From Myxococcota bacterium (GTDB lineage: Bacteria > Myxococcota_A > UBA796 > GCA-2862545), in the NCBI GenBank assembly GCA_039208735.1, contig JBCCQY010000013.1:27889-91888 (forward strand): DNA of 64,000 nt, given 5' to 3'. The notes beneath the pieces were generated by a model that was not told the origin of the DNA, ran no database searches, and was given only the letters and a program-made list of their open reading frames with translations. The position numbers were made by a program, and so were the translations under genes. Of this stretch, positions 1 to 64,000 are shown in pieces (within the stretch, counting starts at the first letter, position 1; each line of letters starts with the position of its first letter).

Positions 1-1
1 C

Positions 2-889
2 ACCGCCGCACAGGGCTATCTCACCGTCGCCTTCCTGTTTGGCACGGCCAGTGTGGTGCCGCCGCTCTTGATTGCGGCCACGGTTCGCGAAGATCCGTCG
101 GTCCCGCCGCCCGTGGATCGACCCTTTCTTGCTACCCTTCGGGCGGCTTGGGCCAACGTACCCTTCCGGTACTTGGCGCTGCTCTACATGCTCAACTGGA
201 TCACCTTCGATCTCGTTGCCCTGATGATCCCGTTCTTCGTCGAGTATCATCTGGATGCGGGCGGGGGAACCAAGCTGTCGCTGTTCGGCGTGGGGCTCGA
301 AATCGAGTCGGCCATGCTGGGGGTGTTGCTTGTGGTCGCGCTGGTCGTGTTGCCCGTGTGGACGCCATTGAGCCGACGAGTCGGTAAAACCGGCGCCTAC
401 ATTGCAGCCATGGTGAGCTGGGCGTTGGTACAGCTCGGTCTGTTCTTCGTGGCGCCCGGCGACGTCACGTTGGCCCTTTCGCTGGCGCTTGGAGCGAGCC
501 TCGGGGTCTCCGCGGCCCATGTCCTGCCTGACGCGATGATTCCCGATGTGGTGGACGTCGACGAAGTCGAGACGGGCGAACGGAATGAGGGCATCTACTA
601 CGGCGCCAAGAATCTACTGCGCAAGCTCACGGGGGCCTGCGCGATCTTTTTGGCGCTTCAAGCGCTCGGCTGGGCCGGCTTTCAGCCTTCTGCGTCGCAA
701 TCCGGCACCTACGTCCCTCCAGAGTCAGCCATCTGGGCCATTCGGCTCCTCGTGGGGCCCGCCGGTGCGGTGCTGCTTATCGGGGCGGCGTACGCGGCGT
801 GGGTGTATCCCCTGACGCGGGCTCGCCACGATGCGATTCGACAGGCGCTAAAGGCCAAACGAGATGCGCAGGCGGGACGCAACCCGTAG
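2..889 (+). CDS. MFS/GPH (glycoside-pentoside-hexuronide:cation symporter) family transporter, 5'-truncated by the window
   Basis: Multiple TM helices; GPH loop motif 'PDAMIPDVVDVDEVETGERNEGIYYG' and C-terminal 'YPLTR'; the frame is open back to the window start. Confidence 0.85.
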   Translation, partial: TAAQGYLTVAFLFGTASVVPPLLIAATVREDPSVPPPVDRPFLATLRAAWANVPFRYLALLYMLNWITFDLVALMIPFFVEYHLDAGGGTKLSLFGVGLEIESAMLGVLLVVALVVLPVWTPLSRRVGKTGAYIAAMVSWALVQLGLFFVAPGDVTLALSLALGASLGVSAAHVLPDAMIPDVVDVDEVETGERNEGIYYGAKNLLRKLTGACAIFLALQALGWAGFQPSASQSGTYVPPESAIWAIRLLVGPAGAVLLIGAAYAAWVYPLTRARHDAIRQALKAKRDAQAGRNP

Positions 890-892
890 CCT

Positions 893-937
893 AAAACAAA
901 GAGCGCGCCGCCCCGCTCATTGGCGGGAGGCGCGCTC
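893..937 (-). terminator. Rho-independent terminator between convergent genes
   Basis: Stem GAGCGCGCC(901-909)/GGCGCGCTC(929-937) with inner CCCGC/GCGGG; AAAACAAA at 893-900 is a U-tract on the minus strand. Confidence 0.7.
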
Positions 938-955
938 GTCGAGTGCCCGGAACGC

Positions 956-2737
956 TTAGAGTTCGACGCGTTCGGTGATGACGTTCGCGGTGCCGTCGCC
1001 GGGGTAAAGGATGGTCGTCAGCAGGGGACGATCCTCGGCCCACGAAGGCGCAGACGGACGAACGAGGAGACGGGGACCGGTGGTGCCGGGCGCGGTCTCG
1101 ACCTGGCCGACCATGTAGTTCTGCTGGCCATTAACGTCGATGACGAAGTCGCTCACTCGCTTACCGCCGAAGCTTTCCCAACGGAAGTCGGGGAGGGGCG
1201 GGTTGAAGCTCACGGCGGTCACGGGGGTGCCACGGCCGTACTGCTCAACGCGGATGTTCATCAGCTCGAGGTAAGCATCCGACACGAGGCGGTAGGTGTA
1301 GGTGAGCGTACGGTCCGGGGTCGCCTGAACGGCTTCGACTTCGTTGCCGCGGCGCGTCACGAGCCACTTGAGCTTCACGGTGTCGCCCGAGGGCCGGGTA
1401 TGCACGGTGGTGAAGTTCTTAAGGGCGAACTCGGGACGCAGGCCCTGGTTCATGTCCATCTCGGCCGTGGCCGGCTCATCTTCGCCTTCGACTTCGCCTT
1501 CCTCGGCTTCGGGAAGGTCTTCCGACTCATCCATCTCGAAATCATCGAGTTCGTCGAGGTCTGCCTCGGCGGCTTCCGCAACGTCTTCTTTGAGGTCGTA
1601 GATGCCTTCACCCAACGATGCGGAGGCCTCGCCGTCGCCCTCGGCCGGGGTGAAGCTGAAGGTCCACTGGACCTTGCCGGTGACGTTGTCCGCGAAGGTC
1701 CAACCGTCGACCGCACGGGTGATGCAGCGCGTCATGACTTCGTCGGTGATGCCACCCTCGACCTCGGGGAGTGCCGTGCCGACGACGACCCCTTCCGAGA
1801 TGTCGAAATCCACCTGCAGCGGACCACCGAGTTCCGGAACTTCTTCGGTGCGCTTGAGGTAGCAACCCTGAACCGTGCTGAAGTTCTGCGCGACCGTGAC
1901 CTTCACGGCCTCGCTTGGCCTCACTTCGACTTCGACGGGCGCTGAGTCTTCCGTGACCACCTTTTCGACGATGACTTCGCCGTACTCGGGGCCGCCGTAG
2001 CCAAGGCCTTCGGGCATGATGGCGAACTTGCCGACCGCAAGACCGCCCTGCACCTGGGTCTGCACGAAGCGGCCCGGCACCACACCTGCGATCTTGCGGA
2101 ACGAAACGTCGGCGCCGTCAAGCTTCATGTCGGCCTTAAAAAGACTTTCCTGGGCCGGAATGTCGAGGGCGACGAGCAGCTGGTTGGCGGAGTGGTCGAA
2201 GGCGCGACCGTTGCGCTTGCGCTCAGTTTGGACGGGGGCGTCGCCCTCAAACTTCGCGTCGACGCGGTTGCCAAGGCTGTTGATGTAGGAGAGCGTGAGA
2301 TCGATGGTCTCGGCGTCGGACGCATCCTCGGCGTTGAACCGGTCGACGGCACGACGGGCCAACGGAAGTTCTGGCAGGATGGCGTCGATATCGTCGATGC
2401 TGGCCACCAGGGTCTGGTCGCCTTCGAGGTTGGTCTCGAGGGCGAACCAGAGGGGGCCCGAGGGGCGCGACAGGCGAGCCACTTCGATCATGTCAAAGTC
2501 ATCGCTCTTCGGCATCAGGGCGATATCGAGATCGAAGGCGGCGCCGAATGCGAGGAAAGGCAACGGCGGAGCCTGCGTCTTCGGATCCTTACCGGCGTAC
2601 CGCTGCTCCGCGAAGCTTCGGTAGGTCGGGAAGTTGAGGGTCCGTTCATAGTCGGACATCACCGGGCCCTTCGGTCGATATTTCGACCCGCACCCAGCGA
2701 ACACCAGGGTGCTCAGCCCAATCAATACCCAGCGCAT
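956..2737 (-). CDS. Lipoprotein with an internal AgmX/PglI-like (TonB-C-like) domain and an acidic linker
   Basis: Lipobox 'LVFAGC'; 'VQGCY...[16 protein letters not shown]...[11 protein letters not shown]...GKVQWTFSF' resembles the AgmX/PglI C-terminal domain. Confidence 0.6.
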
Positions 2738-2975
2738 GCCTTCTCCTTTTGTGCTGCCAACGACGACCTGTTCCAGGGGAGATTGGGCCTGCGGCCCGAC
2801 GGGAACGCGTTCGGCGTCCTCTCCTGACGGCCTTTCTGGACCGCCATTGCCCGCAGCTTCTGCGGACCGTCACCCCTATGTCCTCGGCGGGATCGGTGCA
2901 AGCACGATACGACCGGCGGGAGTTAGGAAGGGCCGCCGTTATGACGCAATGGCGACCGGCGATGGGGAGGGTTCG

Positions 2976-3746
2976 ATGGCGTACACGGTAGGCTCGCTCG
3001 AGCTGACCTCGCGGCTCATCGTTGGGACGGGCCGCTACCGCGACCTCGAACAGATGAAAGCGTGTCATGAAGCTGCGCGAACCGAGTTGGTGACCGTGGC
3101 GCTGCGGCGCGTCGATCTGGACGGCCTCGAGGGGCCAAGTCTCCTCGACTACATTGACACGGACCGTATCACCCTGCTGCCGAACACCTCAGGCTGCTAC
3201 ACCGCTGAAGATGCGGTGACGACCGCAGAAATCGGTCGGGAACTCCTCGGTACGGCGCGCGTGAAGCTCGAGGTGATCGGCGATGAACGGACCTTGTTTC
3301 CCGACGCCGAAGGCACGCTCGAAGCGGCGCGTCTGCTTGTGGCAAAGGGGTTCGAGGTCTGGCCTTATTGTTCGGACGATCCGGTATTGTGCCAGCGGCT
3401 CGTCGACATCGGCTGCGTCGCGGTGATGCCGTTGGCAGCGCCTATTGGTTCGGGACTTGGAATCCGGAATTCGACCAATCTGCAAATCATCCGTCAGTTT
3501 GTCGACGTTCCGATGATCGTGGACGCAGGGGTCGGCACGGCCTCCGACGCAGCCATCGCGTTCGAGCTAGGTGCCGACGCGGTCATGATGAACACGGCGA
3601 TCGCCGAGGCCGGTGACCCGGTGGCCATGGCCCATGCGATGTACCATGCGTGTGAGGCGGGCCGAATGGCTTATGAGTCGGGGCGAATGCCACGTCGTCT
3701 CTACGCAACGGCGAGTTCGCCCCTCGACGGCCGGTTCGGCACCTGA
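2976..3746 (+). CDS. thiG: Thiazole synthase
   Basis: 'SRLIVGTG', '[14 protein letters not shown]', 'KLEVIGD', '[14 protein letters not shown]', '[10 protein letters not shown]'; ATG 2976 follows GGGGAGG. Confidence 0.95.
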
Positions 3747-4342
3747 GCCACCCCGCGCCGCTCTTTGCCATTACGGCCGGAGACGATGGCCATGGGCGCG
3801 ATCTGCTGTCGTGGATGGGCCCGTTGGCCCAGGCGGGTCTTCGGTCCATCCTGATCCGCGAACCTCACGTCCCTGCGCCGCGGCTCGACGTCCTGTGTGA
3901 CGCAGCGGGGGCGGAAGGGTTGGACGTCTGGGTTCACGATCGACACCCACACGCTCGTCATCGTTCAGAAGGGCTCCACCTCTCGGCGGCGGGATCGCTT
4001 GCAGACCCGGCACGGCCCTTTGGCCAGAGCTGCCACAATGCGGCCGAACTCCGCCGAGCGTTCGCCGCGGGGGCTCGCTACGCGTTGCTCTCGCCCGTGT
4101 TTCAGCCCACGTCAAAGCCTGATGATCGCCGTCCTCCCTTAGGGGTTGAGGGGTTTGTCAGCCTCGCCGCGGGACGGCCGGTTTGGGCGCTTGGGGGCAT
4201 CACGCTGGCTCGAGCCGCGGCCCTTCACCGAGCGGGAGGCCGTGGTGTGGCTGTCCTCGGCGGGATCTTTGGGCAACCCGACCCCCGGTCGGCCGCGAAA
4301 ATGGTGACAAAGCTCTTGGCTACTTGGTCGGACGGAACGTAG
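3743..4342 (+). CDS. Thiamine phosphate synthase / TenI-like protein (start uncertain: CTG 3743 or ATG 3815)
   Basis: 'SCHN..EL', '[11 protein letters not shown]', 'VWALGGIT', 'GVAVLGGI'; lies directly after thiG. Confidence 0.75.
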
Positions 4343-4374
4343 AGTCCAGTCCTCGACCGTCTTTGGGAGTTCCC

Positions 4375-5526
4375 ATGTGGACCGTGTTGCTCGTGGCTTG
4401 TGGCTCGCCGACCGAAGAGAACGAAGTAGCGGAGCCGATCGCGCTGACTTGGGGATCCTCGAATCGCTCTGAGGCGGCGTTGGTCGTCCCCCGCGGCAAC
4501 GGTGACGATGGCTACTACGTGGGTCTCGAACTTGCGGCGCCGGCGCGGACCGACGGGGTTTTGGTATCGGTCGACACCACGGGCGACATTGCGTGGCAGG
4601 TCCAGTGGGGCAGCCTCGGAGATGACGAAGTCGACACGATCGTTGTCCTCGATGGTCAGGTGGCCGTGGGGGGCCGGCGATTGCTCAACCCCACCACCGA
4701 CTCCGACAGTCTTGCGGTCATGACCCTCATCGAAACGACAGGCCCTTCGGTGGTTGACGACACTTGGTGGATGTGGAACGCAAGCGAAGAGAACGACCGA
4801 ATTGCAGGTATCGAAGCTCTTGACGCCGGGTTTGCCTTGGCCGGTGGGGCCGGCCCCCAGCTTCTGACGGCCGAGATCGATGAGAAGGCGAAGACCGTGG
4901 ACCAGCTTCGCTTTGGACCCTCGCGTCGCACCGTGGAGCAAGCCGTTTCGATCGGGGGTGGCGAGTTCGTGCTCTACGGACAGGCCACGGACCCAAATGA
5001 TTTCAACGATCCAGGCCAGATCTGGGCGGGTCAGGTGGGCCCACGGGGCGACCTGCAGCGAGAAGAGAGCTTCGGAGAGCTGTACCAGGTGGAAGACCGC
5101 GCCACGGACTTGGTGGTCCTCGACGATGGGGCCTGGCTCATCGCGGGCGAGACGGGCATCAACAACGGCGATGTTGCGCTCATCGCGGTTGAGCCGTCGG
5201 GGGACGTTCGTTTCGAGGTGGCCTGGGACTCGGGTGGCCAAGACCTCGACCCGCAGTTGGCCATGTCACCGGAAGGCACCGTGTTTGGCGCTTCGGTTCG
5301 GAACCGGGATGAACTCATCGTGTTCACCGTGGATCTACAGACCGGTGACGTGACGCGGTTCTCGGAACTCGTTGGCGTGGATCGGGTGCGAGACCTCTGG
5401 GTCGACGAGGAGCGCATTTGCCTCGCCATGGCGCTGCCAGGTGACGTGAAGGGCGGCTACCTCGCCTCGTTTGCCTGCGGGGGCCGCGACGGTGAGGACG
5501 GCGTCGTTTGGCCCTCATTGCGTTAA
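4375..5526 (+). CDS. Hypothetical lipoprotein, probable beta-propeller
   Basis: 'MWTVLLVAC' lipobox; repeated 'G...W...WG' blade-like units. Confidence 0.6.
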   Translation: MWTVLLVACGSPTEENEVAEPIALTWGSSNRSEAALVVPRGNGDDGYYVGLELAAPARTDGVLVSVDTTGDIAWQVQWGSLGDDEVDTIVVLDGQVAVGGRRLLNPTTDSDSLAVMTLIETTGPSVVDDTWWMWNASEENDRIAGIEALDAGFALAGGAGPQLLTAEIDEKAKTVDQLRFGPSRRTVEQAVSIGGGEFVLYGQATDPNDFNDPGQIWAGQVGPRGDLQREESFGELYQVEDRATDLVVLDDGAWLIAGETGINNGDVALIAVEPSGDVRFEVAWDSGGQDLDPQLAMSPEGTVFGASVRNRDELIVFTVDLQTGDVTRFSELVGVDRVRDLWVDEERICLAMALPGDVKGGYLASFACGGRDGEDGVVWPSLR

Positions 5527-5536
5527 GAGCAGCGTT

Positions 5537-5686
5537 ATGCCAGAAGCCACGCCAACGCCCTGGATGTTCGATGCCGCCGTCTTCGTGGGGGTGTTTTCGG
5601 CCCTGACCTGGGGATTTCTCGTGCTGTTCAAGCCGAGGCTCTACCAAGGCGGGGGCGCACTTCCCGAGCCGCGGGACGAAGACTAG
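5537..5686 (+). CDS. Small single-TM protein (49 aa)
   Basis: ATG 5537; hydrophobic stretch 'AAVFVGVFSALTWGFLVLF'; exactly fills the gap between co-oriented genes. Confidence 0.5.
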   Translation: MPEATPTPWMFDAAVFVGVFSALTWGFLVLFKPRLYQGGGALPEPRDED

Positions 5687-6211
5687 GTGAGTGAGGCGCC
5701 GTCCAGGGGTGTGCGAGTCCTCCTCTACGGCGTTCTTGCCGCGTACCTTCTCGTGATTGTAGGCAGTGCGCTCGGAGGCAATGCCGCCACAGATGCCTTG
5801 CGGGATCATGTGACGCGACCCCTCGAACAGGTCTTGGGCATCCATCAGACATGGCCCATGTTCGCTTCGGTGCCGCGTCGTACGGAGTGGCTCACCGCGC
5901 ATGGCCAGCGACAGGACGGCGGGGAGGTCACCTTGGAAGCCTTGCCCGGTCGGCCCGACGACCAAGGTGTGCGCTGGACGTATGACCGGCTGGGGAAGCT
6001 TCAACGCAACGCTGCCGTGGAGCGACGCAAGAAGCTTCGCATGGGCATCGTGCGTTGGTTGTGTCGTCGAGAAAAGGCGATCGGCCAGCCCTTGTCGAAG
6101 CTCCAGCTGGTGCGACATCGATCGCAGACCCCTAAACCCGGTGGCCCATCCACCCCACGGAGCGCGTTCTTCGAAAGCCGAAGGGAGTATTCGCGGTGGA
6201 ACTGTCGCTAG
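5687..6211 (+). CDS. HTTM partner protein (SdpA/DUF5819-like)
   Basis: N-terminal TM then 'QTWPMFASVP' (Q-x-W-x-M-F-A-x-x-P); overlaps the HTTM gene. Confidence 0.55.
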   Translation: MSEAPSRGVRVLLYGVLAAYLLVIVGSALGGNAATDALRDHVTRPLEQVLGIHQTWPMFASVPRRTEWLTAHGQRQDGGEVTLEALPGRPDDQGVRWTYDRLGKLQRNAAVERRKKLRMGIVRWLCRREKAIGQPLSKLQLVRHRSQTPKPGGPSTPRSAFFESRREYSRWNCR

Positions 6212-7134
6212 CCCGCGTTGGCGAACGCATCGATCGCTTCCTGTTTGCCCCCGTCGATGCGCGGGCGGTGGCGGCGATGCGGATTTCGCTCGGGGTGCTC
6301 CTGTTGTTCGCGTGGGTGCCTTTGGGCGCCCAATTCGTGACGCTGTTCCACGTCGATGGCATCGTGGATGCGCACCTCATCGACACCTACTGGACCCCCT
6401 ATGCGTTGCGGTGGCTCGAGGGCCTCTCGCCCGAGGGATTGATGGGCGTCTACGGGCTCGGCATCGTCGCCATTGTGGCCTTCACCACAGGCACGTTGAC
6501 GCCGGTGGCGAACGGGGTCGTGGTCGTGCTGCTCGTGCTCATCCACCACCGCAACCCATGGATCCAGAACGGCGGTGACCGTCTCATCCGGATCTGGGCC
6601 CTCCTGATGCTGGTCATCCCTTCGGGAGCGGCGTGGTCCGTCGATGCCTGGCTCCGCGAGCGCCTGGGTTGGACCTCCCGCGCCACGGTGCCCGCGTTTG
6701 GACTGCGGCTCATCCAGATTCAGCTCGTCGTGATGTACACCTACACAGGGCTTGCGAAGCTAGGTGACTCGGCTTGGTTTTCGGGCGAAGCGATCTACTA
6801 CGCGATCAGCGATGGTGGCTTTTCTCGCGCTCCTTGGCTGCTCGACCCGATCGTGCAGCACCCAGTGGCACGCCCGTTCCTGTGGTTGCTCGATCTTGGC
6901 ACCTTGGCGTTTGAGATTGGCTTTCTGCCGTTGGTGTTGTGGTCACGGACCCGCAACGCGACGCTGATCGCGGGGATCGCATTGCATGCGGGGATTTTCC
7001 TCACCATGGCGGTGGGACTGTTCGGTCCCGCCTCGGTTTGGGGCTACCAGGCGCTAGCCCCGTGGTCGCAACCCCGCGATTCGACCGGGCTACGTGAGTC
7101 GAAACCGATGGAGGCAAGGCATGAACGGAGGTGA
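6196..7134 (+). CDS. HTTM domain membrane protein (SdpB / vitamin-K carboxylase-like)
   Basis: 'MRISLG', 'HRNPWIQNGGDRL', 'LRLIQIQLVVMYTYTGLAKL...W..GEA', 'ALHAGI'. Confidence 0.85.
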   Translation: MELSLARVGERIDRFLFAPVDARAVAAMRISLGVLLLFAWVPLGAQFVTLFHVDGIVDAHLIDTYWTPYALRWLEGLSPEGLMGVYGLGIVAIVAFTTGTLTPVANGVVVVLLVLIHHRNPWIQNGGDRLIRIWALLMLVIPSGAAWSVDAWLRERLGWTSRATVPAFGLRLIQIQLVVMYTYTGLAKLGDSAWFSGEAIYYAISDGGFSRAPWLLDPIVQHPVARPFLWLLDLGTLAFEIGFLPLVLWSRTRNATLIAGIALHAGIFLTMAVGLFGPASVWGYQALAPWSQPRDSTGLRESKPMEARHERR

Positions 7135-8848
7135 ACGGGTTGCAGAGGTGCTCAAGCGCCACGGAGTGCCCTTTGTGTTCACGCTCATTGGCGGTCACGT
7201 CTCGCCGATCCTGGTGTCTGCGAAGGCCAAGGGCATTCGGGTCATCGACGTACGACACGAGGTGAACGCGGTGTTTGCTGCAGATGCAGTGGCCCGTTTG
7301 ACGGGCGTGCCCGGGGTGGCCGTGGTCACCGCCGGACCTGGCGTTACCAATGCGATCACCGCGATCAAAAATGCCCAGCTCGCGCAGTCGCCGCTTGTGC
7401 TCATTGGTGGGGCGACGACTACGCTGTTGCGCGGCCGAGGGTCGCTGCAAGACATCGATCAGGTTGCGTTGATGAAGCCCCACGTGAAGCTGCTGGAGCG
7501 TCCCGATCGGTTGCGCGACGTGGTGCCTGCCCTCGAGCGGGCCATGCATGTGGCGGCGAGCGGGGTGCCGGGCCCCGTGTTCGTCGAACTGGCTATCGAC
7601 CTACTCTATGACGAATCCACGGTTCGCGAGCAGGTCGACAAGCAAGTCAATCCGCCCAATCCAACCCTCACGCAGCGCGCAATTTCCGCCTATGTCAGTA
7701 CCCATCTCTGGCGAACCTACCGAGGAAGTGACGGGCCGCGATTCCATGCGCCGCGAGCCATCGACATCCCCCAGCCCTCGTCATCGAAGGTGCGGAAGGC
7801 CGCGGGCTGGTTGCGAGATGCCCAACGTCCGCTGATGGTCCTTGGTTCGCAGGTCATGCTGCGTCCGGATCGGGTGGAGGCGCTGGTTGCCGCCGTAGAG
7901 GCGATGGGCATCCCCTGCTACCTCTCGGGCATGGCTCGGGGGCTCCTCGGCGCCAACCACCCGCTGCAGAAGCGCCACAAGCGCCGCATCGCGCTGAAGG
8001 CGGCCGATGTGGTGCTGTTGGCCGGGGTCCCGAGCGACTTTCGACTCGATTACGGCAACCACGTCCGTCGTGCCAAGGTCATCGGGGTGAACTTATCCGA
8101 GGAAGATCTCCACAAGAATCGGAGCCCCGACCTTGGTATTCTCGCGGATCCGCATGCCACGTTGCTCCAGATCGCGGCGAGCATCGGACCGATTCCCAAC
8201 CGGGCCTCCTGGCTCGCGGAACTCGACGAGCGCGACGCAGCGCGGAATGCCGAAATCACCACCATGGTCTCGGAACAAGACGAGCTGCTCGACCCCGTGG
8301 GATTCTGCCAGGAGGTCGACGAAGCCTTGTCCGATGACAGTGTTCTGGTCGGAGATGGCGGTGACTTCGTGGCGACCGCGGCCTACACCGTCTCGCCGCG
8401 ACGCCCCCTGTCGTGGTTGGACCCTGGGGTCTTCGGCACGCTGGGGGTGGGGGCGGGGTTCGCGCTGGGGGCCAAGCTCGTGCGGCCCGATGCCGATGTG
8501 TGGCTTTTGTGGGGCGACGGTGCAGCAGGCTTTTCGATCATGGAGATGGACACGTTCGCCCGTCATGGGGTGCCCGTCATTGCGGTCGTTGGGAACGACG
8601 CAGGCTGGACCCAGATCTTGCGCGACCAAGCGACGATCCTCGGCGACGATGTGGCCTGCCGCCTGACCCACATGGACTACCACACGGTGGCCGAAGGGTG
8701 CGGGGCGAAGGGCTTTGTGGTCCGTGAGCCGGGGGCGGTCAAAGGGGTCCTCGCCGAGGCGGTTCAGACCTCTCGCGCCGGCACTCCCGTGCTCGTCAAC
8801 GCGCTGCTCGGTCGGTCACGCTTTCGGGAAGGCTCGATTTCGATGTGA
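7121..8848 (+). CDS. TPP-dependent enzyme, ILVBL/HACL2-like (2-hydroxyacyl-CoA lyase / acetolactate synthase-like)
   Basis: '[10 protein letters not shown]', '[14 protein letters not shown]', 'VTAGPG', '[13 protein letters not shown]', TPP motif 'GDGA...GNDAGW', C-terminal 'FREGSISM'. Confidence 0.85.
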
Positions 8849-9961
8849 TCGACGGCGGGCGACCAACAAGCCCGGCACGACCATGAGCCACGCCAATCCC
8901 GACCCTGGGGACGTGGACTGACAGCCACAGAGTTCGGCTTCTTCGGGGAGTTCCCAAGCGAAGAGGCCTTCGGCGTTCGGGGGGGCGATGATGCCTTCGG
9001 TCTCGCACCACACCCGGGTCCCGTCTGCGCAGGCTTCACGCATGGTGGTGTCGATCCAGTCGAGGAACGCATCCACACGGGTGTCGACGCCTCCCGTCAG
9101 GCGGCAGTCCGTCTGGTCGTAGGCGTGGCTCGTCACGCCAATGACGCGCCAAGGCTCGCTCGAGTCTGTGTCGTACTCACGGAAGGAGGGTCCTCCCGAG
9201 TCGCCGTGGCATTTGCGGCCATCTTCCGCCACCTCGCCCACTTTGAGTTCCCACCGGTTGATCTCGGCGATGAAGCTATCGGCGACTTGCTTGGTGCCGG
9301 CAATGCCGTCCTGGGCTTGCTGGCCCCACCCGACAATGACGAGATCGTCGTCGACATCGAGGGCGGCGCCTTCTTCGGCCGTGGGCAGAATGCCAAACGG
9401 GCGGCCTTCAAACGCTTCTTCAAGAAAGACGAGCCCGATGTCGGCGTTTCGTGCGAGCCCCAACGACAACTCCGCCAGGTCGAAACCCGGGTGCGCCACC
9501 CAATCCGTCGCGCGAATGGCCGAAGCGGGGAGCTCTTCGAACCCGCCGAGGAGTTCGAGCTCAAACTGGTGCGGGGTGAGGTCGGTGGTGGGGGCGAAGA
9601 CAAAGTCGAGATCCGAAAGACCAAACGCCTGGACCCCTTGGTTTTCGCCTTCCTGCAGGAGCCCGTCGACGTCAATGCAGTGGGCGGCGGTGAGCACGAC
9701 GTCCGGTGCGATCAACGTGGCGCTGCACCACAGCTGCCGGGAGCGAAGGCCGGGATAGTCGCCACCGAGTTCGATCGTAGCCTCGACGATGAGGCCCCCC
9801 GCCTCCCGCCACTCTCCGTTCGTTCCTCGTTCGCCGTTGATGATGGGGGAGGGCGCAGGAGGGTCCGCTTCGCTAGGGTCGGCGGGCCATTGTGGCTCAC
9901 GTGGCTCGGGGGTGTCCAAAGGGCCTTGCGCCCAGGCCACCGTCAACATCCACCATCCCAT
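8816..9961 (-). CDS. Secreted trypsin-like (S1) serine protease with a MYXO-CTERM-like anchor
   Basis: 'IING', 'CSATLIAPDVVLTAAHC', 'DIGL', 'CHGDSGGP'; C-terminal 'CGCQSTSPGSGLAWLMVVPGLLVARRR'. Confidence 0.85.
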   Translation of the reverse strand: MGWWMLTVAWAQGPLDTPEPREPQWPADPSEADPPAPSPIINGERGTNGEWREAGGLIVEATIELGGDYPGLRSRQLWCSATLIAPDVVLTAAHCIDVDGLLQEGENQGVQAFGLSDLDFVFAPTTDLTPHQFELELLGGFEELPASAIRATDWVAHPGFDLAELSLGLARNADIGLVFLEEAFEGRPFGILPTAEEGAALDVDDDLVIVGWGQQAQDGIAGTKQVADSFIAEINRWELKVGEVAEDGRKCHGDSGGPSFREYDTDSSEPWRVIGVTSHAYDQTDCRLTGGVDTRVDAFLDWIDTTMREACADGTRVWCETEGIIAPPNAEGLFAWELPEEAELCGCQSTSPGSGLAWLMVVPGLLVARRRSHRNRAFPKA

Positions 9962-10057
9962 CGTGCGTCCTCCCAGTGGTCGCGGCTTATGCGATGTTCC
10001 CTCACCGTCCAATACGAGCCGTTCGCGATACGCAGGCGATTCACGGTGGAGGCAGGT

Positions 10058-10771
10058 TTGCGGAGAGCGGAGAAGGCTGAAAAAATCATGGAGATTCTGC
10101 AGGACCGGTTTCCTGACCCTCCGGTACCGCTCGATCACACCGATCCCTACACGCTTCTTGTTGCGGTGATGCTATCGGCGCAGACCACCGACAAGAAGGT
10201 CAATGAGGTGACGCCGGCGCTGTTTGCAAAGGCATCCACCCCCGCCGCCATGGCTGAACTCGATGTCTCCGAGATTAAGGAGTTCATCAAGCAGATCGGC
10301 CTTGCGCCGCGCAAGGCCAAGGCGCTCAAGGGCTTGTCGCAGATGCTGCTCGATGATCACGACGGGGAAGTCCCCGCTGACTTCGAGGCGCTAGAAGCCT
10401 TACCGGGGGTCGGGCACAAGACCGCCTCGGTGGTGATGGCACAGGCCTTCGGCGTTCCCTCCTTCCCGGTCGATACGCACATTCACCGGCTGGCGGACCG
10501 CTGGGGCCTGTCGGATGGGTCGAACGTCGTCAAGACGGAGCGTGACCTCAAGGCGGTGTTCCCGCGGGATCGCTGGAACGACCTGCATCTGCAGATCATC
10601 TTCTTTGGCCGGGAGTTCTGTCCTGCGCGGTATCACGACCTTAGGGAATGCCCAATCTGCAGCTGGGCCGCCACGAAGAAGCGGATCCTGGCGGAAGAAA
10701 AAGAGAACGCCGCCCTCCGCAACGCACGACGCACGAAGAAGGGTCGAGGATCCAGGCCTCGTGCGCGTTAG
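10058..10771 (+). CDS. nth: Endonuclease III
   Basis: 'LLVAVMLSAQTTDKKVN', HhH 'LPGVGHKTA', 'VDTHIHR'; TTG 10058 follows GGAGG (the longer ORF call is a spurious extension). Confidence 0.92.
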   Translation: MRRAEKAEKIMEILQDRFPDPPVPLDHTDPYTLLVAVMLSAQTTDKKVNEVTPALFAKASTPAAMAELDVSEIKEFIKQIGLAPRKAKALKGLSQMLLDDHDGEVPADFEALEALPGVGHKTASVVMAQAFGVPSFPVDTHIHRLADRWGLSDGSNVVKTERDLKAVFPRDRWNDLHLQIIFFGREFCPARYHDLRECPICSWAATKKRILAEEKENAALRNARRTKKGRGSRPRAR

Positions 10772-10780
10772 AATGGCCCA

Positions 10781-11929
10781 GTGACCCAACCCTCGGCGAA
10801 CGGCCAGTTGGCCATGGTCCTGGCCGGAGGCGCCGCACGTGGTGCCTACGAAGCCGGTGTGCTGCGGTACCTGTACCACGACCTGCCTCGTCACCTTGGC
10901 TTCGTGCCTTGGCCGGACATCGTGGCAGGGGCGAGTGTCGGGGCCTTGAACAGCTCGTTTGTGGCGGGCCGGGACTTGGATGGCCTGCTGTGGTTGTCGC
11001 AGTTCTACCGGAACCTGCAGCTGCCCGATGTCTTTGGGGTCAGCTACACCGACATGTTCCGGACGGTCCGGGATGCGTTTCGGGATGCGCCGTTCTTCAT
11101 CGCCGACCCTGAACCGCTGCAAAAAATGGCGTTTCGCCACTTCCCCAAGCGGGAGATTCGGCGAGCCGTGGACGATGGACTGACCTGGATCGTAGGGGCG
11201 ACCGACCTACGCACGGGATTTCAGGTGCTGTTTGTCGACAGTCAGCGCAGCCCAGATTGGGGGCTCCGGCCCGGGGTGCACATCGTCCACACCGAGATTC
11301 GGTCCATCCACACCCTGGCGAGCGCGGCCTTGCCGCTATTGTTTCCGCCGATTCAGGTGGGTGACCGGCTCCTCGTCGACGGGGGGCTGCGCATGAATAC
11401 CCCGTTGCGTCCGGTGGTTCGGGCCGGCGCGAAACGCATCATTGTACTGTCGCTCAAACGACAGTCGCAAGACGAAGAGCGCACGTTGCAGGTGCCGAAC
11501 CTACCGTTCCTTGTCGGAAAGACGATCAATGCCTTGTGGCTTGACCCGATCGAACAGGATCTGCACGACGCTGAAGAGATGAACCGGATCATTGCTTGGG
11601 GCAACGAACACTACGGCCCCGAGTTTGGCGAACGACTCTACCGGGACCTCGGGCATCGCGACGTCGAGGTGCTGTTCATCGCGCCCTCGGTTGACCTTGG
11701 GGAGATTGCCGCCTCGATTTACCAAGAACGGCCCCCTCGGGTGTCAGGTGCGTTGGGGAGCTTGCTGAGTTGGGCTGCGGGGGACACCGGTCCCGATGCC
11801 GACCTGCTGTCCTACGTGTACTTCGACAAGGAGTATACGGGGGCGCTGGAGGAGCTTGGATACCGGGATGCCCAGGCCCTCGAAGAAGAGATCGTCAAGA
11901 TCATCATGCCCGATGGGACGCCGACCTAG
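10781..11929 (+). CDS. Patatin-like phospholipase
   Basis: 'LAGGAARGAYEAG', 'GASVG' (GxSxG), 'DGG'. Confidence 0.9.
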   Translation: MTQPSANGQLAMVLAGGAARGAYEAGVLRYLYHDLPRHLGFVPWPDIVAGASVGALNSSFVAGRDLDGLLWLSQFYRNLQLPDVFGVSYTDMFRTVRDAFRDAPFFIADPEPLQKMAFRHFPKREIRRAVDDGLTWIVGATDLRTGFQVLFVDSQRSPDWGLRPGVHIVHTEIRSIHTLASAALPLLFPPIQVGDRLLVDGGLRMNTPLRPVVRAGAKRIIVLSLKRQSQDEERTLQVPNLPFLVGKTINALWLDPIEQDLHDAEEMNRIIAWGNEHYGPEFGERLYRDLGHRDVEVLFIAPSVDLGEIAASIYQERPPRVSGALGSLLSWAAGDTGPDADLLSYVYFDKEYTGALEELGYRDAQALEEEIVKIIMPDGTPT

Positions 11930-12978
11930 GGCTTCCCAGACGGCTTTTCACCCTTAGCTTCTTCCGCCTCGAGCGTGCGAACGGCCGCGAGGAGTTCCGC
12001 TTTGACTTCGGCCACGGCTGCGGTGTCCGCGAAGGTCTTGTCGAGGGCTTCGTGTTGCGCGACCAAGGCGGGGGTTTGGTCCACCGCCTGCGCCTCGAGG
12101 CTGGTATCGAGGATGAACGCGTCCTTTTCAACGGAACGGCGCAGCTTGTTGAGCCGCATGCTGACCGCCATACGACCCTGGGCTGGCCCCGCGTCCCAGC
12201 CCCGAATCCAGCCTTCGCTGTCGAGGAGCACCCGAACGTGCCGCTGGGCCATCAGGGTTTCGGCCGTGGCCTGGAGCTGAACCGGAAACACACGGTCGGC
12301 GAGTTCCGATTTGCGGGACTGCAACAGTGCGGCGATTCCAGGGCTCTTTTCGGCGACCATCGCTTCGATGCGCTCGGCTGGGTCGATCACTCCGATGTAG
12401 GCGGTGAGGGTCTCTCCGTCCTCGGTCACCGCCTGCTGGCCCGTGAAGGTGGCGGACTTCATCACAGCGTCCACCGACTCTGCAACATCGCCCTGCCCAA
12501 ACGGGGAGCCATTGAGCAGCGTCTTTAGTTTGAACGGGTTCGATTCGTCGAAGAGGTCCGACCCCACACGATGGACCCTCGGCGCACCCGGAATGCCTGC
12601 GGGGGACTGGCTTACCATGGTCAAGGTGCGCTGGTTGAAGAGCACGTCGATCGACCCGGCGGCCCGACGGGGCTCCTCGGTGCCCACGAACTCCGCCGAC
12701 TGCTCCCCGATGACCCGAAACTGATCGGGTGGGTTGTACGCGAACGTACCCCTGGTGATGTGCAGCACGTTGGTTTGTCCGCGGGCCATACGGCCCATCA
12801 GGACCCCTGCGTCGCTTTGGGCTCGGAAGTGTCCGCTAACCGCGCCTTGGTTGCGCCAGGCGTCAACGGCCTTCTGTAAAGGTGCTTCGGAGGCCGAGAC
12901 GGGCACCTCGGGGGCCGATGGGTTTCCGGTGCAGCCCGCGCCAACGAAAAGAAGGGTGTGAAGGACGACAAGGTTCAT
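11926..12978 (-). CDS. Hypothetical lipoprotein
   Basis: Signal and lipobox 'LLFVGAGC' after ATG 12978, which overlaps the upstream gene's stop. Confidence 0.55.
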   Translation of the reverse strand: MNLVVLHTLLFVGAGCTGNPSAPEVPVSASEAPLQKAVDAWRNQGAVSGHFRAQSDAGVLMGRMARGQTNVLHITRGTFAYNPPDQFRVIGEQSAEFVGTEEPRRAAGSIDVLFNQRTLTMVSQSPAGIPGAPRVHRVGSDLFDESNPFKLKTLLNGSPFGQGDVAESVDAVMKSATFTGQQAVTEDGETLTAYIGVIDPAERIEAMVAEKSPGIAALLQSRKSELADRVFPVQLQATAETLMAQRHVRVLLDSEGWIRGWDAGPAQGRMAVSMRLNKLRRSVEKDAFILDTSLEAQAVDQTPALVAQHEALDKTFADTAAVAEVKAELLAAVRTLEAEEAKGEKPSGKP

Positions 12979-14018
12979 AGGTGCTCCAACCCAACCCAAT
13001 CCGCAATGGCGTCGGTGACGGTGGTGTCGACGCGCCGGCCGATGTCGTCCTGGGTGATTTGCTGCCAATCCGGTTGACCGATGCAGTTGAGGGCGTGAGT
13101 GATGCACGGCAGGACCGTCGCCTGATGCCCCACGGTCGAGCCTTCCAGATGGTCCCCCCACGCCTCGATTTCAGCCGGGGGGACGTTCCAATCGTAGTCC
13201 CCGCCCAAAGCGAGGAGCGGGACCGTTGCATCGAGGGCCGCGGTCTTGGCCTCTTCGCCGACACGAATCCAGCTCTCCCAGAACTCGACGGTTCCTCCAC
13301 CGGCGCTCGTTCCCTGGAAGGTCCCGGCTGCGATGGCCTCGACGTCCTCGACGAGCCCCCGCAAACTCGTGAGCTGCGCCTTTGCGGACTCTTCGGTCGA
13401 TCCATTCTCGATCAGGAGGTCTCGTGAAAAGTCGAGCTGGTAGCGAAGCAGTACATCGATCGTCTGAAAGGGACCGGCCAGGATGACCCCACCGGCGAGG
13501 TCCTCCATGTCGGCCGCGACAATCGGCACGAAGCTGCCCCCCTGGCTGTGGCCGACCAAGAAGATGCGGTCCACGTCGATGTCGTCCTGAGTAGCGAGGA
13601 AGGCCACGGCCGATCGCGCATCGGCCACGAAGTCGTCGACCGTGGTGCTTTCATCGACAGAGGGGTAGTCGTTTTCACAGCCATTGGTCGACGAACACGT
13701 GCGCTTGTCGTAGCGCAGAACCGCAATGCCCTCGCGTACCAGTTCGGTCGACACCTGGCGAAAGATGTCGATCGAAAACCCAAAGCCTAGGTTGAGCTGC
13801 CCTGATGCGGGTACGTCCCGGCTGTTGGGGCCGCTGCCGTGGACCAAGACCACCGCAGGTACGACCTCATCGCTCGCGTGTTCCGGCACGACAAGGTTCC
13901 CTTCTAGCGTGAACCCTTGGCTATCAAACACCACTTCGGTGTTGCTGCGGGGCACGGTAGCGGCGGGGTCCACCGGGGTCCCGCAGCCCCCCAACAGTCC
14001 CGCGAAGAGAATCGTCAT
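12975..14018 (-). CDS. Alpha/beta hydrolase lipoprotein (serine aminopeptidase-like)
   Basis: 'LLGGC' lipobox; 'VHGSGP', 'RYDKR', 'GHSQGG', 'GDYDWNVP', late His. Confidence 0.85.
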   Translation of the reverse strand: MTILFAGLLGGCGTPVDPAATVPRSNTEVVFDSQGFTLEGNLVVPEHASDEVVPAVVLVHGSGPNSRDVPASGQLNLGFGFSIDIFRQVSTELVREGIAVLRYDKRTCSSTNGCENDYPSVDESTTVDDFVADARSAVAFLATQDDIDVDRIFLVGHSQGGSFVPIVAADMEDLAGGVILAGPFQTIDVLLRYQLDFSRDLLIENGSTEESAKAQLTSLRGLVEDVEAIAAGTFQGTSAGGGTVEFWESWIRVGEEAKTAALDATVPLLALGGDYDWNVPPAEIEAWGDHLEGSTVGHQATVLPCITHALNCIGQPDWQQITQDDIGRRVDTTVTDAIADWVGLEHL

Positions 14019-14029
14019 GATGGTCTCCT

Positions 14030-14482
14030 TCAGGATCGACGCAGCTTGGCGAGGAAACGGTCGAGGGCGCCAGCGAAAGCTCGCTTGTCGCGCTCGCCGT
14101 AGGGCTTCGGGCCCCCAAGGAGTTCACCGGCCTCACGTTGCTGCTCCATGAAGTCTCTCATGGTAAGCCGAGCCGATGCGTTCGAAGCGTCAATGACCTG
14201 ACCGCGAGGGTCGATGACGAGCCCGCCTTTCTCGACCGCCGCAGCCGCGAGTGGAATATCGGCCGTGATCACGAGGTCGCCCGGCTGGACTTGCTCGACG
14301 ATCCATTCGTCGGCGACGTCGAACCCCTTGCCCACGATCTCTTGTCGCACGTGTCGGGATTTCGGCAGCCGCATGGGCTGGTTCGCGACGAGAATGACCT
14401 GAATAGGAACCCGGTCCGCGGCGCGAAACAGCATTTCCTTCACGGGCCGCGGGCAGGCATCGGCATCGACATAGATCGGCAT
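14030..14482 (-). CDS. yaiI: YaiI/YqxD (UPF0178) family protein
   Basis: 'IYVDADACPRPVK', 'ADEWIV', 'GDLVITADIPLA', 'GGPKPY'. Confidence 0.92.
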   Translation of the reverse strand: MPIYVDADACPRPVKEMLFRAADRVPIQVILVANQPMRLPKSRHVRQEIVGKGFDVADEWIVEQVQPGDLVITADIPLAAAAVEKGGLVIDPRGQVIDASNASARLTMRDFMEQQREAGELLGGPKPYGERDKRAFAGALDRFLAKLRRS

Positions 14483-14503
14483 GCCGCAGGATAAGCCGTT
14501 GCC

Positions 14504-16273
14504 TTATCGGGGGTCAGCGTTCCAAGACCGCGGGGGCCGCCGGGAGCGGTCCTTGGGACCTCGATCATCACGACGACGACGCGGCGGACCTTGGCCATCG
14601 CGCTCGCGGCGCCGTGGGGGCCGATTCGAACCTGGCCGGGCCAGCGTGACGGGGACCTCCCGACCTCGGATTTGGACATGGTCGAGGTTGAGGACGGTGT
14701 CGGCCACGGACTTGGGCACGCCGACGAACGTTTTGCGGTCGAGGATGACGACCTTGCCGATGCGTCCTCCATCGATGCCCGCTTCGTGGGCCAGGGCGCC
14801 AACAATGTCACCCGGCCGAACGTGCCGCTGTCGGCCCACCGGCAAGAACAGCTGCACCTCGTTGGTGTCCTCGCGGTCGCCATCGGTGCTACGGCTGGCA
14901 AAGTCCTCGGGTCGACGCATCGGCCGCACCCATTCCGGCGGCGCGTCTTCGTTCGGGGTGGCCAGGGGCACGTGCTGCTGGGCGGCAAGGAGCCGTACCG
15001 CAGCTTCCGCGACCTGCTCGACGGTCAGTTCGCTTTGGGCGATGGCTTCGGCGAGCCAGCCGGTGGCATCGGCGTCGGGCGCTTCGGCGGCCTCGGTGAG
15101 TTGAGCGAGGAACCGAGCTTGGGCACCTCGCGCGATCGTGGCATCTGACGGGACGTCGACCTGGTCGATGCGAGCGCCTAGCTGCCGACTGATACGCCGA
15201 ATCCGCTGCTTCTCCTTGGGCGTGGCAAAGCTAATGGCGACGCCCTTACGGCCGACGCGACCCGTACGCCCAATGCGGTGCACGTAGGTCTCGGTGTCGA
15301 TGGGAAGGTCGTAGTTGATCACATGGGTCACATGGTCAACGTCGATGCCGCGAGCGGCCACGTCGGTCGCGATGACCACATCGATGCGCCCCGCCCGCAA
15401 ACGCCGCAACACCCGCTCGCGGGCCGATTGAGAGAGGTCGCCGTGCAGCGCGTCGACCGAAATGCCCATCTTGGTCAGCGCGTCGGCAACATCGGCGCAG
15501 CTTGCGCGGGTGCGAGCGAACACCAACACCGCTTCGTGGGGCGTGCCCCGAAGCACCCGACCCAAGGCCTCGAGCTTGTGGCGTGCAGGTACCCGCATCC
15601 ACTGCTGCTCGATGTGGTCGACGGTCATCGCACGGCCTTCGACCTGAACCTCGACGGGGTCCTGGAGGTGACGGTCGGCGACTTTCCGGATTTCGGGCGG
15701 CATGGTGGCCGAAAACAGTGCAATCTGCCGGTCGGAGGGCATCTCCGACAACAGCCGCTCGACGTCGTCGATGAATCCCATGCGCAGCATTTCATCAGCC
15801 TCGTCGAGCACCACGTGGCGGATCTGGGACAGATCGAGATTGCCACGGTCGAGGTGATCGAGGAGTCGGCCGGGGGTGCCCACCACCACGGTGGCCTTGC
15901 GCAGTCCGTGAATCTGGGGGCCGTAGGGAGCGCCACCGTAAACGGTGGTGATCGAAAGCCGCAGTCCCGTCGCGAAGGAATTCAGAGCGTCGGTCACCTG
16001 CAACGCGAGTTCGCGGGTGGGGGCGAGCACGAGGGCTTTGGGCGGCGTTCCGCCTTCACGAACCGCATGGAGGAGCGGCAATCCGAACGCTGCGGTCTTA
16101 CCCGAACCGGTACGCGCGCGTCCGATGAGGTCGCGCCCCTCGGCCATCACGGGAATCGCGGCCGCTTGGATGGGCGTGGCGTGTTCAAAGCCGAGCGCGG
16201 TCACCGCTTCGACCAGGGCAGGGTCCAGCGGGAGCTCGGTGAACGCCACCGGCTGGGAGTCGGAATCAGACAT
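14504..16273 (-). CDS. deaD: DEAD-box RNA helicase with a DbpA-type RNA-binding domain
   Basis: Q motif, 'TGSGKT', 'PTRELA', 'DEAD', 'SAT', 'HRIGRTGR', C-terminal 'RPGDIVGA'. Confidence 0.9.
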   Translation of the reverse strand: MSDSDSQPVAFTELPLDPALVEAVTALGFEHATPIQAAAIPVMAEGRDLIGRARTGSGKTAAFGLPLLHAVREGGTPPKALVLAPTRELALQVTDALNSFATGLRLSITTVYGGAPYGPQIHGLRKATVVVGTPGRLLDHLDRGNLDLSQIRHVVLDEADEMLRMGFIDDVERLLSEMPSDRQIALFSATMPPEIRKVADRHLQDPVEVQVEGRAMTVDHIEQQWMRVPARHKLEALGRVLRGTPHEAVLVFARTRASCADVADALTKMGISVDALHGDLSQSARERVLRRLRAGRIDVVIATDVAARGIDVDHVTHVINYDLPIDTETYVHRIGRTGRVGRKGVAISFATPKEKQRIRRISRQLGARIDQVDVPSDATIARGAQARFLAQLTEAAEAPDADATGWLAEAIAQSELTVEQVAEAAVRLLAAQQHVPLATPNEDAPPEWVRPMRRPEDFASRSTDGDREDTNEVQLFLPVGRQRHVRPGDIVGALAHEAGIDGGRIGKVVILDRKTFVGVPKSVADTVLNLDHVQIRGREVPVTLARPGSNRPPRRRERDGQGPPRRRRDDRGPKDRSRRPPRSWNADPR

Positions 16274-16375
16274 GAAAAGGGGGTTCCTTCGGCGGCGGCC
16301 AGACGACGGCGACGACAGACGGTAGCGGCACGTTCGTCCGGCGGGCGCGCAGCAAGGCTACGTATCCCAAGATGG

Positions 16376-19237
16376 CTATGGCGTCGCGCCCTTTTGGTCA
16401 GGGCGCTGGCGAGCGGCAAATGCGATCAACGCGGTGATGCGGAGGGCTTCGTCGACGGGCATACGGTCGGTGGTCAACACCGACAACAATCCGTCTTTCG
16501 CAATGGGCTGTAGCAACTCGGCCGATTTGGTGGATGCGGTGAGAATGGCGCGAATCGCCGCATGCAAATCCCCGGTGACCAGAAGAGCGATGCGGTCTGC
16601 ATGCATGCGCACCTGGAGCCCCGCTCCCTGGAGATTTTCACGCCCAATGCCCGAAGGTTCGGGCGACGAGCGACCGGTGAGGCGTTCCCAAAGGGGCGTA
16701 GCCAAGCTGGTGGCCTTGTCGAGAGCCGTGCGCGCCGCGAACATCCGCCGGCCGAGGCGAAATAGGCTTTGCAGTTTGGCAATTTGGTCGATGCCGGGCA
16801 CGAGCGTAATCAGGTCGAAGACGTTTTCGGCGGTGGTCGCGTACCGTCCAAACGCCGAGTACATCGATCGGCTCGTCCCCACGAGGCTCTGATCGAGGGC
16901 GAGCAGCGGATGGCCGCACCGCAAGTGAGACAATTCGACGGCGAGGGCGAAGGTGAGCGCCGCATCATCGAGGGCCCGTTCACCGGGCTCGAGGTGCGTG
17001 ATGCCCATGAGGACGACCGGAGGGTCGGTAGGCCAGGCGCTGATGCCCCACGCACCCTCCCCGCGGTAAAGAAAGGTTTCGGGTGCAGATAGCCCCAAGA
17101 CCTTGGAAACTTCGCGGATGGCCCGATGCTCGCGCGGCCAGGCCTCTTCGGTGAGTCGTTCGAGCCCCCGCGTGAGTACCGTACGGTCAGGCGTCTCGGA
17201 AGGATCGATGGTTTGGCGAAGGCGTCCGAGCCAGCCGATGCCGCCGGGATGAAGGGTATCGAGCGTGGTATCGTCAAAACCTTCAATCCACCGCCGATGG
17301 GGCTCGGGCGGGGTGGTCCCCAAGACATCATGGAGGTGGGTCCACCAAGTGCGCAACGTGGGCTCGATCACCACGCCAGTGTGCAACGCGTGGTGGTAGG
17401 CCTCGGGCTGCAGGAAGTCGCCAGTGAGGGCCTCGACCAATGCCCCCACCGCAGCTTCCGTCTCGCCATCAACCGCGTACAACCTGGCGATGCGAATCCA
17501 CCGGGCGTATCGAGGGTCGGTGGACATGGGGTCATCGGATTCGACGGGCGCCTCGACCGCGGCGCGGGCGTCCACGAGTTCGGCGGCTTTGGTCAGGGTT
17601 GTAGCGGCGTCGTGGGGCCGTCCGAGTCGATCCTCATACAACGTAGCTAATGCCTCGTAGCGGACCACCGTAGGGCCGTCCGCAATGAGGGCTTCGAGCG
17701 CGCGCGCCTGGGCAGCCGGGGCGTGGTCGGGAGCCGCGTCGAGCAACGAAGCCCACTCATCGGGTGGCGTGTCGACGGGGAGGAAGTCGGCCTGGGGGTC
17801 CTGCGCCAACGCCGCGCGCCAGTGGGGAGCTGGATCGGCGTGTGCCGACCGCGCATACCGCGCCAGTTGAGCATGATCTGAGGCCGTCCCGGCTTCTCCC
17901 ATGGCCCGCGCCCAGGCGTCCATGGCAGCTTCCCAGGCTTCCTCCTTGGCAAAGGCTTCCGCGGCTTGACGCCAGGTGGCGCGGCCGGTGGCGGTGTCGA
18001 CCCGCTCCCGCAGCACCGCCAGCCCGGCGTAGCGCCGCGCATCGGGGCTGACGAGACCCCACAGGGCCGCCGCGGCGGCCACTGCGGTCGGGGTTCCACG
18101 AAGGGCAAGCCCCGTGGCCATGGCCTCGGCATAGCGCTCACACGGCCAAGGAAGTCCTTCGACGCGAGCCTGCGCGGGCAGCGCGTCCAACGCAAGCCCC
18201 GCCCCGAGGGTCGACCAGCGCACATTCTGACGGCCCAACGCACGACGCAAGGCGCGGTCTCGATCCTCGACTCCTTTGGCGAAACCTACCGGATCATCAG
18301 GAAGAAACGACGTGGCCGACCAACTTCTGACCGTGACCACCCCTTGGTCGAAAGCCCAGGCGACGGCAGCGAGTTCGGGAAGGCTTTGGGAGGGACCTGG
18401 ACCCTCCGCACCGAGGGCGCGGGCTTCGGTCCACAGGGACACCGCCCGGGCGGGATCGGGCTCTTCAAGCGCGCTGGCCGCAGCGATTCTCCATCGTTCG
18501 CCCGGGGTGGTGGCCTCATGGAGGTCGTGCAGGACCGGGACGGAAGCGCGTGCTCCGGTGGGTGCAAGTAGCGGATGTCCGTCTGCGGTGAGGGTGGGTC
18601 GGCCGGCGCTCGGCATCACCACTTCAAGTCGATCGACGCGCCGAAATTGCATTTCGCCCCACGGGGCACGCGCCACCATGAGGGTGCGATGGGTGGAGAC
18701 GAGAAGCACCCAGGGGCTTTCGTGCAGGGTGCCGTGGTGGTGGTTGAAGGGCCGAGTCGTGGCGGTGGTGAGTCCAACGAGCCAGCGCTCGGTCGAGGCT
18801 TCGTTGGGGGCGCGAAGTTCGTCGGTGACGCCGATGGCGCCTTTCGCCGAGGCAATCAAGGGAAAGGTACGGCCAGGCTTTGGCCGGATCGCTTCACCGC
18901 CTCCCCCGCGGGCGAACTGCGCGACGAGGGCTTGTCCTTCGGTGCGGGTGCGGGTGCGCAGCGGGAGCCACCATGGTCCGACGTGAAGTCGATCGCGGGT
19001 CCAGCCCGTCTCGAGACGCACCGTGTCGACTTCACCGGTGGCCCAGGCCCACGTCCGTCCGTCCTCGGTGGCCGCCACAATCCAGCACCGGCGTTGGCTG
19101 GCGACCACGTAGCGAGGGGCTTTCGTCACCGTGTCGTCATCCGCGACGAATGCGTGCTCCCCCGCGGTCCGAAGAAGGGCCAAGACTTCGTCACCGGCGG
19201 CCTCGACCACGGCTCGAATGGCCTGCTCGTCGCTCAT
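16376..19237 (-). CDS. Large hypothetical protein with TPR-like helical repeats and an M48-like C-terminal domain
   Basis: 953-aa ORF; Ala-rich helical repeats; C-terminal 'FALAVELSHL' and 'ADRIALLVTGD' resemble the M48 fold without an intact HExxH. Confidence 0.55.
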   Translation of the reverse strand: MSDEQAIRAVVEAAGDEVLALLRTAGEHAFVADDDTVTKAPRYVVASQRRCWIVAATEDGRTWAWATGEVDTVRLETGWTRDRLHVGPWWLPLRTRTRTEGQALVAQFARGGGGEAIRPKPGRTFPLIASAKGAIGVTDELRAPNEASTERWLVGLTTATTRPFNHHHGTLHESPWVLLVSTHRTLMVARAPWGEMQFRRVDRLEVVMPSAGRPTLTADGHPLLAPTGARASVPVLHDLHEATTPGERWRIAAASALEEPDPARAVSLWTEARALGAEGPGPSQSLPELAAVAWAFDQGVVTVRSWSATSFLPDDPVGFAKGVEDRDRALRRALGRQNVRWSTLGAGLALDALPAQARVEGLPWPCERYAEAMATGLALRGTPTAVAAAAALWGLVSPDARRYAGLAVLRERVDTATGRATWRQAAEAFAKEEAWEAAMDAWARAMGEAGTASDHAQLARYARSAHADPAPHWRAALAQDPQADFLPVDTPPDEWASLLDAAPDHAPAAQARALEALIADGPTVVRYEALATLYEDRLGRPHDAATTLTKAAELVDARAAVEAPVESDDPMSTDPRYARWIRIARLYAVDGETEAAVGALVEALTGDFLQPEAYHHALHTGVVIEPTLRTWWTHLHDVLGTTPPEPHRRWIEGFDDTTLDTLHPGGIGWLGRLRQTIDPSETPDRTVLTRGLERLTEEAWPREHRAIREVSKVLGLSAPETFLYRGEGAWGISAWPTDPPVVLMGITHLEPGERALDDAALTFALAVELSHLRCGHPLLALDQSLVGTSRSMYSAFGRYATTAENVFDLITLVPGIDQIAKLQSLFRLGRRMFAARTALDKATSLATPLWERLTGRSSPEPSGIGRENLQGAGLQVRMHADRIALLVTGDLHAAIRAILTASTKSAELLQPIAKDGLLSVLTTDRMPVDEALRITALIAFAARQRPDQKGATP

Positions 19238-19290
19238 CGGGTGTCCTCCGGGGCGTCTCCCCCGGACGTTACGACACGCGTGGAGGCTCC

Positions 19291-19611
19291 ATGGATTCCA
19301 CCGTCGCCGGACCGATCCTGACGCGCCGGGCTTGGATCACCACCGTCGCCAGCGCGCTCGCTGCGGTTGCGGTGACCCCGGAAGCGGCGAATGTCCGATG
19401 GGCGCCTTCGGTTGTCCACCCGGCGATTCCCGCGCGGGTGTTCGAGGCGCAGTTGAATGCCGCGCTGGCCGCGGTCGTGGCCGAGTCCCCGAGCCATGCT
19501 CGCAAGGCGACGGCCCGGTTTGGTCCGCTCCCTGCGGCCAGGGGATGGCCTTGCGCACCACGGCTCGTCGAAGACGTCGTCCGTGGTGCCGTTGGCATCA
19601 CACGAGGTTGA
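19291..19611 (+). CDS. Hypothetical protein with a possible Tat signal
   Basis: ATG follows GGAGG; 'LTRRAWI' then a hydrophobic stretch; overlaps the flgE 3' end. Confidence 0.35.
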   Translation: MDSTVAGPILTRRAWITTVASALAAVAVTPEAANVRWAPSVVHPAIPARVFEAQLNAALAAVVAESPSHARKATARFGPLPAARGWPCAPRLVEDVVRGAVGITRG

Positions 19612-20923
19612 CGAGTTCCTGAAGCGTCTCGTCGGCCGTCCGAATGACCCCCGCGTTGGCCTGGTAGCTCCGCTGGATTTGGATCATCGACACGAATTCT
19701 CGTTCGAGGTCGACATTGCTCCGCTCGAGCGAGTAGCCATCGACCCGGCCCCTGCCGCCTGCGTTCGCTTGACCCAGCGTCGCCGCGCCGCTCGCGAACG
19801 TGGCGCGGAACATGTTTCCGCCCATTCGTTCCAGTCCGCCCTCGGCCTCGAAGGTGGCCACCGCGACCTGTCCCAAGGCGAGCTGGGCGCCGTTCGTGTA
19901 CTGGCCGTAGATCACGCCGTCCTGGTCGACACTGATGTCGGTGAGGTTGCCGTTGCCGTAGCCATCCTGGGAGATCGCCGAGACCACGTTTTCCGCACCA
20001 TTGTTGGTCACCGAGCCTGACGTGGGGTTTCCGGCGGCATCGACCCCGAACTCAAACGTCGGGTCGAAGGGGCTCGCTCCCGGCCAGGTCCAAGGGGTGT
20101 TGTTGACCGTGAAGCCGTTGGTAATCAGCTGGCCGTCGGCATCGAAACCAAGCTGGCCCGTCCCGATTTCGAGGGCCATGCCCTCCTGGGCTCCGGCGAG
20201 ATCGGTCTCTCCGGCGTCAATGACGACCGAGTAGCTCCACTGCGTGGGGTCGGCGCGGTCGCGCTCAAAGTTCAGGATGAGTTCGTGCTGCCGCCCAAGC
20301 GAGTCGTAGACGGTGACCGACGTGCTGAAATCAGCGGCTTCGGCAGCTTCTCGCAGAGGCACCGACGCGCCATCGAGCGACAGCAGGGTGTAGTCCTCGG
20401 TGGCATCCGGGTCGGTGCTGGGGTCGAGCGTTAGCTCCGCAGTGATCGTCGTGGTCATCGCCGGGGGAGCTGGCATATCATAGATGACCAGATCGCTTAG
20501 GACGGGCGAGATTTCGCCGAACTCGGCCTGGTAGCCCTGGACGCGGAAGCCCATCTGGTTGATGAGGAAGCCATCTGGGTCAACGCCGAAACTGCCGTCG
20601 CGGCTGTAGAACGTCTCGTTGCCGTTGGCGACGGCGAACCAGCCTTGGCCCGAAATCGCCATGTCGAGGGAGCTACTCGTTCCCTGCACGGCCCCCTGGG
20701 TGAACAGGGGATTAACCGACAGGTTGGTGGCGCCTCGGCCAAGCTGGGCCGGGCCTGGGCCCAACCCGAACACGTCTTCGGGAATCATGTCGGCGAACTG
20801 AATGCGGTTGCGCTTAAAGCCGACGGTGTTGAGGTTGGCGATGTTGTCGCCAATGACGCCAAGGGCGGCGCCAGACACACCGAGGCCACTGGCCCCGGTG
20901 CGAAGGGTTCCAAAGAGGGACAT
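19598..20923 (-). CDS. flgE: Flagellar hook protein
   Basis: 'SGL...IGDNIANLNTVGFK', 'DMAISGQGWF', 'VYDSLG', 'LERSNVDL...QRSYQANA'; 441 aa. Confidence 0.95.
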   Translation of the reverse strand: MSLFGTLRTGASGLGVSGAALGVIGDNIANLNTVGFKRNRIQFADMIPEDVFGLGPGPAQLGRGATNLSVNPLFTQGAVQGTSSSLDMAISGQGWFAVANGNETFYSRDGSFGVDPDGFLINQMGFRVQGYQAEFGEISPVLSDLVIYDMPAPPAMTTTITAELTLDPSTDPDATEDYTLLSLDGASVPLREAAEAADFSTSVTVYDSLGRQHELILNFERDRADPTQWSYSVVIDAGETDLAGAQEGMALEIGTGQLGFDADGQLITNGFTVNNTPWTWPGASPFDPTFEFGVDAAGNPTSGSVTNNGAENVVSAISQDGYGNGNLTDISVDQDGVIYGQYTNGAQLALGQVAVATFEAEGGLERMGGNMFRATFASGAATLGQANAGGRGRVDGYSLERSNVDLEREFVSMIQIQRSYQANAGVIRTADETLQELVNLV

Positions 20924-21017
20924 GATCGTTCTCTCACGGTACGAATCGCTTCAGTCAGTCAGCGATTCCGGGCTTCCGTGGGACGCATCCCGTGGTCCAG
21001 CCCGTGGGGTCGACAAC

Positions 21018-21470
21018 TCAACCCGCGAGGTAGGTGGCATCCAGGTCAGTAAACACCTGGCCCAAGGCCTCCTCACGGCTCATGACAGTAATGACGGTGC
21101 GTTTCGGTACGCCCACGATCCAGGCTTGCTGGCCCGTGAGTACCAACGCTCTTTTGGCCCCCCGACGCTCGAGGCTCGTCAACGCATCTCCAAGTTCGCT
21201 CGCTTCCGTGGGCCCAAAGGAAAGGCCCCGCGAAGACAAGCGAGACGCGGCGTGGCGAGACAGGACGACGGGACGGAACACCCCGGGCTCGTGGGGGGCT
21301 TCTGCGGCCGGCTCCGGCCCCGGGGTTTCGGAAGCCTCGAGGGGGTCGAGAAGGCGTTCCAACGAGGCATCGAAGTCTGGCCGGCCCGGCTCGATGCTGC
21401 GGGAAGGCGCGCCCGGGCTCCACCCAACAACCGAACGGAGCGGATTCGGACCGTGAATCTCTCCGCTCAC
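21018..21470 (-). CDS. Flagellar operon protein (TIGR02530-like)
   Basis: 'LSRHAASRLSSRG', 'RGAKRALVL', 'RTVIT', 'VFTDLD'; lies between flgD and flgE. Confidence 0.8.
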   Translation of the reverse strand: MSGEIHGPNPLRSVVGWSPGAPSRSIEPGRPDFDASLERLLDPLEASETPGPEPAAEAPHEPGVFRPVVLSRHAASRLSSRGLSFGPTEASELGDALTSLERRGAKRALVLTGQQAWIVGVPKRTVITVMSREEALGQVFTDLDATYLAG

Positions 21471-22141
21471 GACCCGTCCTGCAGGCGAACGATGTTCTCG
21501 AGGGGCACTGCAACACCCTGGATCGAGGGCATGGGCTGGCTCGTGCTGTAGTCCATCTCGTCGATGGTCCCGACCACAAGGGTGGAGACGGCAACGCTTT
21601 CACCCTCGACGTTGTTCGCCGAGATCGAAAAGGTGTAGTTGCCCTCGAGCGCTCGGGACCCGTCAATCCCCGTGCCGTCCCACGCGAGCGTAAATTCGCC
21701 TGCGTCGCGAGCCCCAATGTCGAGCGTTTGGACCACCCGACCCGTCTCGTCGGCGATGGTCACCGTCGCTTGCGAGAAGTTGTTTGCGGCGTCGAAGTGG
21801 AGGGTGGCGTCACCTTCTGCGCCCAAGCGCACCCCGTTCCCGCTGGCGACCACATCCGTGCCCAGCAGCGAGGCCATCGTCGCGTTGTTCATCGACGCGA
21901 CGCCGAAGTAGACCGACTCCATCGTCGACTGCAGGGCGAACAGTTGTTCGAGGCTCGAGAACTGGGCGAGCTGGGCCACGAACTCCTCGTTCTTCATCGG
22001 GTCGAGGGGGTCTTGGCGTTGAAGCTGCTCGGTTAGCAGCTTCAGGAAGGCATCTTGGCCGAGCGCGTTGTCCGTCGAGGGTTCGGGAGGAGCCAGTCCG
22101 GGAACGGATGGTGCGTCAACGGTCGGAACAATCGGGTCCAC
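21467..22141 (-). CDS. flgD: Flagellar hook capping protein
   Basis: 'LGQDAFLKLLTEQLQRQDPLDPM...FVAQLAQFSSLEQ', 'WDG'. Confidence 0.95.
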   Translation of the reverse strand: MDPIVPTVDAPSVPGLAPPEPSTDNALGQDAFLKLLTEQLQRQDPLDPMKNEEFVAQLAQFSSLEQLFALQSTMESVYFGVASMNNATMASLLGTDVVASGNGVRLGAEGDATLHFDAANNFSQATVTIADETGRVVQTLDIGARDAGEFTLAWDGTGIDGSRALEGNYTFSISANNVEGESVAVSTLVVGTIDEMDYSTSQPMPSIQGVAVPLENIVRLQDGS

Positions 22142-22160
22142 GACAATGTCCTGGTTGAGG

Positions 22161-23165
22161 TCAGGCCACGCCGTTGAAGAGCCGTCCCCGGTTGGAGGTG
22201 CGGCGCTGTTCGACGGCCGGCGTGTCCTTCAGATCGGCTTGGTTTGCCGAGCCTTGAGGTTTCGGGTCACGCCGCCGTTCGAACTGGGCAAAGCTGGACA
22301 GCGCGTGTTCACCGCCATCGGCGAACGCCTGCTCGAGGTCCAGTTCGACATCGCCGAGTTCCTCAAGGGCATCCCACGTGCCTTCCAGGCGGACGTCGAC
22401 CTCGCCCCGGCGTGCCTGGACTTCCACTGCGAGGTCTGGGTCGACCTCGACCCGGACGGTGCCATTTTCGAGATGCTCGAGATGCACGTCTTCCCAACGC
22501 TCGAACAGCGTGTCGTCGACGAGAGCGTCCCCTTCCATCGTCGCACCGTCGGCGGCTTCGAGAGGTTCGAGCGCATCCGGCGCCCGTGCCGTTTCGGCGG
22601 CCGCCAGATCGAATTGGGGAGTCGAGGCCGGCTTGACCTGGCTTCGGCGTCGGAAGGGAGTAGCGAACGCGCCATGGCGCAAGGGGTCGACCTCGACTGG
22701 CGCCTCGAGCCCAAAGCCCTCGGGGACATTGGAGGCCGAGGGCGTCAACGGGTCAAAAGCCGGCCCGAGTTCGGGCATTCCCGGCTGGGGGGTGGGCCGT
22801 GCGCCGCGGAGCGACAAGGGGCCTGAGACCTCGTTCAACATGGGCTGGTTGCGCATGAGTTGAGGCTGACCCGATGGACCGTCGTCGGGGCCCGCGGGTG
22901 CGCTGCTGGTGGTGGCATCTCCCCGTTGCGGAGGCGAAAACCGTGCCGGCTGGGTCGGCCAGATCCCCAGCCGGGCGCGTGGCTTCAGGTTCTCCTGTTC
23001 CATCGGGCGATCGGGGGTCATCTGCGCCGAAGGGAGCACCGAGCCCAGAATGGCGGCAAAACCCTGGTCATCGAGCGGGCCGTCGTGCGAGGCCGGCAGC
23101 GATTTAGCGCGGGCGGGCGAGAGGGTCTCGGGAGCAGCTCCGAGAAGGGCAAGCACGGCGGTCAT
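22161..23165 (-). CDS. Putative flagellar hook-length control protein (FliK-like)
   Basis: Sits just upstream of flgD; Pro-rich low-complexity N-terminus and a short beta-rich C-terminal domain; sequence support is weak. Confidence 0.5.
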   Translation of the reverse strand: MTAVLALLGAAPETLSPARAKSLPASHDGPLDDQGFAAILGSVLPSAQMTPDRPMEQENLKPRARLGIWPTQPARFSPPQRGDATTSSAPAGPDDGPSGQPQLMRNQPMLNEVSGPLSLRGARPTPQPGMPELGPAFDPLTPSASNVPEGFGLEAPVEVDPLRHGAFATPFRRRSQVKPASTPQFDLAAAETARAPDALEPLEAADGATMEGDALVDDTLFERWEDVHLEHLENGTVRVEVDPDLAVEVQARRGEVDVRLEGTWDALEELGDVELDLEQAFADGGEHALSSFAQFERRRDPKPQGSANQADLKDTPAVEQRRTSNRGRLFNGVA

Positions 23166-23683
23166 GGGTTCGTGTCCAAAGGAATGGGGGCAGTGAGTTG
23201 CTCGGCCAGGCGTGCGGCTTTGGCCGGGGGCATCGCCGCGAGAATCTTGGCCGCCTTGGCGGGCTGCATGCGGTCGAGAAGGTCTACGGCGAGGGTGTCG
23301 TCCATGGCCGCGATGAATGGCCCGGATTGTTTCGACCTCATCTTTTCGGCCATTTCGGTGACCGCTTGACGACGACGTTCCTCAATCTCGTCGAGAGCGG
23401 CGAGCTTGGCGTCGATTTCCGAGCGTAAGGCCTCCATTTCGACGAGTCGGACTTCGAGGCGTTGCTCGGCTTCTCGAAGGTCCGCCTCGCGGTCGGCGAT
23501 GGAGGCTTGACGTCGTTGGAGGGCTCGGTCTCGCGCATTGAGTCGGCCTGCGAGTTCCTGCAAGCCGGCTCCGATGGAACGCCGTGGGTTGATCACCCCA
23601 TCGCCAGACGATTCGGCGAAGGCGAGGGTCCCGCTTCCAATGACCGCACCCATCAGCAATGCGGCGATGAGCTTTGCCTTCAT
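23162..23683 (-). CDS. MotE/FlbB/YlxF-like flagellar protein
   Basis: N-terminal TM, coiled coil, MgtE-N-like end 'MQPAKAAKILAAMPPAKAARL'. Confidence 0.75.
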   Translation of the reverse strand: MKAKLIAALLMGAVIGSGTLAFAESSGDGVINPRRSIGAGLQELAGRLNARDRALQRRQASIADREADLREAEQRLEVRLVEMEALRSEIDAKLAALDEIEERRRQAVTEMAEKMRSKQSGPFIAAMDDTLAVDLLDRMQPAKAAKILAAMPPAKAARLAEQLTAPIPLDTNP

Positions 23684-24114
23684 CAGTGGTTCTCCGTGAA
23701 CTGCCGTCGCAGCCAGACCTGCAGGCCAGCCTCGTCGAGGTGGCGCTGGTCGCGGCGCTGGCGGTCATCGGCCAAGGTTTCGTCGAGGCGGTCGGCGTAG
23801 CGTTCGGTGGTCTCGACACGGCGAGCCGCATCGACGAGCGACTGACGCCGCTGCTCGACAAAGTCATCGATAGGAATGGCTTGCGCCGCCAAACTGCGAC
23901 GACGCATTTCCTGGCGCAGGGTGTAGGCATGGCACCGCATCAGATCATCGGCATCGGTCGAACGGATGAGCCGCGTGTCGTGCAGGTGGCTCTCACACGC
24001 CTTGAGTGCAGCATCATGGTCCATCTGGACGCGCTGGGCGCTCGCGAATTCGGACCGTGCTTGGTCCCGCTGGATTCGTTGAATCCGAGCCAGTCGCCTC
24101 AGCGTTTTCGTCAT
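23683..24114 (-). CDS. fliJ: FliJ-like flagellar export chaperone
   Basis: ~143-aa coiled coil with C-terminal 'DQRHLDE'; conserved position before motE/fliK/flgD. Confidence 0.6.
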   Translation of the reverse strand: MTKTLRRLARIQRIQRDQARSEFASAQRVQMDHDAALKACESHLHDTRLIRSTDADDLMRCHAYTLRQEMRRRSLAAQAIPIDDFVEQRRQSLVDAARRVETTERYADRLDETLADDRQRRDQRHLDEAGLQVWLRRQFTENH

Positions 24115-24133
24115 GCATCCTCCGCCAGGAGAC

Positions 24134-24160
24134 GCATCGGTTCCGCGAACCCCGACTTGA
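24134..24160 (-). promoter_or_regulatory. Sigma28-like promoter upstream of fliJ
   Basis: Minus strand TCAAG-N14-ACCGATGC, about 20 nt before the ATG. Confidence 0.6.
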
Positions 24161-24306
24161 GGCAGTCCTACGCCGGGCAACACCCCTTCTTGCCGGAATT
24201 GGAGAATGCGAGCCGTCGATGACCTTGAAGTCGGGTCGAACTTGCGCCTGCATCACAGTGTCATGAATTGTCATGCGTCGGGATGTGTTCCCTCAGAGTC
24301 ACGTCT

Positions 24307-24801
24307 ATGGCCGATCCTAGAACGGTGAGTGATGACCTGAGGCGATATGTCGAAGACCTGGCGCTGTTCTACGAAGCGGCGGGCCTGCCCCGGATTGCGG
24401 GACGAATCCTCGGGCTGCTGCTGGTCTGCGAACCGCCTCATCGCACGGCGGCCCAGCTCATCGAGGAGTTGGGAGCCAGCAAGGCGAGCGTGAGCCAGAT
24501 GACGCGCCTGCTTGTATCGGCAGGACTCATCGAGCGGTTTGCTCAACGGGGGGAGCGGGCCAGCTACTTCCGCATTCGAGACGATGGCTTTGAGACCCTG
24601 TTCGAGCGAGAGATTGCGACCATTCGGGGGTTTGGGCCCATCGCAGATCGCGGACTCGCCCTGTTGGGTCCTGAAGCGGGCGACCGTGGGTCACGACTGC
24701 GCGCTTTACGGGCGTTGTATCGGTTCTTCGAAGAGGCCATGCCCGACCTCATCGATCGCTGGCGACGGGAGCGCGACGAACGGATTGCCAACGAAGATTA
24801 G
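24307..24801 (+). CDS. MarR/GbsR family transcriptional regulator
   Basis: 'GLPRIAGRILGLLL', HTH 'LGASKASVSQMTRLL', wing 'GERASYF'. Confidence 0.88.
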   Translation: MADPRTVSDDLRRYVEDLALFYEAAGLPRIAGRILGLLLVCEPPHRTAAQLIEELGASKASVSQMTRLLVSAGLIERFAQRGERASYFRIRDDGFETLFEREIATIRGFGPIADRGLALLGPEAGDRGSRLRALRALYRFFEEAMPDLIDRWRRERDERIANED

Positions 24802-27800
24802 GCATCCAGCGCGTCTTGTACGGCCCGCACGAGGTCTTCCTGGGCGAACGGTTTGCGTAAGAAGGGCATGCGACCGAGTGACTCATCCAAGTCGTCGAGC
24901 AGCCCGTCGGGGTGCCCAGACATGAAGATGACGGGCAGCTCGGGGTGCCGGGACCGAGCCTGCCTCAGCACTTCCGGTCCGTTGGCCCCGGGCATCACCA
25001 CATCGGTGACCAGGACATCGATGGGTTCACGCTCCAGGATGGCCAGGGTTTCGCCAAGGCTGCTCGCAAGGTGGGGGATCCAATCGAGGCTTGCCACCAG
25101 GCGGCCGAGCGAGCGGGCCACGTCGTGCTGGTCGTCTACGAGCAAGACCCGCAGCGCTTTGGGTCGTTGGGGTTCCTCGAGGGGGCGCGGGGGCAGCGAC
25201 GGAGGGGCATGGGCGGGCTCGGGCACCAATGGAAGAAGTACGGTCATGCAGGTGCCTACGCCAACCTCGCTGTGCACTTCAATGTCACCGCCGGCTTCCG
25301 AGACCGCTCCTTGCACGGTGGCGAGTCCGAGGCCCGTGCCACGGCTTGCGGTTTTGGTCGTGAAGTAGGGCTCGAAGAGGTGGGTGACCTCGGGAGCCGT
25401 GATGCCCACCCCATCATCTTCGACGGTCAGCACGGCCCACTCCTCATCGCGCTGGGTGACGCGGATCTGGATGATGCCGGGGCCCTCGATGGCATCTCGG
25501 CCGTTGACGACCAGGTTCGTCACGATTTGGTCCAGTCGGCCGCGGTCGATGCTGACCCACACCGGATCGGCCGCCTCCACGCGTAGCTCGATGTCTTCGC
25601 GGATCAGGCGGCTCAAGAGGGGGAGAAAGCGACGCATCGCCCGGCCTAGTTCGATGACCTGAGGCTTCGTGGGGGACTTTCGGCCGACGACCAACAGCCG
25701 TCGTGTCAGCGTGGCGGCGCGCTCGACGGTGCGTCCTAGGGAGTCGGCGGCTTGCCGAACGGGCGGATCGAGGTGGGACTGCAGTTGGGAGGCGTGGCTT
25801 GACACGATGGTGAGCAGGTTGTTGAAGTCGTGGGCAATGCCTCCGGCGAGACGTCCGATGGCCTCGAGGCGACGGCTATCGTGCAGGGCTTGTTGCGCCT
25901 TCTCACGAACCGCTTGCTCCTTGCGCAGCGCGCGTTCCGCCCGTTTCCGGACCCCAATCTCGGCGGTGAGCGCCTGATTGTGCCGGCGTGTGGTCCACCA
26001 GGCCGCCCATAGTCCCAGTGCGACGGCACCGACGAGGCCCACGGGCAGTCCCACCTGGAACGCGAGGGTCTCGGGGGTGGCTGCGACCCGCTCGAACGAC
26101 ACGCCCACCGGCTCGCTGGCGATGCCAGATGGGCCGATGGCCCGGACCTCAAACCGATAGTGGCCGGGCTCCAACGACCAGTAGAGGTGTCGCGCGGTTG
26201 TCGGGTCGGACCAGTGATCGTCCCGACCGACGAGGCGGTAGCGGTACCGCACTGCGCGTGGGTCATGAAATTGGGTCGCGACGAACCCCACGGCAAACCC
26301 ATCTTCGCCCGGACCTCCGCGGGAGGGGGAGGCCGAGAGGAGGTCGAGGTCGCCCAACCGCACGTCTCGAAACTTGATGACCGGGGGGGAGCGAGGAAAC
26401 ACCTGGTTGGGATCAACTTCCGCGAGACCGGCGATGGTCGGCGCCCAGAGGTGGCCATCCGCACCCAACACGCCAGACGCACCATTGGCTTCGCCCGAAT
26501 CGAGCAGGGTGCAGGTGACGGTACGGTCGGAATGCAGCAACGCGGCGCGGAGTTCGTCCTCGTTCACCCGCCCTAAACCACGGTTCGTGTTGAACCACAA
26601 GGTTCCATCGGCGGTGTCGAAGATGTGGGACAGCGCGTAGTCGCACATGCCGCGTCGGGGCGTGATGGCCCCGATGACCCGGCTTCCCTCTGCGCCCAGC
26701 AACCCCGCACCGTAGGTGCTGAGCCACAGCATGTCGGGACGTTCCAGCACGTCGCGGACCGGTGCATTGCCGACCAGGGCGACCTGCCGAACCACTCGGC
26801 CGTGGCGGAGCTGAAGGAGCGTCGTGTCGTCGAGCACCACCCACAGCTCACCGGGGCGTACGCCCGTGATGGGGCGAATCCGCGTTCCGCCAAGGTCGGT
26901 GGCGGTCGTTACGGGTTTTATTCCTCCGGTTTCCAAAATCTCAAACAGGGTTTGGTCATAGACGAACCAAGGCCCCTGTTGAGGGATGAACAGCCGTTCG
27001 GGAGGGCTGATCGGAAGCTCGGCTACGACCTGCCACTGCTCCCCACGGAATTGGAGGATGATGGCGTCTCCACGTTCGCGGTCGATCGTGCGGACGAAGA
27101 CCTTGCCGCGATCATCCGCCCACGGCATCGTGCATCGTCGGAAGCTCGTTCCTGGCGGAATGGGGGGCATCGGTTTGCCCAGCCGCTCGAGTTTGCTGTC
27201 GCACGTGCCAATCCAGAGCGTGTCGGCCGCGTCACGCGCGACGGAGCCAATGCTGCGGTTGGGAAGGTGGATGTCGACCGGTGCGCGGTCGATCCGCCAC
27301 AGGCCACCGCCGTCCAAGCCGAGCCACAGCCCCCCTTCTTGATCGATGAGGTGAGAGCGAACCAAGGTGTCGGGCAGCGGAAGCTGCGTAGCATTGCCAC
27401 GGCTTGGCCAGACCTTGCCTTGGAGGACGAGCCAACTCTGCGCTTGCCAGGCGAACGAGAACCCGATGAGCATCGCGTTGGTCGGGTCTGTGTGCTGCTC
27501 GAGCCAACGGCGTTGCATGGGGTCGAAATGGTAGGCGCCGTTGATTCCGTGCAGCCAGAGGCGCCCATCCTCATCCTGACCGACGCGCTGCAGGGGTCCA
27601 ACGCGGGGGTCGGGGGGGATGGGGAGGCATGCGGTTGGCGCCGTGGGGCACTGCCACGGCATCTCGAAGCCGCTGCCCACAACCTGACCGTTGTCGAGCT
27701 TAGCGAGCGCCCAAAGGCGCCCGGTTTCGATCGGGATGCGGCGGGGCGGCTCGGCGGACAGTTCGACGAATGCGTGAGGCGTAGCGGCCCATACTCGGCC

Positions 27801-28166
27801 TTCACCATCGACGGCCAAGTCCGAGATGACCTCGCGAGGCCCCAGTCGGGTGAAGCGTCCGTTGCGTAGGCGGTAGGCACCCCGGTTTTCGGAGCCGAAC
27901 CACAGGGTGCCGTCAGGAGACTCGGCCACCGTGACGAACCGGTTGGCATCTAGCCCTTCTGTGTTCGCCGGTGTGAAGTGGCGAAACTCGAACCCATCGA
28001 ACCGTGCGATGCCCCCAAACGTCGTGAGCCAGATGTCGCCGTCGCGAGACTGAACGAGGTCGGTCACGGAGTTCTGAGGCAGGCCCTCGCGCATCGTCCA
28101 CCGATCGACACGCCACCGGGGCTCGGCGGCGAGGCCCAACGCCACGAGGAGCCACCAACTGGTCAT
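24798..28166 (-). CDS. Hybrid sensor histidine kinase (Reg_prop/Y_Y_Y propeller sensor, HisKA, HATPase, REC)
   Basis: 'GLPQNSV...DG.IW..TFGG..RFDG', 'YRYRLVG', 'GGIAHDFNNLL', 'NLVVNGRDA', 'GTGLGL', 'LVTDVVMPG'. Confidence 0.92.
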   Translation of the reverse strand: MTSWWLLVALGLAAEPRWRVDRWTMREGLPQNSVTDLVQSRDGDIWLTTFGGIARFDGFEFRHFTPANTEGLDANRFVTVAESPDGTLWFGSENRGAYRLRNGRFTRLGPREVISDLAVDGEGRVWAATPHAFVELSAEPPRRIPIETGRLWALAKLDNGQVVGSGFEMPWQCPTAPTACLPIPPDPRVGPLQRVGQDEDGRLWLHGINGAYHFDPMQRRWLEQHTDPTNAMLIGFSFAWQAQSWLVLQGKVWPSRGNATQLPLPDTLVRSHLIDQEGGLWLGLDGGGLWRIDRAPVDIHLPNRSIGSVARDAADTLWIGTCDSKLERLGKPMPPIPPGTSFRRCTMPWADDRGKVFVRTIDRERGDAIILQFRGEQWQVVAELPISPPERLFIPQQGPWFVYDQTLFEILETGGIKPVTTATDLGGTRIRPITGVRPGELWVVLDDTTLLQLRHGRVVRQVALVGNAPVRDVLERPDMLWLSTYGAGLLGAEGSRVIGAITPRRGMCDYALSHIFDTADGTLWFNTNRGLGRVNEDELRAALLHSDRTVTCTLLDSGEANGASGVLGADGHLWAPTIAGLAEVDPNQVFPRSPPVIKFRDVRLGDLDLLSASPSRGGPGEDGFAVGFVATQFHDPRAVRYRYRLVGRDDHWSDPTTARHLYWSLEPGHYRFEVRAIGPSGIASEPVGVSFERVAATPETLAFQVGLPVGLVGAVALGLWAAWWTTRRHNQALTAEIGVRKRAERALRKEQAVREKAQQALHDSRRLEAIGRLAGGIAHDFNNLLTIVSSHASQLQSHLDPPVRQAADSLGRTVERAATLTRRLLVVGRKSPTKPQVIELGRAMRRFLPLLSRLIREDIELRVEAADPVWVSIDRGRLDQIVTNLVVNGRDAIEGPGIIQIRVTQRDEEWAVLTVEDDGVGITAPEVTHLFEPYFTTKTASRGTGLGLATVQGAVSEAGGDIEVHSEVGVGTCMTVLLPLVPEPAHAPPSLPPRPLEEPQRPKALRVLLVDDQHDVARSLGRLVASLDWIPHLASSLGETLAILEREPIDVLVTDVVMPGANGPEVLRQARSRHPELPVIFMSGHPDGLLDDLDESLGRMPFLRKPFAQEDLVRAVQDALDA

Positions 28167-28179
28167 AAAGCCATGCGAC

Positions 28180-28206
28180 TCAAGTCGACCCAAGACCGAC
28201 CGATTG
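28180..28206 (+). promoter_or_regulatory. Sigma28-like promoter upstream of flhA
   Basis: TCAAG-N14-ACCGATTG, 22 nt before ATG 28229. Confidence 0.6.
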
Positions 28207-28228
28207 CCGCCCCACGGAGGGGTTCGCC

Positions 28229-30292
28229 ATGTCGTGGTGGGAGCGACTGCAAGATCATGGCGATGCCATGCTGGCCATCGGGTTGTTCGGGCTGCTTGGG
28301 ATCATGGTGGTGCCGCTGCCTCCCGTGCTTCTCGACATGCTGCTCGCCTTGTCGATCTGCTTTTCCCTGCTGCTGTTTCTCGCTGCCCTTTATGCAACGA
28401 AAGCAGTCGAGTTTAGCGTGTTCCCGACGTTACTCCTCGTGGCCACCGTCTTTCGGCTCGCGTTGAACGTGGCCAGTACGCGGCTCATCTTGCTGAACGG
28501 CAGTTTTGGGAGTCACGCAGCCGGAAGGATCATCGAGACCTTTGGGCAGTTCGTCGTGGGCGGAAACTACATTGTTGGCGCGGTGGTGTTCACCATCCTT
28601 GTGCTGATCAATTTCGTCGTCATCACGAAGGGTTCGGGTCGAATTGCCGAGGTCGCGGCCAGGTTCACGCTCGATGCGATGCCCGGCAAGCAGATGGCCG
28701 TGGATGCGGAGCTGAACGCGGGCCTGATCGATGAAAAAGAGGCGCGGAAGCGTCGATCGGACATCACGCAGGAGGCGGACTTCTACGGCGCCATGGATGG
28801 GGCGTCGAAGTTCATCCGGGGCGATGCGATTGCCGGGATCATCATCACCATCGTCAACGTGGTGGGAGGCGCGCTGATCGGCTCCTTTCAGCAGGGGATG
28901 CCTCTCGCCGAGGCGGCTTCCACCTACACCATTCTCACGATTGGGGATGGGCTCGCCGGACAGGTCCCTGCGCTCATCGTCAGTACCGCGGCGGGGTTGT
29001 TGGTCACCCGGGTCGACGACACGAACGGGTTGAACCTGCACCGACAGATTCGCAGCCAGCTCTTCGACAATCCGCGGGTGTTGGGGGTTGGCGCCGTGTT
29101 GCTGGCGGGCATCGCGATGATTCCCGGCTTGCGCGTTCCGTTCCTCATCGGTGCGCTCACCCTGGGCTTCATGGCGTGGCAAATGCGAGACGGGCCGGCG
29201 CCGGCTCCCCCGCCGGCCGAAGAGACCGAGGCCAGGCGCTCTGATGAGCTGCATCCCGAGGAACTCCTGCCCGTCGAACCGCTGGCCGTCGAGGTGGCGG
29301 TCGATCTGCTGTACCTCGTCGACGAACGCCATGGGGGCGAGCTACTGAAACGTATTCAGAAGGTTCGAAGTCAGTTCGCGAAGGACCTTGGGCTTGTTCT
29401 GCCTCCCGTCCACCTTCGCGACAACCTCGACCTCGACAATGGGCAGTACGCGGTGTTGTTGCGGGGGGAGCGCATTGCGACCGGCCAAATCCAGCCGCGT
29501 GCCCATTTGGCCCTGGACTCGGGAGGGGCCAGCTCGCCGTTACAAGGCATCGCCACGACAGACCCCGTGTTTGGATTGCCGGCCTATTGGATCATGGACC
29601 GTACGGTCCTCGATGCACGAGCCAAGGGCTACACCGTCGTCGATGCGCCCACCGTCGTGACGACCCACTTGGTGGAACTGATGTCGGCCTTTGGGCATGA
29701 GCTGTATGACGGCGCCCAACTCGATGCGGCCCTGGAGCGCGTCCAAGCCGCGAATCCCAAGCTGGTCGACGACCTGATTCCGGACCCCTTGCCGGCCAAC
29801 CTGGTGCTCAAGGTGTGTCGGAATCTCTTGAAGGAAGGGCTGTCGGTCCGTGACCTACAGACGATTCTCGAGGCGTTGGCGGACTACGCAGGGCGTACGC
29901 GCGACCCCGAAGTGCTAACGGAATTCGTCCGGCAACGAATGGCCCGGCACATCACAGGGCGCTTCGCTCACGAAGGCGTCGTTCGCGTCGTCCAGCTGGG
30001 CCCTTCGGCCGAGGATGCGGTGTTGCGCGGCCTTCAGGCCACCGACGGTTCGACGCCCAACTTGCAACTGCCCCCCAACCAGGCGCGTGACCTCATTCTG
30101 GGCATTCGTGACCAGGTCGAGCGCTATGCGGGGCCTGGGCAAGCCGTGGTGATGTGTCCCCCGTTGGCGCGGGGCGCGTTGCGTCGTTTGGTTGAACGGG
30201 CGTTGCCTCGCGTGGCCGTGCTTTCGAGTGCGGAGCTGCTGCCTGAGGTACGCCTGGAGCCGGTCGGGCGAGTGGAACTCAAGTCGGCATGA
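28229..30292 (+). CDS. flhA: Flagellar export gate protein FlhA
   Basis: 'FSVFPTLLL..T.FRLALNVASTRLIL', 'RIAEVAARFTLDAMPGKQM', 'DFYGAMDGASKF', 'DPVFGLPAYWI'. Confidence 0.96.
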   Translation: MSWWERLQDHGDAMLAIGLFGLLGIMVVPLPPVLLDMLLALSICFSLLLFLAALYATKAVEFSVFPTLLLVATVFRLALNVASTRLILLNGSFGSHAAGRIIETFGQFVVGGNYIVGAVVFTILVLINFVVITKGSGRIAEVAARFTLDAMPGKQMAVDAELNAGLIDEKEARKRRSDITQEADFYGAMDGASKFIRGDAIAGIIITIVNVVGGALIGSFQQGMPLAEAASTYTILTIGDGLAGQVPALIVSTAAGLLVTRVDDTNGLNLHRQIRSQLFDNPRVLGVGAVLLAGIAMIPGLRVPFLIGALTLGFMAWQMRDGPAPAPPPAEETEARRSDELHPEELLPVEPLAVEVAVDLLYLVDERHGGELLKRIQKVRSQFAKDLGLVLPPVHLRDNLDLDNGQYAVLLRGERIATGQIQPRAHLALDSGGASSPLQGIATTDPVFGLPAYWIMDRTVLDARAKGYTVVDAPTVVTTHLVELMSAFGHELYDGAQLDAALERVQAANPKLVDDLIPDPLPANLVLKVCRNLLKEGLSVRDLQTILEALADYAGRTRDPEVLTEFVRQRMARHITGRFAHEGVVRVVQLGPSAEDAVLRGLQATDGSTPNLQLPPNQARDLILGIRDQVERYAGPGQAVVMCPPLARGALRRLVERALPRVAVLSSAELLPEVRLEPVGRVELKSA

Positions 30293-30325
30293 CCCTTGGC
30301 GTGACGCAGGCGCGACGCGGCGGGC

Positions 30326-30352
30326 TCAAGAGGCGGTCCAGCCTACCGAACA
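30326..30352 (+). promoter_or_regulatory. Sigma28-like promoter upstream of fliA
   Basis: TCAAG-N14-ACCGAACA, 24 nt before GTG 30377. Confidence 0.6.
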
Positions 30353-30376
30353 TCAGGACGTCGAACGGAGAGTCCT

Positions 30377-31153
30377 GTGACCGGAGCGCGCGCCTACCAA
30401 AGTGCAAGCCCCCAACGCCTCGTTGAGGGCATGACGAGAGAGCAAATCTGCGTCAAGTACCACGACAAGGTCTTCCTCGTGGCGCGACGCATTCACGAAC
30501 GCCTGTCTCGGAATGCGACCGTGCAGGTGGATGACATGGTTGCTTGGGGGTCCATCGGACTCCTCGAAGCGTTCGAACGCTACGATGCGAGCAAGGGCGT
30601 ACGGTTCTCGACGTATGCCGAACATCGCATTCGAGGCACCATCTACGACGCCTTGCGGGCGAGAGATACCTCGACCCGGCGTCGGCGTGACCTTGCCAAG
30701 CGCATCGAAGCCGCCCGCGTGCGGTTGATGCGACGGAACGGGGAAGAGCCTGAGCCCGAGGCCATCGCCACCGAACTCGGCATCGATCTGGAGCGCTACT
30801 GGAGCGCCATCGAGGCGACCAAACAAATCAGCGTCATCAGCTACGACACCCCTGACGAAGAGGGTCGGCCCCTGATGGAGGTCCTGTCCGACCCGGAGGC
30901 ATCGAGCGCTGAACAGCGATTGCTGGCCAACGAAGTAAAGGTCGAATTGCGCCGCGCCATCGAGGACCTTCCGGAACGGCAGCGTCACTGCCTGATGATG
31001 TACTACGACCGCGAAATGTCGCTCGCCGAAATCGGCGAGGTCTACTCGGTCAGCGTGAGCCGCATTTCGCAGATTCTGTCGGAGGCGCGAGGCCGCCTTC
31101 GCCGCCGGCTGCGGACGGTGATCGATCCGACCGATTTGCAGGGGAAGGAATGA
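30377..31153 (+). CDS. fliA: RNA polymerase sigma-28 factor
   Basis: 'DDMVAWGSIGLLEA.ERYD..KGVRFSTYA.HRIRGTIYDALR'; region 4 'EIGEVYSVSVSRISQI'. Confidence 0.92.
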   Translation: MTGARAYQSASPQRLVEGMTREQICVKYHDKVFLVARRIHERLSRNATVQVDDMVAWGSIGLLEAFERYDASKGVRFSTYAEHRIRGTIYDALRARDTSTRRRRDLAKRIEAARVRLMRRNGEEPEPEAIATELGIDLERYWSAIEATKQISVISYDTPDEEGRPLMEVLSDPEASSAEQRLLANEVKVELRRAIEDLPERQRHCLMMYYDREMSLAEIGEVYSVSVSRISQILSEARGRLRRRLRTVIDPTDLQGKE

Positions 31154-31836
31154 GTCGTGAGTTGTACCCCGCACTGTCGGGGGCCTTCGGCGCATGGCGT
31201 CAGCTCGAGGTCATCGCCAACAACATCGCGAACGCGCAGACCACAGGCTACAAAGCCGAGCGCGTCGCCTTCGAAGCGCACGGGCCGCGAAGTGCTTATG
31301 CCCGAATCGCCGACGGCCTGGTCGACCAATCGACCGGAGCGCCGTCGCGCACCGATGACCCACTCCACGTCGCCCTCCAGGGGCCGGGCTTTTTCGTCGT
31401 CGAAGCGACGGGTGAACAGCCCTGGCTGACGCGGGATGGTCAGTTGCACCTCGATCCTCGAGATGGAACGCTCCGCACTCCGGCCGGTCACCTCGTTCAA
31501 GGAGCGGATGGGCCCATCGAAGTGCCTCCCGGAGAGCGTGCGCGAATCGAAGCGGATGGCACGGTCGTGGCAAGCGAATCCGGGGTCGTCGGGAAGCTTC
31601 GCGTGGTGGTCGCGAACGTGGAGCCACTCGGCGGAAACCTTTGGCGGCCGCTCGCTCCGATGGTCGAGCAGGACGCGGTCCTCGTCCCGGGCTCCATCGA
31701 ACAATCGAACGTCGATCCCATGCGGTCGATGGTCGATCTCATTGCGGCCAGCCGGACCTTTGAAGTGGTGCAGAACGTGTTGCGCACGAGCGATGAGCTT
31801 GATGCGCGCCTCAACGAATTTGGCAGAGGTGCATAA
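31150..31836 (+). CDS. flgF: Flagellar basal-body rod protein FlgF
   Basis: 'IANNIANAQTTGYK', 'GPGFF', 'TRDG', 'EQSNVD'; precedes flgG. Confidence 0.85.
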   Translation: MSRELYPALSGAFGAWRQLEVIANNIANAQTTGYKAERVAFEAHGPRSAYARIADGLVDQSTGAPSRTDDPLHVALQGPGFFVVEATGEQPWLTRDGQLHLDPRDGTLRTPAGHLVQGADGPIEVPPGERARIEADGTVVASESGVVGKLRVVVANVEPLGGNLWRPLAPMVEQDAVLVPGSIEQSNVDPMRSMVDLIAASRTFEVVQNVLRTSDELDARLNEFGRGA

Positions 31837-32585
31837 TGCGTGCGTTGCACGTGGCGGCGTCGGGGATGGCGGCGCAGCAGACGCGAATCGATACGGTCGC
31901 AAACAACCTTGCGAACGTCAATACTACGGGATTCAAGAAGTCCCGGGCGACGTTCCAGGATGTGTTTTACGAGGAACTGGCCGGAGGAGCCCGCGGAGCG
32001 CGCGCGGACCTCGGTGGCGGATCGAAGCTTGCGGGCTTGGTGAAGAACCACTCCGCCGGCACCATTGAACAGACCGGCAACACGTTGCACGTGGCCCTCG
32101 CCGGACCCGGGATGATGGTGCTCGAAGATCGCCAGGGCAATCCGGTCTACAGCCGCGACGGCAGCCTCCGCATCGATGCCGACGGGCGGTTGCGCGGCGG
32201 TTCGGGTCTACCGCTGATGGGGCAGCTCATCGTCCCTGAAGGCTCCACGGATCTGCAGATCGACGTCGATGGCACGATGCGGGTGAGGCTCGAAGGCGAC
32301 GACCGGCAAACGGTGGTGGGCCAGATCGAACTCGTTCAGTTCGTGAACAACGCTGGGTTGCGGGCCCTTGGCAGCAACAACTTCGCCATGACCGAGCAAA
32401 GCGGTGATGCGCTGCCCGATGACGGTTCGACCGAGGTGCGGCAGGGCTTCCTCGAGACGTCCAACGTGGATGTGGCCGAAGAGCTGATTGCATTGGTCAC
32501 CGCCCAGCGGGCGTATGAGCTGAACAGCAAGGTCATCCAGGCGGCCGACGAAGCGCTTCAGGTCACCAATAGCCTCAAGCGGTGA
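31836..32585 (+). CDS. flgG: Flagellar basal-body rod protein FlgG
   Basis: 'SGMAAQQ...ANNLANVNTTGFKKSRA.FQD', 'QGFLETSNV', 'AQRAYELNSKVI'. Confidence 0.92.
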   Translation: MRALHVAASGMAAQQTRIDTVANNLANVNTTGFKKSRATFQDVFYEELAGGARGARADLGGGSKLAGLVKNHSAGTIEQTGNTLHVALAGPGMMVLEDRQGNPVYSRDGSLRIDADGRLRGGSGLPLMGQLIVPEGSTDLQIDVDGTMRVRLEGDDRQTVVGQIELVQFVNNAGLRALGSNNFAMTEQSGDALPDDGSTEVRQGFLETSNVDVAEELIALVTAQRAYELNSKVIQAADEALQVTNSLKR

Positions 32586-33166
32586 TCGATTTGGTGGCCA
32601 GCCTGTCGGCGTTTGCCATCGCCAAGTGCGGTGCGCTGCAGGTCGACGTGCATCGGCTGGGGGTCAGCGCGATGGCTTCTCGGACGGCTGTGGCATCGAG
32701 CTGGTCGGGCGATCCGTGCGGACCTCGTCCGAACCTTCGCCTGACCCTGACCGACAACCGGGGTACCCCTCGCATCCTTGCGGTGCAGCCGTCCCTCACC
32801 ATCTGGGTCGAAGGATTTGTGTCGTCCGCGTCGGTGGCGACGGGCGACGTGGTCGAGGGGCACTCGGATCGGGTGGCCTTCGATCCGCGAGAGGGACGCC
32901 CCGTGAAACAACCCGGACCTTGGCGGGCCCGAATGCCGCTGGCCGAGGGAGCGACGCTTACGGAACGCGCCGTGACCCGACTGCCCGACGCCATGAAAGG
33001 CGCAGAGGTCGATGTCGTCGTGCACCGGGGGGGCATCCGGCTGTCCGTGTCGGGCCGACTGCTCGTCGATGGTTTCCAGGGTGAGCGTGTTCGCGTGCGG
33101 CACAACGCGAGCGACCGGACGGTAGTGGGCCATCTCGTGAATTCGACGACCGTGGAGATTCGATGA
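32582..33166 (+). CDS. flgA: Flagellar P-ring chaperone FlgA-like protein
   Basis: Lies between flgG and flgH; C-terminal 'GERVRVRHN.S.RTV.G'; divergent. Confidence 0.65.
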   Translation: MIDLVASLSAFAIAKCGALQVDVHRLGVSAMASRTAVASSWSGDPCGPRPNLRLTLTDNRGTPRILAVQPSLTIWVEGFVSSASVATGDVVEGHSDRVAFDPREGRPVKQPGPWRARMPLAEGATLTERAVTRLPDAMKGAEVDVVVHRGGIRLSVSGRLLVDGFQGERVRVRHNASDRTVVGHLVNSTTVEIR

Positions 33167-33852
33167 TCGTCCGCATGCTTGTAGTGTTTTGGGTCACTAC
33201 GTCCGTCGTTTGGGCCCGCAAGCCGAGCCCTCCTCCGCAACCTCCTGAACCCCCAATTCCCATTGTCACCGAGGAAGAGCCGGAGGCGCTTTCGCCAGGG
33301 TCTCGGTACACCGATGGAGAGGCGAGCCGGCTCTTTGGAATGGATGCGTACTCGCGGCGCGTAGGCGACCTCATCACCGTGCGCGTGAGGGAAACGAGCC
33401 GGACGTCGCTCGCGGCGGAAACCTCGACAAGCAAGAAAAACACGCATCGTGCTGCACTACGAGCGCTTTTGGGGATCGAAAAGCGCATTCTTCGGGCGCA
33501 TCAAGATCTTGAAGACATCGGATTCGACCTCGAGAGCGGAGGGGAATTCACCGGCCGAGGCGACACCTCTCGCGACAGCGAGGTTGAGGCCATCATCACG
33601 TGCCAGGTCATCGACGTGCTCAAGGGAGGCAACCTGCGTCTGTGGGGCTGGAAGCAGGTCCGCGTGAACCGTGAGACCCAGTACGTGGTGCTCGATGGCA
33701 TTGCCCGGCCCCGCGACATTCAGATCGACAACTCCGTGTCGAGCGACTTGCTCGCCCAAGCCCGCATCGAGTTTTCGGGCTCGGGGGTCATTGCCGACCG
33801 GCAAGGTCCGGGATGGTTGTCCCGGGTTCTCGATAAGATCTGGCCGTTTTAG
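33163..33852 (+). CDS. flgH: Flagellar L-ring protein
   Basis: 'RRVGDLITVRVRE', 'GNL...G.KQVRVN.E', 'G.ARPRDI..DNSV.S..LA.ARI', 'GWLSR...PF'. Confidence 0.93.
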   Translation: MIVRMLVVFWVTTSVVWARKPSPPPQPPEPPIPIVTEEEPEALSPGSRYTDGEASRLFGMDAYSRRVGDLITVRVRETSRTSLAAETSTSKKNTHRAALRALLGIEKRILRAHQDLEDIGFDLESGGEFTGRGDTSRDSEVEAIITCQVIDVLKGGNLRLWGWKQVRVNRETQYVVLDGIARPRDIQIDNSVSSDLLAQARIEFSGSGVIADRQGPGWLSRVLDKIWPF

Positions 33853-35814
33853 TCAGGGCGAGAGCAGGGCGGTGAGTTCCTGCATTGCCGCATCGTAGGC
33901 CACTTGGGCGCGGTTGTGTCGTTCGGTGATGCGCGACATCGTTTGCTCGACGTTGGCGAGTCGTCGGGTGACCGAGCGCGCCGCGCTGCCCTTGGCTGCA
34001 TCGAGGTCTTCTCGTAGCCGCTGGCGCGTGTCCTCGAGCCGCTTGGCTTCGGCTTCGAGTTCCTTGAGGGAGCGGGCCTCGACGGCCACTCGATCCCTCA
34101 AGCTCGCGGCGCGCCGCAGTTGGGTGGGGTCGCCAAGTCCCTGGTCCGCCCACGATCGATAGGTCTCACTGGAGACCTCACTGGCCGATAGTGACTGCGA
34201 TGTGCGTCGGACCACGGGAATCTCATGACGCGAGGGTCCTTCGGGCAGCGCCAGCGCGATCCAGGTCCATCCTCGCTCGGGGTCGACCTCGGACCGAAGG
34301 TCCCCATCCACGGAGGAGCCCGCGGGCAGAGCGATGGCGACCCACAACGGCCGGGGACGGCCACTGCGATTTCGCACCTGGACGGTGTGGGTTTCGGACT
34401 TTGCTCGGTCGACGTGCCAACGTTTCGCCGAGGCCCGCCAAGCCACGGTCTCCGTACGGAGGGTCCCCACCTCGTGTTGACGGGTCACGTCAACGTCGAG
34501 TTCTTCGCCCACAAGCAACATTTGCGCTTGTTTCGGCTTGGTGCGGGCAAGGACCGTCTCTCCCGAAAGGCCTCCGGCTGCCACCACGGCAATGACGCCC
34601 GCAGGCAAGGTTCGAACCGTGTCGTTGCGCATCCACACCGCGGTTCGCGGGGTCGGGCTGTTGGGGGCGAGAGCGACCACCCGTTCGGTATGGAGGGCAT
34701 CCACCCCCAACGGGACCAGCGCGCTGTGGTGGGCCTGCAAGTTCACCGGTCGAGCCGCTCGCACCACGAATTGGGTGGGGGTATCGACCGGCTCGGCATC
34801 GCGCAGCGGGGCCAGCGCGACGGAGCCTCGGGCGCTCAACCCGAGGCCGCCTCCGCCACTGCCGTACCCCGTGCCCCCGGTTCCGAAGCCGGCGACGCCG
34901 ACTGGGTCGGTCTCGTCCCAAAGACCATCGGGGGTCACTGCGGCGAGCTGGGCAACCGTCGACAGCGGGGTTTCGGGAACTTCCAGGTCGCGGCGTGCAT
35001 AGCGCGGAGCCGCAAGAGGATAGAGGAACGACCGGGGTTGGCCGTTGGCCACCTCGAGGGTCACACCGGACCAGTCCTCGTCCGTGTCGTTGTGAACCAG
35101 CGCCCAGGCTTGGAGTTGGGCTTCCGTGGCGTCGTTGGCCACAAGGCGGTACGTGACCCGCCACACCGCGGTTTCCGCGAGGTAGCCGACGGCGAGTTGG
35201 CCTCCCCGTGACACGTCGATCTGAAGGGCGGTGCGTTGTTGAGCCCGGGCGCTTGCGAAGGACCGGCTGGCTTGCTCAAGACGCCACGTGGGGTCGGGGG
35301 CGAGGCTCTGAACTTCGCGAACCTCGGTCGTCAGCACACGCACGAGTGCGCCCTCGGGGGTGAGGATGCCCAATCCCCAAGTGGGCACGTCGAGGACACG
35401 ATTGGGCCCTTCCACCCCACCTACGGGTGCGATCGATTCCACGGAGAGCAGGGTGCCCACCACCCGACCGCCATTGACGGTGCGGACGGCGACCGCCTCG
35501 CCCACGAGTGCTGTGAGGCCTTCCCCGAACGTAGTGCCATCGACATCGTCGAGACCGGCAAGCGTTCGAGCGGCGCGGTCGGAGAGGGCTGACGGAAAGG
35601 TGATGGCATCGACGGTCGCGCCATCGCCAAGCACCACCAGCGACTTGAGTGCGTCATCGAGGTGGCTTTGGGGGAGGGGCAATTGGGTTCGGCCATCGCG
35701 GACCCTGCCCTCACGCTCGAACCAGCCCACGCCGGTCTCGTACAGCCGAACCCGACGTACCGGCAGCACCTCGGCTCCGCTCGAAACCGCGCTGCATAGC
35801 GACAACCACAACAT
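33853..35814 (-). CDS. DUF4139-like secreted protein
   Basis: 'LPVRRVRLYETGVGWFER', 'DDALKSL', 'WRVTYRL', 'VHNDTDEDW'; coiled-coil C-terminus. Confidence 0.75.
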   Translation of the reverse strand: MLWLSLCSAVSSGAEVLPVRRVRLYETGVGWFEREGRVRDGRTQLPLPQSHLDDALKSLVVLGDGATVDAITFPSALSDRAARTLAGLDDVDGTTFGEGLTALVGEAVAVRTVNGGRVVGTLLSVESIAPVGGVEGPNRVLDVPTWGLGILTPEGALVRVLTTEVREVQSLAPDPTWRLEQASRSFASARAQQRTALQIDVSRGGQLAVGYLAETAVWRVTYRLVANDATEAQLQAWALVHNDTDEDWSGVTLEVANGQPRSFLYPLAAPRYARRDLEVPETPLSTVAQLAAVTPDGLWDETDPVGVAGFGTGGTGYGSGGGGLGLSARGSVALAPLRDAEPVDTPTQFVVRAARPVNLQAHHSALVPLGVDALHTERVVALAPNSPTPRTAVWMRNDTVRTLPAGVIAVVAAGGLSGETVLARTKPKQAQMLLVGEELDVDVTRQHEVGTLRTETVAWRASAKRWHVDRAKSETHTVQVRNRSGRPRPLWVAIALPAGSSVDGDLRSEVDPERGWTWIALALPEGPSRHEIPVVRRTSQSLSASEVSSETYRSWADQGLGDPTQLRRAASLRDRVAVEARSLKELEAEAKRLEDTRQRLREDLDAAKGSAARSVTRRLANVEQTMSRITERHNRAQVAYDAAMQELTALLSP

Positions 35815-35891
35815 CCAAACCTCCCTGTGCCGCGTCGGACGCCCCGGGAGGGATGGAGTTCCGTGGCCTCATGGGGCTTTGCGAAGCCTTG

Positions 35892-36434
35892 TCACTCCCA
35901 CCGTGACGTGAAGCGCAGGGAATCGCGAAGCTGGTCATGCAGGGGATGAACCGCATCGACCACGACGGTCTTTCCGGGGCCAAGGGCCAACATGGCTGAT
36001 GTGATCCACCCCGGAGAGCCCAGCTTGAAGGTCGTGGCGGCCGTGGTCTGAGGCGGTTGGTAGATGCTCACCATTGCAGGCAGGTCGAGGAAGATGGCAC
36101 CAACTCCGATCTTCAGGCTGAATTGACCGCCGTTCACAGGGTCGTCGCCAGAGACCTCGATCGGCCCTCCAAGAACCATCGTCGCCGTGCACCAATCGCC
36201 TTGGGGCACGTGGATGTTGTCGGGTGACAGCAAATCGACCCGACTGGAAACGGGTTTCGTGACATGGTTTCCGTTGCAGTCCACCAGTTCGAGTCGGTCG
36301 ACGTCGACCTCGGCCGCGAGGTAGCGGACCGACGGGTGCGGTTCGATGAGGGCAGGCACCGGATGCCCGATGAAAATGCTTCCAAAGCTAGGAAGTGCGG
36401 TCAGGTAGAGCCAAAGAGGTGCGGCGGTGGTCAT
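35892..36434 (-). CDS. Hypothetical, probably secreted protein
   Basis: ATG follows GGGAG; hydrophobic N-terminus then 'GHP'; two Cys. Confidence 0.55.
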   Translation of the reverse strand: MTTAAPLWLYLTALPSFGSIFIGHPVPALIEPHPSVRYLAAEVDVDRLELVDCNGNHVTKPVSSRVDLLSPDNIHVPQGDWCTATMVLGGPIEVSGDDPVNGGQFSLKIGVGAIFLDLPAMVSIYQPPQTTAATTFKLGSPGWITSAMLALGPGKTVVVDAVHPLHDQLRDSLRFTSRWE

Positions 36435-36486
36435 GGAGTCTCCCGGGGGTGGGTGGGCCCCGCCGAAAAGAGGAGCCGGCTCGTGA

Positions 36487-37164
36487 TTACGGGACCGACT
36501 TTTTTAATTGAATGGGGAGAGACTTGCTTCCGCGGCTCGCGATATCGAGCAGTGCACTTCGCATCATGAGGTCTCGCTCCCGTTCGGCGAGGACGCCTGC
36601 GGTGAGACAGAGCAAATGAGTGCCTCGTTGTGCTGCTTTGCGGCGGGCAAACGTTCCGAGTTTTGCACTTGGTGCGCGGGTCCCGAGTTGGCGGTGGAGC
36701 AGTAAGCCGAGATCGCGTCGCCGACCTGCGGATGTGGTCGAAATCCGCATCGTGCGGGCCACATTACGCCAACGTGCGGGCAATTGCTGAACCAGTAAAC
36801 CCGGTGCTTCGGAAATGCAGCGTTGGAGGGCGCGTTTCCGTGCGCCGCTGGAGATTAGGTCTGGACTGTCAAAAGACCGTAATTCGCGATCCGAGCCGCC
36901 GCGCTGTTTTCGCCAGTGGTGGACCGCGACGCTTTTTAAGATTGCCACAAACCAGCCTCGTAGGCTCGGCCATGTGGTGGCACGACAGCTCGGCCAAGTC
37001 TCCGCAATGCGGATCCAGGCCTCCTGCCGCACGTCGTCGGCGATGCTCCCAAACCGAGCGCATTGGGGCTCAAGCCAGACGGCGACGGCGCCCAGGAACT
37101 TGTTTCTTCGTTCAAGGTCATGGGGCGTCTCCCTTAGTATTTCGAGCGCTCGCACCAAATCCAT
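36487..37164 (-). CDS. Divergent ECF sigma factor-like protein (region 2 only recognisable)
   Basis: 'ADDVRQEAWIRI...SLRGWFVAILKSVAVHHWRK' resembles ECF region 2; region 4 not evident; visibly more AT-rich than its flanks. Confidence 0.5.
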   Translation of the reverse strand: MDLVRALEILRETPHDLERRNKFLGAVAVWLEPQCARFGSIADDVRQEAWIRIAETWPSCRATTWPSLRGWFVAILKSVAVHHWRKQRGGSDRELRSFDSPDLISSGARKRALQRCISEAPGLLVQQLPARWRNVARTMRISTTSAGRRRDLGLLLHRQLGTRAPSAKLGTFARRKAAQRGTHLLCLTAGVLAERERDLMMRSALLDIASRGSKSLPIQLKKSVP

Positions 37165-37334
37165 GGGATCTCCAGGCCAACCCCCCCGAGGGGGCCTGGA
37201 GAATTGGCGTCAGTCGAGTGCACTTGTCATGTCGCGGTCCGTCGAGTCCGATGACAACGGCCTGTCTGTCAATCCAGGGATCTCCTGCTCGAGGGCGCAG
37301 ACGCCTTTTGCGAATACGTCCACTCGGCGTCGGC

Positions 37335-38195
37335 TCATCGGGAGGCCTTGATGGTTTCGGAAAGGGGAAACATCTGAACGCTGATCTGAACGACGCGATC
37401 GCCAGGCTCTGACCACGCTTCAATTCGGTGAAGGGCTTCCGACATGCTCTCCCACAACAGTCGTCGAAGATCCGCGACGCGACTCTGGGGAACGGAAATG
37501 GTAAATCCGAGAAACCCGGTTTCTTCGGCAACTGCTGGCTCATGAAGATCGTCCATGACGCGGCTGACGTAGCGAAGGGTGTCGCGATGGTAGCCGTAGC
37601 TACCTTACGCCGCGACGCGTTCGGCACTTTGAAGTCGTGGCGTGGCCGGCATGAGTTTCTCACCGTCGCGCACCAACCAACCGAGTCGCTCCAAAATGGT
37701 CAACGCTTCCGAGACCTGCTCTTGGGCCATTGCCGGCCGCAGATGTTGGCCGATCCAGGCAGGGTCGGGCCTGAAGCCTTCACATTCCGCCAATGCGCGA
37801 ATCGCCGTGAAGTAAAGGTTGGAGATGACCTTGACTTGGTCGGCGTCGATGGAAGGCCCCTGTCGCTCGACCCGGTATTGGGTCAGCGCGGCCCAGGCGC
37901 GCTCATGCTCCTCTCCGGGTCCGGCTTGCCCGAGCCGAACCAAAAGGGTGAAGTACTCGGCCTCCTGTGGATCGAGGTCCATGGCCTTCGCAAACAAAGA
38001 AATCCGAGTTTCAGCAAGCCGACGGTGTCCCTTGATCACATTCGAGAGTACACTAGGGTCACTGGAGCCCAGTCGCTTCGCAAAGATGCGGTGACTAAAG
38101 GGCGCTTTGCCGGATTTCTTCCAGGCAAACCAGTCCGCGAGGAACTGACGGAAAGCAGTGTATGCGTAAACGTCGGGTCGCTCCGGGTCGTTCAT
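37335..38195 (-). pseudogene. TIGR02147-family HTH protein interrupted by one in-frame TAA (37605-37607)
   Basis: N-terminal 'YTAFRQFLADWF..KK...FSHR.FAKRLG.S.P..L..V..G.R.L'; the frame continues after the stop as 'GSYGYHRDTL...VQISVQMFPLS', the expected C-terminus. Confidence 0.8.
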
Positions 38196-38366
38196 GGGGA
38201 TTGGCCTCCTGCGACACACAGCATACACCGTATGCAGCCGCGCATACAGGAAGTTTCGACGCCCCAAGATGTACGTTGAATCTTGCTTCTTGTGCCGATA
38301 CGGCAGAAGGTCCGCGGGACAGGTTGGAAAATTCGCGCGTACCGTGATGGGCGATGGAGGACGCCC

Positions 38367-39185
38367 ATGCCCGATGCGCTGGATGCTCGGCCCAAGCAGT
38401 TTTCCCCAGATTCGCCGGGTGAGCCCACGAATACGGCGCGTATAGCGCTTGCGATGGCGGTGGGCATACCTTTGTGTACCGGCGGATTCACCGCCCTGGT
38501 CTACGGTGGGGTCAACCCCGGATTGGCAGCGGGCGCAGCTGTTTTTGGGGGTGGACTACTCGTGGCTGCCTCGGGTCTGATGGGTTGGTCGTTGGCACGA
38601 CGCCCCCCACCCAAGCTTCTTCCCTCGACCTCCCAGGTCTTCACGACGCTGATCTTCGGCTGCGCGGCGGCGCCGACCGCATCATGGGTGGATCGGCTGG
38701 TGGAACTCCCGCGAGAGGATCGTCGGGCGATGGCGTTGCGTAGCCCCCGTGGCCCTCGCAGCGCGCGGTGGCTCGCCGATTTGCTGCGCACGCTCGAACA
38801 TCGGGTCGATACCCTCGAGCGCGTGGTTTTGGTTGTCGATGAGCCAAGCTACCCGGCGCCCATTCGAGCCGCGCTGGATCGATTGGTGCGAAGCCATGTG
38901 GATCCGCCCCGAGGGATTCCGCCCATTCGTCGTCCGGTTGCCATCGAACACTTGGTCCTGCCCGAGCCCAACGACCCAGGGCGGGTCTTTGCGGTGGTCT
39001 CGGGCAAGCTGCATGAGTTGTCCCACGAACCGGGTCAACGCTTGGCGGTGGCACCCACGTCGGGCGGAGGGCCGCCCACCATTGCGCTCACCTTGGCGGC
39101 GTCGCTGCACGCATGTGAGCTCATCACGTTCCCTTCACCGACCGAATTGAACACGGCACCCGCCACGTTCGAATTGCGTCACTGA
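38367..39185 (+). CDS. Two-TM protein with a CARF-like C-terminal domain
   Basis: Two N-terminal hydrophobic helices; 'VVLVV', 'PNDPGRVF', 'LAVAPTSGGGPPTIALTLAA' resembles the CARF D-x-T-[GS]-G-x-K helix motif. Confidence 0.5.
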   Translation: MPDALDARPKQFSPDSPGEPTNTARIALAMAVGIPLCTGGFTALVYGGVNPGLAAGAAVFGGGLLVAASGLMGWSLARRPPPKLLPSTSQVFTTLIFGCAAAPTASWVDRLVELPREDRRAMALRSPRGPRSARWLADLLRTLEHRVDTLERVVLVVDEPSYPAPIRAALDRLVRSHVDPPRGIPPIRRPVAIEHLVLPEPNDPGRVFAVVSGKLHELSHEPGQRLAVAPTSGGGPPTIALTLAASLHACELITFPSPTELNTAPATFELRH

Positions 39186-39799
39186 GGCCCCTGGGCACGG
39201 AGGCCCCGGACCCAAGCCAAGAAGAGGTCTGGGTCGGCGCGCTCGACCCGCAGCCCGCACCGGCGACCGTTGACGCTCACGACATGGGCGAGGACGGTGA
39301 GGCTGCCCCGCTGTAGGGTCACGTCAAGGGTGGCCCCGACCGGAGGAGGTTCTGGGCCCAAGTCGAGCATGAGGCCCAGGCCTCGCACGCTGATGTCTTG
39401 GACCGTTCCGGGAAGGCACCGACCGTCGTATTCGACGGTCGCGCGTTGACGCTGCGCGGGAATGCGAGTCGTGCGGCGTCGATCCAACGCGAGCACCTGA
39501 TCCGGAACGGAAACCGTGACCATGCCGGTGGGTTCAACGGCCAGGACGTAGGCGAGAAAGCAACGCTGGCGGTTTCCCCGGTCAAAGCTCACCACGACGG
39601 TGGCGTCGACGCAAAAGGTCTCGACCACGGACTTGGGGTCATCAACGGCCTCGAAGATCACGCCGTCGTGGTGCACCCAACCGAAGCGAAGCATGCAGCC
39701 TTCAAGCGTCCCCGCCAACGTGACGGCCGCCGGGGTTGTCTCGACCACACAACGTTTGAGGAACTCGAAGGTGAGCGGTTGAGGCGAAACTGCATTCAC
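39179..39799 (-). CDS. PilZ-domain protein (YcgR/MotI-like flagellar brake)
   Basis: RxxxR 'DRRRTTRI' and DxSxxG 'QDISVRGLG'; N-terminal YcgR-like domain; GTG start follows GGAGG. Confidence 0.8.
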   Translation of the reverse strand: MNAVSPQPLTFEFLKRCVVETTPAAVTLAGTLEGCMLRFGWVHHDGVIFEAVDDPKSVVETFCVDATVVVSFDRGNRQRCFLAYVLAVEPTGMVTVSVPDQVLALDRRRTTRIPAQRQRATVEYDGRCLPGTVQDISVRGLGLMLDLGPEPPPVGATLDVTLQRGSLTVLAHVVSVNGRRCGLRVERADPDLFLAWVRGLRAQGPQ

Positions 39800-39873
39800 G
39801 GGGGGCCCTCCACGCCCCCTTTCGGGTCGCCGACACACATTCGCGTTTCTCGCTGGTGTCGGGCTCGTGTTGA

Positions 39874-42800
39874 CTACCGCAGGACGCGCGGCCCGCGCGG
39901 GCCATAAAGGCGCTCTGCCAACAGGCCCAACCACTGGTCGACGGGTTCCGAGGACAGCTGCAACGTGCCCGTGCGAACGCCTTCGAGCAGCCGTGCGCTG
40001 GCTTCGGTGGGCGTGGGGTTCTCCTCCAGGATCTTCAGCAGAACCGCGTGCTCGTGCGAAGCGCCAGTGCGTTCGACCCAGGCGTCCACCGCTGCGGCGA
40101 ACGCGGGGTCAGCGGGGAACGGCCATTCCTCGGAAAGGGGGGGCCCAAGAGCATTCATGGACTGCACCGCAAGTTCCTTCCGGTCCTTGTACGTCATGGA
40201 CTGAAGCGTTTCGGGGAGGATGGGGCGGCCGATCCAAATGTCCATCTGACCCATGCCCACCGGGAACTCGAGACGCTCGGTGAGGGGTTGCACAGGCAGT
40301 GCCCCGACGAATCGAACGGGCACGACCGGGGCGTTGACATGCAACGCCATGTCAATGAACGCTCCGCTCATCTTTTCGACCGGCCTTCGAGCGGCGAGCG
40401 CGCGTGTGCCTTCAACATGCACCATGACCGACTTCCCGCCGCTCGACGTCATGTCGCTGGCGAGGTCTGCGATGATTCCGGGAAGGCTCGCTTTGTCGTC
40501 TCGATCGAAGAACGTGATGACGCGCGGATCGCTGGCGCCCGGGTAGCCAAAGCACAACGCGATCAATAAACCGAGCCAGCTCTCGCGATGCTCGGCCTTG
40601 GCCACGGTGACGGTGTTGACGCCGTGGATGCCGCTCGCCAGCATGCTGAAGAGCAACGACTCAACGCCGACCTGATGGTTGCCGAGGTACAGCAGGCTTC
40701 GGCCGGAAACCTCGGCGTGAGCCGTGGGATCCACCAGGTGGACCCGACGTACGAACCGTCGGATGAGCCCGTAGTAGAGATCTTCGACGGGCCACCGCCC
40801 CAGCCCAAAGTACTGATCCCAGTGCGACTCGATCGAAGCAATGTCGAGGGCCGGGGCCCCACCACGCACCGTGACCCGGCTGGTCTGGCGTTCGACGGCG
40901 ATCGGCCACGATGTGAGGGGTTGTGCGGTGCTGACGGCGTGGCCCTCGGTCCAGCGAACCGTGCTGGGGTGCACTTCCGCCCGTTGGGCCACATGGTCTT
41001 TGACCGCGACTTCGGCCAGTCGATGGGCCGCGTCGTCCGACACGGTGTTGTAGAGATGAGCCACCGTGCCGGGGAGCCAGTCTGCCGCGTGCACGGTCGC
41101 TGCGTCGGTGTGGCTTAAGGCACCGTCGTGGGTCGACAGCGACACACCAGGAACGAACTTCCGATCCCCGAGGAACTGCTGTCGCGCGGCGGGGAGGGCG
41201 TTGCCGATGGGACCCTTAGGCAGCAACACCTCGGTCAATGTCAGCTCGAGCCACACCACACCGTCGTCGCCGCGCGATGTGTCGATCGCCTGTAGCAGGA
41301 TGCGGGGAATTGGACCCACGTTCGTGCGTTCGGCGAAGCCTGCGAATCGGGCTTCGACCCGAATGGGGCTGATCGGAGCAGGGCCAAAGAGGCGCAGCGA
41401 TTCAATGTGCAGGGGGTAACCGGCGAGTCCCGGGTCAATCTCATCGGACCATCGGTGCAGCGCATCGTGAGGGATGGCGTGCAGAACGGCGTCGAGCAAA
41501 CCTTGGTGGAGGGTCCCCGGCGGAACCGAGCCCTTTCTTGGATCGAGGTGCGCGGTGGCGCCCCCTGCCCCCAAGGACCAGGCGGTGAGGTAGTGGTACG
41601 CGGGTCCGTGGAACAACGTGCCCGCCGCGTAGGGGTCGGGCATCGGGGCGGCGTCACGCAGCGGAGCCCACGGAGCCGGAGCTTCGGGGTACTCGGGGGC
41701 GATTCGGACGGTTCCGGACGCGGCCGCCTCGAACCGAGAAAGCGATGGATTTCGCGCTTCTCGCCAGGTTTCGAGTGTGACCTCGACCTCGGTCCCGTGG
41801 GTGCTCGCGGGATGGATGGACCCCACGACCGGACGAATGCGCGCTGGAACATCCACCTTGACCCAACCGTGGACGGCGAGGTCTCGGACTTCGACCACGT
41901 GGCCGGGGACCACGGCGCGAGCCGCTCCGGCGAGACGGTCTGCCATCGACATGGCCGGCAGGGCCGGGATGGTCCACGTCGGACGGTGATCCCCCACGAA
42001 ACCGGTGGGGCTCAAGGTCTCTTCGGGGCCTGGTCCCGGGGTTGCGGTGGGGGTTTCCGTGGGGGGAGCCGAGTGTTCGGTCAGCCCATCGTCCACGATG
42101 CGCATGCCGAAGTCGATGCCCTCGTAGATCCGCAGGTCGTCGACCCACAAGTAGGCGTGCGCCTTCGCGAAGGGCCCGTGGTCATCGCGGCCCACCTCGA
42201 TGATCTCGACTTCGCAGCGAATGACCTGGTTTTCGGGCACGACTTGACCCCGGTACTTCCAGGCGTGGGTCTGCCCCATCATCAGCGGTTCGAACCGCGG
42301 TCGCTCGATGCCCGCATGCATGTCGGTTTCGATCATGAAGAACTGCAGCAGCTGAACCATGGCCTCAAGGCCAAGGGAGCCCGGCTGCACAGGGTCGGTG
42401 TAGAAGTGGGCCTTGAAGAACCACTCGGCGGGGTTCACGTCCTTTTCGGAGCGCAACCGACCGAGGCCCTTTTCGCCGCCGGTCGGCCAGAATCCGGTGA
42501 CCCGGTCAAGCATGAGCAACATGGGTTTCGGAAGCCGTAGGGCGCCCGCACAGTAGCGGGCCGGACGGCTCGTCAGGTCGACGAAGAAGTCGCTTGGCGC
42601 GTGCAACGCAGCGCGCTCCTCTTCGGTGGGCACCAGGCCAATCTGGTTGGCGAGGGCGGCTCCAGGGAAGAACCCAAACACCGTCTTCAGGTCATAAACC
42701 AGCGTGTCGCCAAGGAAGCACTGCACCTCGAACGCTTCGATGATCATGCCGCCTGACTGGGAGATCGACGTGATCTTGGCCTTGGTGTTGAGGGTGCCGC

Positions 42801-45800
42801 TCTGTGGCAGGCACTCGACATGCCACGTGGCGGTGCCGTCCAGGTTCCGGAAGTACAAATCCTTGTCTGTCGTCAGCGCAGAACCGACGAAGCAAGCGAT
42901 CCATCCGCAGGGCTGCAAGGCGGCTTCCAACAGCACGCAAAACGGCATGGTGGGATGGCCATTCTCGCGGAAATACCAGGCATCCATCGGGATGTCGTAC
43001 TCGAGTTCGATGTTCGTCCCGAGCTGCATGCCTCCGATGGGCCCGTCGATCTTCGTGACCCGAGACATGAAGTGGTACGGGTCGCCCGGCAGCCGTGCGC
43101 AGTGTCGTCCTTCGTCGAACGGTTTGTAGAGGGGTCCAAACGCATCGGACGGTTTGCCCCAGGCACACGACACGAGCGAGGCGTAGTCGAATGGGAACCC
43201 GTCGACAACGGCCACCGGTTTGGGCTCGACATAGTTCTCGAGCACTTCAGGACGTGTGGTGAGCGGCCAGTCCGGACGGAGTCGGACCCCCACGCGGCGT
43301 GCCCAAAAGGCCTTCAAGCCGTCGATGGTGCACAGAAAGTCGGCGAAGACCATCGGCCATGGGCCATCGTGGACCTCTTCGATGAAAATCTCGTAGACGA
43401 GGAGTCCCGCTTCCGGGGTCACCTGGCCGCGGCAGCGCAGGTCGTAGGGAAGGTCAGGGACCGGTTCGAACGTCCATCCGTCGTGCCGAACGGTGTAGCC
43501 GAGGGCCGCCATATAGAAGCCCACCGCTTGCAGGCACGCCTCAAACATCATCGTGCCCGGCATGCAAGGGTCGTCTTTGAAGTGGCCGTCGAAGAACCAG
43601 TCTTCAGGGGTGATGTCCTGTTCGGCGCGCAGGTATCCGCGTCCCCACGGTCCCCCGCGAGGGTCGAACACCGGCACGCGGGTCCAGAAGTTCAGGGGAC
43701 TCGGAGCGATCCGTGGTGACCGTACGTGGGTCTGAAGTCGTTCGAACCCAGGCCCGAAGGTCGTGAATCCGTCGCCATGGGCGAAGGCCAACACCTGCGC
43801 TTCGTCGAACGAGCTTCGCGTGCACGGAATCTTGGGCGGATCGAGACGGGCTTTGGGGTTGTATTCTCCCGTTTCCGGCGTCCAGAGAATGCCGCCGGAC
43901 TCCGCGAGTTCCTGGTCCGTGAAAAACCCGGCCTGGCCCTCCCGCACCACGAGGCGAGGCTGTCCGTCGTTATCGGTGCAGTCGTAGTGGAAGAAAAAGA
44001 TCGAGGTTTCACCAACGTTGGCGTGGCCATCGATGTGAATCTCGTAGTGCAGCGTGTCGCCCGGTCGAGGCAGACCGCCGTGGTAGGTGAGCTGGCAGCC
44101 CAACAAGCGATAGACGCGTTCGCCCCGGTTGCGGAAGTCCACGCCGAGCCAGCTGATGAGCAGCAAGTCGGCCTGACCTGCCTCGATCATCGCACCGGCG
44201 GGCATCGTGCCGTCGTGCAGGTACCAGGCGTCCGGGGTGACGTCGGTTTCCGTCCAAATCACCCCGGTGGTCATGGAGCCGGGTTCGGCATCGACGCCGG
44301 TCACGCGGTCGGCGAGGAGCAGCGGCGGCGTTGGCATCCGCACCTGACGTGGGAAGTCGTCTTGGACCGCGAACAGGGGGCCGAAGACTTCTGAAATCTT
44401 CTCCGAGGCGAGCCGCTCAAGTTGGGCCCGGGAGAACTTGGGCCCCGGTCGAACCTCGCTTGTGGAGGCGACAGGCGCAGGAGGGGGAGGCGGCCGTTTG
44501 ACGACGGTCTTGGTCGGCACCGGCGGCGCAACCGGGGCCGGGACCGCGGGCGTCGGAGACGGAAGCGGAGCGGGGAGCGCGCCGGAGGACCGCATCCGAA
44601 TCGCCTGCGCGAGCCGCTGCGTGGTGCGTTGCTGCAGGGCGAGAAACCGGCCATGGGCCTCCTGCTGCTGATGCAGGAATTGCGCATGAGCCGCCGACAG
44701 TTGCCGATGGAGGTCGGCCAGCGCCTGGAGGTGGGCCGGGCTGGCGTTTTGTGTCGCAGCCTCTGTGGGCGGCGGAGCGATGGGCGGAGGCGGGGCCGGC
44801 GCAGGCAGAGGGGCGGGCGCTTCGGGAACCCGAGGGGTCGTGGGGGCCTTCGAGGGTGCGGGAGTCGGGGCGTCTCCGGCGGTGATCCGGGGGAGCGCGG
44901 GTGCGGTCGGCATCTGATCGAACTCGGGCTCGAAGCCGGTCGGTGCATGGGTGCCCCAACTTGGCACCGTCAGCTCGGCCGAGGAGGCGGTGGGAGGCAG
45001 CGGAGGCGCGACGGGCATGGTGGCATCGTGCACGGTCGCAAACTCCACGACGATGGGCTTGGGGTGAGCCGGAAACCGAATCGGACGTTCGGGAGCCGGG
45101 GGGCGAGGAGGCAAGGCGACCGGCGTGTCCGCCGCCACCACCGCCATTTGTGCCATGCCGCCCATCAGGTTTTGGCTGGTGACCAAGGCGCGCCGAGGGT
45201 CGGTGACCTCGGGATGACCCGCAGGAACCTGGCCTTGGGCCACCGAGACCACCGCGGCGGCGACGTGCAGCAGTGACCGGGCGGCGTGAGCCTTTCCGAG
45301 TCGTTCGCCTAGATCGAGCGCCCCCGCTGCGTCACCGAGCTGAAGCGTCGATGGGGTGTCGGTCGACCCTTCCGTGAGCAGGGCATAGATGGGGTCGCCA
45401 TCGGCGCGCGCCGCGCTCGCGGTCTTGAGTCGCAGCACCACCGCCGCATCTCCCGTTGCGCCGGCGATGCCCATTGCCTTGAGTGCGGCTTCGTGCACCG
45501 GCTCCGCGGACAGATCGACGGCACCCGCCAAGGCGGTGTCGATCTCCTTGGCGCGAAGCATCCGCATCGCGGTTTGGAGTGCCACCAGCCCCGAGTGCTC
45601 CTCGGCGGCAATGGTGAAGCCAGGCCCCCCCAAGTCGAGCTGCGAACCAATCCGGTTGGCGGGGATGTTGGGCATGTTGCCCACCACGCCCGCACTCTCG
45701 AGGACCGACACGATGCGGTCTTGGGCGTTTTGAATCCAGTCTGCGTCGCGGTCCTTGGCCCAGTCGGCCACCCGCCACCGGGCGCCGTAGCGACACACTT

Positions 45801-47415
45801 CAGGGTCACTCTGAGAGCCAATGAGCACCGCGGTGCGGTCGGGAGGCAGCGTGGCGCCACGGGTGGCCTGCATGGCCGCATCCAGCACCAGCAGCTGTTG
45901 CGCGAGGGTTTGCTGCAGATCGCGAGGGGGGAACTTGAGTTCCGACAGCGACAGCACAATCTCGTCGACAACGCTTCGCGGAGGCGGGCCCTGGGGGGTC
46001 ACCGTGGGACGAACCAACTCTTCGGCCAAGGCCTGAACGTCGGACACGCCGGGGGCTCGGACGCCAATCCCCACTACGGCGATGGGTTCGTTCGGCAGGG
46101 CCGCCGCAGGAAAATGTGGCGTGCGCTGGGGCTCGTACTCTTCGAGGATCACATGGGCGTTGTTGCCCCCGAACCCGAACGCATTGACCGCCGCGACTCG
46201 GGGGCCGTCGCTGATCCAGGGTTCAGCCTGGGTGAGGAGTCGAAACGGCGTATCCGCGAGGGCGGGGTTCGGCGTGTCGACGTGCAGAGTGGGTGGTCGA
46301 ATGCCTGCTTCAAACGCACCCAACACCTTCATCATGCCCGCAGCACCCGCCGCCGTGATGAGATGTCCCAGGTTGGACTTCAGGGAGCCAAGCGGCAAGT
46401 CCTCGTGGTTGCCAAACACGTTGGCCAACGTGCGGATCTCGGTGGCGTCGCCCACCGTCGTCCCCGTCGCGTGGCATTCGACCATCGACAGCCGAGCGGG
46501 ATCCACCCCAGACTGGGCCCAGGCGTTGTGGAGGGCGCGAGATTGCCCTTTGGAATCGGGTGCGAGGAGTCCTCGACCTCGGCCATCGTTCGACAGACCA
46601 ATGCCTCGAATGACGCCCAAAATCCGGTCGTTGGCGGCTTCGGCATCGGCCAACCGCTTCAGCGCGAAGAATGCGGCCCCTTCGGCGGGCACCAGCCCGT
46701 CTGCATTTGCATGGAAGGGGCGGGACTGTCCGGTGCGGCTCATCGCGCCCAAGGCACAGAACCCGACGTGGATGAACAGGTCGTCGGAGCGGCACACGGC
46801 TCCCGCCAACGCAAGATCGACGGATCGATCGTGCAGTTGGTCGCAGGCCAGCTTGACCGCGTACAGGCTCGAGGCACATGCCGCATCGAGCGCGAACGCA
46901 GGCCCCCCGAGGCCCAGTTCGTCGGCCAACAACAATGCCGGAAGCCCACTCATGAACCGGTTGCGAGGATCCACCGCGGGCCGGTTGAACCACACGTGCT
47001 CGGCGAACTGCGACATCGCCCGTGAGGGGAACGACAGGTTGCCCATGATCGCGGCGACGCGGTCGCTCGTTCCTTGGTGTCCGGCTTGACGCAGGGCCTC
47101 TCGCCCACCGTGAAGCACCCAGTGGAACAGCGGATCGAGTCGCAGGAGGTCCGAGGCGTCCCGTCGGAACGGATCGCGCTGCACCACCTGCTCGAAGTCG
47201 AATCCCTGGACGTACCCCCCGCGGTCCGAGAAGGCGCGGTCGGCACTGTGATCAGGGTCGTCGGTCATCGACAACGAAGGAGGAAGGCCCCACCGGCCCG
47301 CGGGGACGGAGGAGACGAGGTCCCTGCCCTCCACAACGGCGTCCCAGAGGGCTCGTGGACTGGACGCACCGGGCAGGATGCAGCTCTGCCCGACGATAGC
47401 GATGGGTTCGAACAT
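39874..47415 (-). CDS. pfa3: PUFA synthase subunit Pfa3/PfaC-like: KS-CLF-(FabA-like pseudo-DH/DH)x2-PKS-DH-AGPAT
   Basis: KS 'DAACASS/ECHATGT/NLGHL'; CLF 'AAEEHSG'; FabA-type DH 'FFDGHFKDDPCMPG' and 'FFKAHFYTDPVQPG'; 'DHRPTWTIPALP'; PlsC-like 'GNHQVGVES' and 'HVEGTR'. Confidence 0.9.
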   Translation of the reverse strand: MFEPIAIVGQSCILPGASSPRALWDAVVEGRDLVSSVPAGRWGLPPSLSMTDDPDHSADRAFSDRGGYVQGFDFEQVVQRDPFRRDASDLLRLDPLFHWVLHGGREALRQAGHQGTSDRVAAIMGNLSFPSRAMSQFAEHVWFNRPAVDPRNRFMSGLPALLLADELGLGGPAFALDAACASSLYAVKLACDQLHDRSVDLALAGAVCRSDDLFIHVGFCALGAMSRTGQSRPFHANADGLVPAEGAAFFALKRLADAEAANDRILGVIRGIGLSNDGRGRGLLAPDSKGQSRALHNAWAQSGVDPARLSMVECHATGTTVGDATEIRTLANVFGNHEDLPLGSLKSNLGHLITAAGAAGMMKVLGAFEAGIRPPTLHVDTPNPALADTPFRLLTQAEPWISDGPRVAAVNAFGFGGNNAHVILEEYEPQRTPHFPAAALPNEPIAVVGIGVRAPGVSDVQALAEELVRPTVTPQGPPPRSVVDEIVLSLSELKFPPRDLQQTLAQQLLVLDAAMQATRGATLPPDRTAVLIGSQSDPEVCRYGARWRVADWAKDRDADWIQNAQDRIVSVLESAGVVGNMPNIPANRIGSQLDLGGPGFTIAAEEHSGLVALQTAMRMLRAKEIDTALAGAVDLSAEPVHEAALKAMGIAGATGDAAVVLRLKTASAARADGDPIYALLTEGSTDTPSTLQLGDAAGALDLGERLGKAHAARSLLHVAAAVVSVAQGQVPAGHPEVTDPRRALVTSQNLMGGMAQMAVVAADTPVALPPRPPAPERPIRFPAHPKPIVVEFATVHDATMPVAPPLPPTASSAELTVPSWGTHAPTGFEPEFDQMPTAPALPRITAGDAPTPAPSKAPTTPRVPEAPAPLPAPAPPPPIAPPPTEAATQNASPAHLQALADLHRQLSAAHAQFLHQQQEAHGRFLALQQRTTQRLAQAIRMRSSGALPAPLPSPTPAVPAPVAPPVPTKTVVKRPPPPPAPVASTSEVRPGPKFSRAQLERLASEKISEVFGPLFAVQDDFPRQVRMPTPPLLLADRVTGVDAEPGSMTTGVIWTETDVTPDAWYLHDGTMPAGAMIEAGQADLLLISWLGVDFRNRGERVYRLLGCQLTYHGGLPRPGDTLHYEIHIDGHANVGETSIFFFHYDCTDNDGQPRLVVREGQAGFFTDQELAESGGILWTPETGEYNPKARLDPPKIPCTRSSFDEAQVLAFAHGDGFTTFGPGFERLQTHVRSPRIAPSPLNFWTRVPVFDPRGGPWGRGYLRAEQDITPEDWFFDGHFKDDPCMPGTMMFEACLQAVGFYMAALGYTVRHDGWTFEPVPDLPYDLRCRGQVTPEAGLLVYEIFIEEVHDGPWPMVFADFLCTIDGLKAFWARRVGVRLRPDWPLTTRPEVLENYVEPKPVAVVDGFPFDYASLVSCAWGKPSDAFGPLYKPFDEGRHCARLPGDPYHFMSRVTKIDGPIGGMQLGTNIELEYDIPMDAWYFRENGHPTMPFCVLLEAALQPCGWIACFVGSALTTDKDLYFRNLDGTATWHVECLPQSGTLNTKAKITSISQSGGMIIEAFEVQCFLGDTLVYDLKTVFGFFPGAALANQIGLVPTEEERAALHAPSDFFVDLTSRPARYCAGALRLPKPMLLMLDRVTGFWPTGGEKGLGRLRSEKDVNPAEWFFKAHFYTDPVQPGSLGLEAMVQLLQFFMIETDMHAGIERPRFEPLMMGQTHAWKYRGQVVPENQVIRCEVEIIEVGRDDHGPFAKAHAYLWVDDLRIYEGIDFGMRIVDDGLTEHSAPPTETPTATPGPGPEETLSPTGFVGDHRPTWTIPALPAMSMADRLAGAARAVVPGHVVEVRDLAVHGWVKVDVPARIRPVVGSIHPASTHGTEVEVTLETWREARNPSLSRFEAAASGTVRIAPEYPEAPAPWAPLRDAAPMPDPYAAGTLFHGPAYHYLTAWSLGAGGATAHLDPRKGSVPPGTLHQGLLDAVLHAIPHDALHRWSDEIDPGLAGYPLHIESLRLFGPAPISPIRVEARFAGFAERTNVGPIPRILLQAIDTSRGDDGVVWLELTLTEVLLPKGPIGNALPAARQQFLGDRKFVPGVSLSTHDGALSHTDAATVHAADWLPGTVAHLYNTVSDDAAHRLAEVAVKDHVAQRAEVHPSTVRWTEGHAVSTAQPLTSWPIAVERQTSRVTVRGGAPALDIASIESHWDQYFGLGRWPVEDLYYGLIRRFVRRVHLVDPTAHAEVSGRSLLYLGNHQVGVESLLFSMLASGIHGVNTVTVAKAEHRESWLGLLIALCFGYPGASDPRVITFFDRDDKASLPGIIADLASDMTSSGGKSVMVHVEGTRALAARRPVEKMSGAFIDMALHVNAPVVPVRFVGALPVQPLTERLEFPVGMGQMDIWIGRPILPETLQSMTYKDRKELAVQSMNALGPPLSEEWPFPADPAFAAAVDAWVERTGASHEHAVLLKILEENPTPTEASARLLEGVRTGTLQLSSEPVDQWLGLLAERLYGPRGPRVLR

Positions 47416-47432
47416 GTCGTCCTCGGGGCGGG

Positions 47433-50400
47433 TCAGGGCAGACGAATCGCCTGGACGCCGCGGAGTTCGTGGACCACGTTGCCCACCTCGTCGGTGAACA
47501 CGATGTCGGTGATGGTCTTGTCGCGGCCCCGGGTTTCACCCCGGAGCACCGCGCGCAAAGGCCCGTCGGGCGGTCCGCTGCGGAAGGTCCGCATCGTCTC
47601 GACCCCCATGGGCAAGGAGGCGCCGCCGAGCATGCGGGCGCTGTAGAGCAGGGCCAGCTGCAACCCACCATCGAGCGCCGCCGGATCGGTTTGCCAGGGC
47701 TCGTGGCCCCAGGCCGCTTCGGCGTTGCGGGTGAGTCGCGCGACAATGCCTTCGTCGGACGCCCCTTCGAGGGCATCGATCACCTGGAACGTCTGTCCGT
47801 GGAACAAGATCGTGCCGTCGTAAATCGTCTGGTCGGACACGGGATCGAACCGCGGTGTGTCCGGGCTGGGGGGCGCCGGAGCCAGCTCGGGCACCATGTC
47901 GGCCAGGGCGACGTAGTGCGTCGTGCCCGCAAGATCGGTGAGTTCGACGGCGAGCACGGAGCCCGTGCCGTTGCTCTCTTCGCGAACGGTCACATCGAAC
48001 CAGTCGCCGCCGTTGTCGAAGCCCGTGAGTGAGATGCCACGCGTCACCTTCACGTCGCGGAAGCTCTGCAGAGCCAGGTGCGAGCGGAATACCTGCCCCG
48101 CCCTCGCGAACCATTCGAGCACGAGCACGACAGGAACCACGGGGGTGTCCCGCACCTGGTGGTCGGCCAGGTAGGGATGGGTGCGTCGATGGGCACGGAG
48201 CCTTAGGCGAAGGACTTCGCTTCCGTCGGCGCCGGGGTCCGCGAGGGGGGCCATGCGCGGCTCGCCGCCCAGCACGACTTCGGTCTGCCGCCGGTGGTCG
48301 GTCACTTCAGCGACCAGCATGGCGGCACCTGCGTCGAGCCCGATGAGCGGAACCCCTTGGGCTTCGAAGTGCGCCTTGAGCTGGGGCGTGACCATGCCAC
48401 CTTCCCAAGGGCCCCACTGCAGCGCCCGCACGACGACGCCGTCGCCGCGACGGGTCTGTTCGTAGGCGGCCACCTTGGCGAGGACCTCGTTGGCCATTGC
48501 GTAGTCGGCCTGTCCCTGGTTGCCACAACGACCGGCCACCGAGCTGAAGAACAGCAAGGTGTCGAGCGGGTCGTTCGCCGTGGCCGCGAGCAGCGCCTGC
48601 AGCCCCCGCACCTTGGTGTCGAACACGCGGTCGAACTGCTCCATCGTCTTGTCGGCGATGCGCTTGTCGGCAAGCACGCCGGCACCGTGCACCAGGCCCG
48701 TCACCGCACCCCAGGACCCGCGAACGTCGTCGAGCAACGCGCCCAACGCGTGGGCATCTGTCACGTCAACCGCCGCGTAGCGAGCTTGGCCACCTGCCGC
48801 CTCGATGCGCGCCATCGTGTCGCGAATTTGGCGGATTCCGAGCCACTTGCCCACCTTGCGTCCGAGTTCCGCCGGGGTGGGGCGTTCGTTGCGCGACCGC
48901 GCATCGTCAAGCAACGCCTTCTTGAGGGCGGGTTCATCGGTGAGACCCCGCAGGAAGCCGGGCTCGTCTTCCAGTGCGGTCCGACCCAACAACACAAATC
49001 GGCCGCCCTGGGCTCGGGCGAGCGCGATCAACGTGTGCGCGGTCACGCCCTTAGCGCCGCCGCTGGCCACGATCACGGACTGATCTCGACGGGCCGCCGG
49101 GGCCGGGGCCGCATCGTCAGCAACGCTCCTTAGGACCAGACGGCGACCATCGAGGGGCCGTCCGACTTCGAGATCGGGCCCCCCGGCGAGAAGTTCGTGC
49201 ACAACGGCTTCTGCAGCTTGATCCAGGCCGCGACCCGACACCGGAATGTCGAGGGCCTTGCCGAAGGTCTTTGGCCATTCCTGGACGGCGGTCTTCACGA
49301 GGCCGGTCAGTCCGGCCGACCATGCGTGCTCGGACCCGGAAAGCCCGAAGTCGCCGCCGGTGTCCTGCACGGTGACGAACAGTGGCTCGTGGGCGTCGGG
49401 AGCCCCAAAGCGCTGAGCCACGGTGCGGGCGGCAGCGAAGCCTTGTCGCTGGGCCGCAAAGGGGTCGGAGGGCTGCCAGCCACCGACGTAGATGAGGACG
49501 TCCACGTCCGCCCCGGGGGCGTCGACCGCACTGGCTGCCAACCCCTCGCGGGCAAAGGCCGCGACGACCGCATTGGCTTGGTCGCTTCGCGGCATGACCT
49601 CGATGGTGGCGCCAGGGCGCAAACCCGGCGTGGTGAGGCCGATAGGCGCCGCCTCGACGGCATCGAGGCGCCACCGTCCCAGCGCGGGGGTTGGGGGCGC
49701 GGGAGCGGCCGTTGGGGCAGGCGTTGCCGCCGGCGTATCCGTGAATCCCTGAAGGTGGTCGACGACCTGACCGAGCGTTTCGAGCTTGGCCATGGCCGCA
49801 GTGTCGACTTCGGGGAGTCCGGGGGCCTTTTCGCGGACCGCGGAGAGGATTTCGACGCGCTTGATGGAGTCGATGCCGAGATCGGCTTCCAGCGCCATGC
49901 TCATTTCGAGCATGTCGGCGGGGTAGCCCGTTTTATCAGCGACGACCTCCAGCAGCAGCGCATTCAGGTCAAGGCCTGCGGCAGGCGCAGGGGCGGCAGG
50001 CGTCGCGGTTGGCGCCGGAGCGGCCGGGGCATTGCCGGGAAGGTTGGCCCGGAGGTAGTCGCGAACTTCACCCAGCGTCTGGAGCTGGGCCATGGCTGCC
50101 GTATCGACCTCGGGCAGTTCCGGCGCGGCATCTCGCACCGCGGAGAGGATTTCGACACGCTTGATGGAGTCGATGCCGAGGTCGGCTTCCAACGCCATGC
50201 TCATCTCGAGCATATCGGCGGGATAGCCGGTCTTGTCGGATACTACGTTGAGAAGCAACCCCTCGAGGTCTCGCGCCGGCGCGGCGGTCGCAGGGGCCGA
50301 GGGCGACGCAACGACGGGAGCAGCACCACCAGCCGGCAGATTGGCGCGGAGATAGTCGCGAACCTCGCCTAGCGTCTGGAGCTGGGCCATGGCGGCGGTG

Positions 50401-53400
50401 TCGACCTCTGGCAGGTCAGGCGCGGCTTCGCGGACCGCGGAGAGGATTTCGACGCGTTTGATGGAGTCGATGCCGAGGTCGGCCTCGAGTGCCATGCCCA
50501 TTTCGAGCATGTCGGCGGGGTAGCCGGTCTTGTCGGCCACGACGTTGAGAAGCAGTCCCTCGATGTCGACGCCGGCCGGAGGAGCCGCTGCGGCGGGGCG
50601 GGGCGCGGCGGTACCTGCCGGGGATGCAGGAAGGTGTTCGCGCAGGTGATCACGGACTTCGCCGAGGGTCTGCAGCTGCGCCATTGCCGCGGTGTCGACC
50701 TCGGGCAATCCCGGAGCGGCTTCACGGACCGCAGACAAGATTTCGACGCGCTTGATGGAGTCGATGCCGAGGTCGGCTTCGAGCGTCATCTCCATTTCGA
50801 GCATATCGGCGGGGTAGCCTGTCTTGTCGGCCACCACATTGAGGAGCAACTGCTCAAGGTCGAGGCTTGGCGCGGCGGGAGCCGGCGTGGGCGCAGGCGC
50901 AGGTGCAGGTGGGGCTGCGGGAGGGGCGACCGGCGCGGGAGTGGGCTGGACCGGCGGGGCAGCGACCACCGGAGGCAGCGTGGGCGCCTGGAAGGTCGGT
51001 GCTTCGAATGTGGGAGCCGGACCTGGCGTTCCGGTCAACAGCCCTTGCAGGTTCTGCAGCGAGGCTTCGACGGTGCGCAGAAACTGGTCATGGGTTTCGG
51101 CCATGGCCCTTTGGTAGGCCTGATGGGCTTCGACCGTGCTGCGTTGGGCATGCTGGAAGGCGAGAATCCAGGGATCGCTTCCTCCCGCCGTCGAGGCGGC
51201 GGGCATCGGCGCCGCTCCGGGGGTTGCGACGGGCACTTCTACGCGACGCTCGACCACCTTCTCGACGACCTGAGGTTCAGGCTCCCGAGCCTTTGCGGGA
51301 CCGGTGCGGACGGGGTTGGGCTTCGGCAGGGCGTCCGCGCCACCCTTGGGCGGGTACGGCTTGTCGAAGTTGGCCCCGTTGAGTTTGAGCGAGAGTTTGG
51401 GCTTGCGGCGGTCATGCGGATCGTCAGGGATGCGCTGACCCTTCCAGAGGGTCGAGAATGCCAAGGCATGCCCTGCCACCGAAAGACGAGCCAGGGCCTG
51501 GAAGAACGTGGTGACGGTGTTCTTCTTGCGACGGTCGAGAGGCACGGCGAGATGCGGTCGGTCGCCCAGGATCTCACCGATGAGGTTGGTGAGCACGTGG
51601 CCCGGTCCGACCTCGACGAACGTGCGCACGCCAGATGCGTACATCGCTTCGATCTGTTCGACGAACCGCACCGGCTTTGCGATGGCCGTGCCAAGACGCT
51701 CCCGGATTGCCCCCGGGGCCGCCGGATAGGGCGCCGCTTCGGCGTTGTGGAGCACCGGAATGCGGGACACCTGAACGTCGACGGTCTGCAGGAACTGCGA
51801 GAATGGCTCGACCGAGGCGGAAACCACCGGGCTGTGGAAGGCGGTGGCGACCTTAAGCCGCTTCGGCTCAATGCCCGCATCGAGAAGGGCCTTCTCGACC
51901 TGATCGACGGCTTGGGTGGGGCCGCTGACAACCACCTGTTTGGGAGCGTTGTGGTTGGCCACGACCGCGTTGGGCACCGCATCGACGTAAGGACGAACCT
52001 GTTCGATGGGCAGTGGCACTGCGATCATCGCGCCATCGGTCTGCGCGGCTTCGGCCATCAATTCGCCGCGCTTGCGGGCAACGCGCAACACGTCGGCTTC
52101 CGACAGGGCTCCAGCGGCCCCGAGGGCCGTCACTTCGCCGTAGGAATGCCCCCCCACTGTGGTGGGTTCCAGGCCGAGTTCGCGAACGAGCCGCAACATG
52201 GCCAGGCTCACGGTGCCGATGGCGGGCTGCGCCCACTCGGTGGCTCGCAAGGTGTCCTCAAGCGCTTTGGTACCCGCGGTGTCCCACGCCGGGATGGGGA
52301 AGATCACCTCATGGATGGGCCGATCCGCGAGATCGAGATCGCTCGCCGCATCAAGGCCATCCGCCATGGCGTCGAAGGCCATCGCGAGGTCGGCGCCCAT
52401 GTTGATGTACTGGCTTCCTTGGCCGGGAAAGACGAAGGCTAAGGGGCCGGGCTGGCTGCCGTGATGGTAGTACATCCCCGTGGGGATTTCGATGGGTTTC
52501 TGCGGCTTTTCTGCAATCTTGTCCGCGATACGATGGAGCCGCTGGGCCAACTCTTCCGAGGATTTGGCGACGATGGCCATGCGCGCAGGCTTGGTGGCGT
52601 CGAACGTCTGCTGCGACTGGTACGCCGCATACGCGAGAAAGTCCGGATGGGTGGCTTTGGCCGCCATGGCCCGAGCGTCGGAAATCAGCGCTTGTGGCGA
52701 GGCTGCCGCGAGCACCACGAGTTCCGAGGGCATGACCCGGAGTCGCGGAGCCCGCTCGGGTCCGGTGTATTCTTCGACGGTGATATGGAAGTTTGAACCG
52801 CCGAATCCAAAGGAGCTAATCGCTCCACGCCGGGGATGGGTGCTCGGCCGGACCCAGGGTCTGGAGGACGTCGAGAGGTAGAACGGCGAATTTTCAAGGT
52901 CGAGCTTGGGATTGGGGCGCTCGATCTTCAAGGTGGGAGGCAGCACGCGGTTGTGCAAAGCCATCACGACCTTGAACAGACCGGCTGCGCCGGCGGCCGC
53001 TTTGGTGTGGCCAATCTGCGACTTGACGGTGCCCAACGCACACCATTGGGCATCGGTGCGACCCGAGGCACCAAAGGCCATGCGAAGGCCCTCGAATTCC
53101 GCGGCGTCGCCCGCCTTGGTGCCGGTTCCGTGCGCCTCGACCAGCTCGACCGTATCGGCGTCATAGCCGGCTTGTGCATAGGCACGGCGAATCGCCTTGG
53201 CTTGCCCGTTCGACACCGGCGCGTACACACTCTTGCTGCGACCATCCGACGAGCTGCCGATGCCCTTGATGACGGCGTAGATCTTGTCACCGTCGCGCAC
53301 CGCATCGGGAAGCCGCTTGAGCGCGACCATCCCGAGGCCTTCGCCAAGCAAGGTGCCGTCAGCACGGTCCGAGAAGGGAGCGCATTCCCCCGTCTTCGAC

Positions 53401-54164
53401 AGCGCAGGCGTCTTGCTGAAGCACATGTACATCGAGATGTCGTTCATGGTGTCGGCCCCGCCTGTGATGACGAGGTCGGACTGGCCGAGCCACAGCTCAT
53501 TGGCTCCCATGGAAACGGCGGAGAACGAGCTTGCACAGGCGGCGTCGGTCACGCAGTTGGTGCCGCCAATGTCGAGCCGGTTCGCGATGCGCCCCGCCAC
53601 GACGTTGCCGAGCAGACCGGGGAATGTTGACTCCTGCCATGGCACATACTCGCCGGCGATCTTGTCGGCTGCAATCTGGACTTCTTCTTCGTCGTAGCCC
53701 AGCTCACGAAGGGCCTTGACCCACACCGGACGCTGCAGCCGGTTGGCCATGGTGAGCATCAATTCCTGGGCCCCTGTGACACCCAGGATGCAACTCACTT
53801 TGTCCTTGTCGAGGTCCGCCAGGCCGTCCCCACACGCGTCTTCCAACACCTTCTTGGCCGTGATGAGGGCCAACAATTGGGTGGTGTCGGTGGCGGGAAC
53901 GATGGACGGGGGAACGCCCCACTCGAGGGGATCGAACTCAATGTCGGAAAGGAAGCCGCCGCGCTTGCCGTAAGTCTTGTCAGGCGCGCTCGGGTCCGGG
54001 TCGTAGTAATCCTCGATCAGCCAGTGACTATCGGGCACATCGCCCAACAGATCCTTTCCTGTGAAGATGTCGTGCCAAAATCCAGTCGCGTCGACGCTAC
54101 CGGGAAAAATGGCGCTGACACCGACGATGGCGATCGGGCATTGTTTCGGATCGTGCACGCTCAT
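47433..54164 (-). CDS. pfa2: PUFA synthase subunit Pfa2/PfaA: KS-MAT-ACPx4-KR-DH
   Basis: 'DAACASS', 'EAHGTGT', 'QIGHTKAAAG'; MAT 'GHSYG' and 'AFHS'; four 'LGIDSIKRVEIL'; KR 'GGAKGVT...YAMAN'; DH 'DHQVRDTPVVP'. Confidence 0.95.
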   Translation of the reverse strand: MSVHDPKQCPIAIVGVSAIFPGSVDATGFWHDIFTGKDLLGDVPDSHWLIEDYYDPDPSAPDKTYGKRGGFLSDIEFDPLEWGVPPSIVPATDTTQLLALITAKKVLEDACGDGLADLDKDKVSCILGVTGAQELMLTMANRLQRPVWVKALRELGYDEEEVQIAADKIAGEYVPWQESTFPGLLGNVVAGRIANRLDIGGTNCVTDAACASSFSAVSMGANELWLGQSDLVITGGADTMNDISMYMCFSKTPALSKTGECAPFSDRADGTLLGEGLGMVALKRLPDAVRDGDKIYAVIKGIGSSSDGRSKSVYAPVSNGQAKAIRRAYAQAGYDADTVELVEAHGTGTKAGDAAEFEGLRMAFGASGRTDAQWCALGTVKSQIGHTKAAAGAAGLFKVVMALHNRVLPPTLKIERPNPKLDLENSPFYLSTSSRPWVRPSTHPRRGAISSFGFGGSNFHITVEEYTGPERAPRLRVMPSELVVLAAASPQALISDARAMAAKATHPDFLAYAAYQSQQTFDATKPARMAIVAKSSEELAQRLHRIADKIAEKPQKPIEIPTGMYYHHGSQPGPLAFVFPGQGSQYINMGADLAMAFDAMADGLDAASDLDLADRPIHEVIFPIPAWDTAGTKALEDTLRATEWAQPAIGTVSLAMLRLVRELGLEPTTVGGHSYGEVTALGAAGALSEADVLRVARKRGELMAEAAQTDGAMIAVPLPIEQVRPYVDAVPNAVVANHNAPKQVVVSGPTQAVDQVEKALLDAGIEPKRLKVATAFHSPVVSASVEPFSQFLQTVDVQVSRIPVLHNAEAAPYPAAPGAIRERLGTAIAKPVRFVEQIEAMYASGVRTFVEVGPGHVLTNLIGEILGDRPHLAVPLDRRKKNTVTTFFQALARLSVAGHALAFSTLWKGQRIPDDPHDRRKPKLSLKLNGANFDKPYPPKGGADALPKPNPVRTGPAKAREPEPQVVEKVVERRVEVPVATPGAAPMPAASTAGGSDPWILAFQHAQRSTVEAHQAYQRAMAETHDQFLRTVEASLQNLQGLLTGTPGPAPTFEAPTFQAPTLPPVVAAPPVQPTPAPVAPPAAPPAPAPAPTPAPAAPSLDLEQLLLNVVADKTGYPADMLEMEMTLEADLGIDSIKRVEILSAVREAAPGLPEVDTAAMAQLQTLGEVRDHLREHLPASPAGTAAPRPAAAAPPAGVDIEGLLLNVVADKTGYPADMLEMGMALEADLGIDSIKRVEILSAVREAAPDLPEVDTAAMAQLQTLGEVRDYLRANLPAGGAAPVVASPSAPATAAPARDLEGLLLNVVSDKTGYPADMLEMSMALEADLGIDSIKRVEILSAVRDAAPELPEVDTAAMAQLQTLGEVRDYLRANLPGNAPAAPAPTATPAAPAPAAGLDLNALLLEVVADKTGYPADMLEMSMALEADLGIDSIKRVEILSAVREKAPGLPEVDTAAMAKLETLGQVVDHLQGFTDTPAATPAPTAAPAPPTPALGRWRLDAVEAAPIGLTTPGLRPGATIEVMPRSDQANAVVAAFAREGLAASAVDAPGADVDVLIYVGGWQPSDPFAAQRQGFAAARTVAQRFGAPDAHEPLFVTVQDTGGDFGLSGSEHAWSAGLTGLVKTAVQEWPKTFGKALDIPVSGRGLDQAAEAVVHELLAGGPDLEVGRPLDGRRLVLRSVADDAAPAPAARRDQSVIVASGGAKGVTAHTLIALARAQGGRFVLLGRTALEDEPGFLRGLTDEPALKKALLDDARSRNERPTPAELGRKVGKWLGIRQIRDTMARIEAAGGQARYAAVDVTDAHALGALLDDVRGSWGAVTGLVHGAGVLADKRIADKTMEQFDRVFDTKVRGLQALLAATANDPLDTLLFFSSVAGRCGNQGQADYAMANEVLAKVAAYEQTRRGDGVVVRALQWGPWEGGMVTPQLKAHFEAQGVPLIGLDAGAAMLVAEVTDHRRQTEVVLGGEPRMAPLADPGADGSEVLRLRLRAHRRTHPYLADHQVRDTPVVPVVLVLEWFARAGQVFRSHLALQSFRDVKVTRGISLTGFDNGGDWFDVTVREESNGTGSVLAVELTDLAGTTHYVALADMVPELAPAPPSPDTPRFDPVSDQTIYDGTILFHGQTFQVIDALEGASDEGIVARLTRNAEAAWGHEPWQTDPAALDGGLQLALLYSARMLGGASLPMGVETMRTFRSGPPDGPLRAVLRGETRGRDKTITDIVFTDEVGNVVHELRGVQAIRLP
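49750..50870 (-). repeat. Four near-identical tandem ACP-coding repeats separated by Pro/Ala linkers (boundaries approximate)
   Basis: Repeated 'ttgatggagtcgatgccga' on the + strand near 49860, 50160, 50460 and 50755. Confidence 0.9.
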
Positions 54165-54175
54165 CGGGACTCCTG

Positions 54176-55783
54176 TCAGGCGTCGAGCGGACGGGGGGAG
54201 AAGGTGAAGGCTTGGCTGGGAATGGCCACGCCGTGGGCCCGCAGCTGATGGGCGCGCGTAAGGGTCGCAGCGCCTTCGAGCAGGTTGCGGGCGATTTGAA
54301 CGGTGGTGCGGTTTTCGGCTGGCTCGAGGAAGCTGCCTTTGACCCAGGCGTTGAAGGCGCCCATCGCAGGCCCACACCAGATTTGGTAATCGAGGTTGCG
54401 GCCGCCTTCTCCGGCGATGGCCCACTTGCTGGATAGCCCCAGGTACCATCGAAAGACCAGGGCCATCCGATGTTTGGGCTCGCGATGGGCACGTTCGACT
54501 TCGTGCGGATCGCGCACATTGAAGAAGGATTCGCAGTTTTGCCAGATGACCTCGAGGTCATCCTTGAAGATCTCTTTTTCGAGCTTCTGCCGAACTTCGG
54601 TAGGGATCGACTCGATGCCGTCGTGGGCCCGGTAGACCTCGTACAGTCGCTTTGCTCGGGCCCCGAACATCGTGCCGCGCTGTAGCACCTGGACTTCAAC
54701 GCCGAGTTCGAACATGTCCGCGGCGGGCGCCATGACCACGTCCGCAAGTCCGGCCGAACACAGGAGTCGCTTGCCTTGGGGCGATAAACCACTTTCGACC
54801 GCAGCCTGGTTGACCGAACCGGTGAGAACGAAGGCCGCACCAAGCTGGAAGGCGGCTGCGACGGCCGATGGGGTGCCAATTCCCCCCGCCGCTCCAATCC
54901 GAATGGGGCGCTTGAACCCGTGCTGGGCCACCATCTCGTCACGCACCGACAAGATGGTCGGGAACAGCGCGGTGAGGGTCTGGTTGTCGGTGTGTCCGCC
55001 CGAGTCGGCTTCGACGGTCACGTCCTCCGCCACCGGCAGCTCCCGGGCGAGCGCGGCTTCTTCGGATGTGAGATGCCCGTCTCGGACCAGTTGCTGCAGG
55101 AGGTCTTCGGGCGCGGGAGCCAGGAACCGCCGCGCGACCTCCGGACGACTGATCTTCGCAAAGACGTAGTTCTCGCGGTGGATCGAACCGTCCGGACGTC
55201 GGCGTACCCCCGCGTAGGCGTAGCGAACGATCATGGGGGTGAGGGCCATGTAGGCCGAGGCGCTGACCCGACGAACCCCACGCTTGAGGTACAACTCGAC
55301 GGTTCCCATCTCGACTTTGGGCTCGTTCGGAGCGTGGATGAGGTTGCTTCCGAACGGCAACGTGGTGCCGGCCAGGCCTGCTTCGATGCGATCGAGTCCC
55401 TCGGAGATGCGGTCGACGGTGAGGCCCGCGGCGCCGAAGAATCCGAGCATGCCGGCCTTCGCCATGGCGACCACCATGTCGGAGGTGGCAATGCCGTTGG
55501 CCATCGCCCCCGCCACGTAGGGGAAGCGGATGCCGTGTACCTCGTTGAACGAGCGGTCGCCGAGCCACTCTGGGTACAGCGCAGGGAGGTTCGCCACGAG
55601 GGGAAAGGTCGGCGCTCCATTGACTTCGTCATCGCGAAGGACCGCCCCGCCCCGAGCCACGCCGAAGGGGCCTTCGGGAGCACTCCGCACGACGTACACG
55701 GGCTCCCGGAAATGGCGCACCGCTTCGCGAAGTTCGGTCGGGGTAAAGGCGGGCCGATGGCCCCCGGGCTTCCACAAGGTCAT
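54176..55783 (-). CDS. pfa1: PUFA synthase enoyl reductase Pfa1/PfaD
   Basis: 'GAMANGI', 'AKISRPEVA', 'EADSGGHTDN', 'APAADMFE.GV.VQVL', 'DYQIWCGPAMGAFN'. Confidence 0.95.
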   Translation of the reverse strand: MTLWKPGGHRPAFTPTELREAVRHFREPVYVVRSAPEGPFGVARGGAVLRDDEVNGAPTFPLVANLPALYPEWLGDRSFNEVHGIRFPYVAGAMANGIATSDMVVAMAKAGMLGFFGAAGLTVDRISEGLDRIEAGLAGTTLPFGSNLIHAPNEPKVEMGTVELYLKRGVRRVSASAYMALTPMIVRYAYAGVRRRPDGSIHRENYVFAKISRPEVARRFLAPAPEDLLQQLVRDGHLTSEEAALARELPVAEDVTVEADSGGHTDNQTLTALFPTILSVRDEMVAQHGFKRPIRIGAAGGIGTPSAVAAAFQLGAAFVLTGSVNQAAVESGLSPQGKRLLCSAGLADVVMAPAADMFELGVEVQVLQRGTMFGARAKRLYEVYRAHDGIESIPTEVRQKLEKEIFKDDLEVIWQNCESFFNVRDPHEVERAHREPKHRMALVFRWYLGLSSKWAIAGEGGRNLDYQIWCGPAMGAFNAWVKGSFLEPAENRTTVQIARNLLEGAATLTRAHQLRAHGVAIPSQAFTFSPRPLDA

Positions 55784-55864
55784 CGGTCTTGCCACCGCTT
55801 TTCGCTGCTCGCCAGGGGCACACAAGCTCCCACCAGCGGCGCACCCGTCGGGGACGGGCTCGTA

Positions 55865-55975
55865 GGGTTAATGGAGGTTTGCGCGCTTGTAATGTCGGGA
55901 TTCATGGTCGTCGACCGGGCCGGGTCGCCGCGGCGTCCAGGGAAGGTGGTCCGGGTCGAGGCGAGGCATTAACCC
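55865..55975. promoter_or_regulatory. Divergent pfa/ole promoter region containing the inverted 9-mer GGGTTAATG...CATTAACCC
   Basis: GGGTTAATG at 55865-55873 and its reverse complement at 55967-55975. Confidence 0.4.
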
Positions 55976-56029
55976 CGCCGGGTGGTTTTGGCGGCGTGGG
56001 TGCCGCGGAGGGGGCGTGTGGTGGTCGCG

Positions 56030-56914
56030 ATGCCCGAAGACGCGGCGGGGCTGTTTCCGTGGACATCCAAGGCGTTGCCCGTTCCCGCGGGTGAGCTGCG
56101 CTATGTCGATGCAGGTGAGGGCGACCCGATCCTCGCCGTACACGGCAATCCTACCTGGAGCTTCTACTGGCGGGCCCTGATTCGGCACTACGAGGGCCGG
56201 AACCGAGTGGTGGTGCCGGATCACATCGGGTGTGGGCGGTCCGACAAGCCGCAAGACTGGCCTTACCGACTCGAGGATCACGTTGACAATCTCGTGCGCC
56301 TCGTCGAGCACCTCGACCTGCAGCGCATCACGGTCGTGGTCCATGACTGGGGCGGTGCGATTGGTCTGGGCATGGCCGGCCGGTTGCCCGACCGCATCGC
56401 TCGGCTGGTGATCACCAACACCGCAGCATTCCGGTCCCAGGCCATTCCTTTGTCGATCGCGAGCTGTCGCATTCCCGGGTTTGGAGCCCTCGCCGTCCGC
56501 GGGTTCAACGCGTTTGCTCGGGCCGCGACCTTCCGCACGACGGTGCGTCCGCTTGCTCCGGCGGTGAAGGCGGGCCTACTCTGGCCGTACGGGAATTGGG
56601 CGGACCGCATTGCGACTCTCCGGTTCGTCGAGGATATTCCCCTCGCTCCGTCCCATCCCAGCTACGACACCCTCGTCGGCGTTGAGGACAACCTCGCGAA
56701 GCTGCAGGCCAAGCCAACGCTCATCGCCTGGGGAGACCAGGATTGGTGCTTCACCCCAGCGTTCCGTGAGGAGTTCCAACGTCGCTTCCCCGAGGCTGAG
56801 GTCGAAGCCTATGCGGATGCGGCGCACTACCTCATTGAGGATGTTCCCGAGCGTCTGCTCGCCCGCATGGATCGATTCCTGGAGGCGCATCCGCTGGACA
56901 GGGAAGGCGCATGA
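56030..56914 (+). CDS. oleB: OleB beta-lactone decarboxylase (haloalkane dehalogenase-like hydrolase)
   Basis: 'HGNPTWSFYWR', 'PDHIGCG.SDKP', 'HDWGG', 'RFVEDIPL', 'HYLIED'; adjacent to oleC and oleD. Confidence 0.88.
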   Translation: MPEDAAGLFPWTSKALPVPAGELRYVDAGEGDPILAVHGNPTWSFYWRALIRHYEGRNRVVVPDHIGCGRSDKPQDWPYRLEDHVDNLVRLVEHLDLQRITVVVHDWGGAIGLGMAGRLPDRIARLVITNTAAFRSQAIPLSIASCRIPGFGALAVRGFNAFARAATFRTTVRPLAPAVKAGLLWPYGNWADRIATLRFVEDIPLAPSHPSYDTLVGVEDNLAKLQAKPTLIAWGDQDWCFTPAFREEFQRRFPEAEVEAYADAAHYLIEDVPERLLARMDRFLEAHPLDREGA

Positions 56915-58554
56915 ACTTCGCGGCTCGGGTCTACGCCCATGGTGCAGAACGTCCTTACCAGCGGGCCTTGGTGGCTCCCGGGCCGCGCCAAGGAGACCAG
57001 CCGTCTTGGCGTCACATGACCTTCGGGCGGCTTACCGACCGAGCCAAGCGCCTTGCCGCCGGGTTCATCAAGCGGGGCCTGACGGAAGGCGACCGAGTGA
57101 TGATGCTCGTGCCGGCGGGGTTCGAGTTCTTCGAAGTCAGCCTCGCCCTTTGGCAAATTGGAGCCGTGCCGGTCCTCATCGACCCGGGCATGGGACTTTC
57201 AGGCTTTCTCTCCTGTACGGCGCAAATCCGGCCTCGCGTGCTCATTGGCATTCCGCGGGGAATGCTTCTTGCCGCCGTCCGGTCGGGACCGTTCCGCTCC
57301 GTCGAGGACCGCATCACGGTGGGGGGCTCAACCTGGTTTTGGGGAGGCGCGACCCTCGATGCGTGCCGATCCGAGTCTCCGCGAACCGAACTGGCTCCCG
57401 CCGATGTCGACACCGAAGCTGGGGTGTTGTTTACATCCGGCTCGACGGGGCCTGCCAAGGGGGTGCGCTACACCCACGGGATGTTCGGGACGCAGGCCGA
57501 GCGAATCCAGGCGATGTACGACATCGTTCCCGGAAATCTTGATGTGAGCTGCTTTCTGCCGTTTGCCATGTTTTCGGTGGCCATGGGTGTGACCTGTGTG
57601 TTGCCCGACATGGACTTCGCCAAGCCCGCGACGGCGGCGCCTCGCGCCATCCTCGAAGCGGTGGAAGAGCATGGAGCAAGCCAGCTTGTAGCGAGTCCTG
57701 CGGTGCTCGTCCGGATGGCGCCTTGGCTTGCCGAACGTGGTCAAGAAATGCCCAGTCTTGACCGCATTCTGACGTTTGGGGCCCCGATCCCCCGGCCCCT
57801 CCATGAGGCCTTCCGCACGGTGTTGCGGGAGGGGGCTGCCATCCACACGCCGTACGGGGCGACCGAGGCGCTGCCCGTCGCCACCATCGATGGCCACACC
57901 ATTCTTGCCGAGACGGGCGCACGATCGGCCTCGGGTGAGGGCACCTGTGTGGGGCGGCCAGACGAGAGCATCGAGGTGCGCGTGTTGGCGATTACCGATG
58001 AGCCGCTGGCCACCATGGCCGAGGCGACGGTGTTGCCGCCCGGCGAGGTCGGAGAGATTACGGTGCGCGGCGTGCAGGTGTCGCGGGAGTACAAGGATCG
58101 GCCGGATGCGAACGCCGCTTCGAAGGTTCAGGACGGCGACACCTTCTGGCATCGCATGGGGGACCTTGGCTACCTCGACGATCAAGGACGGCTCTGGTTC
58201 TGCGGGCGCAAGAGCCACCGGGTGACCCTCGCCGATGGGCGCCTGCGGTTTCCCGTTCCCGTCGAGGGCATCTTCAACGAACATCCCGCGGTGCGGCGAA
58301 GCGCGCTTGTCGGGGTGGACGGCACGGCGGTGCTGGTCGTGGAGTTGAACGCGGGCGTCACCGAGACGCCCAAATTGCTGGATGAAATTGGAGCGTTGGG
58401 AAGAGGGCATGAGGTCGCATCGGATGTCACCCGCTTGCTCGTCCACCCTGGTTTTCCCGTCGACAGGCGGCACAACGCAAAGATTCACCGGCCCGAGATC
58501 GCCAAGTGGGCTGCAGGGCGCGCCGGCCACCCGGTGCGGCGAGGTGACGCATGA
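56911..58554 (+). CDS. oleC: OleC beta-lactone synthetase (AMP-dependent ligase)
   Basis: 'GAVPVLIDPGMG', 'FTSGSTGPAKG', 'TPYGATEALP', 'WHRMGD', 'FPVDRRHNAKI'. Confidence 0.9.
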   Translation: MNFAARVYAHGAERPYQRALVAPGPRQGDQPSWRHMTFGRLTDRAKRLAAGFIKRGLTEGDRVMMLVPAGFEFFEVSLALWQIGAVPVLIDPGMGLSGFLSCTAQIRPRVLIGIPRGMLLAAVRSGPFRSVEDRITVGGSTWFWGGATLDACRSESPRTELAPADVDTEAGVLFTSGSTGPAKGVRYTHGMFGTQAERIQAMYDIVPGNLDVSCFLPFAMFSVAMGVTCVLPDMDFAKPATAAPRAILEAVEEHGASQLVASPAVLVRMAPWLAERGQEMPSLDRILTFGAPIPRPLHEAFRTVLREGAAIHTPYGATEALPVATIDGHTILAETGARSASGEGTCVGRPDESIEVRVLAITDEPLATMAEATVLPPGEVGEITVRGVQVSREYKDRPDANAASKVQDGDTFWHRMGDLGYLDDQGRLWFCGRKSHRVTLADGRLRFPVPVEGIFNEHPAVRRSALVGVDGTAVLVVELNAGVTETPKLLDEIGALGRGHEVASDVTRLLVHPGFPVDRRHNAKIHRPEIAKWAAGRAGHPVRRGDA

Positions 58555-59636
58555 TGCGGATTCTGGTGACCGGGGGCGGAGGGTTCCTCGGCAAGGCCAT
58601 CACCCGCCAGTTGCTCGACAAGGGCTACGCCGTGCGGGTGCTGGGACGCAACCGCTACCCCGAGGTCGAAGAAATGGGCGCCGAGGGGGTGGTGTGCGAT
58701 CTGTCGGTGGGTCGTCGCCTCGATGAAGCGCTCGTTGGGGTAGACGCGGTGATCCACACGGCGGCTCGGGCCGGCATGTGGGGCGCTTACGAGGACTACT
58801 ACCAGGCCAACGTCGTGGCCACGGAACGCTTGCTCGAGGCCATTCAGCGGGCGGCGGTGCCTCGGCTGGTGTACACCTCGTCGCCCTCGGTGACCTTTCA
58901 AGGACGCGATGAGGAGAACGTTTCCGAGAACGACGCGCGGTACCCCGACACGTTTCCATTCTACTACCCAGAGACGAAGGCCTTGGCGGAAGCCATCGTG
59001 CTCGCGGCGAATGGTCCGGCGCTGGCCACCACCTCGATTCGGCCTCACCTCATCTACGGACCGGGCGACCCACATCTGTTGCCTCGGCTCGTGGCCCGTC
59101 ATCAGGCTGGTCGCTTGAGGGTGATCGGCGATGGCAAGAACAAGGTGGCGTTGACCTACATCGACAACGCCGCCCAGGCTCACGTGCAGGCGCTCGAACA
59201 GCTCGCGCCCGACTCGCCCAATGCGGGCAAGCCGTACTTCGTGACCGACGAAGACCCGGTGCTGGTTTGGGATTGGCTCAACGAGGTGTTCCAAGAGGCG
59301 GGGCTCGGGCGCATCGAGGGTCAGGTCAGCCGCTGGATCGCCTTGCCCCTTGCCTCGGCCGTCGAGGGATTTTGGTGGGCATTGGCGCTCAAGAGTGAGC
59401 CCCCCATCACCAAGTTTACGGTGCAGCAGATCAGCTCATCGCACTGGTACGACCTTTCGAACGCCAAGCGAGACTTCGGCTATGCGCCGAGCATTTCGGG
59501 CGAGGAAGGCAAGTTGCGCACCATCGCTTGGCTTAAGGAAGCCCATCCGCCGCCACCCCCGCCGCCGCCCGAACCCGCGCCCGCCCCCAAAGCGGCGGCT
59601 GACGCAGATGTGGACAACCCCGGTTCGGCACCATAG
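58551..59636 (+). CDS. oleD: OleD 2-alkyl-3-oxoalkanoate reductase (extended SDR)
   Basis: 'VTGGGGFLG', 'YTSSPSV', 'YPETK' (YxxxK), 'RPHLIYGPGD'. Confidence 0.88.
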   Translation: MMRILVTGGGGFLGKAITRQLLDKGYAVRVLGRNRYPEVEEMGAEGVVCDLSVGRRLDEALVGVDAVIHTAARAGMWGAYEDYYQANVVATERLLEAIQRAAVPRLVYTSSPSVTFQGRDEENVSENDARYPDTFPFYYPETKALAEAIVLAANGPALATTSIRPHLIYGPGDPHLLPRLVARHQAGRLRVIGDGKNKVALTYIDNAAQAHVQALEQLAPDSPNAGKPYFVTDEDPVLVWDWLNEVFQEAGLGRIEGQVSRWIALPLASAVEGFWWALALKSEPPITKFTVQQISSSHWYDLSNAKRDFGYAPSISGEEGKLRTIAWLKEAHPPPPPPPPEPAPAPKAAADADVDNPGSAP

Positions 59637-59673
59637 CAACGCGGGCACACTTCGAAAGCGCGGGGGCGTAGAG

Positions 59674-60678
59674 ATGGGTAGGCTGCGCGCCGCCATTACG
59701 GGGGTTGGGGGATGGGTTCCTGAGAAGGTGCTCAGCAACCAAGACCTCGAGAAGATGGTCGACACGAACGACGAATGGATCGTGAGCCGAACGGGCATCC
59801 GTGAACGGCGGATTCTCGAGGGTGAAGACCAAGGGGTTTCGGTCATCGGCATTCATGCGATGCGGGAGTTGCTGGCCAAGACGGGCACCGATCCGATGGA
59901 CATCGACCTCGTGATCTTCGCGACCGTCACCAAAGACTTCGTGTTTCCGGCGACCGCCAACCTCATCTCCGATGCGGTCGGGGCGAAGAACGCGTTTGGC
60001 TTCGACGTTGAGGCGGCCTGTTCGGGGTTCCTCTACGCGCTTGCCTCGGGTGCTCAGTTCATCGAGAGCGGTCGCTACAAGAAGGTCGTGGTCATCGGAG
60101 CCGACAAGATGTCGGCCATTCTCGACTACGAAGACCGCGCCACCTGCATCATCTTTGGCGATGGTGGAGGAGCGGTGTTGCTCGAGCCCACCGAAGACGA
60201 TGTGGGAGTCGGCGATTTCGTGATGCGGTCGGATGGTGACGGTGCCCGTTTTCTCAACATGCCGGCCGGAGGCAGCCGCAGACCTGCCTCCCATGCCACG
60301 GTCGACGCCCGCGAACACTACGTGAAGCAGGAAGGCAAAACCGTCTTCAAGTTCGCGGTCAAGAACATGGCCGACATCAGTGTGCAGCTGTTGCAGCGCA
60401 ACAACCTCACCGCCAACGACGTCACGTGGCTTGTGCCGCACCAAGCCAACAAGCGCATCATCGACGGCACGGCGCAGCGGCTCGAGATTCCGCCCGAGCG
60501 CGTGATGTTGAACATCGATCGCTACGGCAACACCACCAGCGGTACGTTGCCCCTGTGCTTGTGGGACTATGAATCCCAGCTTCGTCGAGGCGACAAGCTC
60601 GTCCTCGCGGCCTTTGGGGGTGGCTTCACCTGGGGCGCCATGGTGGTCGACTGGGCCTACGACGGCAGCGAACGCTGA
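59674..60678 (+). CDS. fabH: Beta-ketoacyl-ACP synthase III
   Basis: 'DTNDEWI..RTGIRERR', 'AACSGF', 'FGDG', 'VPHQAN', 'YGNT', 'FGGGFTWG'. Confidence 0.92.
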   Translation: MGRLRAAITGVGGWVPEKVLSNQDLEKMVDTNDEWIVSRTGIRERRILEGEDQGVSVIGIHAMRELLAKTGTDPMDIDLVIFATVTKDFVFPATANLISDAVGAKNAFGFDVEAACSGFLYALASGAQFIESGRYKKVVVIGADKMSAILDYEDRATCIIFGDGGGAVLLEPTEDDVGVGDFVMRSDGDGARFLNMPAGGSRRPASHATVDAREHYVKQEGKTVFKFAVKNMADISVQLLQRNNLTANDVTWLVPHQANKRIIDGTAQRLEIPPERVMLNIDRYGNTTSGTLPLCLWDYESQLRRGDKLVLAAFGGGFTWGAMVVDWAYDGSER

Positions 60679-60679
60679 T

Positions 60680-61816
60680 TTACTCGGTATATAGCCAGTA
60701 CATCTGCGCCACGAAGTAGCCGCTCGACATCGCGATGAACCCGGTCAACGCGAGTCCCAAGCCGAGCACCGCAACCAGGCGAAGGGTTCGGGTGATCGTC
60801 GTGGGTGGCGGGGGGGCCATCGGCAGGCGGGGCCCGGACCGCATCACGGAACCGCTCTGCGAAAGGGCGGCGAGCGAGGTGGGCTCGATGGCCGAGAGCA
60901 CCATGGCATCGGTGAGCTCGCCCTGAAGTACTCGTTCGATGAGTTGCAGTTGATGGGCAACCGTGGCGACGGTGTCAGGGCGGCGATTTCGGTCCTTCTC
61001 GAGGAGTAAACTGACGAGTCTCTGTAGGCTGCGAGGCACGTCCGTCAGGGTGGGAAACTTGCGCGGAGCGTCCTTGACGTGCGCAATAAGGACGTTCGCG
61101 ATGCTGGTCTGCTCGAAGGGGTACTCCCCCGTGAGGCCGCGATAGAGAAGCACGCCGAGCGCATACAGATCAGAGCGGGGATCGATGTCGGACCGGCCGC
61201 GGACTTGTTCGGGCGACATGAACATGGGGGTGCCCACCAGAAGGCCGCGTGCGGTGAGCTGTTCGCTGTCGTTGAAGGGCTTGACGAGTCCAAAGTCCAC
61301 CACTTTGGCTCGATCCGATCCATCCTCAGCGGTCTCGACCAAGATGTTCGCCGGCTTAAGGTCGCGATGGATGAGTCCAAGTTCATGGGCTTCTTGAAGC
61401 GAGCCGCACACTTGCCCCACGATGCGGATGAGACGCAGCGGATCCATGGGGCGGTCGCCCATGAGGGTGGCCAGGGATTGGCCTCGGCACAGCTCCATGG
61501 CAAGCCAGGAGTGCTCTTCGAACGTGCCGTAGTCGAAGATGCGCACCGTGTTTGGGTGCGAAAGCTGTGACAACAGCGAGGCTTCTCGGAGAAATCTAGC
61601 TTTAGCTAGGGACTGCATCTGTGAACTGGCGTCGACGAGGTCGAGGACCTTGACGGCTACGGTGCGTCCGAGGGGCTGCTGCACCGCGGAATACACCGAC
61701 CCAGTTGAACCCTGGCCGATTCGGGCGGTCAATCGGTACTTGCCGCCCAATACGCGACCTGGCCAAACGTCGTCGTTGGGCCGGGGCCGGTCCGGGCCGG
61801 GGCGTTCGGTACTCAC
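60680..61816 (-). CDS. Eukaryotic-like Ser/Thr protein kinase with a C-terminal TM
   Basis: 'GQGSTGSVY', 'VAVK', 'HRDLKPAN', 'DFG', 'GTPMFMSPEQ'; GTG start overlaps the upstream stop. Confidence 0.93.
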   Translation of the reverse strand: MSTERPGPDRPRPNDDVWPGRVLGGKYRLTARIGQGSTGSVYSAVQQPLGRTVAVKVLDLVDASSQMQSLAKARFLREASLLSQLSHPNTVRIFDYGTFEEHSWLAMELCRGQSLATLMGDRPMDPLRLIRIVGQVCGSLQEAHELGLIHRDLKPANILVETAEDGSDRAKVVDFGLVKPFNDSEQLTARGLLVGTPMFMSPEQVRGRSDIDPRSDLYALGVLLYRGLTGEYPFEQTSIANVLIAHVKDAPRKFPTLTDVPRSLQRLVSLLLEKDRNRRPDTVATVAHQLQLIERVLQGELTDAMVLSAIEPTSLAALSQSGSVMRSGPRLPMAPPPPTTITRTLRLVAVLGLGLALTGFIAMSSGYFVAQMYWLYTE

Positions 61817-62280
61817 TCGGCCCACGGGTCGATCAGGTCATCCGTCTCGACGTCGAGCGCATCGGGCTCGGGGGCTGGAGGAGGCTTGGGCGTGGGCTTC
61901 GACACCGATGGAGGCGGAGGCTTGGGCTCTGGGGCGGGTTGTGGCTCGGGCTCGGGTTCCACCGGCTCAGCCTCGCGGTTCGGCTCCGGCTCCGGTGGCG
62001 TGGCTGCCCCTGCAGGCTCTGGATCGAGGGGCTCTGGTTCGTCCACGACCACCGGCGCGATGGGGGCGAGCCCGTCTGGGTCCGCCTGGGACCGCACCAT
62101 GAGTTCACGGCTGCCCATCAGCGCGCCAAGGAATCCACAAACCACGAAGACTGAGCCAAACAGACCCCCCACCCCGACCCAAGTGAGGAACCCTGACGTG
62201 CGATTCGGCACGCTACGGTCGAACTCTTCTTCGAGCATACGTCGTGCAATGCTGGCACTTTCGAACGTGCGGTCGGCCAT
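61813..62280 (-). CDS. Hypothetical single-TM protein with a Pro/Glu-rich tail
   Basis: One TM, PE/PK repeats, C-terminal 'LIDPW'; tightly coupled to both neighbours. Confidence 0.6.
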   Translation of the reverse strand: MADRTFESASIARRMLEEEFDRSVPNRTSGFLTWVGVGGLFGSVFVVCGFLGALMGSRELMVRSQADPDGLAPIAPVVVDEPEPLDPEPAGAATPPEPEPNREAEPVEPEPEPQPAPEPKPPPPSVSKPTPKPPPAPEPDALDVETDDLIDPWAE

Positions 62281-62281
62281 T

Positions 62282-63721
62282 TCAGTTCTCCGGGAAGGCA
62301 GTCCAGCCGTCCCACCAAGCGACCTCGCTGCCGGGCCGAATGGCTCCTGCGAACGTGGCGGCACTGTCGAAGAACTCACCGGTGGGCGGTGTGCCTCCTA
62401 CTTTACCGGCAACCGAGCCGGGTGCGGGAATCCATAGCGGTGTGGGGTTGGTGATCCAGGCACCGGCTGCGTCGGGTTCCGGAAGGGCTGGATCCGCGTT
62501 GAACGAATTGGCAAGCTCGACGGTTTGCAGCCATGCATTTTCGTCAAACCCGCCATCGTCGTCCTCGTCGCCCCCGACCTCCCCATCGTCGCGCGCCCAG
62601 GACATGCCGTCGGCACCGACGGCGTAGAAGACGGAGTTCCGCAGGGTGAGCTGGGCCCCGTCCGGCGCGTAGGGGTCGAGCCAGGCGGACGTCTGGGGGT
62701 CCTTGAGGTTTACGCCATGGCCCGTCTGGCGAGCGATCAACAGGTTCACGAGGTTGGCGGCGGTCCCTTCTTTTAGCTCCATCGCGTTTTGCGCCGTCGC
62801 TTTTTGGTCGCCTGAGCCAAGAATCGTGACGTTCGAAATGACCGGGTAGGAGAACGGAGCCGCGACGTCGTCGAGACCATCCTTCGGATCGACATCGACC
62901 TTGGCGATAATTGCGCCATCGCCTTCGAAGCCCTCATCGCCAATCTTCTCGATTTCGGGGTCGTTGGGGTTTGGGTACTGCTGAATAACGCCGTATTGCA
63001 CCCGGCCATCCCAGCCTTCATCCCAATCGAGCGAATCGTCACCGGCGCCGCTTACCACGATGAACTTGAGGTCGACCGAGCCGCCAAACAGCTCGATGCC
63101 GTCGTCGAGGCCCCGGTGCACCTGCACGTAGCGAATGAAGGTGTTGACGCCACACCCACCGAGCGTCAGCCCGTTTAGCTCGTTGCCGTCGTAACCATCG
63201 GTGAGTTCAAACCCGGCAAATTCAATTCGTACGTACTCGAGGGCTCCGCAGTTGTCGAAGGGATCGTCGCCTCCGTACTGGGCCCGCAGCTCCTCTCCGG
63301 CGATGCCTTCGATTTGCTGGGTCGGGCCCTTGTTGAGTTCGTCGTTGCCGAGCAACACGACGCCGCCCCAATCTCCGGTCTTGCGGCTACCGACGGGTTG
63401 CGCTGACGAAAACACGATGGGGTTGTCAGGCTCGCCTCGGGCCACGATTTGGGCGTCTCGCGACACGATGAGCGCAGAACCGATTTCTCCCAACACCTGC
63501 GTGCCGGGTTCCACGGTAAGAACCGTCGTGCCCTCGACATAAACGATGGTGTCTTGCGCCAATACGTAGACGTTGTCGGCGGTCCACGTGGTGTCTTCGA
63601 CCACGGACGCGGTGATGCGTACCTCAGGCAGAGGCACCTCGGTGGGACCACTGGGGGCTTCGTAGGGGCCAAGACACCCTGTGGCGACCCACGACAGCAC
63701 GACGACGGCGAAGCGGTTCAA
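62282..63721 (-). CDS. Lipoprotein with a probable parallel beta-helix fold
   Basis: TTG start follows GGAGG; lipobox 'VATGC'; 'PIVFSS', 'WGGVVLLG', 'YVRIEFAG', 'DDGIELFGG', 'DDSLDWDEGW'. Confidence 0.75.
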   Translation of the reverse strand: MNRFAVVVLSWVATGCLGPYEAPSGPTEVPLPEVRITASVVEDTTWTADNVYVLAQDTIVYVEGTTVLTVEPGTQVLGEIGSALIVSRDAQIVARGEPDNPIVFSSAQPVGSRKTGDWGGVVLLGNDELNKGPTQQIEGIAGEELRAQYGGDDPFDNCGALEYVRIEFAGFELTDGYDGNELNGLTLGGCGVNTFIRYVQVHRGLDDGIELFGGSVDLKFIVVSGAGDDSLDWDEGWDGRVQYGVIQQYPNPNDPEIEKIGDEGFEGDGAIIAKVDVDPKDGLDDVAAPFSYPVISNVTILGSGDQKATAQNAMELKEGTAANLVNLLIARQTGHGVNLKDPQTSAWLDPYAPDGAQLTLRNSVFYAVGADGMSWARDDGEVGGDEDDDGGFDENAWLQTVELANSFNADPALPEPDAAGAWITNPTPLWIPAPGSVAGKVGGTPPTGEFFDSAATFAGAIRPGSEVAWWDGWTAFPEN

Positions 63722-63729
63722 GGGGCCTC

Positions 63730-63908
63730 CTAGAACGTGAGGCGCAGCGTGGCGCCAGTGGGGTTGGCCGTGAGCGCGACATTGCGCTTCTGAGGAAGGG
63801 CGAAGCCAAGCAGCGCGAGTCCACCCCCGATGGAGGCGATGGGGACGCTGAGGTTGTTGATGGTGCGGTTGGTGCGGTATCCACCGGCGTCTGAAGCCAT
63901 CTGACGAT
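63730..63908 (-). pseudogene. 3' fragment of a membrane protein gene truncated at the inversion junction
   Basis: Frame reads 'YRTNRTINNLSVPIASIGGGLALLGFALP...GATLRLTF*'; upstream it runs into a TGA created by the inverted copy. Confidence 0.5.
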
Positions 63909-64000
63909 CTCAGCGTCCCCATCGCCTCCATCGGGGGTGGACTCGCGCTGCTTGGCTTCGCCCTTCCTCAGAAGCGCAATGTCGCGCTCACGGCCAACCC
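63761..64000. repeat. Perfect inverted repeat, arms 63761-63852 and 63909-64000 (at least 92 bp, may extend past the window), 56-bp spacer
   Basis: Base-by-base reverse-complement match. Confidence 0.95.

What the first reader, a model, noticed from the sequence alone, without database searches (positions are those of the whole stretch)
39874..60678. PUFA synthase divergently coupled to oleBCD with FabH but no OleA: candidate polyunsaturated hydrocarbon and phospholipid locus
Seen: pfa1-pfa2-pfa3 (gaps of 11 and 17 bp) run leftward and oleB-oleC-oleD-fabH (4-bp overlaps, then a 37-bp gap) run rightward from one ~250-bp intergenic region. Known: OleA condenses two acyl chains head-to-head, OleD reduces, OleC forms a beta-lactone and OleB decarboxylates it; in Shewanella, Pfa-derived chains feed OleABCD to make a C31 polyene. 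Here no OleA is present, and Pfa3 carries its own AGPAT. Inference: one locus may split PUFA-ACP between phospholipid acylation and polyene or beta-lactone synthesis, with the condensation done by FabH, a Pfa KS, or an oleA encoded elsewhere.
Basis: partly seen in the sequence, partly recalled or inferred. Interest (0 to 1): 0.85.

Follow-up and report, generated by a model that had tools for sequence, protein, structure and literature searches.

The report
Split olefin pathway beside PUFA synthase
A polyunsaturated-fatty-acid synthase sits back to back with three of the four genes of a known hydrocarbon pathway; the "missing" fourth gene, oleA, lies intact elsewhere in the same genome, so this is likely a rearranged copy of a known pathway, and the neighbouring fabH is likely a passenger and not a stand-in.

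Summary
The gene layout is real: pfa1-pfa2-pfa3 (Pfa3 ending in AGPAT) runs leftward, oleB-oleC-oleD-fabH rightward, and no oleA is in the window. The surprise does not hold. The assembly has exactly one OleA, on contig C260: over the PRK09258 cut-off, aligned end to end with the solved OleA structures, with the OleA glutamate and Cys/His/Asn, and under purifying selection. The adjacent FabH is a canonical FabH, about 70% identical to Cytophagales FabH, with Phe where OleA has its essential Glu. It lies beside oleD in 1 of 47 relatives' oleC loci (the sister genome) and 0 of 80 wider loci. Three other relatives also have oleBCD without adjacent oleA, one OleA elsewhere and no linked fabH. Relatives carry oleABCD-pfa1-pfa2-pfa3(AGPAT) as one block. 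Best reading: a type L (Sorangium-like, AT-less) PUFA synthase whose ACP-bound chains likely go both to phospholipid through AGPAT and, through the unlinked OleA and OleD/C/B, to a long polyunsaturated olefin. Pfa-ole coupling is published (Shewanella, Geobacter; proposed for type L). New here is only the mosaic arrangement. No product was measured.

The parts
39874..47415 (-). pfa3: KS-CLF-(no AT)-four FabA-type DH'/DH domains-PKS-type DH-AGPAT, 2513 aa
   Evidence: Pfam KS, 4 FabA stretches, PF01553; KS motifs DAACAS/HATGT, no GxSxG; 54% identical over its full length to a Sorangium Pfa3-type protein, while the AT-bearing record QEP18577.1 has an extra block. CLF and PKS-type DH assigned by position and motif (inferred).
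40309..40704 (-). AGPAT domain of Pfa3 (residues 2238-2369), motif NHQVGVE
   Evidence: PF01553; HQxxxE in 102 of 120 homologs listed, identical in the Sorangium protein P0125 and nearly so in QEP18577.1
47433..54164 (-). pfa2: KS-MAT-4xACP-KR-DH, 2243 aa
   Evidence: TIGR02813 over cut-off; Pfam domains, 4 PP-binding stretches; 4 GIDS motifs, GHSYG
54176..55783 (-). pfa1: PfaD-family enoyl reductase, 535 aa
   Evidence: TIGR02814 642 bits, cut-off 449; only copy in the assembly
55784..56017 (.). divergent intergenic region, too short for an oleA; no sigma-70 consensus found
   Evidence: shared promoter activity not tested
56018..56914 (+). oleB: HLD-like alpha/beta hydrolase, predicted beta-lactone decarboxylase
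   Evidence: HLD families; subfamily III-type pentad N40/D106/W107/D238/H266 counted from ATG 56030 (compared with PMC10503415); 68% identical to the OleB of a full oleABCD-pfa block (L077)
56911..58554 (+). oleC: predicted beta-lactone synthetase
   Evidence: PRK09274 over cut-off; next best hits are the two OleC models NF045786/NF045785, below their cut-offs
58551..59636 (+). oleD: predicted 2-alkyl-3-oxoalkanoate reductase
   Evidence: best NCBIfam hits NF042422/NF042423 (OleD), below their cut-offs; GGGGFLG and YPETK motifs
59674..60678 (+). fabH: canonical beta-ketoacyl-ACP synthase III of Cytophagales type, a second FabH in the genome; not an OleA
   Evidence: TIGR00747 and PRK09352 over cut-off, PRK09258 103 bits against cut-off 285; Phe at the OleA Glu column; 19 of 20 organism-named hits are Bacteroidota names at 67-71% identity; tree

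Best explanation
The locus holds a myxobacterial-type (type L) PUFA synthase and the oleB-oleC-oleD part of the OleABCD olefin pathway, whose condensing enzyme OleA is encoded on another contig and likely acts in trans, while the adjacent FabH is likely an ordinary fatty-acid-priming enzyme and not an OleA substitute. Mechanism, inferred from characterised homologs and not measured: a stand-alone PPTase (C14) activates the four Pfa2 ACPs; Pfa1-3 build a polyunsaturated acyl chain (probably C18 or shorter, as Pfa3 lacks the AT domain like the linoleate-making Sorangium enzyme); the Pfa3 AGPAT transfers finished chains to lysophosphatidic acid; the C260 OleA intercepts ACP-bound chains and condenses two head to head; OleD reduces the beta-keto acid, OleC closes the beta-lactone and OleB decarboxylates it to a long polyunsaturated olefin (two C16 chains would give C31, two C18 chains C35). 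History, inferred: oleBCD in this genome and G001 came from a lineage with oleABCD-pfa blocks and replaced the genus's own copy; a Cytophagales-type fabH was added behind it.
For: One OleA in the assembly: PRK09258 372.6 bits over cut-off 285, the only one of 9 matches above it; E 1.4e-70 end to end to the solved OleA-type chains 3row/3fk5/5vxd; E97-P98, C123, H265, N295. One copy each of oleA, oleB, oleC, oleD and pfa1-3. dN/dS against G001 is 0.08-0.18 for pfa1, oleA, oleB, oleC, oleD. G001 keeps the same oleA with the same neighbours, so it is not contamination. G001, G003, G051, G055 also have oleBCD without adjacent oleA and exactly one OleA over cut-off elsewhere; only G001 has the fabH. 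Close OleA homologs sit directly before pfa1 (G055, G050) or between pfa1 and pfa2 (G032). Nearest OleC/OleD relatives G054 and G049 have oleABCD-pfa1-pfa2, and G049 continues into a Pfa3 with AGPAT. OleA draws acyl chains from the Pfa synthase when expressed separately, and deleting ole raises EPA about twofold (PMC6463001, Results read).
Against: No product, expression or binding data. The C260 OleA fails the published strict pattern EPxx[AS]x(14,18)DxxNACL at one position (His for Asn); 20 of 48 OleA rows from this order fail it too, some in full oleABCD operons. It is only 47% identical to the OleA that accompanies the nearest oleBCD (G054), so the pairing is a mosaic. Three relatives (G004, G016, G025) hold this stand-alone OleA besides a second oleA linked to oleB, so it may have a role of its own. 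Pfa adjacency is not limited to this OleA clade (G014, G058). fabH is also under purifying selection (0.126) and 37 bp behind oleD, so it is not junk. oleD scores below the curated OleD cut-offs. The assembly is 92.7% complete, so a second oleA could be missing.
Confidence: 0.62

Rival explanations
1. The C260 OleA and OleBCD make olefins, but from type II fatty acids (possibly iso-branched chains primed by the linked FabH), or from one such chain and one Pfa chain; the Pfa synthase serves mainly phospholipids through AGPAT.
For: fabH is co-oriented 37 bp behind oleD (74 bp in G001) and conserved under selection. Congeners G002 and G004 have pfa1 with no ole genes upstream. Xanthomonas and actinobacterial Ole systems use type II chains (PMC6463001, PMC7158056 passages). 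A branched-primer preference for Bacteroidota FabH is recalled, not from a call (one search found no paper).
Against: oleBCD is divergently attached to pfa1, and its nearest homologs sit in oleABCD-pfa blocks. 46 of 47 relatives' oleC loci have no fabH. In Pfa-bearing Shewanella OleA uses only Pfa chains (PMC6463001).
Confidence: 0.2
2. The stand-alone OleA works apart from this OleBCD (for example making a ketone from Pfa chains), or the pathway stops at a beta-lactone; the oleBCD block has another partner or is little used.
For: Stand-alone OleA forms its own subclade (9 rows, 100/100) with a His-for-Asn change and a fixed TetR-like neighbour, and co-exists with a second oleA in G004, G016, G025. 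P. profundum has oleABCD beside pfa yet made no detectable hydrocarbon (PMC6463001).
Against: oleB keeps its catalytic pentad and is under selection, which argues for decarboxylation. It is the only OleA in G000 and G001. OleA swaps between genera still gave olefins (PMC7158056 passages).
Confidence: 0.1
3. The linked FabH primes the Pfa synthase (loads a starter unit on Pfa2 ACP) and so shapes the PUFA and the olefin.
For: Physical linkage only, in G000 and G001.
Against: Orthologous pfa clusters of congeners (77-79% Pfa1 identity) have no such FabH in the genome; heterologous myxobacterial pfa1-3 clusters make PUFAs without it (PMC6731297 passages).
Confidence: 0.05
4. FabH or a Pfa KS performs the head-to-head condensation in place of OleA.
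For: FabH and OleA share the thiolase fold (25% identity); fabH follows oleD in the same direction.
Against: Phe at the Glu position that is essential in OleA (PMC7064751 passage) and present in 46 of 47 relatives' OleAs (the other row is truncated). About 70% identity to housekeeping Cytophagales FabH. A true OleA is present. No conserved linkage. E. coli FabH lacked the OleA marker activity (PMC7064751).
Confidence: 0.03

Closest known systems
Myxobacterial type L PUFA synthase pfa1-pfa2-pfa3 (Sorangium cellulosum, Aetherobacter, Minicystis; PMC4882568, PMC6731297)
   Same: ER gene first, three genes, C-terminal AGPAT with the same motif, PPTase elsewhere; no AT in Pfa3, as in linoleate-making S. 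cellulosum.
   Different: Divergently joined to oleBCD; host is an uncultured lineage with flagellar genes; product not measured.
Geobacter bemidjiensis pfaD-A-B-C-oleA-B-C-D-pfaE cluster (type I), C31:9 producer (PMC4882568, PMC3098273)
   Same: Pfa-type synthase physically linked to ole genes.
   Different: There oleA is in the cluster and all is tandem; here the synthase is type L with AGPAT, orientation is divergent, oleA and the PPTase are unlinked.
Shewanella / Photobacterium Pfa-OleABCD coupling (PMC6463001)
   Same: OleA takes chains from the Pfa synthase and competes with phospholipid PUFA; ole genes may be linked or unlinked; catalytic Cys is residue 123 in both.
   Different: Type A synthase, separate PlsC, intact oleABCD operon; a pfaT thioesterase was not looked for here.
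Type L cluster plus ole genes in Plesiocystis pacifica and Nakamurella multipartita (PMC3098273)
   Same: Same synthase type co-occurring with ole genes; olefin supply already proposed in 2011.
   Different: Proposed from genomes only; gene order there was not seen by me.
Housekeeping FabH of Cytophagales (Roseivirga, Fontibacter, Aquiflexum records)
   Same: 67-71% identity, Cys-His-Asn triad, no OleA Glu.
   Different: Sits behind oleD in a 64% GC host, with host-like GC3 (0.80), as a second FabH.

Membership tests
Type L / myxobacterial PUFA synthase | ER gene (pfa1) upstream of pfa2 and pfa3 | tested here: met
Type L / myxobacterial PUFA synthase | Pfa2 KS-MAT-ACPn-KR-DH | tested here: met
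   (four ACPs)
Type L / myxobacterial PUFA synthase | Pfa3 with KS, FabA-type DH pairs and C-terminal AGPAT | tested here: met
Type L / myxobacterial PUFA synthase | PPTase at a separate locus | tested here: met
   one PF01648 match on C14; that it serves Pfa2 is inferred
Aetherobacter-type EPA/DHA synthase | AT domain in the middle of Pfa3 | tested here: not met
   no PF00698, no GxSxG, gap against QEP18577.1
Type L / myxobacterial PUFA synthase | PUFA production | not testable with these tools
   needs expression and GC-MS
OleABCD olefin pathway | OleA present in the genome with Glu-Pro, Cys, His, Asn | tested here: met
   C260:6064-7080
OleABCD olefin pathway | oleA clustered with oleBCD (criterion used in PMC7158056 and PMC7064751 surveys) | tested here: not met
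   oleA is on another contig with unrelated neighbours
OleA (C260 protein) | strict pattern EPxx[AS]x(14,18)DxxNACL (PMC7158056) | tested here: not met
   His in place of Asn; 20 of 48 rows from this order also fail. Lowers strict membership by that pattern, not the OleA-like reading
OleABCD olefin pathway | OleB: HLD subfamily III pentad | tested here: met
   N40, D106, W107, D238, H266 (spacing compared with DhmeA in PMC10503415)
OleABCD olefin pathway | OleC: adenylate-forming enzyme of the PRK09274 family | tested here: met
   566 bits over cut-off 478; below the genus-specific OleC cut-offs
OleABCD olefin pathway | OleD: NF042422/NF042423 equivalog | tested here: inconclusive
   best hits by far (373 and 325 bits) but below cut-off 580; relatives' OleDs also fall below
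OleABCD olefin pathway | olefin product | not testable with these tools
   needs expression and GC-MS
OleA (window FabH) | general-base Glu followed by Pro | tested here: not met
   Phe-Pro at that column
OleA (window FabH) | PRK09258 over cut-off | tested here: not met
   103 bits against 285
FabH (KAS III) | TIGR00747 over cut-off; Cys-His-Asn triad with AACS, PHQAN, GNT motifs | tested here: met

The most novel reading that the evidence does not exclude
The horizontally acquired Cytophagales-type FabH was kept behind oleD because it feeds the pathway: it supplies branched or otherwise unusual chains that the stand-alone, His-variant OleA condenses with a Pfa-made polyunsaturated chain, giving an asymmetric branched-polyene membrane hydrocarbon from a three-source mosaic pathway, with an HTH-less TetR-like protein as an OleA partner.
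Probability: 0.1. Interest if true: 0.65.

Novelty: new variant of a known kind. Interest (0 to 1): 0.25.

Why it matters
The claim that would have mattered most, a FabH or PKS ketosynthase replacing OleA, is not supported. What remains is modest: an AT-less, AGPAT-bearing PUFA synthase linked to ole genes offers a compact test of how one acyl-ACP pool is divided between phospholipid and hydrocarbon, and of which olefin a linoleate-type synthase yields; I found no experimental report of that in the searches run. It also shows that ole surveys that require oleA within a few kb of oleBCD miss split pathways, and that pfa and ole genes are near-universal in this uncultured order.

Tried and rejected
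OleA-less pathway: rejected. Contaminant oleA: rejected, since contig GC is 0.646 against 0.639 for the genome and G001 has the same gene and neighbours. Chimeric assembly of the locus: rejected. oleA remnant between pfa1 and oleB: spacer is under 250 bp, no tblastn hit in that contig. Degenerate AGPAT (Glu in place of the usual Asp): rejected, the same motif is in 102 of 120 homologs. Two metagenome scans for further oleD-fabH loci found nothing, so the gene context of five close FabH relatives (P0002-P0005, P0007) stays unknown. Promoter/terminator scan was at chance level. No RNA holder listed. Searches of earlier findings by place and by relatives gave nothing. No structure or complex prediction was run: family and residue evidence was already decisive. 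No paper found on Bacteroidota FabH primer choice. pfaT thioesterase was not searched for.
Full report
Observation. The seven ORFs are intact and spaced as described: pfa1 54176-55783, pfa2 47433-54164 and pfa3 39874-47415 on the minus strand (gaps 11 and 17 bp); oleB, oleC 56911-58554, oleD 58551-59636 and fabH 59674-60678 on the plus strand (4-bp overlaps, then 37 bp). oleB probably starts at GTG 56018, where the sister genome G001 also has a GTG behind a GGAGG. Family scans support each name; only OleD stays below its curated cut-off. The window is G000:C13:27889-91888 of a 9.4-Mb, 288-contig assembly, 92.7% complete and 6.2% contaminated. The nearest named homologs are Myxococcota records, so the host is probably an uncultured Myxococcota lineage. 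G001 has the same order, and a short contig of run X4, from a study other than the possible source, bridges the oleD-fabH junction.

The missing OleA. A whole-genome search with PRK09258 gave 9 matches, one over the cut-off: C260:6064-7080, 372.6 bits against 285; the window's FabH scored 98.6. The C260 protein aligns over all 338 residues to the solved chains 3row, 3fk5, 5vxd and others at E about 1e-70 (that these chains are Xanthomonas OleA is recalled, the file names them 3-oxoacyl-ACP synthase III). It has Glu97-Pro98, Cys123, His265 and Asn295. PMC7064751 (passages) states that a Glu at position 117 followed by Pro is essential for the OleA condensation and unique among thiolases; position 97 here equals 117 in the 358-residue chains, which begin 20 residues earlier. 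Against this reading, the protein has His for Asn in the published pattern DxxNACL (PMC7158056, passage); so do 8 other rows, and 20 of 48 OleA rows from this order fail the strict pattern, some in full operons. The gene is native: contig GC 0.646, GC3 0.76, 87% identity and shared neighbours in G001, dN/dS 0.09. The assembly has one copy each of pfa1-3, oleA, oleB, oleC and oleD and one PF01648 PPTase.

The FabH. It passes TIGR00747, matches solved FabH structures best, is 25% identical to the C260 OleA and has Phe at the Glu column. Of 120 homologs listed, 20 carry an organism name: one Myxococcota and 19 Bacteroidota names at 67-71% identity (Roseivirga checked as Cytophagales, the other names assigned from recall). 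A quick tree places it with these and away from the genome's other FabH on C102 (34-36% identity). Among 60 relatives only G001 has it (81%); all other matches are 42% or less. GC3 is host-like (0.80) and dN/dS 0.126. It is therefore a functional, probably transferred, housekeeping-type FabH in a very narrow lineage.

Gene order in relatives. Of 61 genomes searched (G000 included), 49 match OleC, 54 OleA and 57 the PfaD family. I fetched up to 20 kb around oleC for 47 of the 48 relatives with a match (G057 left out, its oleC is split over two contigs): oleA lies in 35 of 47, pfa genes in 7 of 47, fabH in 1 of 47 (G001). Many loci are cut by contig ends. In the best 80 of 582 OleC loci from a partial GTDB scan (12 of 64 parts), oleA lies in 43, true pfa genes in 16, fabH in 0; 16 further loci with a lone KS hit were not counted as pfa. 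The two sets come from the same database and overlap in part. oleBCD without adjacent oleA recurs in G001, G003, G051 and G055, each with exactly one OleA over cut-off elsewhere; only G001 has the fabH. Complete oleABCD-pfa1-pfa2 blocks occur in G054, G049, G045 and in L077, L080, L083, L099; G049's Pfa3 reaches through the AGPAT region.

History. Pfa1 follows the genus (77-87% identity in four congeners), and G002 and G004 have no ole genes upstream of pfa1. OleC and OleD of G000 and G001 group with G054 and G049 of another family (support 100 and 98), OleB with weaker support. AU tests reject one clade for the five congener OleCs (p 1e-32) and for the 30 same-family rows (p 0.011) (groups follow kinship labels but were tested after I had seen the tree; trees are midpoint-rooted, so the direction of transfer is inferred). 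The C260 OleA belongs to a 9-row subclade of stand-alone copies (100/100) within a 24-row clade (100/98), 7 members of which lie next to pfa genes; pfa adjacency also occurs outside that clade (G014, G058). The pathway in G000 is thus a mosaic: native pfa, replaced oleBCD, separate oleA, added fabH.

The synthase. Pfa3 aligns over its full length at 54% to a Sorangium protein, and lacks the block that holds the AT in record QEP18577.1. PMC4882568 (passages) says that AGPAT marks type L pfa3, and that S. cellulosum lacks the AT and makes only linoleic acid. A C18 or shorter PUFA is therefore more likely than EPA or DHA. The AGPAT motif equals that of the Sorangium proteins; the genome has 11 other PF01553 matches, so this domain is not its only acyltransferase.

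Mechanism and what is known. Shown here: gene content, intact catalytic residues, selection, gene order. Inferred from homologs: every chemical step. PMC6463001 (abstract, introduction and Results read) shows that OleA expressed apart takes chains from the Pfa synthase, lowers EPA about tenfold and gives a 31:8 ketone, and that ole genes may be linked or unlinked. PMC3098273 (passages) found pfa and ole together in 44 of 80 genomes and proposed that type L clusters feed olefins in Plesiocystis and Nakamurella. PMC4882568 (passages) gives the tandem Geobacter cluster and its C31:9. PMC6731297 and PMC10503415 were seen as passages. Gemperlein 2014 and Sukovich 2010 were not seen, only cited in these papers. 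No supplements were read; those of PMC3098273 and PMC7064751 may list split or type L-linked ole loci. Searches for a myxobacterial pfa-ole or FabH-for-OleA report found none, in an open-access library only.

Verdict. Real locus, known chemistry, rearranged genes. Best explanation 0.62; type II or mixed substrates 0.20; independent OleA, ketone or lactone 0.10; FabH priming Pfa 0.05; FabH or KS replacing OleA 0.03. Interest 0.25.

Noticed in passing
L015:5397-6038 (G000:C260, minus strand, directly behind oleA): A 213-aa protein with no Pfam match accompanies the stand-alone oleA in all 9 genomes of its subclade and, divergently, in G055. Atlas features and predicted structure resemble TetR-family proteins (TM about 0.6), but the usual helix-turn-helix is not detected; it ends in a conserved PIPLPW-type tail and has dN/dS 0.11. 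Possibly an acyl-binding partner or regulator of OleA.
   Followed up: partly
L066, L070, L071 with L164, L165, L048: G004, G025 and G016 carry two OleAs: the stand-alone His-variant and a second one linked to oleB.
   Followed up: partly
L075, L076, L166, L168, L169, L170: In G028, G008, G017, G026, G018 and G033 the block is oleA-oleB-oleD with oleC elsewhere or not found: ole genes split in several ways in this family.
   Followed up: partly
L067:6895-10871 (G032): A Uma2-family gene, oleA and the TetR-like gene sit in the opposite direction between pfa1 and pfa2.
   Followed up: no
L091, L118, L134, L140, L148: Planctomycete loci in which oleA is separated from oleBCD by about 7 kb that includes a lone ketosynthase-like gene; the intervening genes were not examined.
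   Followed up: no
window 28229-33852: Flagellar genes (FHIPEP/FlhA-type, two FlgE/F/G rod proteins, FlgA, FlgH) lie 6 kb from pfa3, in a probable Myxococcota genome.
   Followed up: no
window 60680-63931: A Ser/Thr kinase ends 1 bp from the fabH stop on the opposite strand, followed by a 188-aa ORF and a 549-aa ORF without Pfam matches; order shared with G001.
   Followed up: no
relatives G002-G059: Many relatives carry two to four PfaD-family genes, whereas G000 and G001 have one.
   Followed up: no
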